Source: Candidatus Eiseniibacteriota bacterium
Lineage (GTDB): Bacteria > Eisenbacteria > RBG-16-71-46 > JABDJR01
DNA: 64,000 nt
Direction of reading: 5' to 3'
NCBI GenBank assembly: GCA_963783375.1
Contig: CAWANH010000028.1
Location: 1,184,001-1,248,000 of the forward strand
The position numbers and the translations under genes are program-made. A model generated the notes under the pieces. It was not told where the DNA came from and did not search any database. It worked only from the letters and a program-made list of their open reading frames with translations. Shown here piece after piece: positions 1 through 64,000 of the stretch. The first letter of the stretch is position 1. Every line of letters starts with the position of its first letter.

Positions 1-1
1 C

Positions 2-1570
2 CTCCCCGGCGAGGATGTCCTCCCCGGATTCCAACCGCAGGAGTCGGGCGTCGATATCGGCCAGGAGCTTGTCGTACACGTCCCGGTTCAGCATTCCGCG
101 ATGGAGGGCGTCGATCACCTCCCCCTTCTCCACCTGGAGAAGCCGGCGGAGCGCCCAGCGGGCCTCCTCGTTCTGGATGTCCTCCCGGTCCAGATGCAGC
201 TCGCGGAGCGTCTTCTGGGTCTCCTCCACCGTGCTCTCGTAGCTCTCGCGGAGGCGGTCGAAGGCCTTCGCGTCCGCGTAGCGCGAGCCGCTCAGCTCCT
301 TCAGCTCCTCCAGGGCCGCCTTGGCCGCCCGGAGCCGGCCCCGCGCGAACTCGTATTCGTTCCGCTCCCCCCGCCCTTCCACCACTCCCAGGACCCTGAG
401 GAGCGGCGACATGGTGACCGCCTGGATGAAGATGGCCAGAAGCACCACCCCGAAGGTCATGGAGACCAGGAGATCGCGATGGGGGAAGCCGGGGGGAAGG
501 CTCAGCACCAGCACCATGGAGAGGCCGCCCCGAAGCCCACCCCAGGTGAGGACCGCGGCCCAGGACCGGGGAATTCGCTCCCGGGTGAAGCTCAAGAACC
601 AGGATGCTCCGAGGATCACCGCCCCCCGGCCCGCGGTCACCGCAAGATAGGCGATGAGAACCGCCTGCCAGGATCCGAGCAGGACGTCCAGGCGGATCTC
701 GAACCCGATCAGGAGAAAGACGATGGAGTTGAGCGCGAAGGCCACGTACTCCCAGAAGGTCTCGGCGGCGATCCGGGTGGAGGGGGACATCCCGGTGCGG
801 GCGCCGTAGTTCCCGCAGAAAAGGCCGGCGGTCACCGTGGCGATCACCCCCGAGACGTGGAACTGCTCGGCCAGCACGAAGGAGCCGTAGGCGGCGATGG
901 TGGTGAGGGTGATCTCGATCATCGGGTCGTCCACCTTGCGGATCACCTGGGAGGCCAGGAGACCCACCCCCGCCCCCACCGCCAACCCGACCCCCACCAC
1001 CTTTGCGAACTCCAGGGCCAGCCCGGAAACAGATACGTGGCTCCCCGAGACCAGGGCGAGGGTGAGGGTGAAGAACACGATGGCGGTGCCGTCGTTCAGG
1101 AGGCTCTCCCCCTCCATGAGCACCGAGAGCCGCTTGGGGGCACCGAGGCTCTTCAGGATCGCCACCACCGCGATCGGATCGGTGGCGGAGATGAGGGCGG
1201 CGAAGACCAGGGCGTGGCGCCAGGTGAACCCCTGGACGAAGTCCAGGGCCCCGGTGACCGGGGTGAGGATGAGCGTGGTGAGCGCCACCGCCACCGCGAC
1301 CCCGGGCACGGCCAGGGACACGATGGCGGTGCGGTTCCGCCAGAAGGACTGGAAGTCGACGTGGAACGCGGCTTCGAAGAGCAGCCCGGGGAGGAACACC
1401 GCGAACAGGAGGTCCTTGGTGAGGTGGGGAGGCGCGAAGACGTGGAAGAACCCCAGGACGAGCCCGGCCAGGACCAGGGCCACGGTGTAGGGAATGCGAA
1501 GATGGCGGACGGCGATGGCCACCGCGGTGGCCACGGTGAAGAGCAGGATGAAAATGGTTTCGTCGTGCAT
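2..1570 (-). CDS. CPA1-family (NhaP-like) Na+/H+ antiporter, 3' end outside window
   Basis: Not in the ORF track because it runs off the left edge. Read from ATG at 1570: MHDETIFILLFTVATAVAIAVRHLRIPYTVALVLAGL... with many TM segments and the CPA1 motifs ISATDPIAV and EGESLLNDG. Confidence 0.9.
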   Translation of the reverse strand, partial: MHDETIFILLFTVATAVAIAVRHLRIPYTVALVLAGLVLGFFHVFAPPHLTKDLLFAVFLPGLLFEAAFHVDFQSFWRNRTAIVSLAVPGVAVAVALTTLILTPVTGALDFVQGFTWRHALVFAALISATDPIAVVAILKSLGAPKRLSVLMEGESLLNDGTAIVFFTLTLALVSGSHVSVSGLALEFAKVVGVGLAVGAGVGLLASQVIRKVDDPMIEITLTTIAAYGSFVLAEQFHVSGVIATVTAGLFCGNYGARTGMSPSTRIAAETFWEYVAFALNSIVFLLIGFEIRLDVLLGSWQAVLIAYLAVTAGRGAVILGASWFLSFTRERIPRSWAAVLTWGGLRGGLSMVLVLSLPPGFPHRDLLVSMTFGVVLLAIFIQAVTMSPLLRVLGVVEGRGERNEYEFARGRLRAAKAALEELKELSGSRYADAKAFDRLRESYESTVEETQKTLRELHLDREDIQNEEARWALRRLLQVEKGEVIDALHRGMLNRDVYDKLLADIDARLLRLESGEDILAGE

Positions 1571-1718
1571 GGCGTTCCCGAAAATTCGAGGTCCCGGCGA
1601 TCCGCGTCATGAGCCGCAATGTCCGATGATGCCGGAGAAGCCGTCCCGCCGCCACCCGCGCCGCGCCGGCGACCGCGCCCCGCGGTCGAACGTTCCGACG
1701 GGCTTTCGGAACCGGTCG

Positions 1719-3392
1719 TCAGGCCAGGGGCGGGCGCCTCCGGTGGAAACCGGTCTTGTCCTGGTAGGCCTTGGCCACGGTGAGGAGCTCCGCCTCCCCG
1801 AACAGGCGGCCGGTGAAGGTGATGCTGGCCGGGGTGCCGTCGGGGCGGAACCCGTTCCGCACCACCACCGAAGGCTGGCCGGTGAGGTTGGCGATCAGGA
1901 GCGTGTTCCCGCCGTAGGTGGGGTGGACGTAGAGGTCCACCGGCTCCAGGGCCTTCTCGTAGGCCTCCATCAACAGGGTCCGGGCGCGGTTGGCCTGGAT
2001 GTACTCCACCGCGGGGACCAGCCGGGCGGCCCGGAAGACGTTGGGCCAGGCCTGCTCCACCTGGCGCACCAGGAGATCGTCCCGGTTCGACCGGGTGAGA
2101 TCGTCGAAGGCGGCAGCGGCCTCCGCCTCCAGGATGAAGAGCATGTCCCCGACCGGGAGATCGGGGAGCTTCACCGGGGTGAGCGCGAATCCCATGGAGC
2201 GCAGGGTGCGGAGGGCGCCCTGGTCGAACGCCCGGTCGTCGCTCTTCTCCTCGAAGGCGTCGGCGTCGTAGCCCACCCGCAGCGTTCGGGGATCGCGGCC
2301 GGCGTCCCAGGCGAACGGGGCGTCGATGACCGCGCCGTCCCTACCGTCGGAGCCTCGGATGGCGTCCAGCACCAGGGCGCAATCCTCCACCGTGCGCGCG
2401 ATCGGCCCCGCCTTGTCCATGCTCCAGGAGAGCGCCATGCACCCGTGACGGCTCACCCGGCCGAAGGTGGGGCGGAGCCCGGTGGCCCCGCAGCGCTGGG
2501 AAGGGGAGACGATGGAGCCCAGGGTCTCGGTCCCGACCGTGAAACCCACCAGTCCCGCCGCCGCCGCCGCGGCCGGTCCCGCCGAGGACCCGCTCGAGCC
2601 CTGTTCCAGGTTCCAGGGGTTCCGGGTCCGGCCGCCGAACCAGACGTCCCCCCAGGCCAGGGCCCCCACCGAAAGCTTGGCCGCCAGCACCGCGCCGGCC
2701 TCGGTGAGCCGCTCCACCACGGTGGAGTCGCTCGCGGGGACGCGGTTCTCGTAGGGTTTGGCCCCCCAGGTGGTGCGGATCCCCGCGGTGTCGTAGAGGT
2801 CCTTGATGCCGTAGGGGATCCCGTGGAGGGGGCCCCGGTAGCGCCCCTGCCGGATTTCGAGGTCGGCGCGGCGCGCCTCCTCCATGGCCCGCTCCTCGGT
2901 GAGGGTGATCACGCAGTGGAGGACGGGGTCGTAGTGCTTGAGGCGTCCCAGGTAGAAGCGGGTGAGATCGACCGAGGTGATCTTCCGGGTCCGCAGCATC
3001 GCCCCGAGATGGGTGAGGGGGAGAAAGGCCAGGTCCTCCGCAGAATCGGGGAGGGGCAGGTCGCCGACCGCGGAGGGCCGGATGGGCGTCTCCGCCCCGT
3101 CGATCCGGCGGCCGGGGAGGAGCGGCCGGAAGAGGAGCGCCGGAGGGACGGAGTTGTCGAGGGGCACCGACCGGAGCATCTCGAAGTTCTGGAGATGCTC
3201 GCCCACTCCCTTCTCCATGAGCTTTCGCTCGTCCTCGGTGAAGGTGAGCCCGGCCAGGGTCTCGGCCCTGGCGATGGCCGCGCGGCTGATCGCGTCCTTT
3301 CCCTGGGCCAGGACTTCCGGGGCGAGGAGAGCGGCCGCGCCCACGGTGGAGAACCAGGCGAGGAAGCGGCGGCGGTCGAGCGGTTCGGGCAT
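1719..3392 (-). CDS. Amidase signature family enzyme with twin-arginine signal
   Basis: GIKDL, GSSGSSAG and GTETLGSI (Lys/Ser-cisSer triad); N-terminal DRRRFL plus hydrophobic stretch (Tat). Confidence 0.9.
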   Translation of the reverse strand: MPEPLDRRRFLAWFSTVGAAALLAPEVLAQGKDAISRAAIARAETLAGLTFTEDERKLMEKGVGEHLQNFEMLRSVPLDNSVPPALLFRPLLPGRRIDGAETPIRPSAVGDLPLPDSAEDLAFLPLTHLGAMLRTRKITSVDLTRFYLGRLKHYDPVLHCVITLTEERAMEEARRADLEIRQGRYRGPLHGIPYGIKDLYDTAGIRTTWGAKPYENRVPASDSTVVERLTEAGAVLAAKLSVGALAWGDVWFGGRTRNPWNLEQGSSGSSAGPAAAAAAGLVGFTVGTETLGSIVSPSQRCGATGLRPTFGRVSRHGCMALSWSMDKAGPIARTVEDCALVLDAIRGSDGRDGAVIDAPFAWDAGRDPRTLRVGYDADAFEEKSDDRAFDQGALRTLRSMGFALTPVKLPDLPVGDMLFILEAEAAAAFDDLTRSNRDDLLVRQVEQAWPNVFRAARLVPAVEYIQANRARTLLMEAYEKALEPVDLYVHPTYGGNTLLIANLTGQPSVVVRNGFRPDGTPASITFTGRLFGEAELLTVAKAYQDKTGFHRRRPPLA

Positions 3393-3478
3393 GGCGGCGT
3401 CTCCTGGATGGCGGGGTCCGGGACGGACGAACGCCCTCTTATAGCACGTCCGGCGCCCGAATGGCGCTTCGTTCCCCC

Positions 3479-3507
3479 TTGACGCCGGGGGTGCCCGTTC
3501 CTAGGTT
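3479..3507 (+). promoter_or_regulatory. sigma70-like promoter TTGACG-N17-TAGGTT
   Basis: Near-consensus hexamers with 17-bp spacing, ~80 bp upstream of the ATG at 3590. Confidence 0.55.
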
Positions 3508-3589
3508 GAGAGCGGTTCGCCACGCCGGGGTTCCCTGCCGGGACGGCCGGCCCGACGATGGCCGGTCCCGATTGGAGCGGAGGTATTGC

Positions 3590-4102
3590 ATGCGGCTCGC
3601 GCTCGTCCCGATCCTCGTCCTCGCCCTTCCCGCCGCCACCTCGGTGGCGGTTGCCGCCCCTGTCCGCTGGACCCTCCAAGACGTCGCCCTCGAGGACGGG
3701 GGAAGCGCGGCGGGCTGGTTCGTCTACGACGAGCCCACCGGCCTCCTCATCGACTGGAGCCTCTCGGTGAGCGGCGGGGACACCCTGACCTTTCCCCCCG
3801 CGACCTGGGAAGCGGGAGCGTCGACAGGCGCGGTCGGCGATTTCGGAAACCCCGCCCTCACCGTGTTCTTCTATGCCGGCGATCCCCGCCGCGACCTTCG
3901 CATGACCCCGGTGGCCGATCTGACCGACGCCGGGGGTGAAGTCCTTCTCGATCTCGACACCGCGCTCGTCCACAGCGGCGGGATCGATTGCTTCCACTGC
4001 ACCCCGTCACGGGACTTGATCGCGGGCTCGTTGAGCGGTCGGCTCGACGTGCCGGTCGAGCGCACGACCTGGAGTCTCCTCAAGGCGCGCTACCGCCCCT
4101 GA
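3590..4102 (+). CDS. Secreted hypothetical protein with C-terminal TTWSLLKARY tail
   Basis: GGAGG RBS before ATG 3590; signal peptide MRLALVPILVLALPAATSVAVAA; ends VPVERTTWSLLKARYRP. Confidence 0.8.
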   Translation: MRLALVPILVLALPAATSVAVAAPVRWTLQDVALEDGGSAAGWFVYDEPTGLLIDWSLSVSGGDTLTFPPATWEAGASTGAVGDFGNPALTVFFYAGDPRRDLRMTPVADLTDAGGEVLLDLDTALVHSGGIDCFHCTPSRDLIAGSLSGRLDVPVERTTWSLLKARYRP

Positions 4103-4114
4103 ACCGGCTTCCGA

Positions 4115-5179
4115 TCAACCCAGGCGGGCGCGCACCAGCTCCACCACGGTGTCGATCCAGCCGGGATGGTCGTTGAGCGACGGCACCAGACGGAGATCCT
4201 CCCCTCCGGCCCGAAGGAACGTCTCCCGGCCCCGGATGGCGATCTCCTCCAGGGTCTCGAGACAGTCGGCCACGAAGGCCGGGGAGAAGACGGCCACCCG
4301 CTTGACCCCCTGGCGGGGGAGATCGGCCAGAACGAGGTCGGTGTAGGGCTTGATCCAGGGGACCCGGCCGAGGCGCGACTGGAAGGTGACGTTCCATTGA
4401 TCCGCGCCGAGGCCGAGGCCCCGGGCCAGGAGCCGGCTGGTCGCGAAGCACTGGGCCCGGTAGCAGTTCCGGTTCACCTCGCCGATCGCGTCGCAGCAGG
4501 TTCCGCTTCGAAGGCAGTGGCCGCCGCTCTGGTCGGAGCGGAGCACCTGACGCTCGGGGAGGCCGTGGTAGCTGAACAGCACCCGGTCGGGCCTCATCGC
4601 CTCGAGCACCGGGCGGCCCACCCCGGTGAACGAGCGGATGAAGCCGGGATGGTCGTAGAACGCCGGGACGGTGGCGAGATCGGGGACGTTCCAGAACCGA
4701 CCCGCTTCCCGGTAGACCCGTTCCAGGGTCGAACCGGTGGTGGCCGACGCGAACTGGGGATAGAGGGGGAGCACGACCACGCGATCCACTCCGCGATCCT
4801 TCAAGGCGCGGAGCCCGGCGGCGATCGACGGCCGGCCGTAGCGCATGGCCAGCTCCACCGGAGCCTCGGATCCGAGCCGCTCCCGCACCTTGTCCCGGAG
4901 CGCTTCTCCGTGAACGAGGAGCGGCGAGCCCCGGTCGGTCCAGACCTTGGCGTAGGCCTCGGCGGACTTCCGGGGGCGGAAGGGGAGGATCACGAGGTTC
5001 AGGAGCGCCGCCCGTCCCACCGGGTTCATGTCGATCACCCGGGGATCGGAGAGGAACTCGCGGAGGTAGCGCCGCACCTCCGCGGTGCGCGGGGCGTCGG
5101 GGGTGCCCAGGTTCACCAGGAGCACCCCGCCGCGGCCGCCGGCCGGGGACGGGGTGGGGCTTGGAGCGGTGTTGGCCAT
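4115..5179 (-). CDS. hemH: Ferrochelatase
   Basis: GVLLVNLGTP, PLYPQF, FSYHGLP, FQSRLG..PWIKPYT, FVADCLETLEEI. Start taken at MANTAP (5179), not the long upstream extension. Confidence 0.95.
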   Translation of the reverse strand: MANTAPSPTPSPAGGRGGVLLVNLGTPDAPRTAEVRRYLREFLSDPRVIDMNPVGRAALLNLVILPFRPRKSAEAYAKVWTDRGSPLLVHGEALRDKVRERLGSEAPVELAMRYGRPSIAAGLRALKDRGVDRVVVLPLYPQFASATTGSTLERVYREAGRFWNVPDLATVPAFYDHPGFIRSFTGVGRPVLEAMRPDRVLFSYHGLPERQVLRSDQSGGHCLRSGTCCDAIGEVNRNCYRAQCFATSRLLARGLGLGADQWNVTFQSRLGRVPWIKPYTDLVLADLPRQGVKRVAVFSPAFVADCLETLEEIAIRGRETFLRAGGEDLRLVPSLNDHPGWIDTVVELVRARLG

Positions 5180-5318
5180 AGGACTCCAGAGCCTAGAAGC
5201 TCGCGTGGGCTTCGGCAATCCCTCCCGGTTGTCTCGATCCAGCCGAACAGCGTGGAAGCCGCCTCTCCGCCCTCGACGGAAGAGCCACCGGCCACGTGTC
5301 TCGCGACTATACTTGCCG

Positions 5319-5476
5319 CCTGCCCGTTCACGACGTGGGGGCGTTCGTCCGGGAGCTTGACGATCGCCGGTAGCCGGGCCGGGACCCGCCGCCCCGGGCT
5401 CGCGATCGGAGGAGACGCCTGATAGGGTTCCGGGAGGGGAAAGCACGACGGTTCGAGCCCCGAAGCGTGGGATAGG
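5319..5476 (+). ncRNA. Candidate rod-shaped structured RNA (6S-like or structured 5' leader)
   Basis: TATACT -10 at 5308-5313, followed by nested complementary segments, e.g. CGATCGC 5361-5367/GCGATCG 5402-5408 and GGAGCTT 5352-5358/GGGTTCC 5425-5431. Not tested with covariance models. Confidence 0.3.
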
Positions 5477-5485
5477 AAGTAGACC

Positions 5486-6061
5486 ATGAAGATTCAAACC
5501 TGGACGATCGGAGTCTTGGCCGGAACCCTGGCCCTCGGGCTCGGGGCGTGCGGGAAGGAGCAGGGGGCGGCCTCTCGGACCCCGCCTTCCCACACCCGGG
5601 CCGAGGTCCGGCTGGACGAGCCCGGACCCATCCGTCCCGGGACCACCTTTCCGAACGTCTCCTTGACCACCCTGGACGGCCGGACCTTGGGAGCGGACGA
5701 ACTGCTCCTCGGAAAGCAGTCCCTGGTGCTCTTCGCCTCGACCACCTGCGAGGCGTGCCATGAGCTGATCGAGACCTGGAGCAAGGAAGCGGACGGACTT
5801 CCCGGTGACGTTCAGATCGTGACCGTCCTGGACGAGGACGTGGACTTCGCCCGGAAGTGGCGGGAGAAGACCGGCTTCATGTTTCCGCTCTTCTGCGACA
5901 CGCGGAGCGCGTTCTCCCAGGAACACGACATGAGCGTCTATCCCACCGTGGTCGGCGTCTCTCCGGAAGGCCGGGTCAAGTTCGTGATGCGGGCGGCGAC
6001 CCCGCTCTTCACCCCGGCGCGGGCGGCCGCGGCACTCAAACAGGCGGAAGGGGAGGGCTGA
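5486..6061 (+). CDS. TlpA/redoxin-family thiol-disulfide oxidoreductase lipoprotein
   Basis: Lipobox LGAC; CEAC CxxC; YPT cis-Pro loop. Confidence 0.8.
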   Translation: MKIQTWTIGVLAGTLALGLGACGKEQGAASRTPPSHTRAEVRLDEPGPIRPGTTFPNVSLTTLDGRTLGADELLLGKQSLVLFASTTCEACHELIETWSKEADGLPGDVQIVTVLDEDVDFARKWREKTGFMFPLFCDTRSAFSQEHDMSVYPTVVGVSPEGRVKFVMRAATPLFTPARAAAALKQAEGEG

Positions 6062-6066
6062 CGCTC

Positions 6067-6720
6067 ATGGAATCGCTCCAAGGCCGGGTGGCGGTGATCA
6101 CCGGGACGAGTCGCGGGCTGGGAAAGGCGCTCGCCGAGGCGTTTGCCGGGGCGGGGGCCTCGGTGGTGGGGGCCTCGCGGAGCGCCGGGGTGGACGTGAC
6201 CCGCCCCGATCAGGCGCGGCGGCTCATGGACGGCGCGATGAAGGCCCACGGCCGGATCGACATCCTGATCAACAACGCCGGGGTCCTCACCCCGCGAAAG
6301 CCTCTGGTCGAGGTCACCGACCGGGAGTGGGACACGTCCATCGCGGTCAACCTCACCGCGGTTTTTCTCTGCACGCGCGAAGCGCTCCGCCACATGCTCC
6401 CCCGGCTGAACGGCCTCATCGTGAACGTCTCCTCTGGGGTGGCCACGCGGGCCGCTCCCACCTGGGGTCCCTATGCGGCGGCGAAATGGGGAGTGGAGGG
6501 CCTCACGCGGCTCACCGCCGAAGAGGTGAAGGAGGCGGGGATCCGCGTGGTGGCGGTGAACCCCGGGCGCACCCGCACCGAAATGCGGGCGGCGGCTTAT
6601 CCCGAGGAGGACCGGAGCACGGTCAAGACCCCCGAGGAGACCGCCCGCTTCTTCCTGGCTCTGGCCACGGGCGGGGCCCCCTTCGAGACCGGGGCCTCGC
6701 TGGAGTACGGGGAGGTCTGA
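6067..6720 (+). CDS. Short-chain dehydrogenase/reductase
   Basis: TGTSRGLG, NNAG, YAAAK; start MESLQGRV. Confidence 0.92.
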   Translation: MESLQGRVAVITGTSRGLGKALAEAFAGAGASVVGASRSAGVDVTRPDQARRLMDGAMKAHGRIDILINNAGVLTPRKPLVEVTDREWDTSIAVNLTAVFLCTREALRHMLPRLNGLIVNVSSGVATRAAPTWGPYAAAKWGVEGLTRLTAEEVKEAGIRVVAVNPGRTRTEMRAAAYPEEDRSTVKTPEETARFFLALATGGAPFETGASLEYGEV

Positions 6721-6801
6721 GCCCGGGTCGGAGGGCCGATCCCTGTGGCGCCGGCTGAAGTCGCGGGTGGCACGGGAGTGATCTGGCGATGGTCGGCGCC
6801 A

Positions 6802-6826
6802 TAATCACCTAAAAAACAATGAGTTA
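6802..6826. promoter_or_regulatory. 25-bp imperfect palindrome, copy 1 (TAATCACCTA-AAAAA-CAATGAGTTA)
   Basis: AT-rich island in GC-rich intergenic DNA; same 10-5-10 YAA...TTR layout as the copies at 28482 and 58796. Confidence 0.45.
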
Positions 6827-7203
6827 TAGGCCGCCTCCTCCAGGCGGCATCGAAGCCGGGCGAGGGATCCGGGCCCGGTCATCCCTGATCCGAGGGACCC
6901 TGCCCCCCGGTATTTGCAATTCCTTGACCGGGCTCATTGACTGGCCGGTGCTCCCCCCCCACGATCCCGAGCAGAAGATCGGCCATGTGTATCTTGCCGT
7001 GTTGTCCGCGGCTGTTGTCCTCCCTGACGGGGCCGCCATCGCCGGGGGGGACCGGGAGCCTCTGCGGTCCACGGCGGATCCGGTCCGGACGGACGCGGCC
7101 CCTGTCGTCCGTGTTGGATCCAGATTCCTCTTCCCCGGGAATCGGCGCCGATCGGGGTGGGGATCGACTGTGCCGGCGGCGATATCGGGAGGTTCCAAAG
7201 CAG

Positions 7204-7917
7204 ATGAGCGAGCACGAACGACGGACGTCCCAGGCACCCAGTCAGCTCGACCACGTAGGCGATTCCCGCCGCACCATCCTCACCTCCATCAAGGAGAACG
7301 AGCGGGCCACGATCGCCCAGCTGGCCGCGCTCCTGGGGTCGACTCGGGAAGCGGTGCGTCAGCACCTGGTTCAACTCACGCGGTTGGGTTGGGTGAGGGC
7401 CACCGTGGAGACGCCCCGCAAGAAGGGTCATGGGGGCCGTCCCGCGGCCTCCTACTCCCTGACTCCGGACGGCGAGCAGGTTTTCCCCAAGCAATACGAT
7501 CGGTTGAGCGTCGATCTCCTCGCCATCATCGGGGACGAGTTGGGACCCGAAGCCAGGCTGAAGGTGCTGAAGGGTATGGCCGACCGGTGTGTCCGGGACT
7601 GGACGCCCCGCCTCGCCGGCCTTCCCCTGGAGGCCCGGGTCGTGGCGCTCAAGGGCATCTATTCGCCGGGGGATCCCTATACCACGACGGAGCGCGTCGC
7701 GGGCGGATACCGCCTGATCGAACGAAACTGCCCGTATCTCAAGGTTGCGTTGGAGCGTCCGGAGTTCTGCAGCGTCACCGTGAATGCGATGATCCGGCTC
7801 CTGGGAACCCAAGTGACCCGGGAAGAGCGGTTCCAGGACGGCGGCAGCCGCTGCGTCTTCCGGGTTCTTGCCGACCGCCCGGTCGGCGACCAGCGGTTCG
7901 AGCTGGAACCGGACTAG
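7204..7917 (+). CDS. SufR-like winged-HTH transcriptional regulator with Cys-containing C-terminal domain
   Basis: HTH (TIAQLAALLGSTREAVRQHL), GGRP...YSLT wing, FPKQY, NCP-x-C (Cx12C) and a distal RC; GGAGG RBS before ATG 7204. Confidence 0.8.
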   Translation: MSEHERRTSQAPSQLDHVGDSRRTILTSIKENERATIAQLAALLGSTREAVRQHLVQLTRLGWVRATVETPRKKGHGGRPAASYSLTPDGEQVFPKQYDRLSVDLLAIIGDELGPEARLKVLKGMADRCVRDWTPRLAGLPLEARVVALKGIYSPGDPYTTTERVAGGYRLIERNCPYLKVALERPEFCSVTVNAMIRLLGTQVTREERFQDGGSRCVFRVLADRPVGDQRFELEPD

Positions 7918-8182
7918 CCTGATACTCACGCGCGCCCGCGCCCGCTCCGGCGGCCGTCCGGCGGCCGGGGCGGCGGCGTGCGCGGAGGACCCCGACCGTT
8001 CGTCGGACGGGTGGGGCAAACCGCCCGACGCACCGGCCCCTGCGCGGGATCTCGCAGCTCCCCCCGGACCCGCCGTTCTCCCCTGAAGGTCCACCCCGTG
8101 CGGCCGATCCCTTACCTGGATAGGCCCCCGGTCCCCGGCACCCAGACCGGCCGACGCCGTCCCGCATCCCTTGGAGGACACC

Positions 8183-9304
8183 ATGTTGAGACGTTCGCTG
8201 CCCGCCCGCCTTATCGCCGTCGTTTCCCTGGCGCTGGTTCCGATCATCGTCCTGGCGTGTCCCATCCCGGCCCTCGCCCAGACCCCGGCCGAGGAGGTCG
8301 TGGAACTGGTGAACCAGGAGCGGTGGACCAACGGCCAGCTCCCGCCGCTCAAGCAGGACGACCTGCTCGACGCCTCGGCTCAGACCCACTCCGGCGACAT
8401 GGCCGCCCGGGACTTCTTCGCCCATTGCGATCTCGACACCGGGACCCTCCCCTGGGACCGCATGACCGCCGCGGGCTACGCCTGGAACAGCGCCGGCGAG
8501 AATATCGCCGCGGGGTACGGCAGCCCGTCCGCGGTGATGGCCGGGTGGATGGCCAGCTCCGGCCACCGCGCGAACATCCTCTCCACGAGCTACCGGGAGA
8601 TCGGGGTGGGCTACGAATACCAGACGACCGACCAGGCCGACATCCGCTACGACTCCGACGGCGACTGCGCGGCCGACAGCTATAACCACGGCCCCTTCTA
8701 CCGCTACTGGACGCAGAACTTCGGCCGGCGGAGCAATGTCTATCCCGTGATCATCGCCCGCGAAGCGCCTGAGACCGACACCCCCGCGGTGTCCCTTTAC
8801 GTGTACGGCGCGGGCTGGGCCCAGGAGATGCGCTTCCGGAACGAGAACGGCTCCTGGTCGGCCTGGATGCCCTACAGCGCGGACACCGGATGGACCCTGA
8901 GTCCGGGGAACGGCGAGAAGACGGTGAACGCGGAGCTCAGGAGCGGGACCACGGTGCTCAGCACCTCGGACCGGATCATGCTCAACGCCCCGGTGACCGC
9001 GGTCCCCGGCGGGGACGTCTCCCTCACCGGGCCGACCCTCCACCGCGCCTTTCCCAACCCCTTCCGCGACGCAACCCGGATCGCCTACCAGCTGGCGGCG
9101 CCCGGGCCGGTCCGGCTCGACGTGTTCGACATCGCCGGCCGCCGGGTCGCGGTGCTTGCCGACCTCGAGGCCCCGGCGGGCCGCCACGAGATCACCTGGA
9201 ACGGCCGCACCGACGCCGGTCTCCGCGCGGGGCGGGGGATCTACTTCGTCCGGCTCCGCGCCGCCGGTGAGACGCGGACGGTGAAGGTGGTGCTGGAGAA
9301 CTGA
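8183..9304 (+). CDS. Secreted CAP/SCP-domain protein with FlgD-Ig/T9SS-like C-terminal domain
   Basis: Signal peptide; AQTHSGDMA, GENIA, WMASSGHRANI, YWTQNFG; C-terminal PNPF...FDIAGRRV...WNG...GIYFVRL. Confidence 0.88.
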   Translation: MLRRSLPARLIAVVSLALVPIIVLACPIPALAQTPAEEVVELVNQERWTNGQLPPLKQDDLLDASAQTHSGDMAARDFFAHCDLDTGTLPWDRMTAAGYAWNSAGENIAAGYGSPSAVMAGWMASSGHRANILSTSYREIGVGYEYQTTDQADIRYDSDGDCAADSYNHGPFYRYWTQNFGRRSNVYPVIIAREAPETDTPAVSLYVYGAGWAQEMRFRNENGSWSAWMPYSADTGWTLSPGNGEKTVNAELRSGTTVLSTSDRIMLNAPVTAVPGGDVSLTGPTLHRAFPNPFRDATRIAYQLAAPGPVRLDVFDIAGRRVAVLADLEAPAGRHEITWNGRTDAGLRAGRGIYFVRLRAAGETRTVKVVLEN

Positions 9305-9572
9305 GCCCTTCCCGGCGAGGCGCGCGCGGGCCCCCCCGGCGGTGGAGCCCGCGACGGGGCTGATGCGGATTCGCAACGGATTGCGGTTTTCGAGCCAATC
9401 CTGTCTCCGCGCCCCCCGCCCGGTGCAATTCCGCCGCATTCGACGAGGCCGCGGCCCGGCGGGCTGAATTCCCTTCAGCGCGGTCGCGCCCTCCCCGATC
9501 CTATATCCATCGCCACGGTCGGAGCCGGCGCCCGGCGCCGGAGGCGGCCCCACGGTGGAATGGAGTCCCTGG

Positions 9573-11270
9573 ATGACCGTTACCCGCCCCGACAGGATTG
9601 GATCGACCCCGGCCCTGTCCGAGTTCGAGCATCTGGTCTTCGATCTCTCGACCCGCTTCATCCGGATGCCGCCGGAGGAGATCAGCGCGGGGATCGAGGA
9701 CGCCCTGGAGATCGTCGGCCGCTTCGCCGAGGTCGACCTGGCCTACATCTTCCTTCGCCTGGAGAACCAGCAAAAGGTCGATCTGGCCTACCTATGGCAG
9801 CGGGAGAGCGTTTCATCGACGCGGGAGCCCACCCGGGGACTGTCCTTGCGCAACGTTCCCTGGTTGGCGCGGCAAATCCTGACCGGCCAGGTGGTCAACG
9901 TGCCCGACGTGGGCATGCTCCCTCCCGCGGCGTCGGCCGATCGCGCTTTCCTGGAGGACCGGGGCGTGCGAGCCACCCTCGCGGTTCCGCTCACCGCGGG
10001 AGGGGAAATCCTCGGCGCTCTCGGCTTCGAACTCCTCGACCGGGCCAACCGGTGGAGCGAGCCGGACGCCGCCCTCCTGAAGCTCACCGGGGAGGTGATC
10101 GCCAATGCCCTCACCCGGAAGCTCGGCGACCAGGCGATCCGGCGGACCCGGGAGTTCAACCGCGTGCTCATCGACGCCTTCCCCGACCTCACCATGCGGG
10201 TCAGGGAGGACGGGCTCGTGCTCGACTTCAATGCGGCCCCGGGCTTCCGCATGTACGCGCCCCCGGAGGAGGCCATCGGCAAGACCCTGTCGGAGATCCT
10301 CCCTCCCTCGGTGGCGTCCCAGGCGATGATCTCGATTCGCAGGAGCCTCGCCACCCGGACCCCCCAGACCGTCGAAACGGAGATGCCCTTTCCGGAGGGG
10401 ATCCGTCACATGGAAGTCCGGCACATTCCCGTGGGCGACCGGGAGATCCTGTCCATCATCCGCGACGTCACCGAGCGCCACCAGACGGAACAGTTCCTCC
10501 GCCAGACCCAGAGGCTCGAGAGCGTCGGAGTGCTGGCGGGCGGGGTGGCCCACGACTTCAACAACCTCCTCACCGGCATCATCGGCCAGAACGAGCTGGC
10601 CCTGGCCAAGCTCGACCCGGACAGCCCGGTCCGCGGCCACCTGAAGAAGGCGGTCGCCGCATCCTTGCGGGCGGCGGGATTGGTCCGCCAGCTCCTGGCC
10701 TACGCCGGGAAGACCCAGTTCAGGATGGAGTCGGTGGATCTGAACCACCTGATCTCCTCGAGCCGGGAACTCCTGGAAAGCGCGTTTCCCGGTGGGGGCA
10801 GGCTCGAGCTGGATCTGGCCGCCGGGCTGAAACCGATCGCCGGCGATCGGAGCGAAATCCAGCAGGTGCTCATGAACCTGGTGATGAACGCGGCCGAGGC
10901 CCTGGAGGGACGGGCGGGCCGAATCGACGTCCGGACCTTTGCGTGCCGGGAAGGAGAAACGTCGGCGGAGTCGCTCTTCGTGGGAAACCGCCCTCCGAGC
11001 GCCGCGGGCTGCGTGGTGCTGGAGGTGATCGACCAGGGCCAGGGCATGGACGAGGCCACCCTGAGCCGCATCTTCGACCCGTTCTACTCCACCCGGTCCC
11101 TGGGACGGGGCCTGGGCCTGTCCGCCGCTCTCGGCATCATCCATGCCCACGCGGGCGGGCTCCAGGTGGAGAGCGCGCCGGGAGAGGGGAGCCGCTTCCG
11201 GGTCTTTCTCCCCGTCGCCGACCTCCCGGACGACTCGGCGCCGCCGGTTCAGGAACGATCGCCCGGATAG
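9573..11270 (+). CDS. Cytoplasmic GAF-PAS sensor histidine kinase
   Basis: GAF region, PAS ending IIRDVTER, H-box AHDFNNLL, N-box NLVMNA, DQGQG, FDPFYST, GLGL; no receiver domain. Confidence 0.9.
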   Translation: MTVTRPDRIGSTPALSEFEHLVFDLSTRFIRMPPEEISAGIEDALEIVGRFAEVDLAYIFLRLENQQKVDLAYLWQRESVSSTREPTRGLSLRNVPWLARQILTGQVVNVPDVGMLPPAASADRAFLEDRGVRATLAVPLTAGGEILGALGFELLDRANRWSEPDAALLKLTGEVIANALTRKLGDQAIRRTREFNRVLIDAFPDLTMRVREDGLVLDFNAAPGFRMYAPPEEAIGKTLSEILPPSVASQAMISIRRSLATRTPQTVETEMPFPEGIRHMEVRHIPVGDREILSIIRDVTERHQTEQFLRQTQRLESVGVLAGGVAHDFNNLLTGIIGQNELALAKLDPDSPVRGHLKKAVAASLRAAGLVRQLLAYAGKTQFRMESVDLNHLISSSRELLESAFPGGGRLELDLAAGLKPIAGDRSEIQQVLMNLVMNAAEALEGRAGRIDVRTFACREGETSAESLFVGNRPPSAAGCVVLEVIDQGQGMDEATLSRIFDPFYSTRSLGRGLGLSAALGIIHAHAGGLQVESAPGEGSRFRVFLPVADLPDDSAPPVQERSPG

Positions 11271-14200
11271 ATCCGAAGCGGGGCCGGACGCGGGCGCCGG
11301 GCAAGCGCCCGGCGCGCCTCCCAGTCCTCGGCGGGGTCGAGCCGGTCCAGGGTCCGGGTCTCCCCGGCCGCCCGCACCGCCAGGGGGATCCCGTCCCGGT
11401 AGAGCACGCGGTTTCCGGAGAGGGCGGGGAGCCGCGGGCCGGGGGTGAGGATGCCGACGAGGTTCAGGGGATCCGCGCCGCTCACCGAGACCAGCTCGCC
11501 CGACCCGCCCTGTCGACGCATCTCGCGGAGCGTGCCCACCGCCTCGGGGAGCGCGTACTGCTCTCCCGAGAATCCGTTCACGAACCGCCCCCCGCGGATC
11601 TCCCCGCGGGCCTCCAGCCGCCGGTACACCCGGAGGAGATCCCGCCAGGGTGGAAGCGGCCCCTCCCGTTCCAATAGCATTCGAAATACGACACCGTAAC
11701 GCCGGAGAAGCACGCGGGCGATCGTTTCCATTCCATCCGGGGCGAGGGAGGCCGGGCGATCCTCCGCCGGCTCCGGCCGCGGGAGCACCGACCAGCGTCC
11801 GCCGTCCTCGACCCCGAAGGGGGCGCGGCGGCCCCGGCGCGATCCCCCCCTTACCGGCCGCCGCCGGCCGCTGGGGACGAGAAGGGACCGTAGGCCGGTG
11901 AAGCTGTCCGCGGTCACGAGCCCCGCCGCCACCAGCTCGCCCAGGGCCCCCTCGATCTGGGTGCGGAGGAGGCCGGTGCCGGCGAGGATCTCCTCGAAGA
12001 AGGAAGCCCCCCGCCGTTCCAGATGCTCCAGCACCGCCCCGGCCGGGCCGCGGAGCGCGGTCCGCTCCGGCCTTTCCCGGGAAACGTCCAGCCAGAGGGG
12101 AAGGTTCCGCCGCGCCACCAGGGCCACCGGGGTGGTGCGGACCGGGCCGCCTCGGGTCCGGGGGCGGGCGTCCGCCGCCCGAGGCCCCGGCGCGGATCCC
12201 TCGTTCTCCGCCGGCCGGAGGGTCTCGTTTCCTCCGCGCCCCTTGCCGGCGCCGGCCGGCCTCACCCGCGCCCATGCCGTCCGCCCCGAGAGGCAGAGCG
12301 AATCCAGCCAGGCGGGGTCGTAGTCCGCGACCCGGGCGGGGAGGATGTCCCCCTCCCAGGCCACCGCCGGGGCCTCGAAGCCTTCCAGCTGTTCCACCGC
12401 GCGGGCCAGGCTCGCCGGTCCCTCGGCCCGCTCACCCGCCACCCCCTGCCAGCGGAGGAGGAACCGCATGAACTCGGCGGGGGAAACCGGTTCGATCTCC
12501 CGGCGAAGCCGCTTCAGGGTGTAGCGATGGATGCGGGCCAGAAGCCCCCGCTCGCACCATTCGGTTTCGGTGCCGCCCGGGGTGAAGCGGCCGCGGAGCG
12601 CGATGCCCTCGGACTCCAGGGCGGCCAGGGCGGCCTCGGCGTCCGAAGCGGAGACCCCCAGGGGTGCGCCGAGCGATCCGGCGGTGACCGGCCCCAACCC
12701 CTCCAGACGGGCGCGCACCAGCTCCCGAAGCGCCTCCTCACGGCCCGGCGCGCGCGGCTCGGGGGCCTCGATCGCCGGTTCCAATACCGCGCCGGGAAAG
12801 CACCGCCCGAAGCTCGGGAAGCCGCTCCGCCGCCACCCATAGCTCCTGAGGGAACCCCGGGCGCGGTCATCACCGCGGCCCGCCGCTCCTTCCCCAGCGC
12901 CTCCAGGTGCGCGGCCAGGTCCCCGCCCGCGTCGCCCTCTCCGGCGGTGAGGAAGCCCAAGAGCACCAGCGCGTCGTGAAGCTCGTCGGGAGTCCGCGCC
13001 CGGGGCCAGGCTTCCTCCCGCACCCGTCGGATGGCGTCGGCGTCGAGCGCCCCCAGATCCGACGCGGTCTCGGGATCCAGCCAGCGCCGGCTCTGGACCG
13101 CCTGGGTGCGCCGCTCCTCCAGGGGCGCGTCGTCGAGGAAGGCATAGGGCTTGGCGTTCAGGATCTCCTGGGCCAGGGGCGAGGGTTCGCGGAGGTCGCG
13201 GGCCACAAGTGTTCGCTCCCCCCGCTCCATCGCGGTCAGGAGCGAGGTCAGCCCGTCGAGGTCCATGGCGTCGGTCAGGCAGTCGCGCAGGGTCTCCGCG
13301 ACCAGCGGGTGCTCGGGGATCTCCCGGTCGCCGGCGACGTTCTCCAGGCAAGCCATCTGGTCGGGGAAGATCACCGAGACCAGGTCGTCGGCCTCCATCC
13401 GCAGGAGCGGGGGCGCGACCTTCTTCCCGCCCCGGAAGCGCGGCACGGCCAGGGCGCGGGAAGCCGTCCACCGCCAGCGCACCGCGAAGAGCGGCGCGTC
13501 GAGGAGCGCCTGGGCCAGGACGTCCCCCACCGTGGCCGCGCTCAGGTAGCGGAACACCTCGTCCAGGGGGAAGCTGTGGGTTGGGCCCAGCGAGAGCACG
13601 ATGGCGTTCTCGTCGGCCGCGGCCTGGAGCTCGAAGTTGAACTTCCGGCAGAAGCGCTTGCGGAGCGCCAGCCCCCAGGCCCGGTTCAGCCGGCTTCCGA
13701 GGGGCGCGTGGAGAACGAGCTGCATCCCGCCGCTCTCGTCGAAGAACCGCTCCAGGATGAAGGTGTCCCCGGTGGGGAGCGCCCCCAGAGCCGCCCGGGC
13801 CGCGACCAGGTAGTCGGCGATCTGGGCCGCGGCGCCTTCGGGAAGGCCGGGAATCGCGGCCAGGCGCCCGCGGACGGCTTCGGGGTTCCCGTCGAGGGCC
13901 AGCGACCGGACGCGGGAGACGGCGGCGGAAAGCTCGTCGGTCCGGCCCGGCGCCTCCCCCAACCAGAACGGGATCGTGGGCGGGTGCCCCCCCGCGTCCT
14001 CCACCCGCACCGTCCCCGGCTCGATCCGGAGGATGCGCCAGGACGTGTTCCCGAGCTGGAAGATGTCCCCGGCCATGCTCTCCACCGCGAAGTCCTCGTT
14101 CACCGTCCCCACCGTCAGCTCGGCCGGCTCCAGCACCACCCGGTAGTCGGCGTTGTCGGGGATGGCGCCCCCCGAGGTGATGGCGGTGAGCCGCGCTCCC

Positions 14201-15642
14201 CGCCGGGGCCGGAGCCGGCGGTTCACCGCGTCCCGGTGGATCCACGCTCCGCGTCGGCCGCGCCGGGTGGTGAACCCCTCGGCCAGCATCCTCACCACCG
14301 CGTCGAACTCTTCGCGGGGGAGATCGCGGTAGGGGTGCGCCCGGCGGACCATCGCGTAGAGTTCCGCTTCGGTCCGCTCCTCCGAGGCCGCCACCTCGGC
14401 GGTGATCTGCTGGGCCAGGATGTCGAGGGGGGCGGCGGGGATCCGCAGGCGGTCCAGATCCCCGCGCTGGATCGCGTCGAGGAGCGCCGCGCCCTCCACC
14501 AGCTCGTCCCGGGAAAGGGGAAAGAGGCGCCCCTTGGGGAGCCCGGTGACCGCGTGGCCGGAGCGCCCCACCCGCTGGAGAAGGGTGGCGATGGAACGGG
14601 TGCTCCCGAGCTGGCAGACCAGGTCCACGTCGCCGATGTCGATCCCCAGCTCGAGCGAAGCGGTGGCCACCAGGGCCTTGAGCGAGCCGGCCTTGAGGCG
14701 CCCCTCCGCTCCCAGCCGCTGTTCCTTGGAGAGGCTCCCGTGATGGGACGTCACGTGCTCCGCCCCCAGCCGCTCGCTCAGGTGCCGCGCCGTCCGTTCG
14801 GCCATCCGCCGGGTGTTGACGAAGACCAGGGTAGTCCGGTGGGCGTCGATCAGCGCGGCCAGACGGTCGTAGATCTCCTCCCAGACCTCGTTCGACATCA
14901 CCGCCTCCAGCGGCGACGACGGGATCTCCACCGCCAGGTCCAGCTTCCGGGCGTGGCCGGTGTCGATGATCGCGCAGTCGGTGTCGGCGGCGCCGGTCAG
15001 AAACCGCGCCACCTCCTCGGTCGGGCGCTGGGTGGCGGAGAGGCCGATCCTGACCGGCGGCCGGCCGGCCAGGTCCGCGAGCCGTTCCAGGGAAAGGGCC
15101 AGGTGCGACCCGCGCTTGGTTCCCACCACCGCGTGGATCTCGTCCACGATCACCGTCCGCACGGTGCGAAGCATGCGGCGGCCGCGCTCACTGGTAAGGA
15201 GGATGTAGAGCGACTCCGGGGTGGTGACCACGATGTGGGGCGGACGGCGCACCATGGCCTCGCGCTGGCGGGCGGGGGTGTCGCCGGTTCGCACCAGCAC
15301 CCGGATGTCGATCTCCGGCCGTCCGCGCGCCGCCAGCTCCGCCCCGATCCCGGCCAGGGGTTCCCGGAGGTTCTTCTCCACGTCGTTGGACAGGGCCTTC
15401 AGCGGCGAGACGTAGAGGACGTGGGTCTCGTCGGTCAGCTCGTCCCGCTCCCCGCGGCGAACCAGGTCGTCCAGGGCGGCGAGAAAGGCGGCGAGGGTCT
15501 TTCCCGACCCGGTGGGCGCGGCGATCAGGGTGTGGCGGCCGGCCTGGATGGATGGCCAAGCCCGGGCTTGCGCCTCGGTGGGACCCGGGAAGCGCCCCTC
15601 GAACCAGGCGGACACCGCGGGATGGAAGGATGCGGAGTTCAT
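11249..15642 (-). CDS. lhr: Lhr-family ATP-dependent helicase (~1,460 aa), interrupted by two +1 frameshifts near 12851 and 12802
   Basis: [34 protein letters not shown] in the 5' frame. C-terminal Lhr motifs ([33 protein letters not shown]) are in another frame. The conserved [10 protein letters not shown] lies in the third frame between them. Confidence 0.9.
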
Positions 15643-15887
15643 GGAAATCGATTGTACCCCATGGCCCCGCCGGTCCCGTCGCCGGCGTCTACGTCTACGT
15701 TCGTCCATGCGGTTCCCGCTTGACGGCCCCCCTCGGGATGTGGATTCTCCTATGCGTCAATGGCCGCCGCATTCTGGTTGGAGTACGCAGGCGGTTTTCC
15801 TCCGCCGGCCCGGGGGCCGGTTTCCTCTTGGTGGGGTGGTTCCATTCCCGTTCCAATCCGGTGACCTTGAGTCCCAGGAGGTTTGCC

Positions 15888-16532
15888 ATGTCTTCGACTC
15901 GTTGCCGCGCGCGGCTCGGTCTTTCGCGCGCGGGTCTCATGTCGCTCTTCGGTCTCGCGTTCGTGATCGCCGCCCTGCTCTCCGCGTGTCAGGCCCAGAA
16001 GCCGGCCTCGGATTCCTCCGGCGACATGTCCGCCGCCACCATGAGCCCGGTGGAGCGGGGGAAGTACCTGGTCACCACCATGGGGTGTAACGACTGTCAC
16101 ACCCCGTGGAAGATGGGGGCCCAGGGCCCCGAGCCGGACATGACCCGGCTGCTTTCCGGCCACCCCGCCGATGAGAAGCTCGGACCACCCCCGGCGATGG
16201 AGGGTGGATGGATGGTCGGGGGCTCGGCCAGCATGACCGCCTGGGCCGGCCCCTGGGGGATCAGCTACTCCGCCAACCTCACCCCGGATGAGACCACCGG
16301 GCTCGGTTCCTGGACCGAAGACATGTTCATCCAGACCCTCCGGAACGGGAAGCACATGGGAACCGGACGCCCGCTGCTTCCGCCCATGCCCTGGATGTGG
16401 TCCGGAAAGCTCTCCGACGAAGACCTGGGCGCCATGTTCGCATACCTCCAGTCCATTCCCGCGATCAAGAACCAGGTGCCCGATCCGGTACCGCCGGCCG
16501 GAGGCATGGGAGCTCCGTCCGGGGGCGAGTAG
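15888..16532 (+). CDS. Monoheme cytochrome c lipoprotein
   Basis: AGGAGG RBS; lipobox LLSAC; ERGKYLV..GCNDCHTP; NLTPD; PPMPW with candidate distal Met. Confidence 0.88.
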   Translation: MSSTRCRARLGLSRAGLMSLFGLAFVIAALLSACQAQKPASDSSGDMSAATMSPVERGKYLVTTMGCNDCHTPWKMGAQGPEPDMTRLLSGHPADEKLGPPPAMEGGWMVGGSASMTAWAGPWGISYSANLTPDETTGLGSWTEDMFIQTLRNGKHMGTGRPLLPPMPWMWSGKLSDEDLGAMFAYLQSIPAIKNQVPDPVPPAGGMGAPSGGE

Positions 16533-16690
16533 TCCCCCCGGGCCTACGGGCGGCCATTGCTTGACTTGAGCCCGGTAATTCCGTATGGATATCGGCGGCG
16601 AGCCGCTTCCCCCCGGGGAGCGGCTCGCCCTTGTTGGCCGGAGGAGCATCCGGCGGATCGCTCCAATCCACCTATCCCGGGAGGTGTCTC

Positions 16691-16963
16691 GTGCCCCACT
16701 TCCAGGCGCCCGGAGCGCCGAGACTCCCTTTGCTGAAGAATCTCCTGACCTGGTCCGGGGTCCTCCTGGCCCTGGCGTCGTTCGTGTTCCTCACCGCCTG
16801 TCCAAGGAACCCGGATGACAAGCCCCAGGAAGGGGACACCGTACACTCCGCCCTTCCCGAAACGGTTCCTTTCGCGGGGCCGGACTTCGCCTTGGCTCCC
16901 GACCTTCAGGGGATGCCGTCCGCGTCGCCGGTCGGTTTCCACGACGGTTCGGATGTGCTTTGA
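16691..16963 (+). CDS. Small putative lipoprotein (90 aa)
   Basis: GGAGGTG RBS before GTG 16691; hydrophobic stretch ending FLTAC; fills the gap between co-oriented genes. Confidence 0.5.
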   Translation: MPHFQAPGAPRLPLLKNLLTWSGVLLALASFVFLTACPRNPDDKPQEGDTVHSALPETVPFAGPDFALAPDLQGMPSASPVGFHDGSDVL

Positions 16964-17012
16964 TGGATGAAGAGGTCGATCGGAGCCGTCGGATCCAAGT
17001 GTGGAGGTCATC

Positions 17013-17315
17013 ATGAAAGTCATCGCCGATCTCAGCGTGGTTCCCCTGGGGGTCGGGGTATCGGTCTCCCGGTACGTGGCCGCGTGTGAGAAGGTGCTTC
17101 GGGAGGCGGGCCTCTCCGCGCAGCTCCACGCCTACGGCACCAACATCGAGGGGGAGTGGGACGAGGTCATGGCGGCGGTCAAGCGATGCCACGAGGTGCT
17201 CCACGAGATGGGCGCGCCGCGGGTCTCCTCCAACATGCGCTTCGGGACCCGCACCGACCGCGACCAGTCGATGGCCGACAAGGTGCGGAGCGTGGAGCGG
17301 AGACTCGAGACCTGA
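17013..17315 (+). CDS. MTH1187/YkoF-type thiamine-binding protein family
   Basis: MKVIADLSVVPLG..SVSRYVA, HAYGTNIEGEWDEV, RTDR...KV pattern; GGAGG RBS. Confidence 0.88.
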   Translation: MKVIADLSVVPLGVGVSVSRYVAACEKVLREAGLSAQLHAYGTNIEGEWDEVMAAVKRCHEVLHEMGAPRVSSNMRFGTRTDRDQSMADKVRSVERRLET

Positions 17316-17323
17316 GCCCCGGC

Positions 17324-18094
17324 GTGCGCGTTCTCCACCTTTCCCTCGATCTCTTCGTGGATCCCCATCCCCCGTGGGCGGGGGAGGATGCGCGGCTCCC
17401 CGAACCGGAATTCCGGGTGCGCCCCCCCGAAGCGGTTCGCCGTTTCCTGGAGGTGGGATGCGGATTGCTCCCGGGGACCCGGGGGGTGACCGGGTGCGTG
17501 GTGGAAGACCACCGGGGCCCGCTGGCCGCGCTCCGCGCCTGGGTGGACGCCGGAGAACTCACGGCCCCCTTCGATCTGGTCCACGCCGACGCCCATTCCT
17601 GCCTGGGGGGAGGCGACGAGGGGTGGCACTACGTTCTCGGCACCCTGATGCACCTCCCGATGGAGCAACGCGCCCGTCCCGATCCGCTCCGGATCACCCC
17701 CGAGAACTGGCTCCTCTTCGCGGCGGCCGCGGGCTGGATCCGCTCGTTGGACCTGGTGGTTCATCCCGCGTGGTCGCCCGACGTGCTCCCGGTGCTCTTC
17801 GAGAACCGTGATCCCCGAAGCGGCCGCCTCCGACTCGCGGCCTATGACCGGAACCTCCTCGCCCTGGCCTTCGAAATGCCGGGGCTGGAGTTTCCACCGG
17901 TGGTCTCGGAGGAGGAGCCGGTGCCCCTCCGGGTGGGGCGCCGGGACGAGGTGGAAGGGCTGGGTCCGTTCGATCGGGTGGTGGTGAGCCGGGCGCCGAG
18001 CTACACTCCGGCCGCGGCGGACGATCTGGCGGGAATGGTGGGGGAGTACCTGGCGAACGACGATCCGCACGACCGGCCCGGGACACTCCGGTGA
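17324..18094 (+). CDS. UPF0489-like protein
   Basis: FDLVHADAH, ENWL, SRAPSYTP; GTG start 8 nt after the previous stop. Confidence 0.65.
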   Translation: MRVLHLSLDLFVDPHPPWAGEDARLPEPEFRVRPPEAVRRFLEVGCGLLPGTRGVTGCVVEDHRGPLAALRAWVDAGELTAPFDLVHADAHSCLGGGDEGWHYVLGTLMHLPMEQRARPDPLRITPENWLLFAAAAGWIRSLDLVVHPAWSPDVLPVLFENRDPRSGRLRLAAYDRNLLALAFEMPGLEFPPVVSEEEPVPLRVGRRDEVEGLGPFDRVVVSRAPSYTPAAADDLAGMVGEYLANDDPHDRPGTLR

Positions 18095-18110
18095 ACGAGG
18101 AGGATGAACC

Positions 18111-18854
18111 ATGATGACCCATGCCGTCCGTCTGACCTTCCTCGCCCTGCTCGGCGGCGCCCTCCTCGGCCTCGCCGGGTGCGGCACGCCCGATTCGTCC
18201 AAGGATAAGGATACCGTCCCGGTGGCCGGGGCGGAGGGCTCGGCCTGGCGGCAGGAGTTCACCCTCACCGGACGCACCCTGGTTTCCACCGGCCGGAACC
18301 CCTACTTCGTGCTCGAGCCGGGTTTCCAGCTCGAGCTTCGGGGCGAGGACGGCAAGCTGGTCGTCACCGTCCTGGATGAGACCGAGACCATCGGCGGCAT
18401 CCGGACGCGGGTGGTCGAGGAGCGGGAGTGGCGGGGCGGAGAGTTGATCGAGGTGTCCCGGAACTTCTTCGCCATGGACGGGAACACCAAGGACGTCTTC
18501 TATTTCGGGGAGAGCGTGGACACCTACGAGGACGGAACGATCACCGGCCACCCTGGGTCCTGGCGGGCGGGCGAGGCCGGCGCCCGGGCGGGGCTCATGA
18601 TGCCGGGCGTCCCCGAGGTGGGCTCGAAGGACTACCAGGAGGTCGCCCCCGGCGTGGCCATGGACCGGGCCGAGGTCGTGGGTCTCCACGAGACGTTCCA
18701 GACCCCCGCGGGCGCGTTCGACGACTGCCTGAAGACCCGGGAAGGAACCGCCCTGAACCCCAAGGAAGAGGAGTTCAAGCTCTACGCCCCGGGGATCGGC
18801 CTGATCCAGGACGAGGACCTGGTCCTCGTCCGGTACGGCTTCGGCAAGGAGTAG
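18111..18854 (+). CDS. Hypothetical lipoprotein
   Basis: GAGGAGG RBS; lipobox LAGC; beta-rich body (NPYF, YFGE, TPAG, YAPGIG). Confidence 0.8.
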   Translation: MMTHAVRLTFLALLGGALLGLAGCGTPDSSKDKDTVPVAGAEGSAWRQEFTLTGRTLVSTGRNPYFVLEPGFQLELRGEDGKLVVTVLDETETIGGIRTRVVEEREWRGGELIEVSRNFFAMDGNTKDVFYFGESVDTYEDGTITGHPGSWRAGEAGARAGLMMPGVPEVGSKDYQEVAPGVAMDRAEVVGLHETFQTPAGAFDDCLKTREGTALNPKEEEFKLYAPGIGLIQDEDLVLVRYGFGKE

Positions 18855-18894
18855 GCTCGCCGTCGCGAGCGAACCCGGCTCCCGCGATCGGGGG

Positions 18895-20559
18895 CTAGAC
18901 CAGCGTCCCCTCGACCATCCTTCGCAGGGTATCCAGGTCCACCGCTCCCTCCCCCAGCACCGTGTCGTGGAAGCGTTTCACGTCGAAGCGCGGGCCGAGG
19001 CGCGCCGCAGCCTCGGCGCGGAGGCGGAGGATCTCCATCTGTCCCAGCTTGTAGCCCAGGGCCTGTCCCGGCCAGGCGATGTAGCGGTCCACCTCGTTCA
19101 CGATGTTGTTCTCGGCCAGAACGGTATTGGCGAGCATGAAGTCGATCGCCTGTCGCCTCGTCCAGCCCAGGGCATGCATCCCGGTATCCACCACCAGCCG
19201 GCAGGCGCGCCAGGAATCGAAGCTCACCATCCCGATCCGGTCCGCGTCCCCGGAGTAGAGCCCCATCTCGTCGGCCAGGCGCTCCACGTAGAGCGCCCAC
19301 CCCTCGATGTAGGCGGTCACCCCGCGGTGCCGCCGGAACTCCGGCAGCCCCGAGAGTTCCTGGGCGATCGCGATCTGGGTGTGGTGGCCGGGCACCGCCT
19401 CGTGGAAGGCCAGCGCCTCGGCCTCGTAGCGGGGACGGGTCTCCGGGGCGTAGGTGTTGATGTAGTACATCCCCGGCCGCGAGCCGTCGGGGGAGGGATG
19501 CTGGTAGTAGGCGATGGTGCTGTGCTTCTCCTCGTGGGGCTCCATGCGCACCACCTCGCAGGGGGCCTGGGGAGCGATCCCGAACCAGTCCGGCACCGCA
19601 GCCTCGGCCCGGCGGAGCGCTTCCTCCGCCTTGGCGAAGACCTCCTCCCGGCTCCCGAAGTGCATGGCGGGGTCCTCGCGGAGCCGCCGGTGAATCTCCT
19701 CCAGGTCCGAGGTCCCCAGTACCCTCTCCCCGAGCCCGCGAAGCTCGTCGTTCAGGCGCTCCACCTCGGCCCGGCCCCTCCGGTGGATCTCCTCCGGCGG
19801 CAGGTCGAGGGAGGTATGCACCTGGATCAGTCCGGGGTAGATCTCGGCCCCCCCCGCCACGTGCATGATTCCGGGGCGATCGTCGGACCGGGCCCGGGGC
19901 GCCACCGCCCCCCGCAGGAACCCGCGGAGGCGGAGGAGCGCGGGGCGAAGCCCTTCCGCCGCCGCCGCGGCCAGGTCCCGGCGGAACGCGTCTCGGTCCG
20001 GCTCCGGCCAGTCCTCCGGCACCGTCCGGAGCGGCGAGAGAACCGCCCAGTCCTCGATCGGCGTTCTCTCCAGGTCTTCGATCTGCTCGATCACCCGCTC
20101 CACCGCTTTCCGGGGCGCGGTCCGTCCCGCGTCGAGGCCCAAGCGGAGGTTCTCCACGTGTCGGTCCAGCCACGGCCCCATCGCCCGCCAGCGCGCGACC
20201 ATGGCCCGCCCGCCGGCCGGATCGGTCGGCTTCTGAAGCGCCGGGATGTTCATGAACTCGACCTGGGGACCGCCCATGGGGTCCACGTTCCAGGTCTCCA
20301 TTCCCGACCCGGCCTCGATGAGATCGCTCCCCACCAGGTGCCGGAGGGCGGTCCGGGTCACCCGGTCGGCGGGATCGAGGATCGCCGGGTCCACCATGTC
20401 CACCCGGGTCCGGAGGTCCCAGAGGCGGGCGACCTCCGCGGCGTAGGCGCTGGGCGTGTTGTCCCGGAGGAGATGGTCGTATCGGTGATCGCCGATCGAG
20501 GTCGCCTCGACGGGGTGCGTCTTGAGATAGGCTTCCCAGTACTCGTGGCTCAGTTCCAT
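18895..20559 (-). CDS. DUF885-family protein (putative metallopeptidase)
   Basis: FHEAVPGHH, AYIEGWALY, RLVVDTGMH, EVDRY..PGQALGYKLG; GGAGG RBS before ATG 20559; no signal peptide. Confidence 0.9.
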   Translation of the reverse strand: MELSHEYWEAYLKTHPVEATSIGDHRYDHLLRDNTPSAYAAEVARLWDLRTRVDMVDPAILDPADRVTRTALRHLVGSDLIEAGSGMETWNVDPMGGPQVEFMNIPALQKPTDPAGGRAMVARWRAMGPWLDRHVENLRLGLDAGRTAPRKAVERVIEQIEDLERTPIEDWAVLSPLRTVPEDWPEPDRDAFRRDLAAAAAEGLRPALLRLRGFLRGAVAPRARSDDRPGIMHVAGGAEIYPGLIQVHTSLDLPPEEIHRRGRAEVERLNDELRGLGERVLGTSDLEEIHRRLREDPAMHFGSREEVFAKAEEALRRAEAAVPDWFGIAPQAPCEVVRMEPHEEKHSTIAYYQHPSPDGSRPGMYYINTYAPETRPRYEAEALAFHEAVPGHHTQIAIAQELSGLPEFRRHRGVTAYIEGWALYVERLADEMGLYSGDADRIGMVSFDSWRACRLVVDTGMHALGWTRRQAIDFMLANTVLAENNIVNEVDRYIAWPGQALGYKLGQMEILRLRAEAAARLGPRFDVKRFHDTVLGEGAVDLDTLRRMVEGTLV

Positions 20560-20844
20560 CGGTGCCTCCTCCAAGGGCGGAATTCGTCCACGCCCGGCGG
20601 CCCTGCCCGGGATGAACCCCACGCTTCCCTCGGTAACGCTACCCGGACCCCCTCATCACAGCTTAGCCAACCGGAGGGGGTTTGTCGCGAACCGCCTCCC
20701 GGGAAGGACGACTGGTGTGGTAGTCTCTGGGGCCTCAGATCCCGCCTCGACACCCCTCGATCCACATTGCGGTCGATCCCCGTGTTTCCCGGTGACGGTC
20801 CGATATTGCGCGCGCTCCGGGCGCGTTGTATGAGGATGAAATTC

Positions 20845-22161
20845 ATGCGTTTCCTTCGGTTCGGTTCCATCGGTTCCCCACCGCGCGGCCCTCTTTCCGC
20901 CGGCCGCCCCGGCGCGGCGCGGATCTCCCCGGCGGCCTCCGGCTCGGCCCCCCCGGCCCGAAGCCGGGTTGGGCGGACGCTTCGCCGGGGCCTCGGGTTG
21001 GGAAGCGCCCTGGTCCTGGGGGCGGCATTGGTCGCGCTTCCCGGCTGCGGCGCCAAGAAGGGGAACGGTGGGGCCCAGGCCCAGGGATCGGCGGCGGCCA
21101 AGAACCCGCAGGCCGCGAAGGCCGCCAAGGGTCCCCAGGGGAGGATGGGTCCGGGGGGCGCTCCCCCGGCCGGCCCCGCCATTCCGGTGGCGGTCGAGCC
21201 CGCCGTCCGAGGCCCCATCGCGAGCTACTACAGCACCACCGCCACCCTGGAACCCAACAAGGAGGCGGACATCCTGGCCCGGGTGTCCGGGGTGGTCACC
21301 TCGATCAAGGCGGAGGAGGGGGACGCGGTCCGGAAGGGGGACGACGTCCTGGTCATCCAGGACGACGAGTACCGCTACCGGCTGGCCCAGGCCGAGGCCG
21401 AGGTGGACAAGCAGCAGACCAAGTTCAACCGGCTCCAGAAGATGTTCGCGGGCAACCTGGTCTCCGCGGATGAGTTCGACACCGCCCGCACCGATTTCGA
21501 GGCGGCCAAGGCGGCCCGGGACCTGGCCAAGCTCGAACTCTCCTATACCCGGGTCGTCTCCCCCTTCCGGGGGCGGGTGACCCGGCGGCTGGTGGACCCC
21601 GGCCAGACCGTGTCCAACGGCACCCCGCTCTTCTCGATCGCGGACATGAGCCGCCTCCTGGCCAAGGTGCACGTCCCCTCCCGCGAGTTCGGAAAGATCC
21701 AGTCGGACCAGCCGGTTGAGCTGACCCTGGACTCCGACCGGAAGAAGCTCCAGGGGCAGATCTCCCTGGTGAGCCCGGTCATCGAGCCCTCCACCGGGAC
21801 GATCAAGGTCACGGTGGCGATCCCCGACTATCCCCAGGGCACCCGCCCCGGCGACTTCGCCGAGGTGCGGGTGGTGACCGAACGCCACCCCGACGCGGTC
21901 CTGGTGGACAAGGTCGCGGTGGTGACCGATCGGAGCGAGCAGGTGGTCTTCGTGGCCGCCGACACCACCGCGGAGCGTCGCGTGGTCGAGGTGGGCTTCA
22001 CCGACGACGAGCACGCGGAGATCCTCTCCGGGGTCGAGCCCGGGGAACGGGTGGTGGTCCAGGGCCAGCGCTCGCTGAAGCACGGCTCACCGCTCAAGAT
22101 CATGGACAAGATCAAGTACGACGCCCCCGAGGAGGCCACGGCGAGCGGGGCGGGTTCCTGA
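20845..22161 (+). CDS. RND efflux periplasmic adaptor (MFP) subunit
   Basis: Lipobox LPGC; lipoyl-like halves ARVSGVV..EGDAV and SPFRGRV..PGQTV. Start uncertain (20830/20836/20845). Confidence 0.9.
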   Translation: MRFLRFGSIGSPPRGPLSAGRPGAARISPAASGSAPPARSRVGRTLRRGLGLGSALVLGAALVALPGCGAKKGNGGAQAQGSAAAKNPQAAKAAKGPQGRMGPGGAPPAGPAIPVAVEPAVRGPIASYYSTTATLEPNKEADILARVSGVVTSIKAEEGDAVRKGDDVLVIQDDEYRYRLAQAEAEVDKQQTKFNRLQKMFAGNLVSADEFDTARTDFEAAKAARDLAKLELSYTRVVSPFRGRVTRRLVDPGQTVSNGTPLFSIADMSRLLAKVHVPSREFGKIQSDQPVELTLDSDRKKLQGQISLVSPVIEPSTGTIKVTVAIPDYPQGTRPGDFAEVRVVTERHPDAVLVDKVAVVTDRSEQVVFVAADTTAERRVVEVGFTDDEHAEILSGVEPGERVVVQGQRSLKHGSPLKIMDKIKYDAPEEATASGAGS

Positions 22162-25100
22162 TGCGCTCGTTCATCGCCCTGGCGGTGCGGCGGCGGGTGG
22201 CGGTGCTCATGACCGCCCTGGCCGTGGTGGCCTTCGGCGTCGTGGGCTACAACCGTCTCGCCCTCGATCTGCTCCCCGACATCAGCTATCCGTCCCTCAC
22301 CATCCAGACCGACTTCCCGGACACCGCTCCCGCCGAGGTCGAGAACCTGATCACCCGCCCGGTGGAAGAGGCGGTGGGGGTGGTGAAGGGGCTGAAAACC
22401 ATCCACTCGGTCTCCCGCTCCGGGGTGTCCGAGGTGACCCTGGAGTTCGAGTGGGGGTCGGACATGGACATGCTGTCCATGGACGTCCGGGACAAGCTGG
22501 ACCGGATCGTCCTCCCCCAGGAGGCCGATTCCCCCATCGTGATGCGGTTCGACCCCTCCCTGGACCCGGTCATGCGCCTGGCCTACAGCGGCTCCTCCGG
22601 GTTGGCCTCGCTCCGGCGGGTGGCGGACAAGACCATCAAGCAGGATCTGGAGACCATCAAGGGGGTGGCGGCGGCCGAGGTGAAAGGGGGGCTGGAGGAG
22701 GAGATCCAGGTCAACGTGATGCAGGACCGGCTGGCCGCCCTCGGCATCCCCCTGGACCGGGTGCGCGAGGTGGTCGGGGTCTCGAACGTCAACCTGCCCG
22801 GCGGCTCCCTGGAGGATCAGGACAGCCAGTACCTGATCCGCACCGTGAACGAGTACGACACGGTGGACGAGATCGGGGACCTGATCATCCGCCAGGACCA
22901 GCACGGCACCGTGCGGGTGAAGGACGTGGCCCAGGTGACCCGCGGGACCAAGGAGCGGACCGAGATCACCCGGGTGAACGGGACCGAGGCGGTGGAGATC
23001 GCCATCTACAAGGAGGGCGACGCCAACACCGTGACCACCGCCCGCGAGGTGCGAAAGCGCATGCAGGAGCTGGAGTCCAAGCTCCCCCCCGACCACCACC
23101 TGACCGTGCTCTTCGACCAGTCCCGGTTCATCGAGCGCGCGGTGGGCGAGGTGCGGAACGCGGCGCTTCTGGGCGGGCTCCTGGCCATCCTCGTCCTCTT
23201 CGCCTTCCTTCGCGACCTCCGGAGCACGCTCATCATCGGGATCTCGATCCCGCTCTCCCTGGTGGCCGCGTTCCTCTTCATGTACCGGCTGAACGTATCC
23301 CTCAACATCATGTCCCTGGGCGGGCTCACCCTGGGAGTCGGGATGCTGGTGGACAACTCCATCGTGGTCCTGGAGTCGATCCATCGTAAACGCAAGGAGG
23401 GGCTTCCCCGGTCCCGGGCCGCGGTGGAGGGAACCGCCGAGGTCGGGGGCGCGGTGATCGCATCCACCCTGACCACGGTGGCGGTGTTCCTCCCCATCGT
23501 GTTCGTGGAGGGGATCGCCGGACAGCTCTTCGGGGACATGGCGCTGACCGTGACCCTGAGTCTCCTGGCCTCGCTGGCGGTGGCCATCACCGTGATCCCC
23601 ATGCTGTCCGCGGCGGGCCGCGACCGGGGCGACTCCACGGGCCCCGCCCCGGTCTCCGCTTTCGACGAGTTCTCCCCCGACACCCTGGGCCGGTTCAGCC
23701 GTCTCTACGACCGGTTCATCCGTACCGCGCTCCGGCGCCGGTGGACGGTGATCGGCGTGGCCGCGGTGCTCTTCGCGGCCTCGGTGGGCGCGCTCCGGCT
23801 GGTCGGGACGGAGCTCATCCCCTCCATCAACGAGGGGGAGTTCTACTTCGAGGTGAACATGCCGGAGGGGACCCCCCTGGCCGCCACCGACCGGATCATG
23901 CAGGGGATGGAGAAGGGGGCGGCGGCCCAGCCCGGCATCGACCGCACCTACAGCTCGGTGGGGAGCCGGCTGGTGGCGGGGGGGATGTCCCTCAACACCG
24001 AGGCGGAGAACCTCGGGCAGATGAACGTGGTCATGAAGGACCGCGCCGACGAGCGGGCGGAAGCCCGGGTGACCGAGACCCTACGCCGGAGCTTCGAGGG
24101 GATCCCGGACCTGGTGGTGAAGACCGGGAAGCCGACCTACTTCAGCCTCAAGACTCCCGTGGAGGTGAACCTCTTCGGGGAAAACCTGGACGATCTCCGA
24201 AACTACTCCCTGGAGGTCCAGCAGAAGATGGAGGCGGTCCCCGGGCTGGTGGACGTCCGCTCCTCCCTGGAAGCGGGGAGCCCCGAGCTCCAGGTGGTCT
24301 TCGACCGGGCCCGTCTGGCCTCCCTGGGTCTCGACATGCGCACCCTCTCCCAGACCCTGCGGGACCGGATCCAGGGCGCGGTGCCCACCCGGTTCAAGGA
24401 GGAGGATCGCCAGATCGACATCCGGATCCGCAATCGCCAGCCCGACCGCGCCACCGCCCGGGACGTCGAGAACCTGGTGATTCCAGGTCCGGACGGCCAG
24501 CCGATCCGGCTCTTGACCGTGGCCGACGTGCATGTGGACCGGGGCCCGGCCGAGATCCACCGCCTCCAGCAGCAGCGGGCGGCCCTGGTGAGCGCGGACC
24601 TCCAGGGGCGGAGCCTCGGGTCCGCGGTCAAGGACGTGCGGGCGGTCCTGGCCGCCACCCCGCCCCCTCCGGGCGTCACCGCCGAGATGGGCGGGCAGAA
24701 CGAGGAGATGGAGACGTCCTTCCACAGCCTCCGCTTCGCCATGATCCTGGCCATCTTCCTGGTCTACCTGGTCATGGCCGCGACCTTCGAGTCCCTGATC
24801 CACCCCTTCATCGTGTTGTTCTCGATCCCCCTGGCCCTGGTGGGGGCGGTGTTCGGGCTCCTGGTGACCGGCACCGACCTGAGCGTGATCGTCCTCATCG
24901 GCGCGGTGATGCTGGTGGGGATCGTGGTCAACAACGCCATCGTGCTCATCGACAAGGTGAACCAGCTCCGCCGCGAAGGGATGGAGAAGGAGGAGGCGCT
25001 GATCCGGGCCGGGCACATCCGTCTCCGCCCGATTCTCATGACCACCCTGACCACGGTGCTCGGGCTCCTCCCCATGGCGCTCTCGGTGGGGGAGGGAGCG

Positions 25101-25283
25101 GAGCTCCGGGCGCCCCTGGCCATCACCGTCTCCTTCGGCCTCACCTTCAGCACCTTTCTCACCCTGGTGGTGATTCCCGCGGTCTACATGGTGGTGCCGT
25201 CGCGGGTGACCGCGGAAGCGGAGGAGCGCGACCCCGTGGGCCTCGGTCGGGAGGAGACCGCTCCCGGAGGTGCCTCGTCATGA
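22161..25283 (+). CDS. RND efflux permease subunit 1 (AcrB/MdtB-like)
   Basis: 1040 aa, 12-TM pattern, GMLVDNSIVVLE, RLRPILMT; start overlaps the MFP stop. Confidence 0.93.
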   Translation: MRSFIALAVRRRVAVLMTALAVVAFGVVGYNRLALDLLPDISYPSLTIQTDFPDTAPAEVENLITRPVEEAVGVVKGLKTIHSVSRSGVSEVTLEFEWGSDMDMLSMDVRDKLDRIVLPQEADSPIVMRFDPSLDPVMRLAYSGSSGLASLRRVADKTIKQDLETIKGVAAAEVKGGLEEEIQVNVMQDRLAALGIPLDRVREVVGVSNVNLPGGSLEDQDSQYLIRTVNEYDTVDEIGDLIIRQDQHGTVRVKDVAQVTRGTKERTEITRVNGTEAVEIAIYKEGDANTVTTAREVRKRMQELESKLPPDHHLTVLFDQSRFIERAVGEVRNAALLGGLLAILVLFAFLRDLRSTLIIGISIPLSLVAAFLFMYRLNVSLNIMSLGGLTLGVGMLVDNSIVVLESIHRKRKEGLPRSRAAVEGTAEVGGAVIASTLTTVAVFLPIVFVEGIAGQLFGDMALTVTLSLLASLAVAITVIPMLSAAGRDRGDSTGPAPVSAFDEFSPDTLGRFSRLYDRFIRTALRRRWTVIGVAAVLFAASVGALRLVGTELIPSINEGEFYFEVNMPEGTPLAATDRIMQGMEKGAAAQPGIDRTYSSVGSRLVAGGMSLNTEAENLGQMNVVMKDRADERAEARVTETLRRSFEGIPDLVVKTGKPTYFSLKTPVEVNLFGENLDDLRNYSLEVQQKMEAVPGLVDVRSSLEAGSPELQVVFDRARLASLGLDMRTLSQTLRDRIQGAVPTRFKEEDRQIDIRIRNRQPDRATARDVENLVIPGPDGQPIRLLTVADVHVDRGPAEIHRLQQQRAALVSADLQGRSLGSAVKDVRAVLAATPPPPGVTAEMGGQNEEMETSFHSLRFAMILAIFLVYLVMAATFESLIHPFIVLFSIPLALVGAVFGLLVTGTDLSVIVLIGAVMLVGIVVNNAIVLIDKVNQLRREGMEKEEALIRAGHIRLRPILMTTLTTVLGLLPMALSVGEGAELRAPLAITVSFGLTFSTFLTLVVIPAVYMVVPSRVTAEAEERDPVGLGREETAPGGASS

Positions 25284-28200
25284 ACCTCCCCGAGCTGGCG
25301 ATCAAGCGACCCATCACCGCCCTGATGGTCATCGTGAGCCTGGTGGTCCTGGGACTGGTGGCCATGGCGCGGCTTCCCCTGGGGTTCCTCCCCGAGGTGA
25401 ACCGCCCCTTCCTCTTCGTCCGGGTCCCCTATCCCAACGCCACCCCGGAGCAGGTGGAGCGGATGGTGGTCCAGCCCCTGGAGGACGCCCTGGGCTCGGT
25501 GAAGGGGCTCCAGAACATGTGGTCCTCCTGCGACCGCGACGACGGGGTGGTGCGCCTGGAGTTCAACTGGTCCCGGAACATGAGCCTGGCCCGGGTCGAG
25601 GTCCAGGAGAAGGTGGACCGGATCCGGGATCAGCTCCCGGACGACGTCGGAGACATCACCATCGGGTCGGACTGGGACTCGCGCGAGGCCGACGTGCCGG
25701 TTCTGGAGGGCCGGCTCTCCTCGAACCGCGATCTCTCCGAGAGCTACGACCTCCTGGACCGGAAGATCGTCAAGCCCCTGGAGCGGATTCCCGGGGTGGC
25801 CACGGTGCGGTTGGACGGGGTGAACCCCAAGGAAGTCCGGGTGAATCTCCGGGTGGCCGATCTCGAGGCCCATCACATGGACGTGCGCGAGGTCTCGAAC
25901 CTGCTCCGTTCCGCAAATTTCGACCAGAGTCTGGGCAAGGTGACCGAGCCCCACGCCCAGTACGCGGTGCGCACGGTGGGCACCTTCACCTCCCTGGACC
26001 AGATCCGGAACCTCCCCCTCCGCGCCGACGGCTTGCGGCTCCAGGACGTGGCCGACGTGGTCTACCAGGAGCCGCCCCTGGAATACGGCCGCCACCTGGA
26101 CGGCAAGTTCGCCATCGGCATCACGGTGAGCAAGGAGGCCAGCGCCAACGCGGTCACCATCTGCGACGAGGTGAAGGAAAAGGTCGAGGCCATGGGGAAG
26201 GACCCGGAGCTGGACGGGGTGAACTTCCTCATCTGGTTCAACCAGGGGCAGGAGATCCGAAAGACCCTTCACGACCTCATGTTCACCGGCATCTTCGGGG
26301 CCATCCTGGCCGCGCTGGTGCTCTTCGCCTTCCTGCGCCGCTTCTCCCTGACCGTCTTCTCCGCGCTCTGCATCCCGTTCTCGATCATCGTGGCCTGCGG
26401 GATCATCTGGGCTCAGGGGAAATCGCTGAACACCCTGACCCTGCTCGGCCTGATCGTGGGCATCGGGATGCTGGTGGACAACGCGGTGGTGGTGATGGAG
26501 AACATCTTCCGCTACGAGGAGGAGGGGGTGGACCGGCGGACCGCGGCCCGGATCGGCTCCAGCGAGGTCTCCACCGCGGTGGTGGCCGCCACCCTGACCT
26601 CGGTGATCGTCTTCCTTCCCCTCATCTTCAACAAGCCCAGCGAGATGAACATCTATCTGAAGGAACTGGGCATCACGGTGTGCCTCACCCTTCTCGCCTC
26701 GCTCTTCATCAGCCAGACCCTGATCCCCCTGGCCACGTCCCGTTTCATCCACTCCGAGCCCCGACCCAAGGGACGCTGGATGGTGTGGCTCGAAGACAAC
26801 TACGTGAGACTTCTGGCCTTCAATCTCCGCCACCGCTGGCTCACCCCGATCATCGGGATCCTCGTCACCGCCTCCGCCGCCTACCCGTTCATGAAGATCG
26901 ACAAGAACTTCGACGCGAACCAGAGCGAGGCATTCGTGGCGCTCCGCTACGAGTACAGCGAACCCCTGAACCTCTCCCGCATGGAGCAGGTGGTGTCCCG
27001 GGTCGAGAAGGAGCTGAGTCCCCATAGCGCGGAGCTGAACGTCAAGTCCATCTACTCCTTCTGGAGCGGCCGGTACAGCATGACCCGGCTCTACATGGAG
27101 GAGGGGCACTCCAACGAGAAGGACATCGCCAAGGCGCGGGCCCAGCTTCGGAAGCTGTTGCCCACCCTCCCCGGGGTGAAGCTCGAGGTGATGGACTCGG
27201 GGCCGATGTGGCGGATGGGGGCAGGTAAGCAGGTCGCCTTCCAGATCGTGGGAACGGACACCGAGGTCCTCACCCATCTCGGGGAGGAGGCCAAGCAACG
27301 CCTGGAGGGAATCCCCGGCCTTCACGACGTGTTCGCCAGCAGCGAGTCCGGCGGCCAGGAACTCTACGTGAACCTCGACCGGGATCTCGCCGCCCGCTAC
27401 GGGGTTCCCCTGATCCAGCCCGCCAACGTGGTGGGGCTCACCTATCGCGGCCAGCGGCTCCCACGGTATCGCACCCCCGACGGCGAACGGGAGATGCGCC
27501 TCACCCTGGACGAGAAGAGGACGGAGAGCCTCTCCCAGCTCCGGAACCTGCCGCTGTGGACCACCGACGGTCAGAAGGTGCCCCTGGCCTCGGTGGCGCA
27601 GTTCAAGATGGTGCCGGGACCGGAGCGGATCCAGCGCGACAACCGGGTGACCAGCATCTGGGTGGGGGCCCGCTACGACGAGGGGACGCGGAACGAGTAT
27701 ATCCCCGCGGTGACCTCGGCCATGGAGGGGATGAACTTCCCCTACGGCTACTCCTGGACCTTCCGGAACGTGGACCAGCGCCGCCAGGAGCAGTCGAAGG
27801 AGTTCATGGTCAACCTGGTCCTGGCCCTGCTTCTGGTCTACGCGGTGATGGCCGGGCTCTTCGAGTCGGCCCGCCAGGCCCTGGGTCTCATGGTGGCTCT
27901 CCCCTTCGCCCTGGCCGGTGCGGCCTGGACCCTCTACTTCACCCACACCGACTTCGATCAGCCCGCGGCCATCGGGCTCCTGCTCCTGATCGGGGTGGTG
28001 GTGAACAACGGCATCGTCATGCTCGAGCACATCAACGGCTACCGGCGGAAGGGAATGCCCCGGGAGGAGGCGATGATCCGCGGGGGGAAGGAGCGTCTCC
28101 GCCCCATTCTCATGACCGCGATCACCACCCTGGTGGGTCTGGTCCCCATCGTGGTGCAGAAGCCGGCCCTGGCCGGGGTGTACTACTACTCCATGGCTTT

Positions 28201-28366
28201 GGTCATCATGGGGGGGCTGGTGCTCTCCACCTTCCTCACCTCGGTGCTCCTCCCCACCACCGCCGCGCTCTCCGAGGACATGTTCGCGGGAATCGGGCGC
28301 GGCCTCGCCTGGGGGTTCGGCCGGATCGCCTGGCTGTTCGGGCGCCGCGCCGCCGAGTCCTCGTAG
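25280..28366 (+). CDS. RND efflux permease subunit 2 (AcrB/MdtC-like)
   Basis: True start MNLPELAIKRP at an ATGA overlap (25280); GMLVDNAVVVME, RLRPILMT. Confidence 0.93.
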   Translation: MNLPELAIKRPITALMVIVSLVVLGLVAMARLPLGFLPEVNRPFLFVRVPYPNATPEQVERMVVQPLEDALGSVKGLQNMWSSCDRDDGVVRLEFNWSRNMSLARVEVQEKVDRIRDQLPDDVGDITIGSDWDSREADVPVLEGRLSSNRDLSESYDLLDRKIVKPLERIPGVATVRLDGVNPKEVRVNLRVADLEAHHMDVREVSNLLRSANFDQSLGKVTEPHAQYAVRTVGTFTSLDQIRNLPLRADGLRLQDVADVVYQEPPLEYGRHLDGKFAIGITVSKEASANAVTICDEVKEKVEAMGKDPELDGVNFLIWFNQGQEIRKTLHDLMFTGIFGAILAALVLFAFLRRFSLTVFSALCIPFSIIVACGIIWAQGKSLNTLTLLGLIVGIGMLVDNAVVVMENIFRYEEEGVDRRTAARIGSSEVSTAVVAATLTSVIVFLPLIFNKPSEMNIYLKELGITVCLTLLASLFISQTLIPLATSRFIHSEPRPKGRWMVWLEDNYVRLLAFNLRHRWLTPIIGILVTASAAYPFMKIDKNFDANQSEAFVALRYEYSEPLNLSRMEQVVSRVEKELSPHSAELNVKSIYSFWSGRYSMTRLYMEEGHSNEKDIAKARAQLRKLLPTLPGVKLEVMDSGPMWRMGAGKQVAFQIVGTDTEVLTHLGEEAKQRLEGIPGLHDVFASSESGGQELYVNLDRDLAARYGVPLIQPANVVGLTYRGQRLPRYRTPDGEREMRLTLDEKRTESLSQLRNLPLWTTDGQKVPLASVAQFKMVPGPERIQRDNRVTSIWVGARYDEGTRNEYIPAVTSAMEGMNFPYGYSWTFRNVDQRRQEQSKEFMVNLVLALLLVYAVMAGLFESARQALGLMVALPFALAGAAWTLYFTHTDFDQPAAIGLLLLIGVVVNNGIVMLEHINGYRRKGMPREEAMIRGGKERLRPILMTAITTLVGLVPIVVQKPALAGVYYYSMALVIMGGLVLSTFLTSVLLPTTAALSEDMFAGIGRGLAWGFGRIAWLFGRRAAESS

Positions 28367-28481
28367 CCGCCGGTCGCTCGCCGCCGCCGTCCGTCTCCGG
28401 CTGCGGAATTCCGCATTCCGGCCGGAAGGACCCTGGGGATTTCCACATCGGCGCCCTCGCCCCCGCGCTGAGCCCATCGAA

Positions 28482-28506
28482 CAACTCCTTGTAAAACAAG
28501 CGGTTG
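28482..28506. promoter_or_regulatory. 25-bp imperfect palindrome, copy 2 (CAACTCCTTG-TAAAA-CAAGCGGTTG)
   Basis: Best-formed copy: CAAC..CTTG N5 CAAG..GTTG, intergenic upstream of the CHAT locus. Confidence 0.5.
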
Positions 28507-28830
28507 CACGATGTCTGGACGGTCCGCGATCTTGGTACGGGGGTTGCGTTCATACCGGGGTGTGGCGGCGCGGGGCTACCGGCAACGGTATGGCGCCGTC
28601 ACGTTCCGACCCTGCCGGCGCCGCGGTCCCCATCGGGGGTGTGGGGGAACATCTCCACCGGGGCCGCGGCCCGGTGCTTCGCCGGACGTCCCGCGATCAC
28701 GCGGTCGCCGCGGCCGGTCCGGCCGGGTCGGGTCATGGTATTCTGGCCTCCGAACGGCGGCCGGGTTCTTGTGTGGCTCGGGTTCTCGTGGCGCAGGGCG
28801 GTCGTCGCCCGAATTCGGTGGGAGGGACTG

Positions 28831-29802
28831 ATGAGATTCATTCGTGTCGGATCGGCCCTGGGTATCCTCATGACGCTCGGACTCATGATCGCCCCCGGGC
28901 TCGCGGTTTCGGCGGGCAAGGACGCGGAGCCGGCGGCGGTGCTGGCGGTGGCCGCGGGAAACGTGTCCGTCGTCCGAGGCGCCCAGACGCTCTCCGGGAG
29001 CTTCGGGGCCGCGCTCCAACCGGGCGACGTGGTGGAGACCGGCGCGGACGCCAAGGCCGCGGTGCTGTTCGAGTCCGGACAGATGATCGAGCTGGGACCG
29101 GGAAGCCGCATCACCATCGGCTCCATCCCCGGGAAGGACGACGAGGGAAGCCTCATGGCCCAGGTGCCCGACGCCCTTTCCGGGAACCTCGGGCGCTTCG
29201 CCCAGACCTCGGGAGACGGGGGGCTTTCCGCGCTTCCGACCCTGCGCGGCGGGACGGCCGACGACAAGCCCGTCCCGCTCGCTCCCCGAAACTCCCTCAT
29301 CCGGCCGGGCGTCGCGCCCGAGTTCCGCTGGAAGCCGGTCGAGGACGCCATGGACTACACGGTGATCCTCACCGGGCCAGGCGCGGCCGCGGGGCGGCAC
29401 CGGGCCTCCGACGCCTCCTGGACTCCGGAGGCGGGGTTCGAGGCGGGGGAGAGCTGGACCTGGAGCGTGGAGGCGCTCACCTCCGACGGACCGGTGACCT
29501 CGGGTCCGGTGACCTTCGAGGTGGCCTCGGCGGAGACGGACGCCGAGGTGGGGGACCTGGCCAAGCGGCTGGATCCGCTCATGAACGGCGGCGACCCCAT
29601 CCGCAACGACGCCGCCCAGTACCTGATGGGAAGCTACTGCCGGAGCACCGGGTTCTACACCGATGCCATCGTCCGTCTCGAAGGCCTGGCCGAGCGTCAT
29701 CCCGATCGGAAGGAACTCCAGCGTGAGCTGGGGAGCCTCTACCAGGCGGTGGGGTTGAACGACAAGGCGGCCGACGCGTATCGCCGGGCGCTCAAGGATT
29801 GA
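28831..29802 (+). CDS. Secreted FecR-like / Ig-like / TPR protein
   Basis: GGAGG RBS; signal peptide; FecR-like beta motif (GDVVETGADAKAAVLF..G...LGPGSRI); linker PTLRGG; PEFRW...Y.V...WTWSVEA Ig-like strand pattern; C-terminal TPR (RELGSLYQAVGLNDKAADAYRRAL). Confidence 0.75.
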   Translation: MRFIRVGSALGILMTLGLMIAPGLAVSAGKDAEPAAVLAVAAGNVSVVRGAQTLSGSFGAALQPGDVVETGADAKAAVLFESGQMIELGPGSRITIGSIPGKDDEGSLMAQVPDALSGNLGRFAQTSGDGGLSALPTLRGGTADDKPVPLAPRNSLIRPGVAPEFRWKPVEDAMDYTVILTGPGAAAGRHRASDASWTPEAGFEAGESWTWSVEALTSDGPVTSGPVTFEVASAETDAEVGDLAKRLDPLMNGGDPIRNDAAQYLMGSYCRSTGFYTDAIVRLEGLAERHPDRKELQRELGSLYQAVGLNDKAADAYRRALKD

Positions 29803-32800
29803 CCGTGACCGGGTCGCCGGGGGGGCGAGGTCCCGCGGGCCCGCGACGACTGAAGGCGGGGCCGGGCCCCTCGGTTCTGATCCTCGTCCTCGTCCTGGGC
29901 CTGGTCGGACTTCTCTGTGGCCGCAAGGGTGAGGGGGCGGGGACGCCGGACCCCCTCGCTCCCTTCGCCGGTCTGGCCCCGGACAGCCTCGCCGCCCGCC
30001 TCGCCGAGGCCCCGGCGGAGCACGCGGCGCGCTTCGATTCCCTCCTCGCCACCGGGGCGCTGACCGACCCGGCGCGGCGGCCGATCCTGGACGCGGTCGC
30101 CGCCGCCTACCTCGACGCCACCGGGGACTCGCTGCTGCTCGGGGATCTCGCCTTCTGCGAAGGCCGGCCGGAGAGCACGCGCACGGCCTGGGCCGCGGCG
30201 GTGGCCGCCGATCGGCGCGGGGTATTGCTCCGGGGAAACGGCGATTATGCCGGCTCCGCCGAGGCGCTTCGCGAGGCCGCCCTCGGCTACCGCGCGGTGG
30301 GTCATCTCCGGCGGGAGGCGGTGGCCTGGGGAACCCTGGGGGTCTCCCTCTGGTACACCGGGGACTTCAACGCGGTGGTCGATGCCTACCGGAACGCCCT
30401 CGACGCCCGCGAACGCCTGGGCGATCCGGTCCTGGTCGGGCGGACCCTGAACGGCCTCGGCTCGGCCAACCTTCAGCTCGGGAACTACGTCGAGGCGCTC
30501 CGCTGGTACGAGCGCGCCCGCGCGGTTCGGGAAACGCTCGGAGACGCCAACGACCTCGCCACCACCCTGGCCTACATCGGAAACGTCCGCTACCGGTTGG
30601 GGGACCTGATCGGGGCCCGCGAGGGCTACGCCGAAGCGCTCCGGGTTCTCGGCCCGAACGCGTCCTCCAAGTCGCTTTCCACCGCCCAGGTGGGCCTGGC
30701 CAACGTGATGTACGACCTCGGGGAGTACGAGGAGGCCCTGGCCCTCTACCGGGAGGTGGTGGAGCGGGCCGAGGCGGCGGGCGACCGGCGGCTGGTCGGG
30801 CTCACCCGGCAGAACCTCGCCCGGACCCTCACCGCGATGGGGGACTACGCCGGCGCGCTCGCCACCTTCGACCGGGCGCGGGAGGAGCAGGAGGCCCTTG
30901 GAGACCAGCGCCAGCTCGCGGTCACCCTGAACTCCCTGGGAAGCACCTACCGCCTCCTGGGCGACGTGCCCCGGGCCCTGGAGGAACTCAAGCGGGCGGA
31001 GAAGACCGCGGCCGGGGCGGGGGACGAGCTCACCCGGGCCAACGTGCTCTTGAACCTGGGCCTCGCCTACTCGGACTGGAAGCTACCCGAGCGGGGGCTC
31101 GAAGCCTGCGAACAGGCCCTGGCGCTGCACGAGACCCTGGCCGACACCGTGGGAATGCGCGGGGCGCTGGTGGGAGTCGGCATCAACCAGTGGATGCTCA
31201 AGGATTACGAGGGCGCCCTGGGACGGTTTCGCCGGGCCCTGGAGCTGGATCGCGCCCGGGGGCTGGACTCGAACGCGGCCGGCGACCGGATCCAGATCGG
31301 CAACACCCTCACCGACATGGGCGAGTTCGGGAAGGCGCTGGACGCCTATCGCGAGGCGGCCGCGGCCGGTGAGGAACTCGGAAGCCGCGATCTTCTCTGG
31401 CCGGCGTTCCTCGGGATGGCCGACGTCCACGAGAAGACCGGGGATCTCGCCCGCGCCGCGGACAGCAACGACCGGGCGATCGACGCCCTGGAGAGCGTCC
31501 GGGGTCACGCGCTCCCGGAGGAGACCAAGTCCGAGGCGCTCAGCCGCCGGGCCTACGTCTACGAGGCCCAGGAGCACGTGCTGGCCAAGCTCTACGCCGG
31601 GACCGGGGACCTGGACACCGTCCGCCGCGCCTTCGCGGTGGCCGAGCGGGGGAAGGCCCGGGCGCTCCTGGACCTGTTGGCCGAGGGACGGATCGACCCC
31701 GACGCCGGGCTCGACTCGGCCTCGGTGGGCGAACGCCGGCGCCGGGAGCGCGAGCTCACCGCCGCCCGCTACCGCCTGCGCCTGGCCACCGGCTCCGGAG
31801 TGGACGCCGACAGCCTGAAGACCCTGAAACGGGAGGTCGGCGACCGGGAGGGTGCCTACCAGGAGCTGCTCGAGCGGTTGCGGCTCCAGAACCCGAGCTT
31901 CGCCGCCGCCGATCCCGGCCGCCCCAAGAGCCTGTCCGAGATCCGCCGGGACCTCCTGAAGGACGACCGCGGGGTGCTCCTGGAGTACGCCCTGGGCGAC
32001 TCCGCGTCCTATCTCTGGGTGGTGACCCGCTCCGGGCTCGCCTTTCATGCGCTCCCTCCGCGGGCCGAGGTGGAGGGGGAGGTGCAGAAGCTCCGGGCGG
32101 GCCTGGTGGACCCGGGAACCGCCGGTGACGCCGCCTACCTGGACGCCGCCCACCGGCTCTACGCCATGCTCCTGAGCCCGGCGGCCACGGAGCTGGCCGA
32201 CGCCCGCGCGGTCGTCGTGGTCCCCGACGGCGCGCTCAACTTCATCCCCTTCGACGTGCTTCTGACCTCGGCCGCGGTCCCACCGGATCCCGACCTGGAC
32301 CCCGGGGCCCGGAATCGGTTCTTCGCCGGGCTCCCGTACGCGCTTCGCGGAGACCGCATCCGCTACGGCCCGTCGGCCACCACCCTCGCGGTGCTGGCGG
32401 GGGAGGAGTCGGCGCGGAGGAGGGGTCCGCGTCCGCCCATGGATCTCCTGGCGGTGGGGGACCCGGTGTTCGCCCCGCCTGAGGCCTCGGGGGAGGCGGA
32501 CTCGACCGGCAATGTGGGCCTTCGCGCGGCGGGGCTCGCGCCCCTTCCCTACACCCGCGAAGAGGTGAAGGAGATCGGAGCGGCGTTTCCCCCCGGGCAC
32601 ACCACCCTCCTGCTCGGGGACGAGGCGCGCGAGAGCACCCTGGCCGAGCCGGGCTATCTCGCCCGCTACCGAATCCTCCACTTCGCCACCCACGGCCTCA
32701 TCGATGAACGTCAGCCCGAGCGGTCGAGCCTCGCCCTGGCCTATCCCCGCGATCCCGCCGAGGACGGCTACCTCCACGCCGCCGAGATCTATCGCCTGCG

Positions 32801-33119
32801 CCTTCGCGCCGACCTGGTGGTGCTTTCCGCCTGCGAGACCGGCCTGGGGAAGACGCTACGCGGCGAAGGGGTGATGGGGCTTCCCCGCGCGTTCTTCTAC
32901 GCCGGGGCGCCGGCGGTGCTGGTGAGTCTGTGGAGCGTGTCCGATCGCTCCACCGCCCGGCTCATGTCCGCCTTCTATCAACGGCTGGAGGGAGAGGGGC
33001 TCTCGGCGGACGCGGCCCTGGCCGGAGCCAAGGAGAGCCTCAGGACCGGAGACCGCTTCGCCCACCCGTTCTACTGGGCTCCGTTCGTGATGATGGGGGT
33101 CGGAAGCGTGTCCCGGTAA
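29799..33119 (+). CDS. TPR-CHAT domain protease (clan CD) with N-terminal signal/TM segment
   Basis: Long TPR array; AERGKAR, LLEYAL, VPDGALNFIPF, catalytic ILHFATHG (32691) and LSACETG (32832), SLWSV, HPFYWAPF. Start TTG 29799 overlapping the upstream stop, or GTG 29805. Confidence 0.93.
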   Translation: MTVTGSPGGRGPAGPRRLKAGPGPSVLILVLVLGLVGLLCGRKGEGAGTPDPLAPFAGLAPDSLAARLAEAPAEHAARFDSLLATGALTDPARRPILDAVAAAYLDATGDSLLLGDLAFCEGRPESTRTAWAAAVAADRRGVLLRGNGDYAGSAEALREAALGYRAVGHLRREAVAWGTLGVSLWYTGDFNAVVDAYRNALDARERLGDPVLVGRTLNGLGSANLQLGNYVEALRWYERARAVRETLGDANDLATTLAYIGNVRYRLGDLIGAREGYAEALRVLGPNASSKSLSTAQVGLANVMYDLGEYEEALALYREVVERAEAAGDRRLVGLTRQNLARTLTAMGDYAGALATFDRAREEQEALGDQRQLAVTLNSLGSTYRLLGDVPRALEELKRAEKTAAGAGDELTRANVLLNLGLAYSDWKLPERGLEACEQALALHETLADTVGMRGALVGVGINQWMLKDYEGALGRFRRALELDRARGLDSNAAGDRIQIGNTLTDMGEFGKALDAYREAAAAGEELGSRDLLWPAFLGMADVHEKTGDLARAADSNDRAIDALESVRGHALPEETKSEALSRRAYVYEAQEHVLAKLYAGTGDLDTVRRAFAVAERGKARALLDLLAEGRIDPDAGLDSASVGERRRRERELTAARYRLRLATGSGVDADSLKTLKREVGDREGAYQELLERLRLQNPSFAAADPGRPKSLSEIRRDLLKDDRGVLLEYALGDSASYLWVVTRSGLAFHALPPRAEVEGEVQKLRAGLVDPGTAGDAAYLDAAHRLYAMLLSPAATELADARAVVVVPDGALNFIPFDVLLTSAAVPPDPDLDPGARNRFFAGLPYALRGDRIRYGPSATTLAVLAGEESARRRGPRPPMDLLAVGDPVFAPPEASGEADSTGNVGLRAAGLAPLPYTREEVKEIGAAFPPGHTTLLLGDEARESTLAEPGYLARYRILHFATHGLIDERQPERSSLALAYPRDPAEDGYLHAAEIYRLRLRADLVVLSACETGLGKTLRGEGVMGLPRAFFYAGAPAVLVSLWSVSDRSTARLMSAFYQRLEGEGLSADAALAGAKESLRTGDRFAHPFYWAPFVMMGVGSVSR

Positions 33120-33144
33120 GCCCATGGTCAATCTGGAACCAAGC

Positions 33145-33173
33145 TTGACTCAGTCGTCATCCTATTGTAATCT
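33145..33173 (+). promoter_or_regulatory. sigma70-like promoter TTGACT-N17-TAATCT
   Basis: Near-consensus hexamers with exact 17-bp spacing, ~295 bp upstream of 33469. Confidence 0.65.
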
Positions 33174-33468
33174 GTTCGCCACGCGTTCCCGGGACGCGAC
33201 TTACGGGGGGACCATGGCATCCAGTGCAGCTGCATCCGAGCCCCGTGTGCTGCCAGCCGACTTTCCGCGACCGGCCGAAGGTATTCGGTCGGATTCCCCC
33301 TGTTCGTCGTGACCGGCGACGCCTGTTCGACCACGCTCGAGTTCCGCGCGCTCCTGCCGCATTCCGGCGCGCGGATCGGTTTCTAGACAGGCCGCCCAGG
33401 ATTCCGACGCGATCCGCCCCCCGCGGACGATCCTTCGTTCGCCGACCCTTCGGGGTCGAGGAGGAGAC

Positions 33469-34068
33469 ATGCCTTCCCGACTGGTGAGAACCGCCCTCTT
33501 TCTGCTGTTCGGCATCGCTCTCGGTCTGGCGTCCGACGCTTCCGCCACCACGGTGGCGAAGCTCGGCCTGCGCGAGATGACCGCGGCGTCCTCCACCGTC
33601 ATCCACGGCACCGTGGTCTCGACCCGGTGCCGGTGGAACGATGACCGGAGCCTCATCCTCACCGACGTGCGGGTGCGGGTCGACGACGCGCTCAAGGGGA
33701 GCGCGGCGGCCACGGTCACCGTGGTCCAGCTCGGCGGCGCGATCGGAAAGCTCCAGGTGGACGTGCCCGGAGCCGCGGCCTTCCGGCCGGGGGAGGAGGC
33801 GATCCTCTTCCTGGTGCCGGATTCCCGGGGCGATCTCCACGTAGCGGGTCTCTCCCAGGGGCGGTTCGAGGTGGTGCGAAACCCGCGCTCCGGGAACCGG
33901 GAGGTTCTGGGGCTCGAGGAGGCGATCCCGGCGGCCGGAGCGCCCGCCGTCGGTGGCGTGCAGGTGCTCTCCGCGCCCGCCGCACCCACCGGGCCGGTCC
34001 CCCTGGACCGGTTCCTCGGTGATATTCGCTCCCTGATCCGGGACGTCGACGCCCGGGGAGGGAAGTGA
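33469..34068 (+). CDS. Secreted protein resembling the TIMP/OB-like partners of bacterial matrixins
   Basis: GAGGAG RBS; signal peptide; TTV...L.EM..S..VIHGTV, ILTDV..RV...LKG, GG.IG...VPG...F.PGEE.ILFL, GLSQGRF. Ends 2 nt before the giant gene. Confidence 0.7.
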   Translation: MPSRLVRTALFLLFGIALGLASDASATTVAKLGLREMTAASSTVIHGTVVSTRCRWNDDRSLILTDVRVRVDDALKGSAAATVTVVQLGGAIGKLQVDVPGAAAFRPGEEAILFLVPDSRGDLHVAGLSQGRFEVVRNPRSGNREVLGLEEAIPAAGAPAVGGVQVLSAPAAPTGPVPLDRFLGDIRSLIRDVDARGGK

Positions 34069-34070
34069 TC

Positions 34071-37000
34071 ATGAAGACCCGGCTTTCCCTTCTCCTGACC
34101 GTGCTTTTCACCCTCACCGCCTTCGGGATCGCCTCGGCCCAGTTCATTCCTCTCGTCACCCCGCCGCTGGACGATCCCGGAAGCGCCTTCGGGGCCACCA
34201 TCGGCGACTACGACGGCGACGGCCTCCCCGACATCTACCAGGTCCGCGGAAGCGGGGAGTCGAACCTCCTCATCCTGCAGACGAGCCCGGGCGTGTTCAC
34301 CGACGCCGCCGTCCCCCCGCTCGACGACACCGGCCCGGGTTCCGCGGCCGCGTGGGCCGACATCGACAACGACGGGGACCTGGACCTCTTCCTCTGCGAG
34401 AACGGCGCCCCCAACCGTCTCTTCAAGAACGACGGTGGCCTGGTCTTCATCGACATCACCCCGCCGGGGATGGACGATGCCGGGTTCGCGTTCGCGGCGG
34501 TGTGGGGGGACTACGACAACGACGGCGCGGTGGACCTCTACCTGGCCAACAACCTGGGCCAGGACCGCCTCTTCAAGGGGGACGGCGCCGGCGGGTTCAC
34601 CGACGTCTCGCTCACCTCCGGGATCTTCGTCGGCTCCTCCGACTCCCGGGGGGCGAGCTGGGGGGACTACGACGGGGACGGGCTGCTCGACCTCTACGTG
34701 GCGAACATCGGCGGTTCGAACTTCCTCTACCACAACGACGGGGGCGGAACGTTCAGCGAGGTCACCGGCACCCCCCTCGACGATCCCGCCTCCAGCGTGG
34801 GCGTGGCCTGGGGGGACTACGACAACGACGGCGATCCCGACCTCTACGTGGTCGAGCTCAACGATCCCAACCACCTCTTCCGGAACGACGGCGGCGGATC
34901 CTTCGCCGACGTGAGCGTGGCGGCGGGGGTGGACGATCCCGGGACCGGTTCCTGTCCGGCCTGGGGGGACTACGACAACGACGGGTACCTCGACCTCTAC
35001 GTGACCAACAACGGCGACAACGTGCTCTACCGGAACAACGGGAACGCGACGTTCAGCCCCGACGCCGGGTCGGGCACCGAGGACCCCGGCGCGGGCAATG
35101 CCGCGGCCTGGGGCGACATCGACCTGGACGGCGACCTGGACCTCTACCTGGCCAACGGCGGCTCGCCCAACGTCCTCTACCAGAACGACGCCACCGGCGG
35201 CAGCCACTGGCTGGAGCTGACCCTGGACGGGAACCTCTCGAACCGCGCGGCGATCGGAACCCGGGTGGTGCTGGTGGCCGGCGGGCTTACCCAGACGCGC
35301 GAGGTCTCGGGCGGCTCCGGGCTGGGCTCCCAGAACGCCCTCACCGTGTCCTTCGGGCTCGGGGGCGCGGCGACCGCGGACCGGGTCGAGATCCACTGGC
35401 CGAGCGGGATCGTGCAGGTCCTTACCGATGTGGCCGCGGACCAGCTCCTGAGCGTGACCGAATCCGGGGCGACCTTCGCCAACGTGACCGCGCCCCCGCT
35501 GGACTACAACGGCTCGAGCCGGGGGGTGGCCTGGGGGGACTACGACAACGACGGCGACCTCGACCTCTATCTCATGGCCGAGGCGTCGGGTGGAGACAAC
35601 CGGCTCTACCGGAACGACGGCGTGAGCGGCTTCGCGGACGTCACCAGCGGTCCCCTGGTGAACACGAGCTTCGGCGCGGCGGTGACCTGGGCCGACTACG
35701 ACAACGACGGCGACCTCGACCTCTGCCTGGCGAACTACACCGGGGTCAGGCTCCTCAGGAACGACGGCGTCTCCGGGTTCGTGGACGTGACCGCGTTCCC
35801 CATGGGAATCGACCACGGCACCCTGACCCTGGCCTGGGGGGACTACAACAACGACGGCCTCCTGGACCTCTTCCTGGCCAACAGCAACTACTCCGACCCG
35901 AATCAGCTGCTCCTGAACCAGGGGAGCGACGTCTTCGTGGACGCCACTCCCGGGGTTCTCGCCAACATCGGAAGCAGCGGCGCCGCGGCCTGGGGGGATT
36001 ACGACGGGGACGGGGACCTGGACCTGTTCGTGGGCGGCCAGCTGCCCAACGACGCCCTCTACCGGAACGACGGTGGAGGTGTGTTCGTCGACGTCACCTC
36101 GCCTCCGCTCGACAGCTCCCTGAACACCTTCGAGGCGAACTGGGTGGACTACGATGACGACGGGGATCCGGACCTCTCGATCACCCGCCTCGGAGACACG
36201 GGCCTCATCTACCGGAACGACGGGGGCGGGACGTTCGTGGAAGCCACCCCTCCCGCGTTGACGGCGGCGGGAACCGCCCAGGACCGGACCGCCTGGGAGG
36301 ACTACGACAACGACGGCGATCTCGACTTCTACCTGGTGAACAACTCCTTCGGCGGCCGGAACGCCCTCTACCAGAACCTGGGCGGGGGGAATTTCGCCGA
36401 CGCCACCGCACCGGTGATCGCGGACACGGCCGCCTACGGTCTCGGCCAGGGCGGGGCCTGGGGGGACTACGACGGGGACGGTGACGCCGACTTCTACCTC
36501 TCCAACCAGGCGGGGAACCGCCTCTTCCGGAACGACGACATCTCCGGGAACCACTGGCTCCGGGTGAAGCTCCAGGGAACGGCGTCCAACCGGCTGGGGG
36601 TCGGAGCCCGGGTGCGGGTGACGGCGGCCGGGCTCGGTTCACGGACCCGTTACGTCCAGGACCAGTCCACCCGGGGCGCGGAGCCGATCGAGGCCCGCTT
36701 CGGCCTGGGGACGGCGGTGACGGTCGACACCCTGGAGATCCGTTGGCCGAGCGGTGTGGTTCAGACCCTGACCGGCGTGAGCCCGGACCAGGTCGTCTCG
36801 ATAACCGAGGTCGCGCCGCTCTTCACCGACGTGACCGGGACGACGGGCGACCTGGGCGACGCCGGAAACGGCGAAGGCGCGGCCTGGGGCGACTACGACA
36901 ACGACGGGGACGACGATCTCTTCCTCACCAACTTCGGCCAGGCGGACAAGCTCTTCCGGAACGACGGCGGGACCTTCGTGGACGTGACCGCGTCGAGCGG

Positions 37001-40000
37001 CCCGGTGGGAGACGTCGGAGGCAGCGAAGGCGCGGCCTGGGGCGACTACGACAACGACGGATATCCGGACCTCTACGTCTCAACCCACGCCGCCCCCAAC
37101 CGGCTCTACCACAACAACCAGGACGGGACCTTCAGCGACGTGACCGTCCTGAGCGGCGCGGTCGGCGATCCGGGGAACGGGCGGGGGGTGGCCTGGGCCG
37201 ACTACGACAACGACGGTGACCTCGATCTCTTCCTGGCCAACTGGAACGACAGCAACCGGCTCTTCCGCAACGACGCGGGAGTGTTCGTGGACGTCATCGG
37301 CACGACCCCGCTCGGCGACGACGGGGGCACCGGCGGCGCGGTGTGGGGGGATTACGACAAGGACGGCGATCCCGATCTATACACCACCGACGACGCCGGT
37401 CCGAACCACCTCTACCGGAACGACGGGGGGGGGACGTTCGCCGACGTCTCGGCCGCGGCCGGGGTCGACAACGCCTCCTCGAGCCTCGGCGCCAGCTGGG
37501 GGGACTACGACGGCGACGGCGATCTCGATCTCTACGTGACCACCGCCGGCGGCAACAACCTCTACCGGAACGACGGAGGGACCTTCGCGGACGTGGCCGG
37601 GGCAGCCGGGGTGGCCTACAACGGAGCCTCGGGGCAGGCGGCGTGGGGGGACTACGATCACGACGGGGACCTCGATCTCTACGTGACCAACGTCAACGAG
37701 CCCAACCTGCTCTACCGGAACGACGGTGGAGGGACGTTCGCCGACGTGAGCGACTTCCCGGTGAACGACCCGGTCTGGAGCCAGGGCGCGGCCTGGGCGG
37801 ACGTCGACGGGGATGGGGACCTGGACCTCTACCTGGTGAACGGGAACAGCGACGCCAACCGGCTCTTCCGGAACGAATCCGCGGGCGGAAACCACTGGCT
37901 GGGGGTCAAGCTCGAGGGCACGATCTCGAACGCGTCGGGGATCGGGGCCTGGATCGAGGTGTCGGACGAGGCGAACACCTACATCCGGGAGGTCGCCTCG
38001 GGAACCGGTCTCTTCTGCCAGAACTCGCTGGCGGCCGATTTCGGCCTCGGTCCCGCCGCCACCTCGATGGACGTGATCGTCCACTGGCCGAGCGGGCTGG
38101 TGCAGACCGTGAACGGCGTGATCACCGATCAGGTCATCACCGTCGTGGAGACCCCGGAGCCGGGGGTGGCCTACGTCACCCCCAGCACCCATCCCAACCG
38201 CGGTGTCCTTTCCCTGACCGTGCACGGGGCGGACCTGGACAGCTCGCCCCCGGAGGCGATGCTGATCGCCACCGGGGAGCCCCCGGACACCCTGTTCGGC
38301 GCCCGCGTCGGCGACGCGGCGACGGATCAGGCCCTGTTCGACTTCGACCTGAGCGGGAGCCCCGAGCCCACCTACTACAACCTTGTCGTGACCACGAGCG
38401 GCGGTACCGGCTTCCTCCAGGCCGCGGTGGTGCTCTACGCGGACCCGGTGAAGCTCATCCGATCCACCACCTCCCCGGCCTTCTCCGAGCGCTTCCCGTC
38501 GTGGTCGCCGCCCGGATCGGGGACGGACAGCCTGCTCTTCATCTCCAACCGGGCCGTGAGCACCGATCTCTTCCTGAAGCCGGTCTACGACCTGGACACG
38601 GTGACGCTTCCCCGGCTCACCGACGGGTTCGAGGCTCGCTCGCCCGACTGGTCGCCGGCGGCGGACTCCGTGGTGTATGCCAACATCGACAACGGGAGCC
38701 TCTACGTGCAGTCGGTGAGCGGCGGCACGGCCGCGCCCCTCACCGCCGGATTCAACGACCTCCGTCCGGCCTGGTCCCCGGCCGGCGGGCAGGTGGTCTT
38801 CGAGCGCCGGATCGTGGATCACGACATCATCGTGCGGGTGAACACCGCCGGAACCGGCTCGACCAACCTCACGTCGAACGGGGCCGGCGACTTCGATTTC
38901 CAGCCCGACTGGTCTCCCGACGGGGCGACCGTCGTCTTCGGGCGGCATCTGAACGGCGAGACCGGGAACAGCATCGTCACCATGTCCTCGACGACCGGGG
39001 AGGCCGGCGGGGTGACCCCCCTGATCCCGGTGGACGGGTTCAACTACCTCACCCCGGTCTGGTCCCCGGACGGGAAGTGGATCGCCTTCGCCTCGGACCG
39101 GTCGGGGAACTACGACCTGTGGGTGATGGACGCCCGAGGCCCCGGTTTCGGCCTCTACCAGGTCACCACCGATGGGGCCAACGACGCCGAGCCCACCTGG
39201 AGCCGGGACAGCCGCTCCATCGCCTTCGTCTCCACCCGGGGCGGGCTCGAGGACATCTACGTGGCCTCGAACCTTCCGATGGATGTGGACACCGACGGGG
39301 ACGGCCTCCCCGACGGCGTGGACGCCTGCCCCACCGAGGCCCCGCTCCTGGGCCAGGTGGACCGGGACTACGACGGTTGCCCCGACTCGACCTCGAGCTT
39401 CCGCTTCGTGAAGTTCTGGTCGGCGGACCAGCTCCCGGTGAACTACGAGATCGACGCCGCCGGCGATCCCCGGATCGGCGACGGGAGCGACCTGACCGAA
39501 GTCGCAGCCGGTTTCAACGCCTGGACCGCGGTGCCGGGGGTGCCCCTGACCGGGGGACAGGTGACTCCGCCGGGGGGCGCGCTTTCGAACGCGGTTTCCG
39601 GCGACGGCCGGAACTCCATCACCTTCTCGGACCCCGACGGGTTCCTCTACGGCATCCTGGCCATCACCCCGACCACCACGGTGACCGGGGATACCATGAT
39701 CGGGGGGCGGACCTACCGTCCGGGAGAGATCGTGGACGCGGATATGCTGTTCAATACCGCGTTCTTCGAGTTCTCGACCCCGACCTTCAATCCGGGACCC
39801 CAGGCCTTCGACATCCGGAGCGTGGCCACCCACGAGTTCGGCCATTTCTTCGGGATGTCCCACTCCTCGGTCTCCACCTCCACCATGTTCTACGTGGTGC
39901 CGCGGGGAACCGGGGCCCGGAGCCTGGAAGAGGATGACCTGGTGCTCACCCGGCGTGGATACGCGAGCACCCCCCCGGTGCTGAGCGCCGAGGGACGGAT

Positions 40001-43000
40001 TCTCCGGGGCGAGGACGGGGTGACCCCGGTGGTGGGAGCGGCGGTCTACGCCGTCTCCGACGCCTCGGGCGACACCCTGCAGATGACGATCAGCGGTATG
40101 GACGGGGTCTACCGCTTCTACGAGGTCTCGGAGGACTTCAGGATCTGGGTCCAGCCCCTGGACGGCGGGGCCGAGGTGAACGGCCTCACCGCGGGCGCGG
40201 TGAACGGCGCCCTGGCCACGGTGGCCGAGACCGACTTCCTGGGCGAGTACTGGGACGGTCCGGCCGAGACCAACAGCGACTTCGGGGGAACCGGGGCGGT
40301 GGTCACCGTTCCCGGGTCGGCGGTAACCGGTGCCGACGTTCTCACCAACCCCGATCTCACCGGGCCGGTCGTCGTGGACCAGACCCCGGCGGACGGGGCG
40401 CTGGACGTCCCCGCGGTGGGGATCCTCTCGGCCAAGTTCAGCGAGAAGATCGACCGGAACAGCATCTCCGGGAGCACGGTCTCGCTTCGCGACGTCGCCA
40501 CCCTGACCGGGGTGGGGGGGGCGGCGGCGCTCCTCCAGCGGGACAGCCTGCTGGTCTTCACCCCATCCGCACCCCTGGCCTACAGCACCCAGTACCAGTT
40601 CACCCTGGGTCCGGGGCTCACCGACAAGTTCGGGAACCCCATGGCCTCGGCGGCGGTGATCACCTTCACCACGGAAGCGGCGCCGCCGGTCACCCTGACC
40701 TCCGCATCCCCCCCCGAGGTCCCGGTGGGGGCCACCCTGCTCCTCTCCGGGACCGGGTTCGATCCGAATCCGGCCGGGAACCAGGTGCACTTCCCCGGCG
40801 CGTCTCCGGTGACGCCGTTCGGCGCCACGTCCGTTCAACTCGCGGTGACGGTTCCGGCCGGGGCGACGAGCGGGAACGTCACGGTGACCGTGGGCGCCCA
40901 GAGCAGCGGCCCGATCGCGGTGACCATCGTTCCCCGGAAGGCCCCGCCCCAGGGGAACCTCGTGGACGAGACCGCCCTCGGGGCCGATCCGCGGAAGATG
41001 GCCATCGAACCGGACGGTTCCTTTGTCTACGTGGCCACCGATCACGGGGTGGCCGCGGTGGACGTGCGTCCGGCGGGCGGATCGTACCTCGCCGTGACCC
41101 CGATGGCGGTTCCCGGCGGGTGCGTCGGCGTGGCGAGCCTTCCCGACGGTCTTCATGCGATCGCGGTGGGGGGCGCCCCGGCCAAGCTCTATCTCATCGA
41201 CACGAACCCGGCCAGCGGGTCGTTCAACTCGATCGTGGACGAGGCCGGCCTGGTGGACCCGCCCCTCGGCGTGGCCTCGATCCCCGCGAGCGGGGACGTG
41301 CTCGTGGCCTATGCGGACCGGGTGGTTCTCCATTCCGGCGGCTCCGGCGCCCCCCTGGGCCAGGAGCTTCGCCAGTGGAGCGCGGCCGGGACCGGGTTCC
41401 TCGGCGATCTCGCGGTCTCGGCGAACGCCGGGGAAGCCTACGCGGCCACGACCGGCGGCATGGTGGCGGTGCTGGGATTCGGATCCCTGGAAGGGATCGT
41501 GACCCAGCTCTCGAACGGGCCCTACCCACGGGAGATCGGCCCGCTACCCGCCGGCGGCTTCCTGGCCGCCGAGGGCACCGGGGTACTCCGGCGCTTCGCT
41601 GCCCGCGGCCCCCAGACCCGGAGCCTGGTGCTCTCCGGCGGATTCAGCGGCATCGCGGTGTCTCCGGAGGGCGAGTTCGCCTACGCGGCCAACTTCACCC
41701 TGAACCGGATCGACATCCTGGACGCGCGCGGAACCGGTCTCGCCTCCACCGGGACCTTCGCCACCGACGTGGATCCACGGGACGTGGCGACCGGAAGCGG
41801 CGGGCGGTACGTCTACGTCATCACCGGGGGGGACAGAAGCTCCAGGTGTTCGACACCGTGAGCGGTCCGCACGTGGACTCCGTGTTCCCGCCTTCGGGAC
41901 GCGGGGGCACGCTCATGACCCTGGGGGGCTCGGGCTTCGATCCCGTCCCCGCCAACAACACGGTTCTGATCGCGGGGGTATCGACCACGCCGCTGTCGGT
42001 CGAGTCGGACGGACGGTCGATGCTGATCGACCAGCCCGCGGCGGCGGCCTCCGGGCCGGTGACCGTGACCGTGGGCGGGCAGACCTCCAACGGCGTCGAG
42101 TACCGGGTGGTGAACCGGGCCAACGCCGGGAACCTCGGGCTGGCCGCGCAACCGGACTTCGGCGGCGCCTCCCTGGACCGGGTGCTGGAGTCGCCCACCG
42201 GCGCGTTCCTGTTCGCGCTTCACGCCGACGGGGCGCTGTCCGTCCTCCGGGCCGATCCGTCCAAGGCCGACTTCCTCCGCGCGGTCGAGGAACTGGCCCC
42301 CGCCGTCTCGGGGCTGAGCGGCTCCGGACCGATGGCCGCCTCCCCCGACGGCCGCAAGCTCTACGTGGGCGACCCCGCCGGGTCGATCGCGGCGTTCACC
42401 GTGGACGAGAACGGAACCGTCCCGGTGGTGCGGGCGGGCAGCGTGTCGGTCGGCGGCGCCCCCGTGACCGCAGACGCGACCGGGCTGGCGTTCTCCCCGG
42501 CCGGGGACCGGCTCTACGTGTCCTCCGACACCGGCCAGTTCCTGGAGGTCGACGTGGCCGCCGACTCGCTCATGAGCGCAACCGTGTTCCCCAATCCGGC
42601 TCTCTCGGTGGCGGTCGACCCGCGGGGAGGCGCGGTGTACGTGGGCACGAACGGGTCATCTCCCCTGGTCGAGGTGATGGACATGAACCCCATGTCGGCG
42701 CTCTACCGCACCGCGGTCGCCTCCATCCCGCTGAGCGGGCAGTTCGGATCCGACCAGCTGCTCGTCACCCCCGAGGGATCGAGGCTTCTTGCGGTCACCG
42801 AGGAGGTCGGCCCGACGAGCCTGTTCCGGCTCTGCGCGGTGGATATCAACCCGGCCAGCGGGACCTACCGGACCGAGGTCGGATCCGCGGCGATCTCCTC
42901 GGGGAGCCTGCCCTTCGTGGCCCTCAACCACACCGGAGCCGTGGTGTTCGTGGTCGATCCCACCGGGCAATCGATCCGCTCCGCGGATCCGTTCTCCCTC

Positions 43001-45937
43001 CTCCCCGGGTCGGGCTCGATCCTGCTTCCCGCCTTCTCGGCGACGCACTCGCTGGCGCTTTCCCGGGACGACTCCCGGCTCTACGCGCAGGGGCCGGGAT
43101 CGACGATCCTCGCCCTGGACGTGACCCAGGCCGACGGCCTGCAGCTGGTCTCCGGGGACGGACAGGTCGGCGTGGCCGGTGAGCCCCTGCCCGCGCCGCT
43201 GGTGACCCGGGTGGTCGGCGCGGATCCGGAAGGGACCCTGGTCACCTACCAGGCAACCCCCACCTCCGGGGACTTCGGATATCCGGACCAGCTGGCCTAC
43301 ACCGCCGCGGACGCCAACGGGCTCGCCCAGGCGACGTATACCACCGGCCCCGGAAGCACCCTGGCGGACACCGTGACGGTCCGGACGGTGGGTGGCGGAG
43401 TCAATTTCCTGATTCCGGTGCTTCCCGACACCAGCCTGGCTCCGCCCCAGATCGTTTCGGTATTCCCGAATCCGGCCGCGCCGGGCACGCCGGGGGTCAA
43501 CACCTACATCGCGGTGGACTTCTCCAAGTCCATCGATCCGGCCTCGGTGAGCTCCTCCACCTTCGCGGTCCGCCCCGCCGGTGGGAGCGCCCTGACCGGG
43601 ATCTACACCTACGCCAACCGGGGCCGCCGGGTGGTGTTCAAGTCGAGCGCGCCCCTCGCCTACAGCAGCGCCTACGAGTTCGAGTTGACCTTGGGGCTCC
43701 GCGACTACAACGGGAACAACCTGACGAACCCGGGTACCTATCCCTTCACCACCGCCGCCCCGGCCCCGCCGGTGCTCTTCGCGGCGGATGCCCCCGCCGC
43801 CCGGGCGGGATACCGGATCGTGCTCTCCGGGTCCGGCTTCGCCCCCGTGGCCGGAAACAACACCGTCCTCTTCGGCGCGGTGTCCGCGGTCCCGGTCCAG
43901 GCCGACCCCGGGGCGCTCCTGCTGGGCGTGCCCCTGGGCGCGGTCTCCGGACCGATCCGGGTGGTGGCGGGGTCCGACACCTCGAACGCGATCCCCTTCA
44001 CCGTGCTCGCCCCGGTGTCCGCCCCGGTGAACGAGGTGGTGGCCAGCGTGGACGTTCCGGTGAGTGGACAGCAGATCGCGGTGACCCCGGACGGAAGCCG
44101 GGCCTACATGACCGCGCCCTCGGCGGACGCGGTGGTGCCCCTGGTGATCGGCGACCGGGTCTCCGAGCCCCAGGTTCCGGTAGGTCAGCACCCCTTCGGG
44201 GTCACGACCTCCCCCAGCGGCGACCGGGTCTACGCGAGCAACTTCCTCTCCAACACGATCTCGGTGATCGATGCGGTGCCTTCCCACCCCTCGTTCCACC
44301 GGGTGATCGCCACCATCCCCACCGGTCTCCAGCCTTCGGGGATCGCCGCCCATCCCGACGGCCGGACCCTCTACGTGTCCAACTACGGGGACAGCACCCT
44401 GAGCGTGCTCGACACCGACAGCACCAGCGCCTCGGTCTACTCGGCCAGGGCGTCGGCCCCGTTGGACGGATCCACCCAGTCGGTGGTGGTGACCCCCGAC
44501 GGGGGACGGGTGGTGGTGGGAACGAGCAACGGGCTGATCATCCTCGACGCCGGCGACCTCACCGCCAGGGCTGCGGCCCCGATCGACGGGGGCAGCCAGT
44601 CGGTGGTGGTGACGCCGGACGGCGGGTTGGCGGTGGTCCTCACCACCACCCACCAGCTGGTCCTGGTGGACATCATCCCCGGGAGTCCCACCGAGGGCCA
44701 GGCCAAGGCGGCGGCGCCGGTGGACGGGAGCAGCCAGTCGGTGGTGGTCTCCCCCGACGGCGCGTTCGTCTACGTCACATCCTCGAGCGGCTTCGTCGCC
44801 GTCTACCAGATCGTGCAGACCGGCGGGGCGGCGGCCCGGGCGGACGGGGTGAGCTCCGGGCTCTCCCTGGTGTTCGTGAGCCAGATACAGGTCGGGGAGA
44901 ACCCCACCGGGTTGACCTTCGATCCTTCCGGCTCCGGGCTCCTCCTGGTGGTGAACTCCGGGTCCAAGACCGTGAGCTTCATCAACGTCAGCGCGACCCT
45001 GAGCCGCGTGGTGGCGACGTCGAACGTGACCCCGAACACGCTGAACCTGAACTCGAACGGGAAATACGTCAAAGCGTCCCTCCAGTTCCCCGATCCCTAC
45101 ACCCCGGACCAGGTGGCGCTTTCCAGCTGCCGGCTCGAGGGGGTCGTGGAACCGGACACCGCCAAGGCCTCGATCGGCGATTTCAACGGGGACGGGGTGC
45201 CCGAGCTGTCGCTCAAGTTCGGCCGGCAGGCGCTCTTCGATGTCCTCCAGCCGGGACAGGAGGTCCCGGTCACGGTGACCGGGCTCGTGGCCGGCCATCC
45301 GTTCACCGCCACCGACACCGTCCGGGTGCTTCGGCCCCACATGGTGAAGCCGAAGAAGAACGACGTGCTGGTGGCCGGGGCGGAAACCGAGATCCGCTGG
45401 CTGCCGTCCCCGGACGGGCCGTTCGACCACGTGGACCTCTACTGGAGTTCGGACAACGGGGCGAGCTGGGACACCGTGGTGGTGGGGACCCCGGACGATT
45501 CGTCCTATGCCTGGACCGCTCCCGAGGTCGAGTCCACGGCGTGCCTGCTCATGGTGGTGGAGTTCAACGCCAAGGGGAAAGTGATGGGGATCGAGCTCAC
45601 CGCCGACCCCTTCGTCATCGCCCACATCACCGGAGAGGGTCCGCGGGAGATCCCGGCGCGGTTCGCGCTGCTTCCCGCCGCCCCCAACCCGTTCCGATCC
45701 TCGACCCGGATCGCCTTCGATCTGCCGCGGGACGGAAAGGTCAGCCTCCGGGTCTACGGTCTCGACGGATCCCTGGTGCGGGTCCTGGCCGAGAACCGGC
45801 CGTTCCCCGCCGGAGAGCACGGGATCCAGTGGGACGGCGTGGACGAGAGCGGCCGCCGGGCGGCGAGCGGGGTCTATTTCGTGCGGATCCACGCCGGGAG
45901 CGAGCTCGCGGTGCGAAAGGTGATCCGCATCCAGTAG
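34071..45937 (+). CDS. Giant secreted multidomain protein (~3,955 aa): 3x[FG-GAP propeller+ASPIC/UnbV], PD40 propeller, matrixin metalloprotease, Ig/IPT domains, YVTN-like propellers, FlgD-Ig tail; frameshift at G7 41826-41832
   Basis: Many WGDYDNDGDLDLY repeats; three HWL...SN..IG....FGLG...WPSG domains; PxWSPDG repeats; HEFGHFFGMSH (39831-39863) plus STMF Met-turn. Continues in the 41120-45937 frame as GQKLQVFDTV... and ends PNPF...WDG...SGVYFVRI. Confidence 0.88.
44444..44761 (+). repeat. Three near-identical propeller-blade repeats (A[RK]AxAPxDGxxQSVVV[TS]PDG)
   Basis: Copies start at 44444, 44564 and 44702 and share CCAGTCGGTGGTGGT at DNA level. Confidence 0.8.
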
Positions 45938-45946
45938 GTGGTGGGA

Positions 45947-45977
45947 GCCGTACCGCCGCGGGCCGCGGTGGTACGGC
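45947..45977 (+). terminator. 14-bp hairpin right after the giant gene stop (3' protective or terminator hairpin)
   Basis: GCCGTACCGCCGCG-ggc-CGCGGTGGTACGGC with one G-U pair; no U-tract. Confidence 0.5.
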
Positions 45978-46061
45978 GTCGCCCTCCGCATCCCGGCGCG
46001 CGATGGCGAACCGGGGCAAGGGGACGGCGTCGCCCTCCGCGACCGGTGGCCTTGCTGTGGG

Positions 46062-46103
46062 TCGGCCCGGGGATTAGTCTTCCCGGGGCCGGCCCCTTTT
46101 TTT
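46062..46103 (+). terminator. Intrinsic terminator-like hairpin + T7, overlapping a TTGCTG-N17-TAGTCT promoter
   Basis: TCGGCCCGGGGA-ttagtct-TCCCGGGGCCGG then CCCC and T7 (46097-46103). Confidence 0.5.
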
Positions 46104-46118
46104 GCATCGGAGGAAGGC

Positions 46119-47917
46119 GTGTCCGAACGGAAAATCTCCCACTTCGAGCTGGAAACGCTCCTGGGAGAGGGCGCCATGGGTCGGGTCTATCGCGCCCGGG
46201 ACACCGTGCTGGACCGGCCGGTGGCGATCAAGCTCCTCTCCGCCCGCACCCTCGGCGACGCCTCGTTCCTGGAGCGCTTCCGCCGCGAGGCCCGGCTCGC
46301 CGCCCAGCTCAACCATCCGAACATCGCCACCATCTACGCCTTCGGGGAAGAGGGGGGCGAGGCCTACATCGCCATGGAGTTCGTGGAGGGGGAGGACCTG
46401 GGCGAGCGGTTGAAGCGCGACGGCCCGCTCCCGGTGGCCGACGTGCGCCGCTTCGGGCGCCAGGCCGCCTCGGCGCTGGCTGCCGCCCACGCCCGGGGCA
46501 TCGTCCACCGCGATATCAAGCCCCCGAACCTGATGATCACCCCCCAGGGCGACATCAAGGTCATGGACTTCGGAGTGGCCCGTCGCTCCGGGGACACCGA
46601 GCTCACCATGGCCGGGGCGCTGGTGGGGACGGCCAACATCATGGCCCCCGAGACCATCGAGGGTAGGGAGCCCACCCCGGCCTCGGACCTCTTCTCCCTG
46701 GGATGCGTTCTCTACGAATGTCTGGCCGGGCAACCCGCCTTCCCCGGCCGCGAGCTCATGACCGTCCTGAACCACGTGGTGAACCGCGAGCCGACTCCGG
46801 TGGAGCAGTTCCGGCCGGACACCCCGCCGGAGCTGGCCGCCCTGATCGCCGGCCTCCTGCGAAAGGACCCCGTGGCGCGGACCGGTCCCGCCCGGGAGGT
46901 GGAGCGGGCGCTCTCCGACGGAACCCTGTCCGGAGAGTGGAACGCGGGCGAGACCATGGCGATCGCCCCCGCCGGGGCCACGATGGTGCTCCCGACCGGA
47001 GCCGGGGCGACGGGGGCCCCGGGGTCGGAGGAGGGGGCGGCGACGTCCGAGCCGGGGGCGGCGGCATCCATCGAGACGGCCGGAGCCGGAACGGACTTCG
47101 GCGCGGTTCGCCGCGGGCGGCGCCTGCCCGCGATGTGGCTCTTCGTCATCCTCGCGGTCATGATCGCGGTGGGGGCGGGGGTCGTGTGGGTGGCGCTTCG
47201 CGGGGCGAGCCATGCGGGGGGGAACCGGGAGCTGGCGGTAACCCTGACCACCCAGGCGGTGAAGCTTGTCCAGAAGAACCCGGGTTCCGCCCCGATCCGC
47301 GACCAGGCCGAGGGCACCTATCGCGAGGCCATCGAAGCCGACTCCACCTACGCCGTTCCCCGGAACAACCTGGGCCGGATCCTCTTCGAGAAGGGGCAGG
47401 TGGACGAGGCGGTCACCCAGCTCCGGGCCGCCGTCCGTCTGGATCCCGAAAACGCCGCCGCCGAAGCCAACCTGGCCGACGCGCTGGAGGCCCAGGGGAA
47501 TCGGGACGCGGCGGAGACCGCCTATCGCGCGGCGGTCCGGCTCGACCGCGCGCACAAGGTGCCGGCGGCCCCCAACAACCTGGCCCTCCTCCTGATCGAG
47601 GGGGGAAGGGGGGGGAGGCCCTGGCCGTGCTCGAACAGGCCGAGAGCGACTACCCGGTCCTCGGCGGGTCCGCGGCGTTCTGGAAGAACTACGGCCTGGC
47701 GCTTCGAGCGTCGGGCCGGGAGGCGGGAGCGGACTCCGCGTTTGCCCGCGGGGCGGCCATCGACCCGGCCTATATTGCGGTCAAGGCGGGGGAGGCCGCC
47801 GACCGTGGGGACACCGGAGCGGCCCGGGCGCTCTGGCTCGCGGTCTCCGAGGCCTCGGACCCCGGGCAGGCGGCCCGGGCCCGGGAAGCGCTGAAACGAC
47901 TTGGGGATGCGCACTGA
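46119..47917 (+). CDS. Hanks-type Ser/Thr kinase with TM helix and extracytoplasmic TPRs (~599 aa); frameshift in G-tract 47600-47615
   Basis: LGEGAMGRVY, VAIK, HRDIKPPN, DFG, GT..MAPE, SDLFSLG; TM WLFVILAVMIAVGAGVVWVAL; TPRs continue as EALAVLEQ...EALKRLGDAH in the frame ending 47917. Confidence 0.9.
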
Positions 47918-48044
47918 GAGGGGACAGGGTCCCCCCGACCGCGCCGCGGCTCGCACGGGATCGGGTCGCCTGTGGATTGAAGAAAATTCATGAGGGATGT
48001 AGTCTTTCCGCCGTTCCCGACGCCGTGCCCGAAAGGAGAGCCCC

Positions 48045-48941
48045 GTGAGACGACTCGGACGGATCGCCCTGTTCCTTGCCCTCCTCGTCTCGAGCGCCGC
48101 CGCCCCGGCCCTGGCCCAGCTCGAAGACAACCTCTCCGCGTATGCCGACGAGACGGCCAAGGGCTATCTCATGCCCCTGCAGGAGGCCTTCGGCCAGGCC
48201 CTGAACAGCAACTTCTACACCTCGGCCCACATCCCCCGGACGGGGCTCCGCTTCCGGGTGGAGATCCGGGCCATGTCGGTCCTGTTCAAGAACGCCGACG
48301 ACACGTTCACCGCCGCCACCGGCGGGGATTTCGAACCCCCACAGACGGTGGAAGCGCCTACCGTGGTCGGTTCCGGGCAGTCGGTTTCGGTGACGGGGGA
48401 CGGGGGGACCGAGTTCGTGTTTCCGGGGGGATTCGATCTCAGCTCGTTCACCATCGGGGTGCCGCAGATCACCGTCGGTTCGTTCGCGGGCACCGAGGCA
48501 TCGGTGCGCTGGATCGCCTTCGACACCGGCGACTCGGAGATCGGCAACATCTCCCTCTTCGGGATCGGCGTCCGACACAACATCTCCCAGTACCTGGTGG
48601 CCGCGCCGGTCGACCTGGCCGCGGGGGTGTACTACCAGAAGCTGAACGTGGGGGACGATCTCCTCAAAGCCAACTCGTTCACGGTGGGCGTCCAGGGAAG
48701 CCGGGACTTCGGCGCGATCACCCCCTACGGCGGCCTCTCCCTGGACACCTTCGCCTTGAAGGCCAACTACACCGCGACCGCGGGGTCGGTGGACCAGGAC
48801 GTCCACCTCGATTTCGGCTCCAGGAAGAGCCTCCACCTCGCGGCGGGGGTGGGGCTGAATCTGGGTGTGGTCCATCTGAACGTGGGCGGCGATATCTCGG
48901 ACCGGGTCGGCGTGAACGCCGGGCTCGCGGTCGGACTGTAG
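48045..48941 (+). CDS. DUF6588-like outer-membrane beta-barrel protein
   Basis: Signal peptide; AKGYLMPL..AFG..LNS..Y.SA, PQITVG, FGIGVRHNI; amphipathic C-terminal strand VNAGLAVGL. Family recalled, not searched. Confidence 0.6.
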   Translation: MRRLGRIALFLALLVSSAAAPALAQLEDNLSAYADETAKGYLMPLQEAFGQALNSNFYTSAHIPRTGLRFRVEIRAMSVLFKNADDTFTAATGGDFEPPQTVEAPTVVGSGQSVSVTGDGGTEFVFPGGFDLSSFTIGVPQITVGSFAGTEASVRWIAFDTGDSEIGNISLFGIGVRHNISQYLVAAPVDLAAGVYYQKLNVGDDLLKANSFTVGVQGSRDFGAITPYGGLSLDTFALKANYTATAGSVDQDVHLDFGSRKSLHLAAGVGLNLGVVHLNVGGDISDRVGVNAGLAVGL

Positions 48942-48950
48942 GAGGCGGCC

Positions 48951-49562
48951 ATGAAACGAAGCATCGTAGTGCTCCTGGCGCTGACCGGCGCGCTGTTCTC
49001 GTTGACCGCGGACAGCTGCTTCCTCTCCACCAAGACGGTCGAGGTGCCGGTGCGGGGGAGCGGGGACCTGCTCTTCACCACCCAGGGGAACAACCCCGAC
49101 GACGCGGACAGCAAGCTCATCGACTTCGCCGGGCTCATCGAGGACCTGGAGAAGGAGAGCGACTTCGATGCCCTGGTGAGCGCCCACATCGAGAACGGCT
49201 ACTGGCGGGTGGCGCGAAACGGCGGCGCGGCCACCACCATCGTGCGCGGCTCGATCACCGTCCAGCGGGAGAGCTCGGCCGCCCCCGGCGTGTCGCTCAT
49301 CAGCTACACCGGCGTGGCGATCGCCTCGGTGCTGGGGGACTTCAAGGTGGCGCCCCTGAACAGCCAGGGGGTCGATCTCCTGAATCAGGGGTTCGACCAG
49401 TACCTCCAGGCCAGGGCCCTGGGCCAGCCTCTTCCCGATCTACGGTACCGATTCTTCTGGAACAGTCACTCCGACACCGTGCCGGTCGATTTCGACTGGG
49501 AGGGGAAGGTGAAGTTCACCCTGGTCGGGCTGACCAAGGTGGACGTGCCGGAGGTGTTGTAG
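48951..49562 (+). CDS. Hypothetical lipoprotein
   Basis: GGAGG RBS; MKRSIVVLLALTGALFSLTADSC; beta-rich body. Confidence 0.75.
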   Translation: MKRSIVVLLALTGALFSLTADSCFLSTKTVEVPVRGSGDLLFTTQGNNPDDADSKLIDFAGLIEDLEKESDFDALVSAHIENGYWRVARNGGAATTIVRGSITVQRESSAAPGVSLISYTGVAIASVLGDFKVAPLNSQGVDLLNQGFDQYLQARALGQPLPDLRYRFFWNSHSDTVPVDFDWEGKVKFTLVGLTKVDVPEVL

Positions 49563-49568
49563 GGGCGG

Positions 49569-51011
49569 TCACCCCTTCACCACCGCGATCGGCCGGAGGC
49601 GGGCGACCACCGCGCAGAGCCCCGCCGCCTCCACCGCCTCCACCACTCCGGCCACGTCCTTGTAGGCGTCGGAGATCTCCTCGGCCTCGGTTCGCCGGCT
49701 GGCCGAGCGCACCAGGATCCCACGCGCCGCCATCTCCCGCGCGATGGCCCGGCCCCCCGCCGCCTTCCGCGCCGCGGTCCGGCTCATCCGCCGCCCCGCC
49801 CCGTGGCAGCTCGATCCGAAGGTGTGGGTCATCGACCCCTCGCGCCCGACCAGGACGAAGCTGTAGCGCTCCATGTCCCCGGGAATGAGCACCGGCTGGC
49901 CCAGGTGGCGGTATTCCTCGGGAAGGTCGGGATGGCCGGGGGGGAAGGCGCGGGTGGCGCCCTTCCGGTGCACGCACACCCGGCGGCGCTTCCCGTCCAC
50001 GATGTGGGTTTCGATCTTGGCGATGTTGTGGGCGACCTCGTAGATCGTGCGCGCTCCCAGCGCCTCCGCCCGTCCGCCGAGGCCTCGCGCCAGGCCCTCC
50101 ACCGCCTTGGCGGCCAGGATCTGCCGATTGGCGAAGGCGAAGTTCACCGCCGCGTTCATCGCCTCCAGGTAGGCCTTCCCCTCGGCCGAGGCGATGGGCA
50201 CGCAGCAGAGCTGGGGATCGGGGACCCGGACCCCGTGACGGTGCATGGCCGGCTTCATCCGCTTCAGGGAATCCGTGCAGACCTGGTGGCCCAGGCCCCG
50301 GCTTCCGGAGTGGAGGATCAGCGTAACCCGCCCGGGTTCGAGCCCCAGGGCCCGCGCGGCCTCGGGTTCGAAGACCGCGTCCACCACCCCCAGCTCCAGG
50401 AAGTGGTTCCCCGAGCCCAGGGTCCCGAGCTGGTCCTTCCCGCGGGCCATGGCCTGGGGGCTCACCTCGGCGGGGTCGGCGCCCTCGATCCTCCCGCCCT
50501 CCTCGATGTGCCGAAGCTCGGACGCGGTTCCGAATCCCCGGTCCACCGCCCACCGGGCGCCGCCGGTGAGCACGCGCTTCATCTCGGCGGGGCCGGCCTT
50601 GACGTCGCCCCCCCGGCCCACCCCGCAGGGGATGGTCTCGAACAGGCGGTTCGCGATCTCCTCGAGTCGCGGGCGCACCTCGGGCTCGAAGAGGTCGAAG
50701 GCCAGAAGCCGCACCCCGCAGTTGATGTCGTAACCCACCCCTCCCGGGCTCACCACGCCCTCATCGAGATCGGTGGCGGCCACGCCGCCGATGGGGAAGC
50801 CGTACCCCATGTGCATGTCGGGCATGGCCCAGGCCGCGCCCAGGATGCCGGGGAGGGTGGCCACGTTCTGGAGCTGGCGGAGGGACTCCTGGTCTCCGCG
50901 GATGCTCGGGAGCAATTCCTCCGAGGCCACCAGCCGGGCGGGGACCCGCGCGTCGGGGCGGGCTTCCACCTCCCAGATGTTCCGCCCCGCGGAGCGAAGC
51001 TGGATCGACAT
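49569..51011 (-). CDS. rtcB: RNA-splicing/repair ligase RtcB
   Basis: PDMHMGYGFPIGG, GYDINCG, GTLGSGNHFLE, HSGSRG, HN, HRKGAT, HGAGR, C-terminal VKG. Confidence 0.96.
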   Translation of the reverse strand: MSIQLRSAGRNIWEVEARPDARVPARLVASEELLPSIRGDQESLRQLQNVATLPGILGAAWAMPDMHMGYGFPIGGVAATDLDEGVVSPGGVGYDINCGVRLLAFDLFEPEVRPRLEEIANRLFETIPCGVGRGGDVKAGPAEMKRVLTGGARWAVDRGFGTASELRHIEEGGRIEGADPAEVSPQAMARGKDQLGTLGSGNHFLELGVVDAVFEPEAARALGLEPGRVTLILHSGSRGLGHQVCTDSLKRMKPAMHRHGVRVPDPQLCCVPIASAEGKAYLEAMNAAVNFAFANRQILAAKAVEGLARGLGGRAEALGARTIYEVAHNIAKIETHIVDGKRRRVCVHRKGATRAFPPGHPDLPEEYRHLGQPVLIPGDMERYSFVLVGREGSMTHTFGSSCHGAGRRMSRTAARKAAGGRAIAREMAARGILVRSASRRTEAEEISDAYKDVAGVVEAVEAAGLCAVVARLRPIAVVKG

Positions 51012-51081
51012 GCGCGCTCGCCTCCTCCACCCGTACCGGCCCTCGCGGCCCCCGCGGCCGCCGGGGCCGGCGGACCGGATC

Positions 51082-51507
51082 TCAAATGTCCAGGAGCACC
51101 CGCGCCTCCCATCCTCCGGGCGCCTCGCGGAGTTCGAGGTCGTGCCAGGTCACCGCCTTGACCTCGGTCCGGAGATCGTGGCGCGCGGGGTCGATCGGTT
51201 CGCCCCGGACCCGCGCCGAGAGCCGCGTGCCCTCGATCGCCACCTCGAACTCCCCGTACAGTTCCCCCTCGATCTGGTGGAGCGCGTTCAGTTCCTCCAG
51301 CCAATCGTGGAGGAGATCCGGCATCGACTCCGCCGCGAGCTCCACCCGGCGCTCCCGCTCCGGGCGGATCGACCCGGCCCCCGCGATGACCGCGAATAGG
51401 CCTCGGGCCATGTTGCGGAAGAGGTCGGGGAGATCACGGCCCCGGCCCCGCACCCCCACGTCCGCGGTGTGCTCCACGAACTCGAAGCCGGGATCCGCCT
51501 CGGTCAC
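51082..51507 (-). CDS. Archease (RtcB activator)
   Basis: FEFVEHTADV, EVKAVTWH, C-terminal LLDI; immediately upstream of rtcB. Confidence 0.93.
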   Translation of the reverse strand: MTEADPGFEFVEHTADVGVRGRGRDLPDLFRNMARGLFAVIAGAGSIRPERERRVELAAESMPDLLHDWLEELNALHQIEGELYGEFEVAIEGTRLSARVRGEPIDPARHDLRTEVKAVTWHDLELREAPGGWEARVLLDI

Positions 51508-51511
51508 CGCC

Positions 51512-53512
51512 CTACCGGCTTCCGGAAAGCCGCACCACCCGGATCGCCCGGGCCGAAGACGGGATCCGGAGAAAGTAGACTCCGGGAGCGAGCGAACGCC
51601 CCCGATCGTCCTCGCCGTTCCAGAGCAGGTCCCCGGAAGCGGCGGCGAGCGTCCGCACCCGGCGCCCGCGCACGTCGTAGATCTCCACCCGTTCGGGAGC
51701 CCCCTCCCCCGGAGCGCCGGAGACGTGGAGGGTCCGAGCGAAGGGATTGGGCCAGGCCTGAAGCGCCGCGACCGGCAGGGTGACCGGCGCCGAGGTGGTG
51801 GTGTTCTGGATGTGCTCGTCGAGGATCTTGTTGGCGGGGTCGACGACCACGCTCACCGGTTGGGCCGGGACCGGGAAGTCGAGCACGTCGTGGTCGGTCT
51901 CCACCCACCCGGTCACCGTGGTGTCCCCGGCGGTGGTGGTGACGGTGATCTCCAGCGGGAACCGGAAGAGGGTCGTGCCCTGGGTCTGGCGGAGGTCGAC
52001 CTGGGCGTGCCAGCCGTCGGGGAGATGAATCGGAACCAGGGCGTAGCTCAGGTGCGGGTGCCCGGTCCCGAGGAGCCACTGGTCGAAGAACCACCCCAGG
52101 GGCTGGCCGTGGCGGGCTTCCATCGCCGCCTGGAGGTCGGCGGTGGTGGCGTTTCCGAAGGCATGGGCGTTCAGGTAGTCCCGGATGGCCGCGTCATAGG
52201 CGCTCTCCCCGATCAGGTCGCGGAGCATCCGGAGCACCCAGGCCCCCTTGTAGTAGATGATCCCGCTGAAGGTCTGGGCCGGGGGCGGATCGAGGATGGG
52301 AAGATCGCCCCCCCCCGCCTCGATGTTGAACACCACGTTCTGGGCGTTCTGCATCCGGTCGTCGAATGTGGTCCCGCCGTAGAACTCCCCTTGCCAGACC
52401 GCCTCGTAGAAGGTGGCGAACCCCTCGTTCAGCCAGATGTCCTGCCAGCTCGCGCAGGTGACGAGGTCTCCGAACCACTGATGGGCGAGCTCGTGGGCCA
52501 CCACCCACTCGTAGTTGTACCCGCCGGTCACGATGGCGCTCCCCAGGAGCGTCGCGGTCTGGTGCTCCATTCCCCCGCCGAGGTTCGACTCGCACATCGA
52601 GTACTTGTCGAAGGGATAGGGGTGGAGGGTGCTGTCGTAGAACGCGACCATCTCGTCCACGTACTTGAAGGTGTTCCGGGCGGCGGTGGTGTGGGTGGGG
52701 TAGACGTACCAGGTCAGCGGGGTCACGGCCGAGGCCTGGGTGATCGTCGAATAGTCGGAGATCGAGGCGCACATGAGGTAGGTGGCCAGGGGATGGTTCT
52801 CGTGCCAGTGGTAGACGAGGTCGCTTCCCACGGTGACGGTGGAGTCCAGGACCCCGTTCGAGACCAGGATCTTCCCCGCCGGCACGCGGCCGTGCATGGC
52901 CAGGGTCGCCTTGTCCCACGGCTCATCCTGGCAGGGGAACCAGTGGCGGGCGTCCTGGGGCTCCACGAAGGTGTAGGCCACCTGGCTGTTCACGTAGTAC
53001 CCCGAGGTCACGGTGCCGCCGTAGTCGACCGCCACGGTGACGGTGTCGCCTCGAACCGGGGCGGGGACCACGGTGATGTCCAGACCGGTGGCATCCTGGG
53101 TGAAGGCGAGGGGGTTACCCTGGCCGTCCCGGACCGCGGCGGCGGCAATGCCCACGAGGTCCAGCCGGAGCACGTCGTCGGGATCGCTCCCCCAGACCAG
53201 GTTGAGGATGGCGGTGCCGTTCACGATCGGGTTCACCACGTCGAAGGTGACCGCGAGATCGTAGTGGAGAACGTCCACCGGGGGATCGGCCGCGGCCGGC
53301 GGCCAGTTCGAGAGCGGGTTCACCCCGCCGTGCTCCCACCGGGCGATATCGAAACCCTGGATGGAAAGCGGGGATCGGGTTCCCGGCAGGGGGGGGAAGA
53401 TGTCCTTGCCCGGAGTCGCCGGCCGCACGGGGGCTCCCGCGGTCCAGGCGACGCAGAAGATCGCCGCGACCGCCGTGCCGAGGAGGAGGGATAGCCAGGA
53501 GGTTCGATGCAT
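51512..53512 (-). CDS. Secreted M1-family aminopeptidase with FlgD-Ig/T9SS-like tail
   Basis: Signal peptide; ARHWFPC, GGMEH, HELAHQWFG, WLNEGFA, YYKGA; tail WPNPF...YDVRGRRVR...WNG...GVYF. TATAAT -10 at 53558-53553 supports start 53512. Confidence 0.92.
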   Translation of the reverse strand: MHRTSWLSLLLGTAVAAIFCVAWTAGAPVRPATPGKDIFPPLPGTRSPLSIQGFDIARWEHGGVNPLSNWPPAAADPPVDVLHYDLAVTFDVVNPIVNGTAILNLVWGSDPDDVLRLDLVGIAAAAVRDGQGNPLAFTQDATGLDITVVPAPVRGDTVTVAVDYGGTVTSGYYVNSQVAYTFVEPQDARHWFPCQDEPWDKATLAMHGRVPAGKILVSNGVLDSTVTVGSDLVYHWHENHPLATYLMCASISDYSTITQASAVTPLTWYVYPTHTTAARNTFKYVDEMVAFYDSTLHPYPFDKYSMCESNLGGGMEHQTATLLGSAIVTGGYNYEWVVAHELAHQWFGDLVTCASWQDIWLNEGFATFYEAVWQGEFYGGTTFDDRMQNAQNVVFNIEAGGGDLPILDPPPAQTFSGIIYYKGAWVLRMLRDLIGESAYDAAIRDYLNAHAFGNATTADLQAAMEARHGQPLGWFFDQWLLGTGHPHLSYALVPIHLPDGWHAQVDLRQTQGTTLFRFPLEITVTTTAGDTTVTGWVETDHDVLDFPVPAQPVSVVVDPANKILDEHIQNTTTSAPVTLPVAALQAWPNPFARTLHVSGAPGEGAPERVEIYDVRGRRVRTLAAASGDLLWNGEDDRGRSLAPGVYFLRIPSSARAIRVVRLSGSR

Positions 53513-53678
53513 GGGAGGTTCCTCGAAGTAAGCCCGGGCCCGAGTCGCGTTCATTATAACCCAGAATCGGCCGGGCCCGACCCCGGGCCGGGCCGGCGCG
53601 CCCGGGCCTGGTTTCCCGGCGTCCTGCTAGAGTCATGCGGGATCCGACGCCCCCCCGGATCCCGGAAGGAGGAGTTTC

Positions 53679-54209
53679 ATGACGGTGGCATCGTTCGAGG
53701 GCAAAACGCCCCGGATCGGAGCGGGAACCTGGGTGCACCCCTCGTCCGACGTGTTCGGCGACGTGGTGATCGGGGAGGGGTGCTGGATCGGCCCCGGCGC
53801 CCGGATCCGGGGGGACTACGGCCGGATCGTGATCGGCGACTGCACTGCGGTGGAGGACAACGTGGTGGTCCATGCCCGTCCCGGGGAGGAGACCCGGATC
53901 GGGAACTGGGTGACCCTGGGCCACGGTTGCGTCATCCACAACGTGAAGATGCTGGGCGACTACGCGGTGGTCGGGATGAAGGCGGTGGTGAGCGACTGGA
54001 CCGTCCTCGGCGAATGGGCGGTGGTGGCCGAGGGCGCGGTGGTTCCGCAGAAGCGCGAGATTCCCCCCGGGCGGATCGCGGTAGGGGTGCCGGCCAAACT
54101 CCTCGACAAACCGGTGGACGAGGCCTACAAGGCCGAGTGGACCAAGTTCAAGGCGATCTACGTGGATCTGGCCCGCCGCTACCCGGAGGGGTGGCGGCCG
54201 ATCGAGTGA
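53679..54209 (+). CDS. Gamma-class carbonic anhydrase family (hexapeptide repeat) protein
   Basis: Left-handed beta-helix repeats, IRGD, EDNVVVH, LGHGCVIH (three His), GVPAK. Confidence 0.9.
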   Translation: MTVASFEGKTPRIGAGTWVHPSSDVFGDVVIGEGCWIGPGARIRGDYGRIVIGDCTAVEDNVVVHARPGEETRIGNWVTLGHGCVIHNVKMLGDYAVVGMKAVVSDWTVLGEWAVVAEGAVVPQKREIPPGRIAVGVPAKLLDKPVDEAYKAEWTKFKAIYVDLARRYPEGWRPIE

Positions 54210-54228
54210 ACCCGGAGGGGGAGCAGCG

Positions 54229-54951
54229 ATGAGCAAGCATCCGTCGGCGACGCACCCGTGCACGATCTGCGGGAAGTTGAAACCCCGGTCACAACTGGTT
54301 CCCGGCGAGACCCTGAGGGATTCCATAGCCGCTCTCATCCTCGGGGAGCGGCCGGACTGGACTCCCGAGGGCTTCATCTGCCGGGAGGATCTGAACCGGT
54401 ACCGTGCGGCCTACATCGAAAATCTGGTGGAGACCGAGAAAGGCGAGGTGTCCTCCCTCGAGAACGAGGTGGTGGAGAGCCTCAAGCAGCACGAGATCCT
54501 TTCCCGGAACGTGGACGCGGAGTTCGAGCAGCACCTCACGGTGGGACAGCGGCTGAGCGACCGGATCGCCACCTTCGGCGGTAGCTGGCGCTTCATCATC
54601 ATCTTCGGGGTGGTGCTGGTGATCTGGATGGCCGTGAACTCGATCGTGTTGCTCGCCAGACCCTTCGACCCCTATCCCTTCATCCTCCTCAACCTGGTGC
54701 TCTCCTGCATGGCCGCCATCCAGGCCCCCATCATCATGATGAGCCAGAACCGGCAGGAGGGCCGTGACCGCCTCGGGGCCCAACGCGACTACCAGGTCAA
54801 CATGAAGGCCGAGCTGGAGATCCGCCACCTGCACGAGAAGATGGATCACCTGCTCTCCAAGCAGTGGGAGCGGCTGGCGGAGATCCAGCAGGTTCAGATC
54901 GAGTTCATGAAGGAGCTGATGGAGATCCGCGGGAGGGGAAAGGGCGCGTAG
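54229..54951 (+). CDS. DUF1003 membrane protein
   Basis: FGGSWRFI, FDPYPFILLNL, QAPIIMMSQNRQ, KAELEI; N-terminal CTICG. Confidence 0.9.
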   Translation: MSKHPSATHPCTICGKLKPRSQLVPGETLRDSIAALILGERPDWTPEGFICREDLNRYRAAYIENLVETEKGEVSSLENEVVESLKQHEILSRNVDAEFEQHLTVGQRLSDRIATFGGSWRFIIIFGVVLVIWMAVNSIVLLARPFDPYPFILLNLVLSCMAAIQAPIIMMSQNRQEGRDRLGAQRDYQVNMKAELEIRHLHEKMDHLLSKQWERLAEIQQVQIEFMKELMEIRGRGKGA

Positions 54952-54997
54952 TGCCCGGTCTCCCGGCGGCGCCGCGGCCGCCGGGAGCCGGAGCCGG

Positions 54998-55366
54998 CTA
55001 CTTGATGAGCCGGAGCGTGAGCGGATACCGGTAGGACTCTCCGCCGTTGGCCTTGATCGCTCCGATGATCGGGAAGATGACCATCATGAGACCCACCACG
55101 ATGAGGAGGAAGATCCCGATCACCACGAGCATGAGCAGGCCGCTCACCGCCGCGGCGATGAACATGGTGATCTGGAAGTTCACCGCCTCCTTGCCCTGGG
55201 CGTCCACGAAGGGATCGACGTCCTTCTTGAGCAGCCACACCAGCAGCGGCCCGACGAGAAAACCGATGCCGTTGGCCAGCAAGCCCACCAGCGCGCTGAG
55301 ATGGCAGAGCATCCCCCACTTCCGTGCGTCCGCCGACAGCATCGCTCCGCTCGAAACATCGGTCAT
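54998..55366 (-). CDS. DUF4870 membrane protein
   Basis: WGMLCHLS, GPLLVWL, QGKEAVNFQIT, YRYP; GGAGG RBS before ATG 55366. Confidence 0.88.
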   Translation of the reverse strand: MTDVSSGAMLSADARKWGMLCHLSALVGLLANGIGFLVGPLLVWLLKKDVDPFVDAQGKEAVNFQITMFIAAAVSGLLMLVVIGIFLLIVVGLMMVIFPIIGAIKANGGESYRYPLTLRLIK

Positions 55367-55395
55367 TTTGTTCCCCCTCCTTGGTTTTTGACGAC

Positions 55396-58300
55396 CTACG
55401 GCAACAGTACCATCTTTCTCGACGTCGCATGCCCCATGGCCATGACCCGGTAGAAGTACACACCCGAGCTCACCCGCCGGCCGGCGTCGTCGGTGCCGTT
55501 CCACGGGATCTCGTGGATGCCGGTGGTCTGATTGCCGCCGGAGAGGAGGGTGCGGACCAGGCGGCCGCGGTAGTCGTAGATCTGGAGCCCCACCGGACAC
55601 TCCCGGGACAGCTCGAAGCGGATCACGGTCTGGGGCCGGAAGGGGTTGGGCGCGTTCACGAGGGTCACCACCGGCCCGCCCGTGTCCCCGTCCGGGGTTC
55701 CCGGCACGATCCCGCCCACCGGCTGGAGCCGGATGTCGGCCAGGACCGCCGGGGTGGCGCCGTCGAGGCGGATCACGGTGGGTCCGGCGTCCCCCTCCGC
55801 CCGGAAGGAGGCGGGCTCGTACCCCGGCCGGTCCGCGTAGGCGAAGTAGGCTCCGGCTGAGAGCCCGGTGAGGATCACCGCGCCGTTCTCAGCGCTCGTC
55901 CCCCCCGACACCGGAATATCGATCGGTGACGCCGAGAGCGCGTTCACCAGGTAGAAGAAGGCGCCGGGCAGGTTCTCCTGGTGCCAGGCCATGGCCAGAA
56001 CGCCCGGGTCGGTGAACGTGGTGTCGTCGGGCGTCACCGTGCTCGCGATCCGCACCCGCCCGGCCTGGAGGAACGACCCGCCGTCCGCCGCCGGGTGGAG
56101 CGTCATCACGACCTGGGGCACCCGGAGGTTCGGCCCTCCGGTGACCACCCGCTCGGCGTTCCGCCAGCGGTGCGCGTTGGGGTAATAGGCGGGGATGAAC
56201 CCCTCGGCGTCCACCGCCATCAATACCGAGGCCCCGGCGGGGAGACCCTGGACCATGAAGTTCCCGTCCGCGTCGGTATGGCCGCCGGCCGCCCGGCCGC
56301 CCGCCGATCCGGGCTCGAGAAACGCCCGCACCCGCGCGTGGTCCACGCCGTGGCCGTCGGGGTCGACGATGCGTCCGGTCAGGAAGCCCCCGGTCGGAGG
56401 CGTCGACGTCCGGCCCAGGACGATGATCCCCGCGCCGGCGGCCCGGTTCGGGTAGACCACCAGGGGGCGGGCCTCGGGGAAGGGGACCCCACCCGGGTAG
56501 TAAGCCAGCTCGTACCCCGGGTACTCCGCCGAGACGTAGTAGGAAAGCGACCCGTCGGGGCCCGCGGTGATTCCCGTGGCGTGGAAGCGTCCGTCGGGAC
56601 CGACCTTGGCGCGGACTTCATAGGGCGCGAAGGTTGGGTAGGCGGGGACGATGTGCACCACCGCACCCTCGGCGGGAATCGAGCAGTCGTTGCCGATCGG
56701 TCCGACGCAGTCCGCCTCGGGGAGCACCCGGTAGACCATCCCCTCGATGGTCGCGGTGTTTCCGGGAGGGTACGACCCCCGAAGGGTGAAGTCGACGTGA
56801 CGCGGTGGTGTCCTCCGGGGCCACGTCCACCCAGTCCGCCGAATAGGGATCGGCGAAGTTCCGGAAGTACACGCGGTCCAGACCGGGAGCCTCCGCGCTC
56901 AGGATGTAGGGCGTGTCGGCGGGAACGTTCAGGATGTAGCGCCCATCGGGACCGGTCACCGCCCGTAGGGGGGCCGGACGAGCCACCGTGGAGGGAAGGA
57001 TGGAGACCGCCATCACCGTGGCCCCCTCCACCGGGATGGCCGGCCGGTCCAGGTTCGGGTCGTCATGCACTACGATACCGGTGATCGTGGCCACCGACGC
57101 GTTGGTGAGCGGGGCCAGGTCGAACCGCGGCTCCAGATAGGGCGGCATGGTGATATTCGGCACCCGAAGCGCCAACGCCTGGTCGAAGCGATCGGCGTGG
57201 TTCCAGTACTGGTACCGGTGGCGTCCCAGTTCCCCGGCCACCAGCCGGTAGTTGCCGGCCGGGACCTTGATCGTGAACCGCCCGTCGTTACCGGTGTACC
57301 CCATGAACCGTCCGCCGGGCCCGGGGCCCGCCGGATCGGTCTCGCCGTTCGCGCCGGGTAGCGGGAGGCTGTCGGGGAACACCCCCCCGGCGGGAACCGC
57401 CATGACCACCGCCCCGGCCAGGGGCGAGCCCTCCGGGATGGCGGAGATCTCGTTCACCACGCCGGTGATGGGGTAGAACTGCGGCGGGGGAGGCGTGCTC
57501 GCGAAGATGAGCCGGATGTCGTCCCGGTAGGCACCCGCCGCGAGGTCGAGCGGTTGGGCCTGGTTCGGGTCGGTCACCCCCGGCCACCAGATCAACCGGG
57601 CGGCGAAGTTCCCGGCGGGATCCTCCTCGGGAAGCTCGGCGTGGAGGTAGTAGGCTCCGGGGCGGATCCCCGCGAACAGGAACCAACCCTGGGCGCTGAT
57701 CCGGGTCTGGTGCGTCTCGGCGGTCGGAGGCGGCCCGAGCGCCGAGGGGAGGCTGTCGGAGGGGACTCCGGTCAGGTACACGAATCCGGTGTGGGCCGGG
57801 CGCCCCTCGAACTCGAAGATTCGCCCGGAGAGATACGTCAGGTCGGGGTCCGGGTCCTGGACCCCGAACTCCACGGTGTCCGACCCCACCCCGCGCATCT
57901 CCATCACCACGAAGTGGGTGCCGGGGCCCAGCGGAAACTCGCGGGGCCTGAAGATCATCTGGGGATCGTCCGGGCCGAAGGTGATGCTCTGGCCCGGCTC
58001 CAGCTCGACCCGCCGGAAGAACTCCGGGCAGGCGCGGTTCGGGGTGTAGGCTCCGTCGATGGACCAGGCCACCGGGCAGCCGTCCACCCCGAAGACCCCG
58101 GTGGTGTCCCCGACGTTGGTGACCGTGCAGGAGAGGTTACGGTCGGCGCCGATCGGGCCCCGGTAGGGATCCACCGCGCCCCGCACCTCGAAGACCGCGT
58201 CGGTCGGTGGCGGCATCGCGTCCCGGACCTGGATCTGGACCTGGTTCCGGGCGTACCCGATCACCTCGCCCTCGATCCAGTGCGGGCCGGGGCCGAGCTG

Positions 58301-58663
58301 GTAGTCGGGGGCCCGGTGGGTGAAGGTGTGGATGAGCCGGGTCTCGCCCGGGGCCAGGGTCTGTCCGGTGAGGACGGTGAGACAGGCGACGTGGTCCAGG
58401 TAGCGGTACTGGCCGTCGATCACGTAGTCCGCCTGGCAGGACGAGGAGAAGAAGAGCCTGGCGGTGTCCGGGCTCGCGTTGATCGCGAAGACCTGGATCT
58501 GGATGGGTTCCCCGGGAGCGTACACCGGTTTGTCGGTGGACACCCGGGCGAAGATCGTCCCGGTGCTGTCGGGGGGCATCTGGGCCGCAACCGGGCCGGC
58601 CCCCATGACGGCCGCGAAGAGGATGGCAAACAAGAGCTTGAGCGAGGGTCGGTCGAATCTCAT
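55396..58663 (-). CDS. Large secreted protein (~1,088 aa): tandem BsuPI-like Ig domains, carboxypeptidase-regulatory-like repeats, FlgD-Ig tail; frameshift near 56803
   Basis: Signal peptide from ATG 58663; STDKPVY.PGE...FSSSCQADY...LAPGE; repeated (I/L)xG.V...GA.V...G.(Y/F)...Y...A units. Removing one base at ~56803 joins EDTT to RHVDFTLRG...EGMVY; tail PNPF...WNG...SGVYFYR. Confidence 0.8.
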
Positions 58664-58795
58664 GACGGCTCCCCCTGCATCGTCGGTCGCCGGTCGGCGG
58701 GTGGGCATGGGTCACCCGAAGGGGATTTTTTCCAGCATCGACGATGACTGTGAACCATTCTACCGCAGATTCGCCGGGGGGTTCCAAGTCAGAGA

Positions 58796-58820
58796 TAAAG
58801 TATTCCATGACATAGTCTTG
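58796..58820. promoter_or_regulatory. 25-bp imperfect palindrome, copy 3 (TAAAGTATTC-CATGA-CATAGTCTTG)
   Basis: AT-rich 10-5-10 element between divergent genes; weakest of the three copies. Confidence 0.35.
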
Positions 58821-58938
58821 TGACCCAGAGACTGCACGGCCGGACCGGTCCGCAGGACCCCGCGGCGGGGCCTCGGAGAGGCGGGCGGCGAGCTGCGGGA
58901 CGATCCCGGGGCCGGTGGGCTCCCCCGGGCGCGGCGAT

Positions 58939-58971
58939 CCTAATCATCCCCTAACAATCCCCGGGTATACC
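58939..58971 (+). promoter_or_regulatory. Pho-box-like direct repeats upstream of pstC
   Basis: CCTAAT (58939) and CCTAAC (58950) 11 bp apart; TATACC begins 16 bp after the last repeat start. Confidence 0.65.
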
Positions 58972-59017
58972 TTGTCGGCCGAGTCCCGGCCCCCCCGTGG
59001 CCGGGTCAGGGAGAATC

Positions 59018-59986
59018 ATGGCCAGTCTGCCCCGAAACGCCGTCCCCGCCCGCGCCCGGAGCACCGGACACCACCGGCGGGCCGATGCCCTGTTCCACGG
59101 GGCGGCCCGGGTTTCCGCCGCCCTGGTGCTGGTGATCATGCTGGGGATCTTCTACGAACTGGTCCGGGATTCCATGCCGTCGCTCCAGGCCTTCGGAGCG
59201 AGGTTCCTGGTCTCGGCGAAGTGGAACCCGGTGACCGAGGAGTTCGGGGCGCTCTCCAGCATCTACGGCACCCTGGTCTCGACCGCCATCGCCCTCGCGA
59301 TCGCGCTTCCCCTGAGCCTGGTGAGCGCGATCTTCCTGGTGGAGCTGGCTCCGCCCGCGGTGAGTCGCTACGTGGGCTACGGGATCGAACTCCTGGCCGC
59401 CGTACCCAGCATCATCTACGGCATGTGGGGGCTCTTCGTCTTCGCCCCGTACCTGTCCGACCACGTTCAGCCCTTCCTCCAGAGCGCGTTCGGCTTCCTG
59501 CCGTTCTTCAAGGGGCCGCCGATGGGGATCGGCATGCTACCGGCGGGGATCATCCTCGCGCTCATGGTCCTTCCCTTCACCACCTCGGTCATGCGGGATG
59601 TGCTCCGCATGGTTCCCCCCATGGTGAACGAGGCAGCCTACGGGATGGGAGCGACCACCCTGGAGGTGACCCGCAAGGTGACCGTTCCCTACGCGGTGCA
59701 GGGGATCCTGGGGGCGGCCTTCCTGGGTCTGGGGCGGGCCATCGGCGAGACCATGGCCGTGACCTTCGTGATCGGGAACGACCACGGGATCTCGGCGTCC
59801 CTCTACGCGGCGGGCAACAGCATCGCCTCGACCCTGGCCAACGAGTTCACCGAGGCGTCGGATCCGCTCTACCGGAGTTCCCTGATCGAGCTGGGCCTGG
59901 TGCTCCTGCTCATGACCCTGGTGGTGCAGGTGATCGCGCACTTCTGGCTCGCCCGGGTGAAGCGGGGGATGGGGAGGGGCCAGTGA
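59018..59986 (+). CDS. pstC: Phosphate ABC transporter permease
   Basis: [41 protein letters not shown]. Confidence 0.95.
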
Positions 59987-60828
59987 AGCGGCGCTCGCTC
60001 CGCCGGCGGAAGGCCGCGGACCTCGCCCTCAAGGTGACGGCCACCCTCTCGTCCATGGTGGGGATCTTCTTCCTGGGCTGGATCCTCATCGTGGTGGTCC
60101 ATCGTGGAATCTCCGCGATCAACTGGACCTTCTTCACCCACCTTCCCGCTCCTCCCGGGGTCGCGGGCGGGGGGCTCGGGAACGCCATCCTCGGGACCGC
60201 CGCCATGACCCTCATGGCCGCGGTCATCGGGGTGCCGGTGGGTATCATGGGCGGGGTGTACCTGAGCGAGTACGGGCGCCGGGGCCGGTTCGCCGGCTCG
60301 GTCCGGTTCCTCATCAACATCATGATGGGGATCCCCTCGATCATCATGGGGCTCTTCATCTACGCGCTCCTGGTGGTGCCGTTCGGCCACTTCTCGGGGT
60401 ACGCGGGGGGAGTGGCCCTGGCCCTCCTCATCCTCCCCATCGTGGCCCGGACCACCGAGGACATGTTGACCCTGGTTCCCAACGCCCTCCGGGAGTCGGC
60501 CCTGGCCCTGGGGACCCCGCGCTGGCGGGTGACGGTGGAGATCCTCTTCCGGGCCGCCCGGACCGGGCTCATCACCGGGCTCCTCCTGGCCGTGGCCCGG
60601 GTGAGCGGAGAGACCGCACCGCTCCTGTTCACCTCGCTCAACAGCCCCTACTGGCCCACCAACCTGAGCCAGCCCACCGGGAACCTCACCGTGACCATCT
60701 TCAACTACGCGATGTCCCCGTATCCGGACTGGCAGCGGGACGCCTGGGGAGCCTCGCTCCTCATCATGGCCGGCGTGCTCTCGCTCACCATCCTGGCCCG
60801 CCTGGCCGCCCGGGAGAGACGAACATGA
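59983..60828 (+). CDS. pstA: Phosphate ABC transporter permease
   Basis: GTG start overlapping the pstC stop; [40 protein letters not shown]. Confidence 0.95.
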
Positions 60829-61673
60829 GGATCTTGCCCGTGGAAACGCCGCGAATCGTTCCCTCCCCGCCCGTTCCGGAAACCGCCGCCCGCGGTCCGG
60901 CCCCCGCTTCCGCCGGTTCGGCGGCCAAGGTCTCGGTGCGCGGGCTCTCGTTCTTCTACGGCGATCAGCAGGCGCTCTTCGACAACGACCTGGACATCGC
61001 CGAAAACCGGGTCACCGCGATCATCGGACCCTCGGGGTGCGGGAAGTCCACCCACATCCGGGTCTACAACCGCATCTTTCAGCTCTACCCCGAACAGCGC
61101 GCCTCCGGATCGGTGACCCTGGACGGGGAAGATCTCCTGGCTCCCTCGGTGGACGTGATCGAGCTTCGCCGCAAGGTGGGCATGATCTTCCAGAAACCGA
61201 CCCCGTTCCCGATGAGCGTGTTCGAGAACGTGGCCTACGGGCTCCGCACCCATTATCGCCTCCGCAAGCACGAGGTCGCGGAGCGGGTGGAGAAGGCGCT
61301 TCGGGCCGCCGCCCTGTGGGAGGAGGTCAAGGACCAGCTGGGAAAGCCGGGAAGCGCTCTCTCGGGGGGGCAGCAGCAGCGGCTCTGCGTGGCCCGGGCC
61401 CTGGCGGTGGAGCCCGAGGTGATCCTCATGGACGAGCCGACCTCGGCCATCGATCCGGTGGCCACGTCCAAGATCGAGGAGCTGATCGAAACGCTGAAGG
61501 CCGAGTACACCATCGTGATCGTGACCCACAACATGCAGCAGGCGGCCCGTATCTCCGACTTCACCGCCTTTTTCTACAAGGGCCGCATCGTGGAGTTCGG
61601 TCCTACCGACCAGATCTTCACCAACCCCGCCCGGAAGCAGACCGAGGACTACATCACCGGGCGCTTCGGTTGA
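60825..61673 (+). CDS. pstB: Phosphate ABC transporter ATPase
   Basis: [52 protein letters not shown]. Confidence 0.96.
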
Positions 61674-61817
61674 TGCCCGGTCGCCGCGGGGAGGGCCCGG
61701 TCCCATGTCCAGGCGTTTGACCGGGAGTTCGGCGGCGGGCCTCCCTGGACCCCTGGGCCGGCGTCTCCCGGGACGGTATGATCGCTCCCGGAGCGATCGA
61801 TCCCCAGCGAGGTGGCC

Positions 61818-62507
61818 ATGTCCCGAGAGCGGATCCTGGTGGTGGACGACGAGGAGGACATCCTCGATCTCGTCCGCTACAACCTGGAAAAGGACGGCTA
61901 CGAGGTGACCTGTCTGGCCTCGGGAGAGGAGGTCCTCCCCGAGATCCGCCGGCGCCCTCCCGATCTGGTGATCCTCGATCTCATGCTTCCGGGGGTGGAC
62001 GGTCTCACCGTGATGAAGCTCCTCAAGCGCGACGAGGCTGCGCGGCGGATCCCGGTGATCATGCTCACCGCCAAGGGGAGCGAGGCGGACATCGTGACCG
62101 GCCTGGAGCTGGGGGCCGACGACTACGTGACCAAGCCCTTCAGCCCCCGGGTCCTGGTGGCGCGGGCGCGGAGCGTGCTCCGGCGCGGGGAGGGGGAGGG
62201 ACAAGGTCCCGAGGCCGCGGTGCTCCGCCGGGGCTCCATGGTGATCGTTCCCGCCCGCCACCAGGTACAGGTGGACGGGGAGCCGGTGGATCTCACCGCC
62301 ACCGAATTCGCCGTCCTGGCCCACCTGGCCGGCCGTCCGGGATGGGTCTTCACCCGGAACCAGATCATCGAGGCGGTGCGGGGGGACCACTACCCGGTCA
62401 CCGACCGCTCGGTGGACGTCCACATCACCGGCCTCCGGCGGAAGCTCGGCCCGGCCGGGGACGCGATCGAGACCGTGCGCGGGGTCGGCTACCGGTTCCG
62501 GGAATGA
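61818..62507 (+). CDS. phoB: OmpR/PhoB-family response regulator (PhoB-like)
   Basis: VVDDE, LDLMLP, MLTAK, KPF, wHTH (RSVDVHI..LRRKL, ETVRGVGY). The gene name is inferred from its position in the pst cluster. Confidence 0.8.
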   Translation: MSRERILVVDDEEDILDLVRYNLEKDGYEVTCLASGEEVLPEIRRRPPDLVILDLMLPGVDGLTVMKLLKRDEAARRIPVIMLTAKGSEADIVTGLELGADDYVTKPFSPRVLVARARSVLRRGEGEGQGPEAAVLRRGSMVIVPARHQVQVDGEPVDLTATEFAVLAHLAGRPGWVFTRNQIIEAVRGDHYPVTDRSVDVHITGLRRKLGPAGDAIETVRGVGYRFRE

Positions 62508-62570
62508 GCTCCGGACGGGGCCCCGAATGCGTCCTCCGGGAAGGATCGGGTCCCCCGAGCCCGCGCGCGT

Positions 62571-62625
62571 CCTAACCGAGACCTAACACTCCCCTCAACA
62601 CCCCCTAACACGGGAGCCCTAGTCT
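62571..62625 (+). promoter_or_regulatory. Four-unit Pho-box-like array upstream of pstS
   Basis: CCTAAC at 62571, 62582 and 62604 plus degenerate CCTCAAC at 62593 (11-bp period); TAGTCT -10 at 62620. Confidence 0.75.
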
Positions 62626-62699
62626 CCCTCCCCGAAGCCCGGCGGGCCGCGCGGCGCCCCGACCGGAGACGGGTCGAAGGTGAAAGGAGATCCCGTTTG

Positions 62700-63758
62700 A
62701 TGCGCAGATCATTTCTGAAACTCGCTCTGGCGGTCGGTGGGGTGGCGATTCTGGTGGGAACCTCGGGCGGCGCCCTCGCCGCGGACCAGGTCGTCTCCGG
62801 GGCGGGAGCCACGTTCCCCTACCCCATCTACGCCCAGTGGGCCGACGCCTACAACAAGCTCACCGGCGTGAAGCTCAACTACCAGGCCATCGGCTCCGGC
62901 GGCGGCATCGCCCAGATCAAGGCCAAGACGGTCGACTTCGGGGCCTCGGACGCGCCGCTCACCAAGGCCCAGCTGGACGAGGCCGGACTCATGCAGTTCC
63001 CCATGATCATGGGGGGCGTGGTGCCGGTGGTGAACCTGAAGGGGATCGAGGCGGGCCGGCTCAAGCTCACCCCCACCCTGCTCGCCGACATCTACCTGGG
63101 CAAGGTGACCAAGTGGGACGACCCGGCGGTGGCCAAGGTGAACCCCGGCCTGAAGCTTCCCGGCAAGGCCATCACCGTGGTCCACCGGAGCGACGGGTCC
63201 GGGACGACCTGGATCTACACCAACTACCTGGACAAGGTCTCCCCGGCCTGGCACGAGAAGGTCGGCACCGACAAGGCGGTGGACTGGCCGGCCGGCGTGG
63301 GGGGGAAGGGAAACCAGGGCGTGGCCGCCTACGTCCAGAAGATCAACGGCTCGATCGGCTACGTGGAGTTCGCCTACGCCCTTCAGAGCAAGATGGCCTA
63401 TGTGATGCTCCAGAACCGGGACGGCGAGTTCGTCGCCCCCACCATGGACACCTTCATGGCCGCCGCCGCCAACGCGGACTGGAAGGATGCCCCCGGGTTC
63501 TACCTGGTGCTCACCGACCAGCCCGGAAAAACGAGCTGGCCGATCACCGGGGCCTCGTTCATCCTCATGTACAAGAACCAGAAGAACATGGCCACCGCGG
63601 AAGCGGTGCTGAAGTTCTTCGACTGGAGCTACCGGCACGGCGACGAGATGGCCCGGAAGCTGGACTACGTGCCGATGCCGGACAACGTGGTGCAGCTGGT
63701 CCAGGAAGCCTGGAAGAGCCGGATCGCGGGCTCGGACGGGTCGGAGATCTGGCCCTAG
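62700..63758 (+). CDS. pstS: Phosphate ABC transporter substrate-binding protein
   Basis: GAGATFP, NYQAIGSGGG, DFGASD, HRSDGSGTT, GGKGN, IGYVE, WPI. Confidence 0.96.
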   Translation: MRRSFLKLALAVGGVAILVGTSGGALAADQVVSGAGATFPYPIYAQWADAYNKLTGVKLNYQAIGSGGGIAQIKAKTVDFGASDAPLTKAQLDEAGLMQFPMIMGGVVPVVNLKGIEAGRLKLTPTLLADIYLGKVTKWDDPAVAKVNPGLKLPGKAITVVHRSDGSGTTWIYTNYLDKVSPAWHEKVGTDKAVDWPAGVGGKGNQGVAAYVQKINGSIGYVEFAYALQSKMAYVMLQNRDGEFVAPTMDTFMAAAANADWKDAPGFYLVLTDQPGKTSWPITGASFILMYKNQKNMATAEAVLKFFDWSYRHGDEMARKLDYVPMPDNVVQLVQEAWKSRIAGSDGSEIWP

Positions 63759-63864
63759 ATCGAGTTGCGGCGAGGGCCGGGGCGAGGGCCCCGGCCCTTC
63801 GCGCGAGCGCGCAGAGTTCTGAAGCGCGCGATCCACCCCCGGCAATCAGAACAAGGAGTCTTAC

Positions 63865-63999
63865 GTGAAGCGATGGATGTTGGTGATCTCGGTGATCGGG
63901 ATTTCCGCGCTCGGCATCGGTGGGACGGCGCCGGGCGCGGCGGCCGGCGAGGGACAGGGTTCGCCGGTCATCGGCGACGCGGGAGCGTTCCTGGGCGAC
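63865..63999 (+). CDS. Start of a secreted protein, truncated by window end
   Basis: AAGGAG RBS, GTG 63865, signal peptide MKRWMLVISVIGISALGIGGTAPGAAA. Confidence 0.6.
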   Translation, partial: MKRWMLVISVIGISALGIGGTAPGAAAGEGQGSPVIGDAGAFLGD

Positions 64000-64000
64000 C

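Follow-up and report, generated by a model that had tools for sequence, protein, structure and literature searches.

A co-inherited five-gene cassette of Eisenbacteria with a predicted exported TPR-CHAT protease, an MtxA/DUF928-type protein and a membrane kinase: a candidate envelope proteolytic signal

Could a CHAT protease acting outside the cytoplasm pass its cut on to a membrane kinase? The question is raised by seven co-oriented genes at 28831-49562 (+ strand) of the window, the 64,000-nucleotide stretch of a Candidatus Eiseniibacteriota genome that was analysed here. The original prediction had taken these genes to be one system of exported and membrane proteins, forming a proteolytic cascade in the cell envelope that is read out by the external TPRs of the kinase. 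The proteins of the window were scanned with Pfam, hydrophobic segments were located by hydropathy, and the block was also scanned with NCBIfam and PADLOC. The arrangement of the genes is as described, and hydropathy predicts an N-terminal hydrophobic segment in six of the products and one internal segment in the kinase, consistent with exported or membrane proteins. In gene order, Pfam assigns TPRs, TPRs with a CHAT domain, no family, a giant multi-domain protein, a kinase with TPRs, DUF6588 and again no family. Cas, gasdermin and ECF sigma genes were, as had been stated, not found in the locus: no Cas7-11/Csx30 or gasdermin gene was detected in the block by Pfam, NCBIfam and PADLOC or in most flanking genes by Pfam, no Cas gene lies within or adjoining the block, and no zf-HC2 or sigma match was obtained inside it.

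Extent and inheritance of the cassette

Two of the seven genes fall outside the system. Three relatives (genomes G003, G004 and G005) show an empty cassette site, which identifies the DUF6588 barrel (48045-48941, + strand) and the putative lipoprotein, for which no family was found (48951-49562, + strand), as resident flank. The barrel gene, present in 61 of 206 genomes, lies directly 3' of an RND operon in those three relatives; the lipoprotein gene accompanies it and is present at the empty site in the same three genomes and in G001. The seven-gene unit was rejected on this ground, and the five genes from 28831 to 47917 are one co-inherited cassette. They encode P1 (an MtxA/DUF928-type protein), the TPR-CHAT protease, a TIMP-like protein, a giant metalloprotease and the kinase.

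Gene-neighbourhood analysis, the check that had been proposed with the original prediction, bears out the linkage of the five core genes. A kinase, CHAT or TIMP-like gene occurs within 22 kb of P1 in 33 of the 34 main-clade P1 loci (kinase in 23, TIMP-like in 15, CHAT in 9), and the sole unlinked locus ends at a contig edge. The core genes are found in at least eight orders and orientations, with the kinase directly 3' of P1 in 14 of the 34 loci, and gain and loss of the cassette is patchy inside genera. The cassette occupies different sites in families f1 and f10; in f10, most copies of the block share a single chromosomal position close to pyrR and glyQS, and the linkage is thus partly a matter of shared descent. 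Beyond the cassette, the recurring neighbours are housekeeping genes only, no defence gene recurs, and clustering of neighbour ORFs yielded no sixth conserved partner or kinase target.

Co-occurrence was counted over the 89 genomes of f10, which are kin, and the counts are hence not independent. The kinase clade and P1 are found together in 27 genomes, the kinase only in 3, P1 only in 4 and neither in 55, and in three of the four P1-only genomes a kinase was found on reading the locus. The CHAT clade accompanies P1 in 18 genomes, with CHAT only in 4 and P1 only in 13; in four of these 13 (G045, G051, G114 and G161) a CHAT of a different lineage adjoins P1. With the TIMP-like gene, the CHAT clade is shared by 19 genomes (CHAT only 3, TIMP only 1, neither 66). 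Present in 19 of the 20 f10 TIMP genomes against 18 of the 31 f10 P1 genomes, the CHAT clade is associated more closely with the TIMP-giant pair than with P1. Four genomes (G133, G145, G146 and G168) hold CHAT, TIMP and giant separate from P1 and kinase, and G108 has the former three with P1 not detected. In the DNA examined, the clade CHAT is missing, and no other CHAT stands beside P1, in eight f10 genomes that have P1 with the kinase or P1 at a contig edge; in G001 the kinase is without its catalytic domain and P1 was not found. Of the 41 genomes of family f9, 32 have TIMP-like genes but no P1, the loci examined carrying small matrixins, and none of the 41 yielded the clade CHAT.

The five proteins and a candidate cleavage site

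P1 (323 aa; 28831-29802, + strand) had been labelled FecR-like/TPR, a description better replaced by MtxA/DUF928-type. A signal segment is followed by a truncated FecR-like beta domain (residues 36-95), a predicted disordered linker (100-140), an Ig/FN3 domain (145-231) and TPR helices (234-322), which by the AF2 model (pLDDT 83) and Foldseek is the signal segment, beta region and Ig-TPR fold of the MtxA/DUF928 type. The best PDB match by Foldseek is MtxA (4Z29; E 3.5e-7, TM 0.63 on target), at 17% identity, and the Atlas look-alike clusters of P1 carry DUF928/MtxA models on 21-26% of their members. The Pfam MtxA and DUF928 models are absent from the 8 families of the window P1 and from the 25 families listed, out of 27, for the 34 members, and a PDB sequence search with the P1 profile returned TPR/FN3 matches only. 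A weak FecR match (PF04773) is seen in 12 of 34 members and is missing from the window P1, whose beta domain covers only 36-95; the complete FecR domain, TM anchor and ECF sigma partner of a FecR system were not found, and no sigma gene recurs in P1 neighbourhoods. To our knowledge, MtxA/DUF928 proteins have no known function.

The P1 linker (pLDDT <50 by AF2) holds a candidate cleavage site, Arg139 (codon at 29245-29247, + strand), within the consensus G-L-x-A-x-x-x-[LM]-R-[GS]. This residue is kept in 34/34 sequences of alignment A2, with Ser or Gly after it in 29 of 34, and in 94/94 homologue rows, some redundant, of a profile alignment that anchors on Arg139. A whole-library search with the P1 profile was swamped by FN3-repeat proteins and gained extra homologues that come without gene context. 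FecR domains terminate in an RGT motif, and the conservation of Arg139 may be structural.

The adjoining gene (29799-33119, + strand; about 1,106 aa, start codon uncertain) encodes a TPR array with a CHAT domain (PF12770, E 9e-72, 242 bits against a cut-off of 24). The catalytic dyad, already described as intact, is His965 (32691-32693) and Cys1012 (32832-32834), and 33 of the 35 CHATs aligned retain it. The G161 CHAT, next to P1 and kinase, has no catalytic His, and a clade CHAT in G159, where P1 was not found, has neither residue. By hydropathy, about 25 residues precede an N-terminal hydrophobic segment that ends in Cys. In separase, an Asp 41 residues after the Cys binds the P1-Arg (the substrate position, not the protein P1); this position falls on Ala of the window CHAT in a weak alignment, and the CHAT domain search gave weak separase matches only. 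In a CHAT domain tree whose deep support is weak, the G045/G114 CHATs and those of a distant P1 clade fall apart, and a single CHAT lineage for all loci was rejected. CHAT is present in 47 of 61 related genomes, and exported TPR-CHAT proteases are common.

The TIMP-like protein (199 aa, predicted exported; 33469-34068, + strand, its stop overlapping the giant start) owes its support to a predicted fold: the AF2 model (pLDDT 86.5) best matches agrin NtA, TIMP-2 and TIMP-1 (E 2e-4 to 4e-3), and all 12 of the top rows listed are NtA, TIMP or NTR, consistent with an OB-type NTR fold. Animal TIMPs chelate zinc through an N-terminal Cys, with disulfides; the predicted mature start of the present family is Thr in 20 of 21 aligned sequences. 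A Gly-Gly-Arg at the C-terminus of the TIMP-like proteins is likely a by-product of the overlapping ribosome site. The giant, also predicted to be exported (about 3,950 aa; 34065-45937, + strand), comprises, by Pfam, three FG-GAP/ASPIC units, a PD40 propeller, a matrixin, Big_5, IPT, propellers and a FlgD-Ig tail, with a conserved C-terminal core and a variable N-terminal part. Its matrixin zinc motif, HExxHxxGxxH (39831-39863), is accompanied by a Met-turn and is intact in 21/21 homologues, and PF00413 scores above its cut-off. Matrixins carry a cysteine-switch prodomain; none was found in the giants, where a DxDxDG/Cys repeat lies upstream of the matrixin (by eye), and small matrixin homologues begin directly after the signal segment (by eye). 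The TIMP-fold protein may restrain this prodomain-less matrixin. Scanning metagenomes with the TIMP-like gene returned 3 short loci, two of them with CHAT directly upstream.

The length of about 4,000 aa first given for the giant holds across both of its parts, although in the assembly it is two frames (34065-41861, then to 45937), broken at a G7 run (41826-41832, + strand). There, G002 carries one more G and an open frame, the extra G is present in short-read contigs of runs X3 and X4, and the homologue in G006 is a single open frame of 4,046 aa. The kinase gene (46119-47917, + strand) likewise changes frame in a G run (47600-47615), where G002 carries an additional base and its tail is uninterrupted, and a contig of run X1 is one base longer over 47482-47820. 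With one base fewer than relatives and short-read contigs at each break, the assembly is likely in error at both, and a pseudogene reading of the breaks was rejected as unlikely. What looks like a shift in the kinase of G002 is due to an N gap.

The kinase (about 600 aa) has the VAIK, HRD and DFG motifs, one TM and an external TPR domain, as a Hanks-type Ser/Thr receptor kinase does, and the 32 linked kinases form one clade. We know of no ligand for most TPR-ectodomain bacterial kinases; a complex prediction of P1 (30-323) with the G002 kinase ectodomain scored 0.02 and 0.11, against a mark of 0.32, and was counted neither for nor against an interaction. Promoter-like hexamer pairs reported inside the block are both present and kept in G002, 5' of the TIMP-like gene (TTGACT-N17-TAATCT, 33145-33173, + strand) and 5' of the kinase (TTGCTG-N17-TAGTCT, 46052-46080, + strand). 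A consensus promoter scanner gave no score for either site; of 30 related kinases, 18 are preceded by a similar motif (mean after shuffling, 0.08), whose pattern was chosen after seeing the same sequences.

Exchange of the receptor and likeness to known systems

CHASE2 was not found in the genome of the window (G000) or in G002, G006 and G007, and no main-clade P1 contig carries a CHASE2 gene as an mtx-type operon would. A CHASE2-type receptor beside P1 occurs only in the distant P1 clade: in 5 of the 5 loci scanned, a CHASE2-SpoIIE gene follows P1, and a CHAT gene, or part of one, is close by. Anti-sigma-like proteins with a TM-xxRG-Ig arrangement adjoin sigma factors and CHAT (zf-HC2 was called in locus L079). 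In both of these versions CHAT is near the Arg-Ig unit, and no matrixin giant is present in the loci examined. CHASE2 genes lie elsewhere in 13 of the 31 f10 P1 genomes against 7 of the 58 other f10 genomes, and in the seven P1 genomes whose CHASE2 genes were read, the one P1-like neighbour is a short gene in G114 with FecR alone. Kinase-ectodomain matches in four CHASE2-type genomes from outside the genome set reach E 5e-25 or weaker only. The receptor slot is swapped between P1 clades, being filled by a CHASE2-phosphatase, an anti-sigma fusion or a kinase-TPR protein.

P1 shares its layout with MtxA, which occurs with a CHASE2-adenylate cyclase in magnetotactic bacteria (4Z29; PMC4439547), and both are paired with a membrane signalling protein, although the receptor of the cassette is a kinase-TM-TPR protein without CHASE2. 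Trypsin trims MtxA to residues 142-313, matching the Ig-TPR fragment; CHAT is absent from the main text of that paper, in which no TIMP or matrixin partner is seen (PMC4439547). In Anabaena, HetF, a CHAT protease with TM and TPRs, cuts one neighbour, PatU3, after Arg before Ser (Arg117-Ser118), with most flanking changes tolerated (PMC9457339), and provides the precedent for the candidate proteolysis and Arg specificity of the cassette CHAT. However, the periplasmic TPRs of HetF are split from CHAT by the TM whereas CHAT and TPRs of the window lie on one side, and the candidate substrate P1 is itself predicted to be exported. The statement that characterised bacterial CHATs are cytoplasmic was wrong, as a periplasmic CHAT is already known: DdvA of Myxococcus xanthus (DdvA-DdvS) has an extracytoplasmic TPR-CHAT whose dyad is intact and which is proposed to initiate signalling across the envelope; DdvA is an anti-sigma fusion and would release an ECF sigma by self-cleavage (PMC11506125). 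The cassette, in contrast, has no cytoplasmic zinc anti-sigma domain or ECF sigma gene, with only the approximately 25 residues before the CHAT hydrophobic segment, and its output is a kinase. In Craspase, the TPR-regulated TPR-CHAT Csx29 cuts its neighbour Csx30 in a flexible loop, but this system is cytoplasmic and RNA-guided (PMC10028731). The secreted metzincin of Listeria Mtz-Tim adjoins a TIMP-fold gene much as the giant does here, but that pair is small and phage-derived, with Tim a lipoprotein (PMC8235301), whereas in the cassette the metzincin makes up a single domain within a 2,500-4,000-aa protein, and the pair is tied to CHAT, P1 and kinase. Literature searches, whose coverage lay mostly outside subscription journals, found no description of a kinase/TIMP-matrixin form of the module, of CHAT together with DUF928, or of CHAT, proteases or FlgD in Eisenbacteria, and returned metacaspases only for MtxA/CHAT/caspase/CHASE2.

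A proposed signal and its alternatives

The cassette is best read as a proteolytic signal in the envelope to which the kinase responds. All its parts would be exported, and CHAT would be activated via its own TPRs, probably by the state of the giant metalloprotease or the TIMP-fold partner, since CHAT tracks these most closely. It would then cleave P1 after Arg139, and the membrane kinase would sense the cut through its external TPR domain and become active, with either the released Ig-TPR half or the N-terminal part of P1 as ligand. That CHAT cuts at this residue and the kinase reads the cut is put at slightly under an even chance; the cassette likely turns an extracellular cut into a phosphorylation signal without CHASE2. 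The predicted cascade has thereby gained a five-gene linkage and a candidate cut site, and has lost two of its seven genes and the supposed novelty of an exported CHAT.

The main alternative, itself fairly unlikely, holds that CHAT matures or controls the giant or the TIMP-fold partner, while intact P1 and the kinase are a separate ligand-receptor pair regulating the cassette. The co-occurrence of CHAT clade and TIMP, the five genomes that keep a CHAT-TIMP-giant locus without P1 beside it and the loci in which P1 is directly followed by the kinase all suit this arrangement, as does the Listeria metzincin, which cleaves its neighbouring TIMP-like protein (PMC8235301). However, loci that have no giant can still have a CHAT of unrelated lineage adjoining P1. 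In the CHASE2 and anti-sigma versions CHAT stays by the Arg-Ig unit with no matrixin giant in the loci examined, and the f9 TIMP-like genes, mostly without P1, lie with small matrixins in genomes where the clade CHAT was not found. It is improbable that CHAT, P1 and the kinase ectodomain form a non-proteolytic complex bound via TPRs, with the arginine as a binding determinant: the dyad is nearly always kept, and the Arg-small-residue motif lies in a predicted disordered linker, as at the HetF site, although the CHAT without His in G161 still stands beside P1 and kinase, and autoproteolysis of DdvA is proposed rather than demonstrated (PMC11506125).

Little credence is given to an anti-phage or anti-predator alarm, in which CHAT would sense a foreign envelope protein and the kinase would set off a defence response, along the lines proposed for DdvA, whose periplasmic TPR-CHAT controls a defence island (PMC11506125). 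The cassette is patchy within genera and its kinase domain matches PADLOC PD-T4-6 models, but these matches span the generic kinase domain and the recurring genes nearby are housekeeping, not defence; the alarm is also compatible with the proposed cut-and-read signal, from which trigger and output alone differ. Coincidental adjacency of separately transcribed genes for exported proteins, kept by descent, was a caveat of the original prediction and is very improbable for the five core genes, for which it is largely refuted. The TIMP-like gene and the kinase have promoter-like sites of their own that look real, and f10 shares a chromosomal site, yet the explanation was rejected because the genes come and go jointly and at least eight arrangements of them occur, with different f1 and f10 sites, block-wise loss and co-occurrence even when unlinked. 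For the barrel and the lipoprotein, coincidence holds.

As to a cleavage signal passed from CHAT through P1 to the kinase, the cassette points to one possible substrate, one residue for the cut and one possible receptor, so that the questions of CHAT, of MtxA/DUF928 and of the kinase ligand can be addressed using three small recombinant proteins. That the receptor is exchanged between P1 clades suggests P1, rather than CHASE2, as the place of the conserved event, which bears on the much more widespread CHASE2 form. It is possible, on the unlikely side, that a common principle underlies all versions, whereby an exported caspase-like protease clips a conserved Arg before an MtxA-type Ig domain. 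The receiver of the cut would be a CHASE2 enzyme, an anti-sigma protein with the same Arg-Ig unit or a TPR-ectodomain kinase, reporting in the present case on a TIMP-gated giant. If true, a bacterial receptor kinase would here have a protein ligand set free by a protease.

Extent and integrity of the cassette

The window forms part of a 2-Mb contig in a genome of 4.7 Mb (69% GC, 97% complete). The seven co-oriented genes of the original prediction are all present on the forward strand (28831-49562) and encode P1 (an MtxA/DUF928-type, predicted exported protein, 28831-29802), a TPR-CHAT protein, a 199-aa orphan, a giant matrixin protein, a kinase-TM-TPR protein, a DUF6588 barrel and a putative lipoprotein. 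Their grouping into a single seven-gene unit was not borne out. In three related genomes (G003, G004 and G005) the five-gene block is absent and the barrel and lipoprotein genes directly follow the upstream RND operon. At the same site in G001 the sole cassette remnant is a kinase gene with its catalytic domain deleted (L139:15200-16330), in which the first kinase-domain residues are followed by the linker, TM and TPRs, the rest of the cassette being missing. DUF6588 is moreover found in 61 of the 206 genomes of the phylum. The unit is therefore placed at five genes of about 19 kb, with the barrel and lipoprotein outside it, and this five-gene cassette is real. A membrane-fusion protein and two RND transporter genes (18967-28366) lie upstream, and RtcB and an M1 peptidase downstream (49569-53554).

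Frame changes interrupt two of the genes: the giant within a G7 run (41826-41832), and the kinase within a further G run (47600-47615). These breaks are most likely homopolymer errors: G002, which is 94-96% identical, has an extra base at both and reads through both genes, the giant of G006 is one open frame of 4,046 aa, the additional G in the giant is also present in contigs of sequencing runs X3 and X4, and a near-identical contig of run X1 is one base longer across the kinase break. Elsewhere in the window, an Lhr helicase gene (11249-15708, reverse strand) is split across two frames, probably by another assembly indel, and two overlapping reverse-strand ORFs (55396-58708) containing CarboxypepD_reg domains, together with BsuPI in one and a FlgD-Ig tail in the other, are possibly a single gene with a frameshift.

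Linkage across the phylum

A P1 profile was run against 206 genomes, with no more than 10 candidates scored in each, and 38 of them, including the genome of the window (G000), matched strongly at E 5e-36 or better. The DNA around all 37 relatives was read, and 34 of these form a main clade (families f1 and f10). On the contig that carries P1, and up to 22 kb from it, the kinase is present in 23/34 main-clade loci, a TIMP-like gene in 15/34 and a CHAT domain in 9/34, counts which are lower bounds since many contigs are short. At least one of the three lies beside P1 in 33 of the 34, the remaining contig stopping 5 bases past P1, so that the linkage of the core genes expected from the neighbourhood check was recovered, in varied orders. 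With C for TPR-CHAT, T for the TIMP-like gene, G for the giant and K for the kinase, these include P1>C>T>G>K, P1>T>G>K, C<G<T|K>P1, C<|P1>K, C>P1>K, G>P1><C, G><C|K and G>K><C, as well as a split into C+T+G and P1+K.

Co-occurrence was counted in the 89 f10 genomes using thresholds chosen for this analysis (P1 1e-36, kinase 1e-37, CHAT and TIMP 1e-49). Kinase and P1 occur together in 27 genomes (kinase only 3, P1 only 4, neither 55), the CHAT clade and TIMP in 19 (CHAT only 3, TIMP only 1, neither 66) and the CHAT clade and P1 in 18 (CHAT only 4, P1 only 13, neither 54). Outside the profile-building sets, P1 accompanies 12/15 kinases and 13/17 CHATs, and TIMP 14/17 CHATs. The associated p-values are given no weight because kin are not independent in such counts and the f10 block mostly occupies a shared site near pyrR and glyQS.

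In the kinase tree, whose outgroup comes mostly from G000 alone, the 32 linked domains group in a single clade (SH 94) that excludes 19 other kinases of that genome and three further rows. G000 also carries a second kinase-CHAT pair (L110:7556-12624, contig C29), in which a TPR-CHAT gene comes after a kinase containing DUF4384. Both promoter-like sites proposed earlier can be found in the sequence, and a similar motif precedes 18/30 clade kinases; judged by motif, separate internal promoters therefore seem genuine, and operon structure alone accounts less readily for the linkage that has been kept.

Components and the candidate receptor slot

P1 (323 aa) has a TPR tail. Its predicted model (pLDDT 83) starts with a signal segment and a short beta domain, which a linker (100-140, pLDDT < 50) joins to an Ig domain; TPR helices come last. 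By fold, the best-matching PDB structure is that of MtxA (E 3.5e-7), and in neighbouring Atlas clusters roughly one quarter of the members are assigned to DUF928 or MtxA families; the Pfam MtxA and DUF928 models gave no match to P1 itself. MtxA carries a signal peptide, its gene precedes that of a CHASE2 adenylate cyclase, and trypsin cuts the protein down to its Ig and TPR part, residues 142-313 (PMC4439547). The sole invariant linker residue of P1 is Arg139 (34/34 in the alignment; 94/94 rows, some redundant), directly followed by Ser or Gly in 29/34. In PatU3 the CHAT protease HetF cleaves at Arg117-Ser118, and most changes to the residues around that site are tolerated (PMC9457339).

The CHAT dyad was correctly predicted to be intact: His965/Cys1012 is present and is kept in 33/35 aligned CHATs. 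The two exceptions are in G159 (L127:8780-11842), where the catalytic residues are lost and P1 was not found, and in G161 (L068:11368-13587), where only the His is lost and the gene adjoins P1 and the kinase. CHATs with intact N-termini begin with a hydrophobic segment by hydropathy. CHAT export is not new in itself, since DdvA is described as a periplasmic TPR-CHAT with a dyad (PMC11506125).

The 199-aa protein has a predicted fold like NtA/N-TIMP, in agreement with its description as TIMP-like, and lacks an N-terminal Cys. Homologues of the giant share matrixin, Big_5, IPT, propellers and FlgD-Ig as a conserved core, whereas the N-terminal part in front of it varies (FG-GAP/ASPIC, NHL, MAM); the zinc motif is intact in 21/21, and no cysteine-switch prodomain is visible. 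TIMP-like genes occur without the rest of the cassette in 32/41 f9 genomes, and at L043-L046 one directly precedes a small matrixin (380-930 aa), most with a FlgD-Ig tail, with no CHAT, P1 or kinase. A metzincin and TIMP-like pair is described in Listeria (PMC8235301).

The phylum holds three distant-clade P1 genes (G012, G046 and G061); in 5/5 scanned loci, these three and two further ones, a CHASE2-SpoIIE gene directly follows P1, and CHAT, as genes or as a fragment, lies close by. At L112-L117, L073 and L075 a CHASE2-SpoIIE phosphatase gene stands in a row with CHAT genes and P1 paralogues, one or two of each, and the linker motif is R-[SD]-W. A further arrangement (L077:8374-10173, L079:9868-11737, L076:2-535) combines a sigma factor, an anti-sigma-like protein and a divergent TPR-CHAT. 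In L077 and L079 the C-terminal end of the anti-sigma-like protein bears a TM, an xxRG motif and a P1-type Ig domain (zf-HC2 was called in L079), and by domain content these loci may represent a third output of the Arg-Ig unit. By contrast, searches for CHASE2 drew a blank in G000, G002, G006 and G007 and on every main-clade P1 contig, which suggests that the receptor has been swapped between P1 clades. Counting against this, CHASE2 occurs away from P1 in 13/31 f10 P1 genomes versus 7/58 other f10 genomes; no P1-type neighbour of CHASE2 genes was seen in the seven f10 P1 genomes read. One locus unlinked to P1 (L123:5256-7565, G138) encodes a CHASE2-Ser/Thr kinase fusion.

Proposed mechanism and alternatives

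The most likely reading, held at somewhat below even odds and inferred at every step beyond gene content, is a pathway in which the predicted exported CHAT would be activated via its own TPRs and would cleave P1 after Arg139, the kinase ectodomain then sensing a product. Likely candidates for the trigger, the output or both would be the giant together with its TIMP-fold partner. The main rival, in which CHAT would serve the giant while P1 and the kinase would form a separate, uncut pair, is less likely, though it comes nearest among the alternatives. A binding-only role is improbable and a defence function slightly more so. Coincidental adjacency is the least credible, at a very low probability, and the argument for a linked cassette rests on reshuffled gene order and block-wise loss.

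The literature search found no paper linking CHAT with DUF928 or MtxA. Under the cleavage pathway, the cassette would work like the pair of MtxA and its receptor without being a member of the mtx pair, and would add to such a pair a protease of the HetF/DdvA type while not belonging to the HetF/DdvA system.
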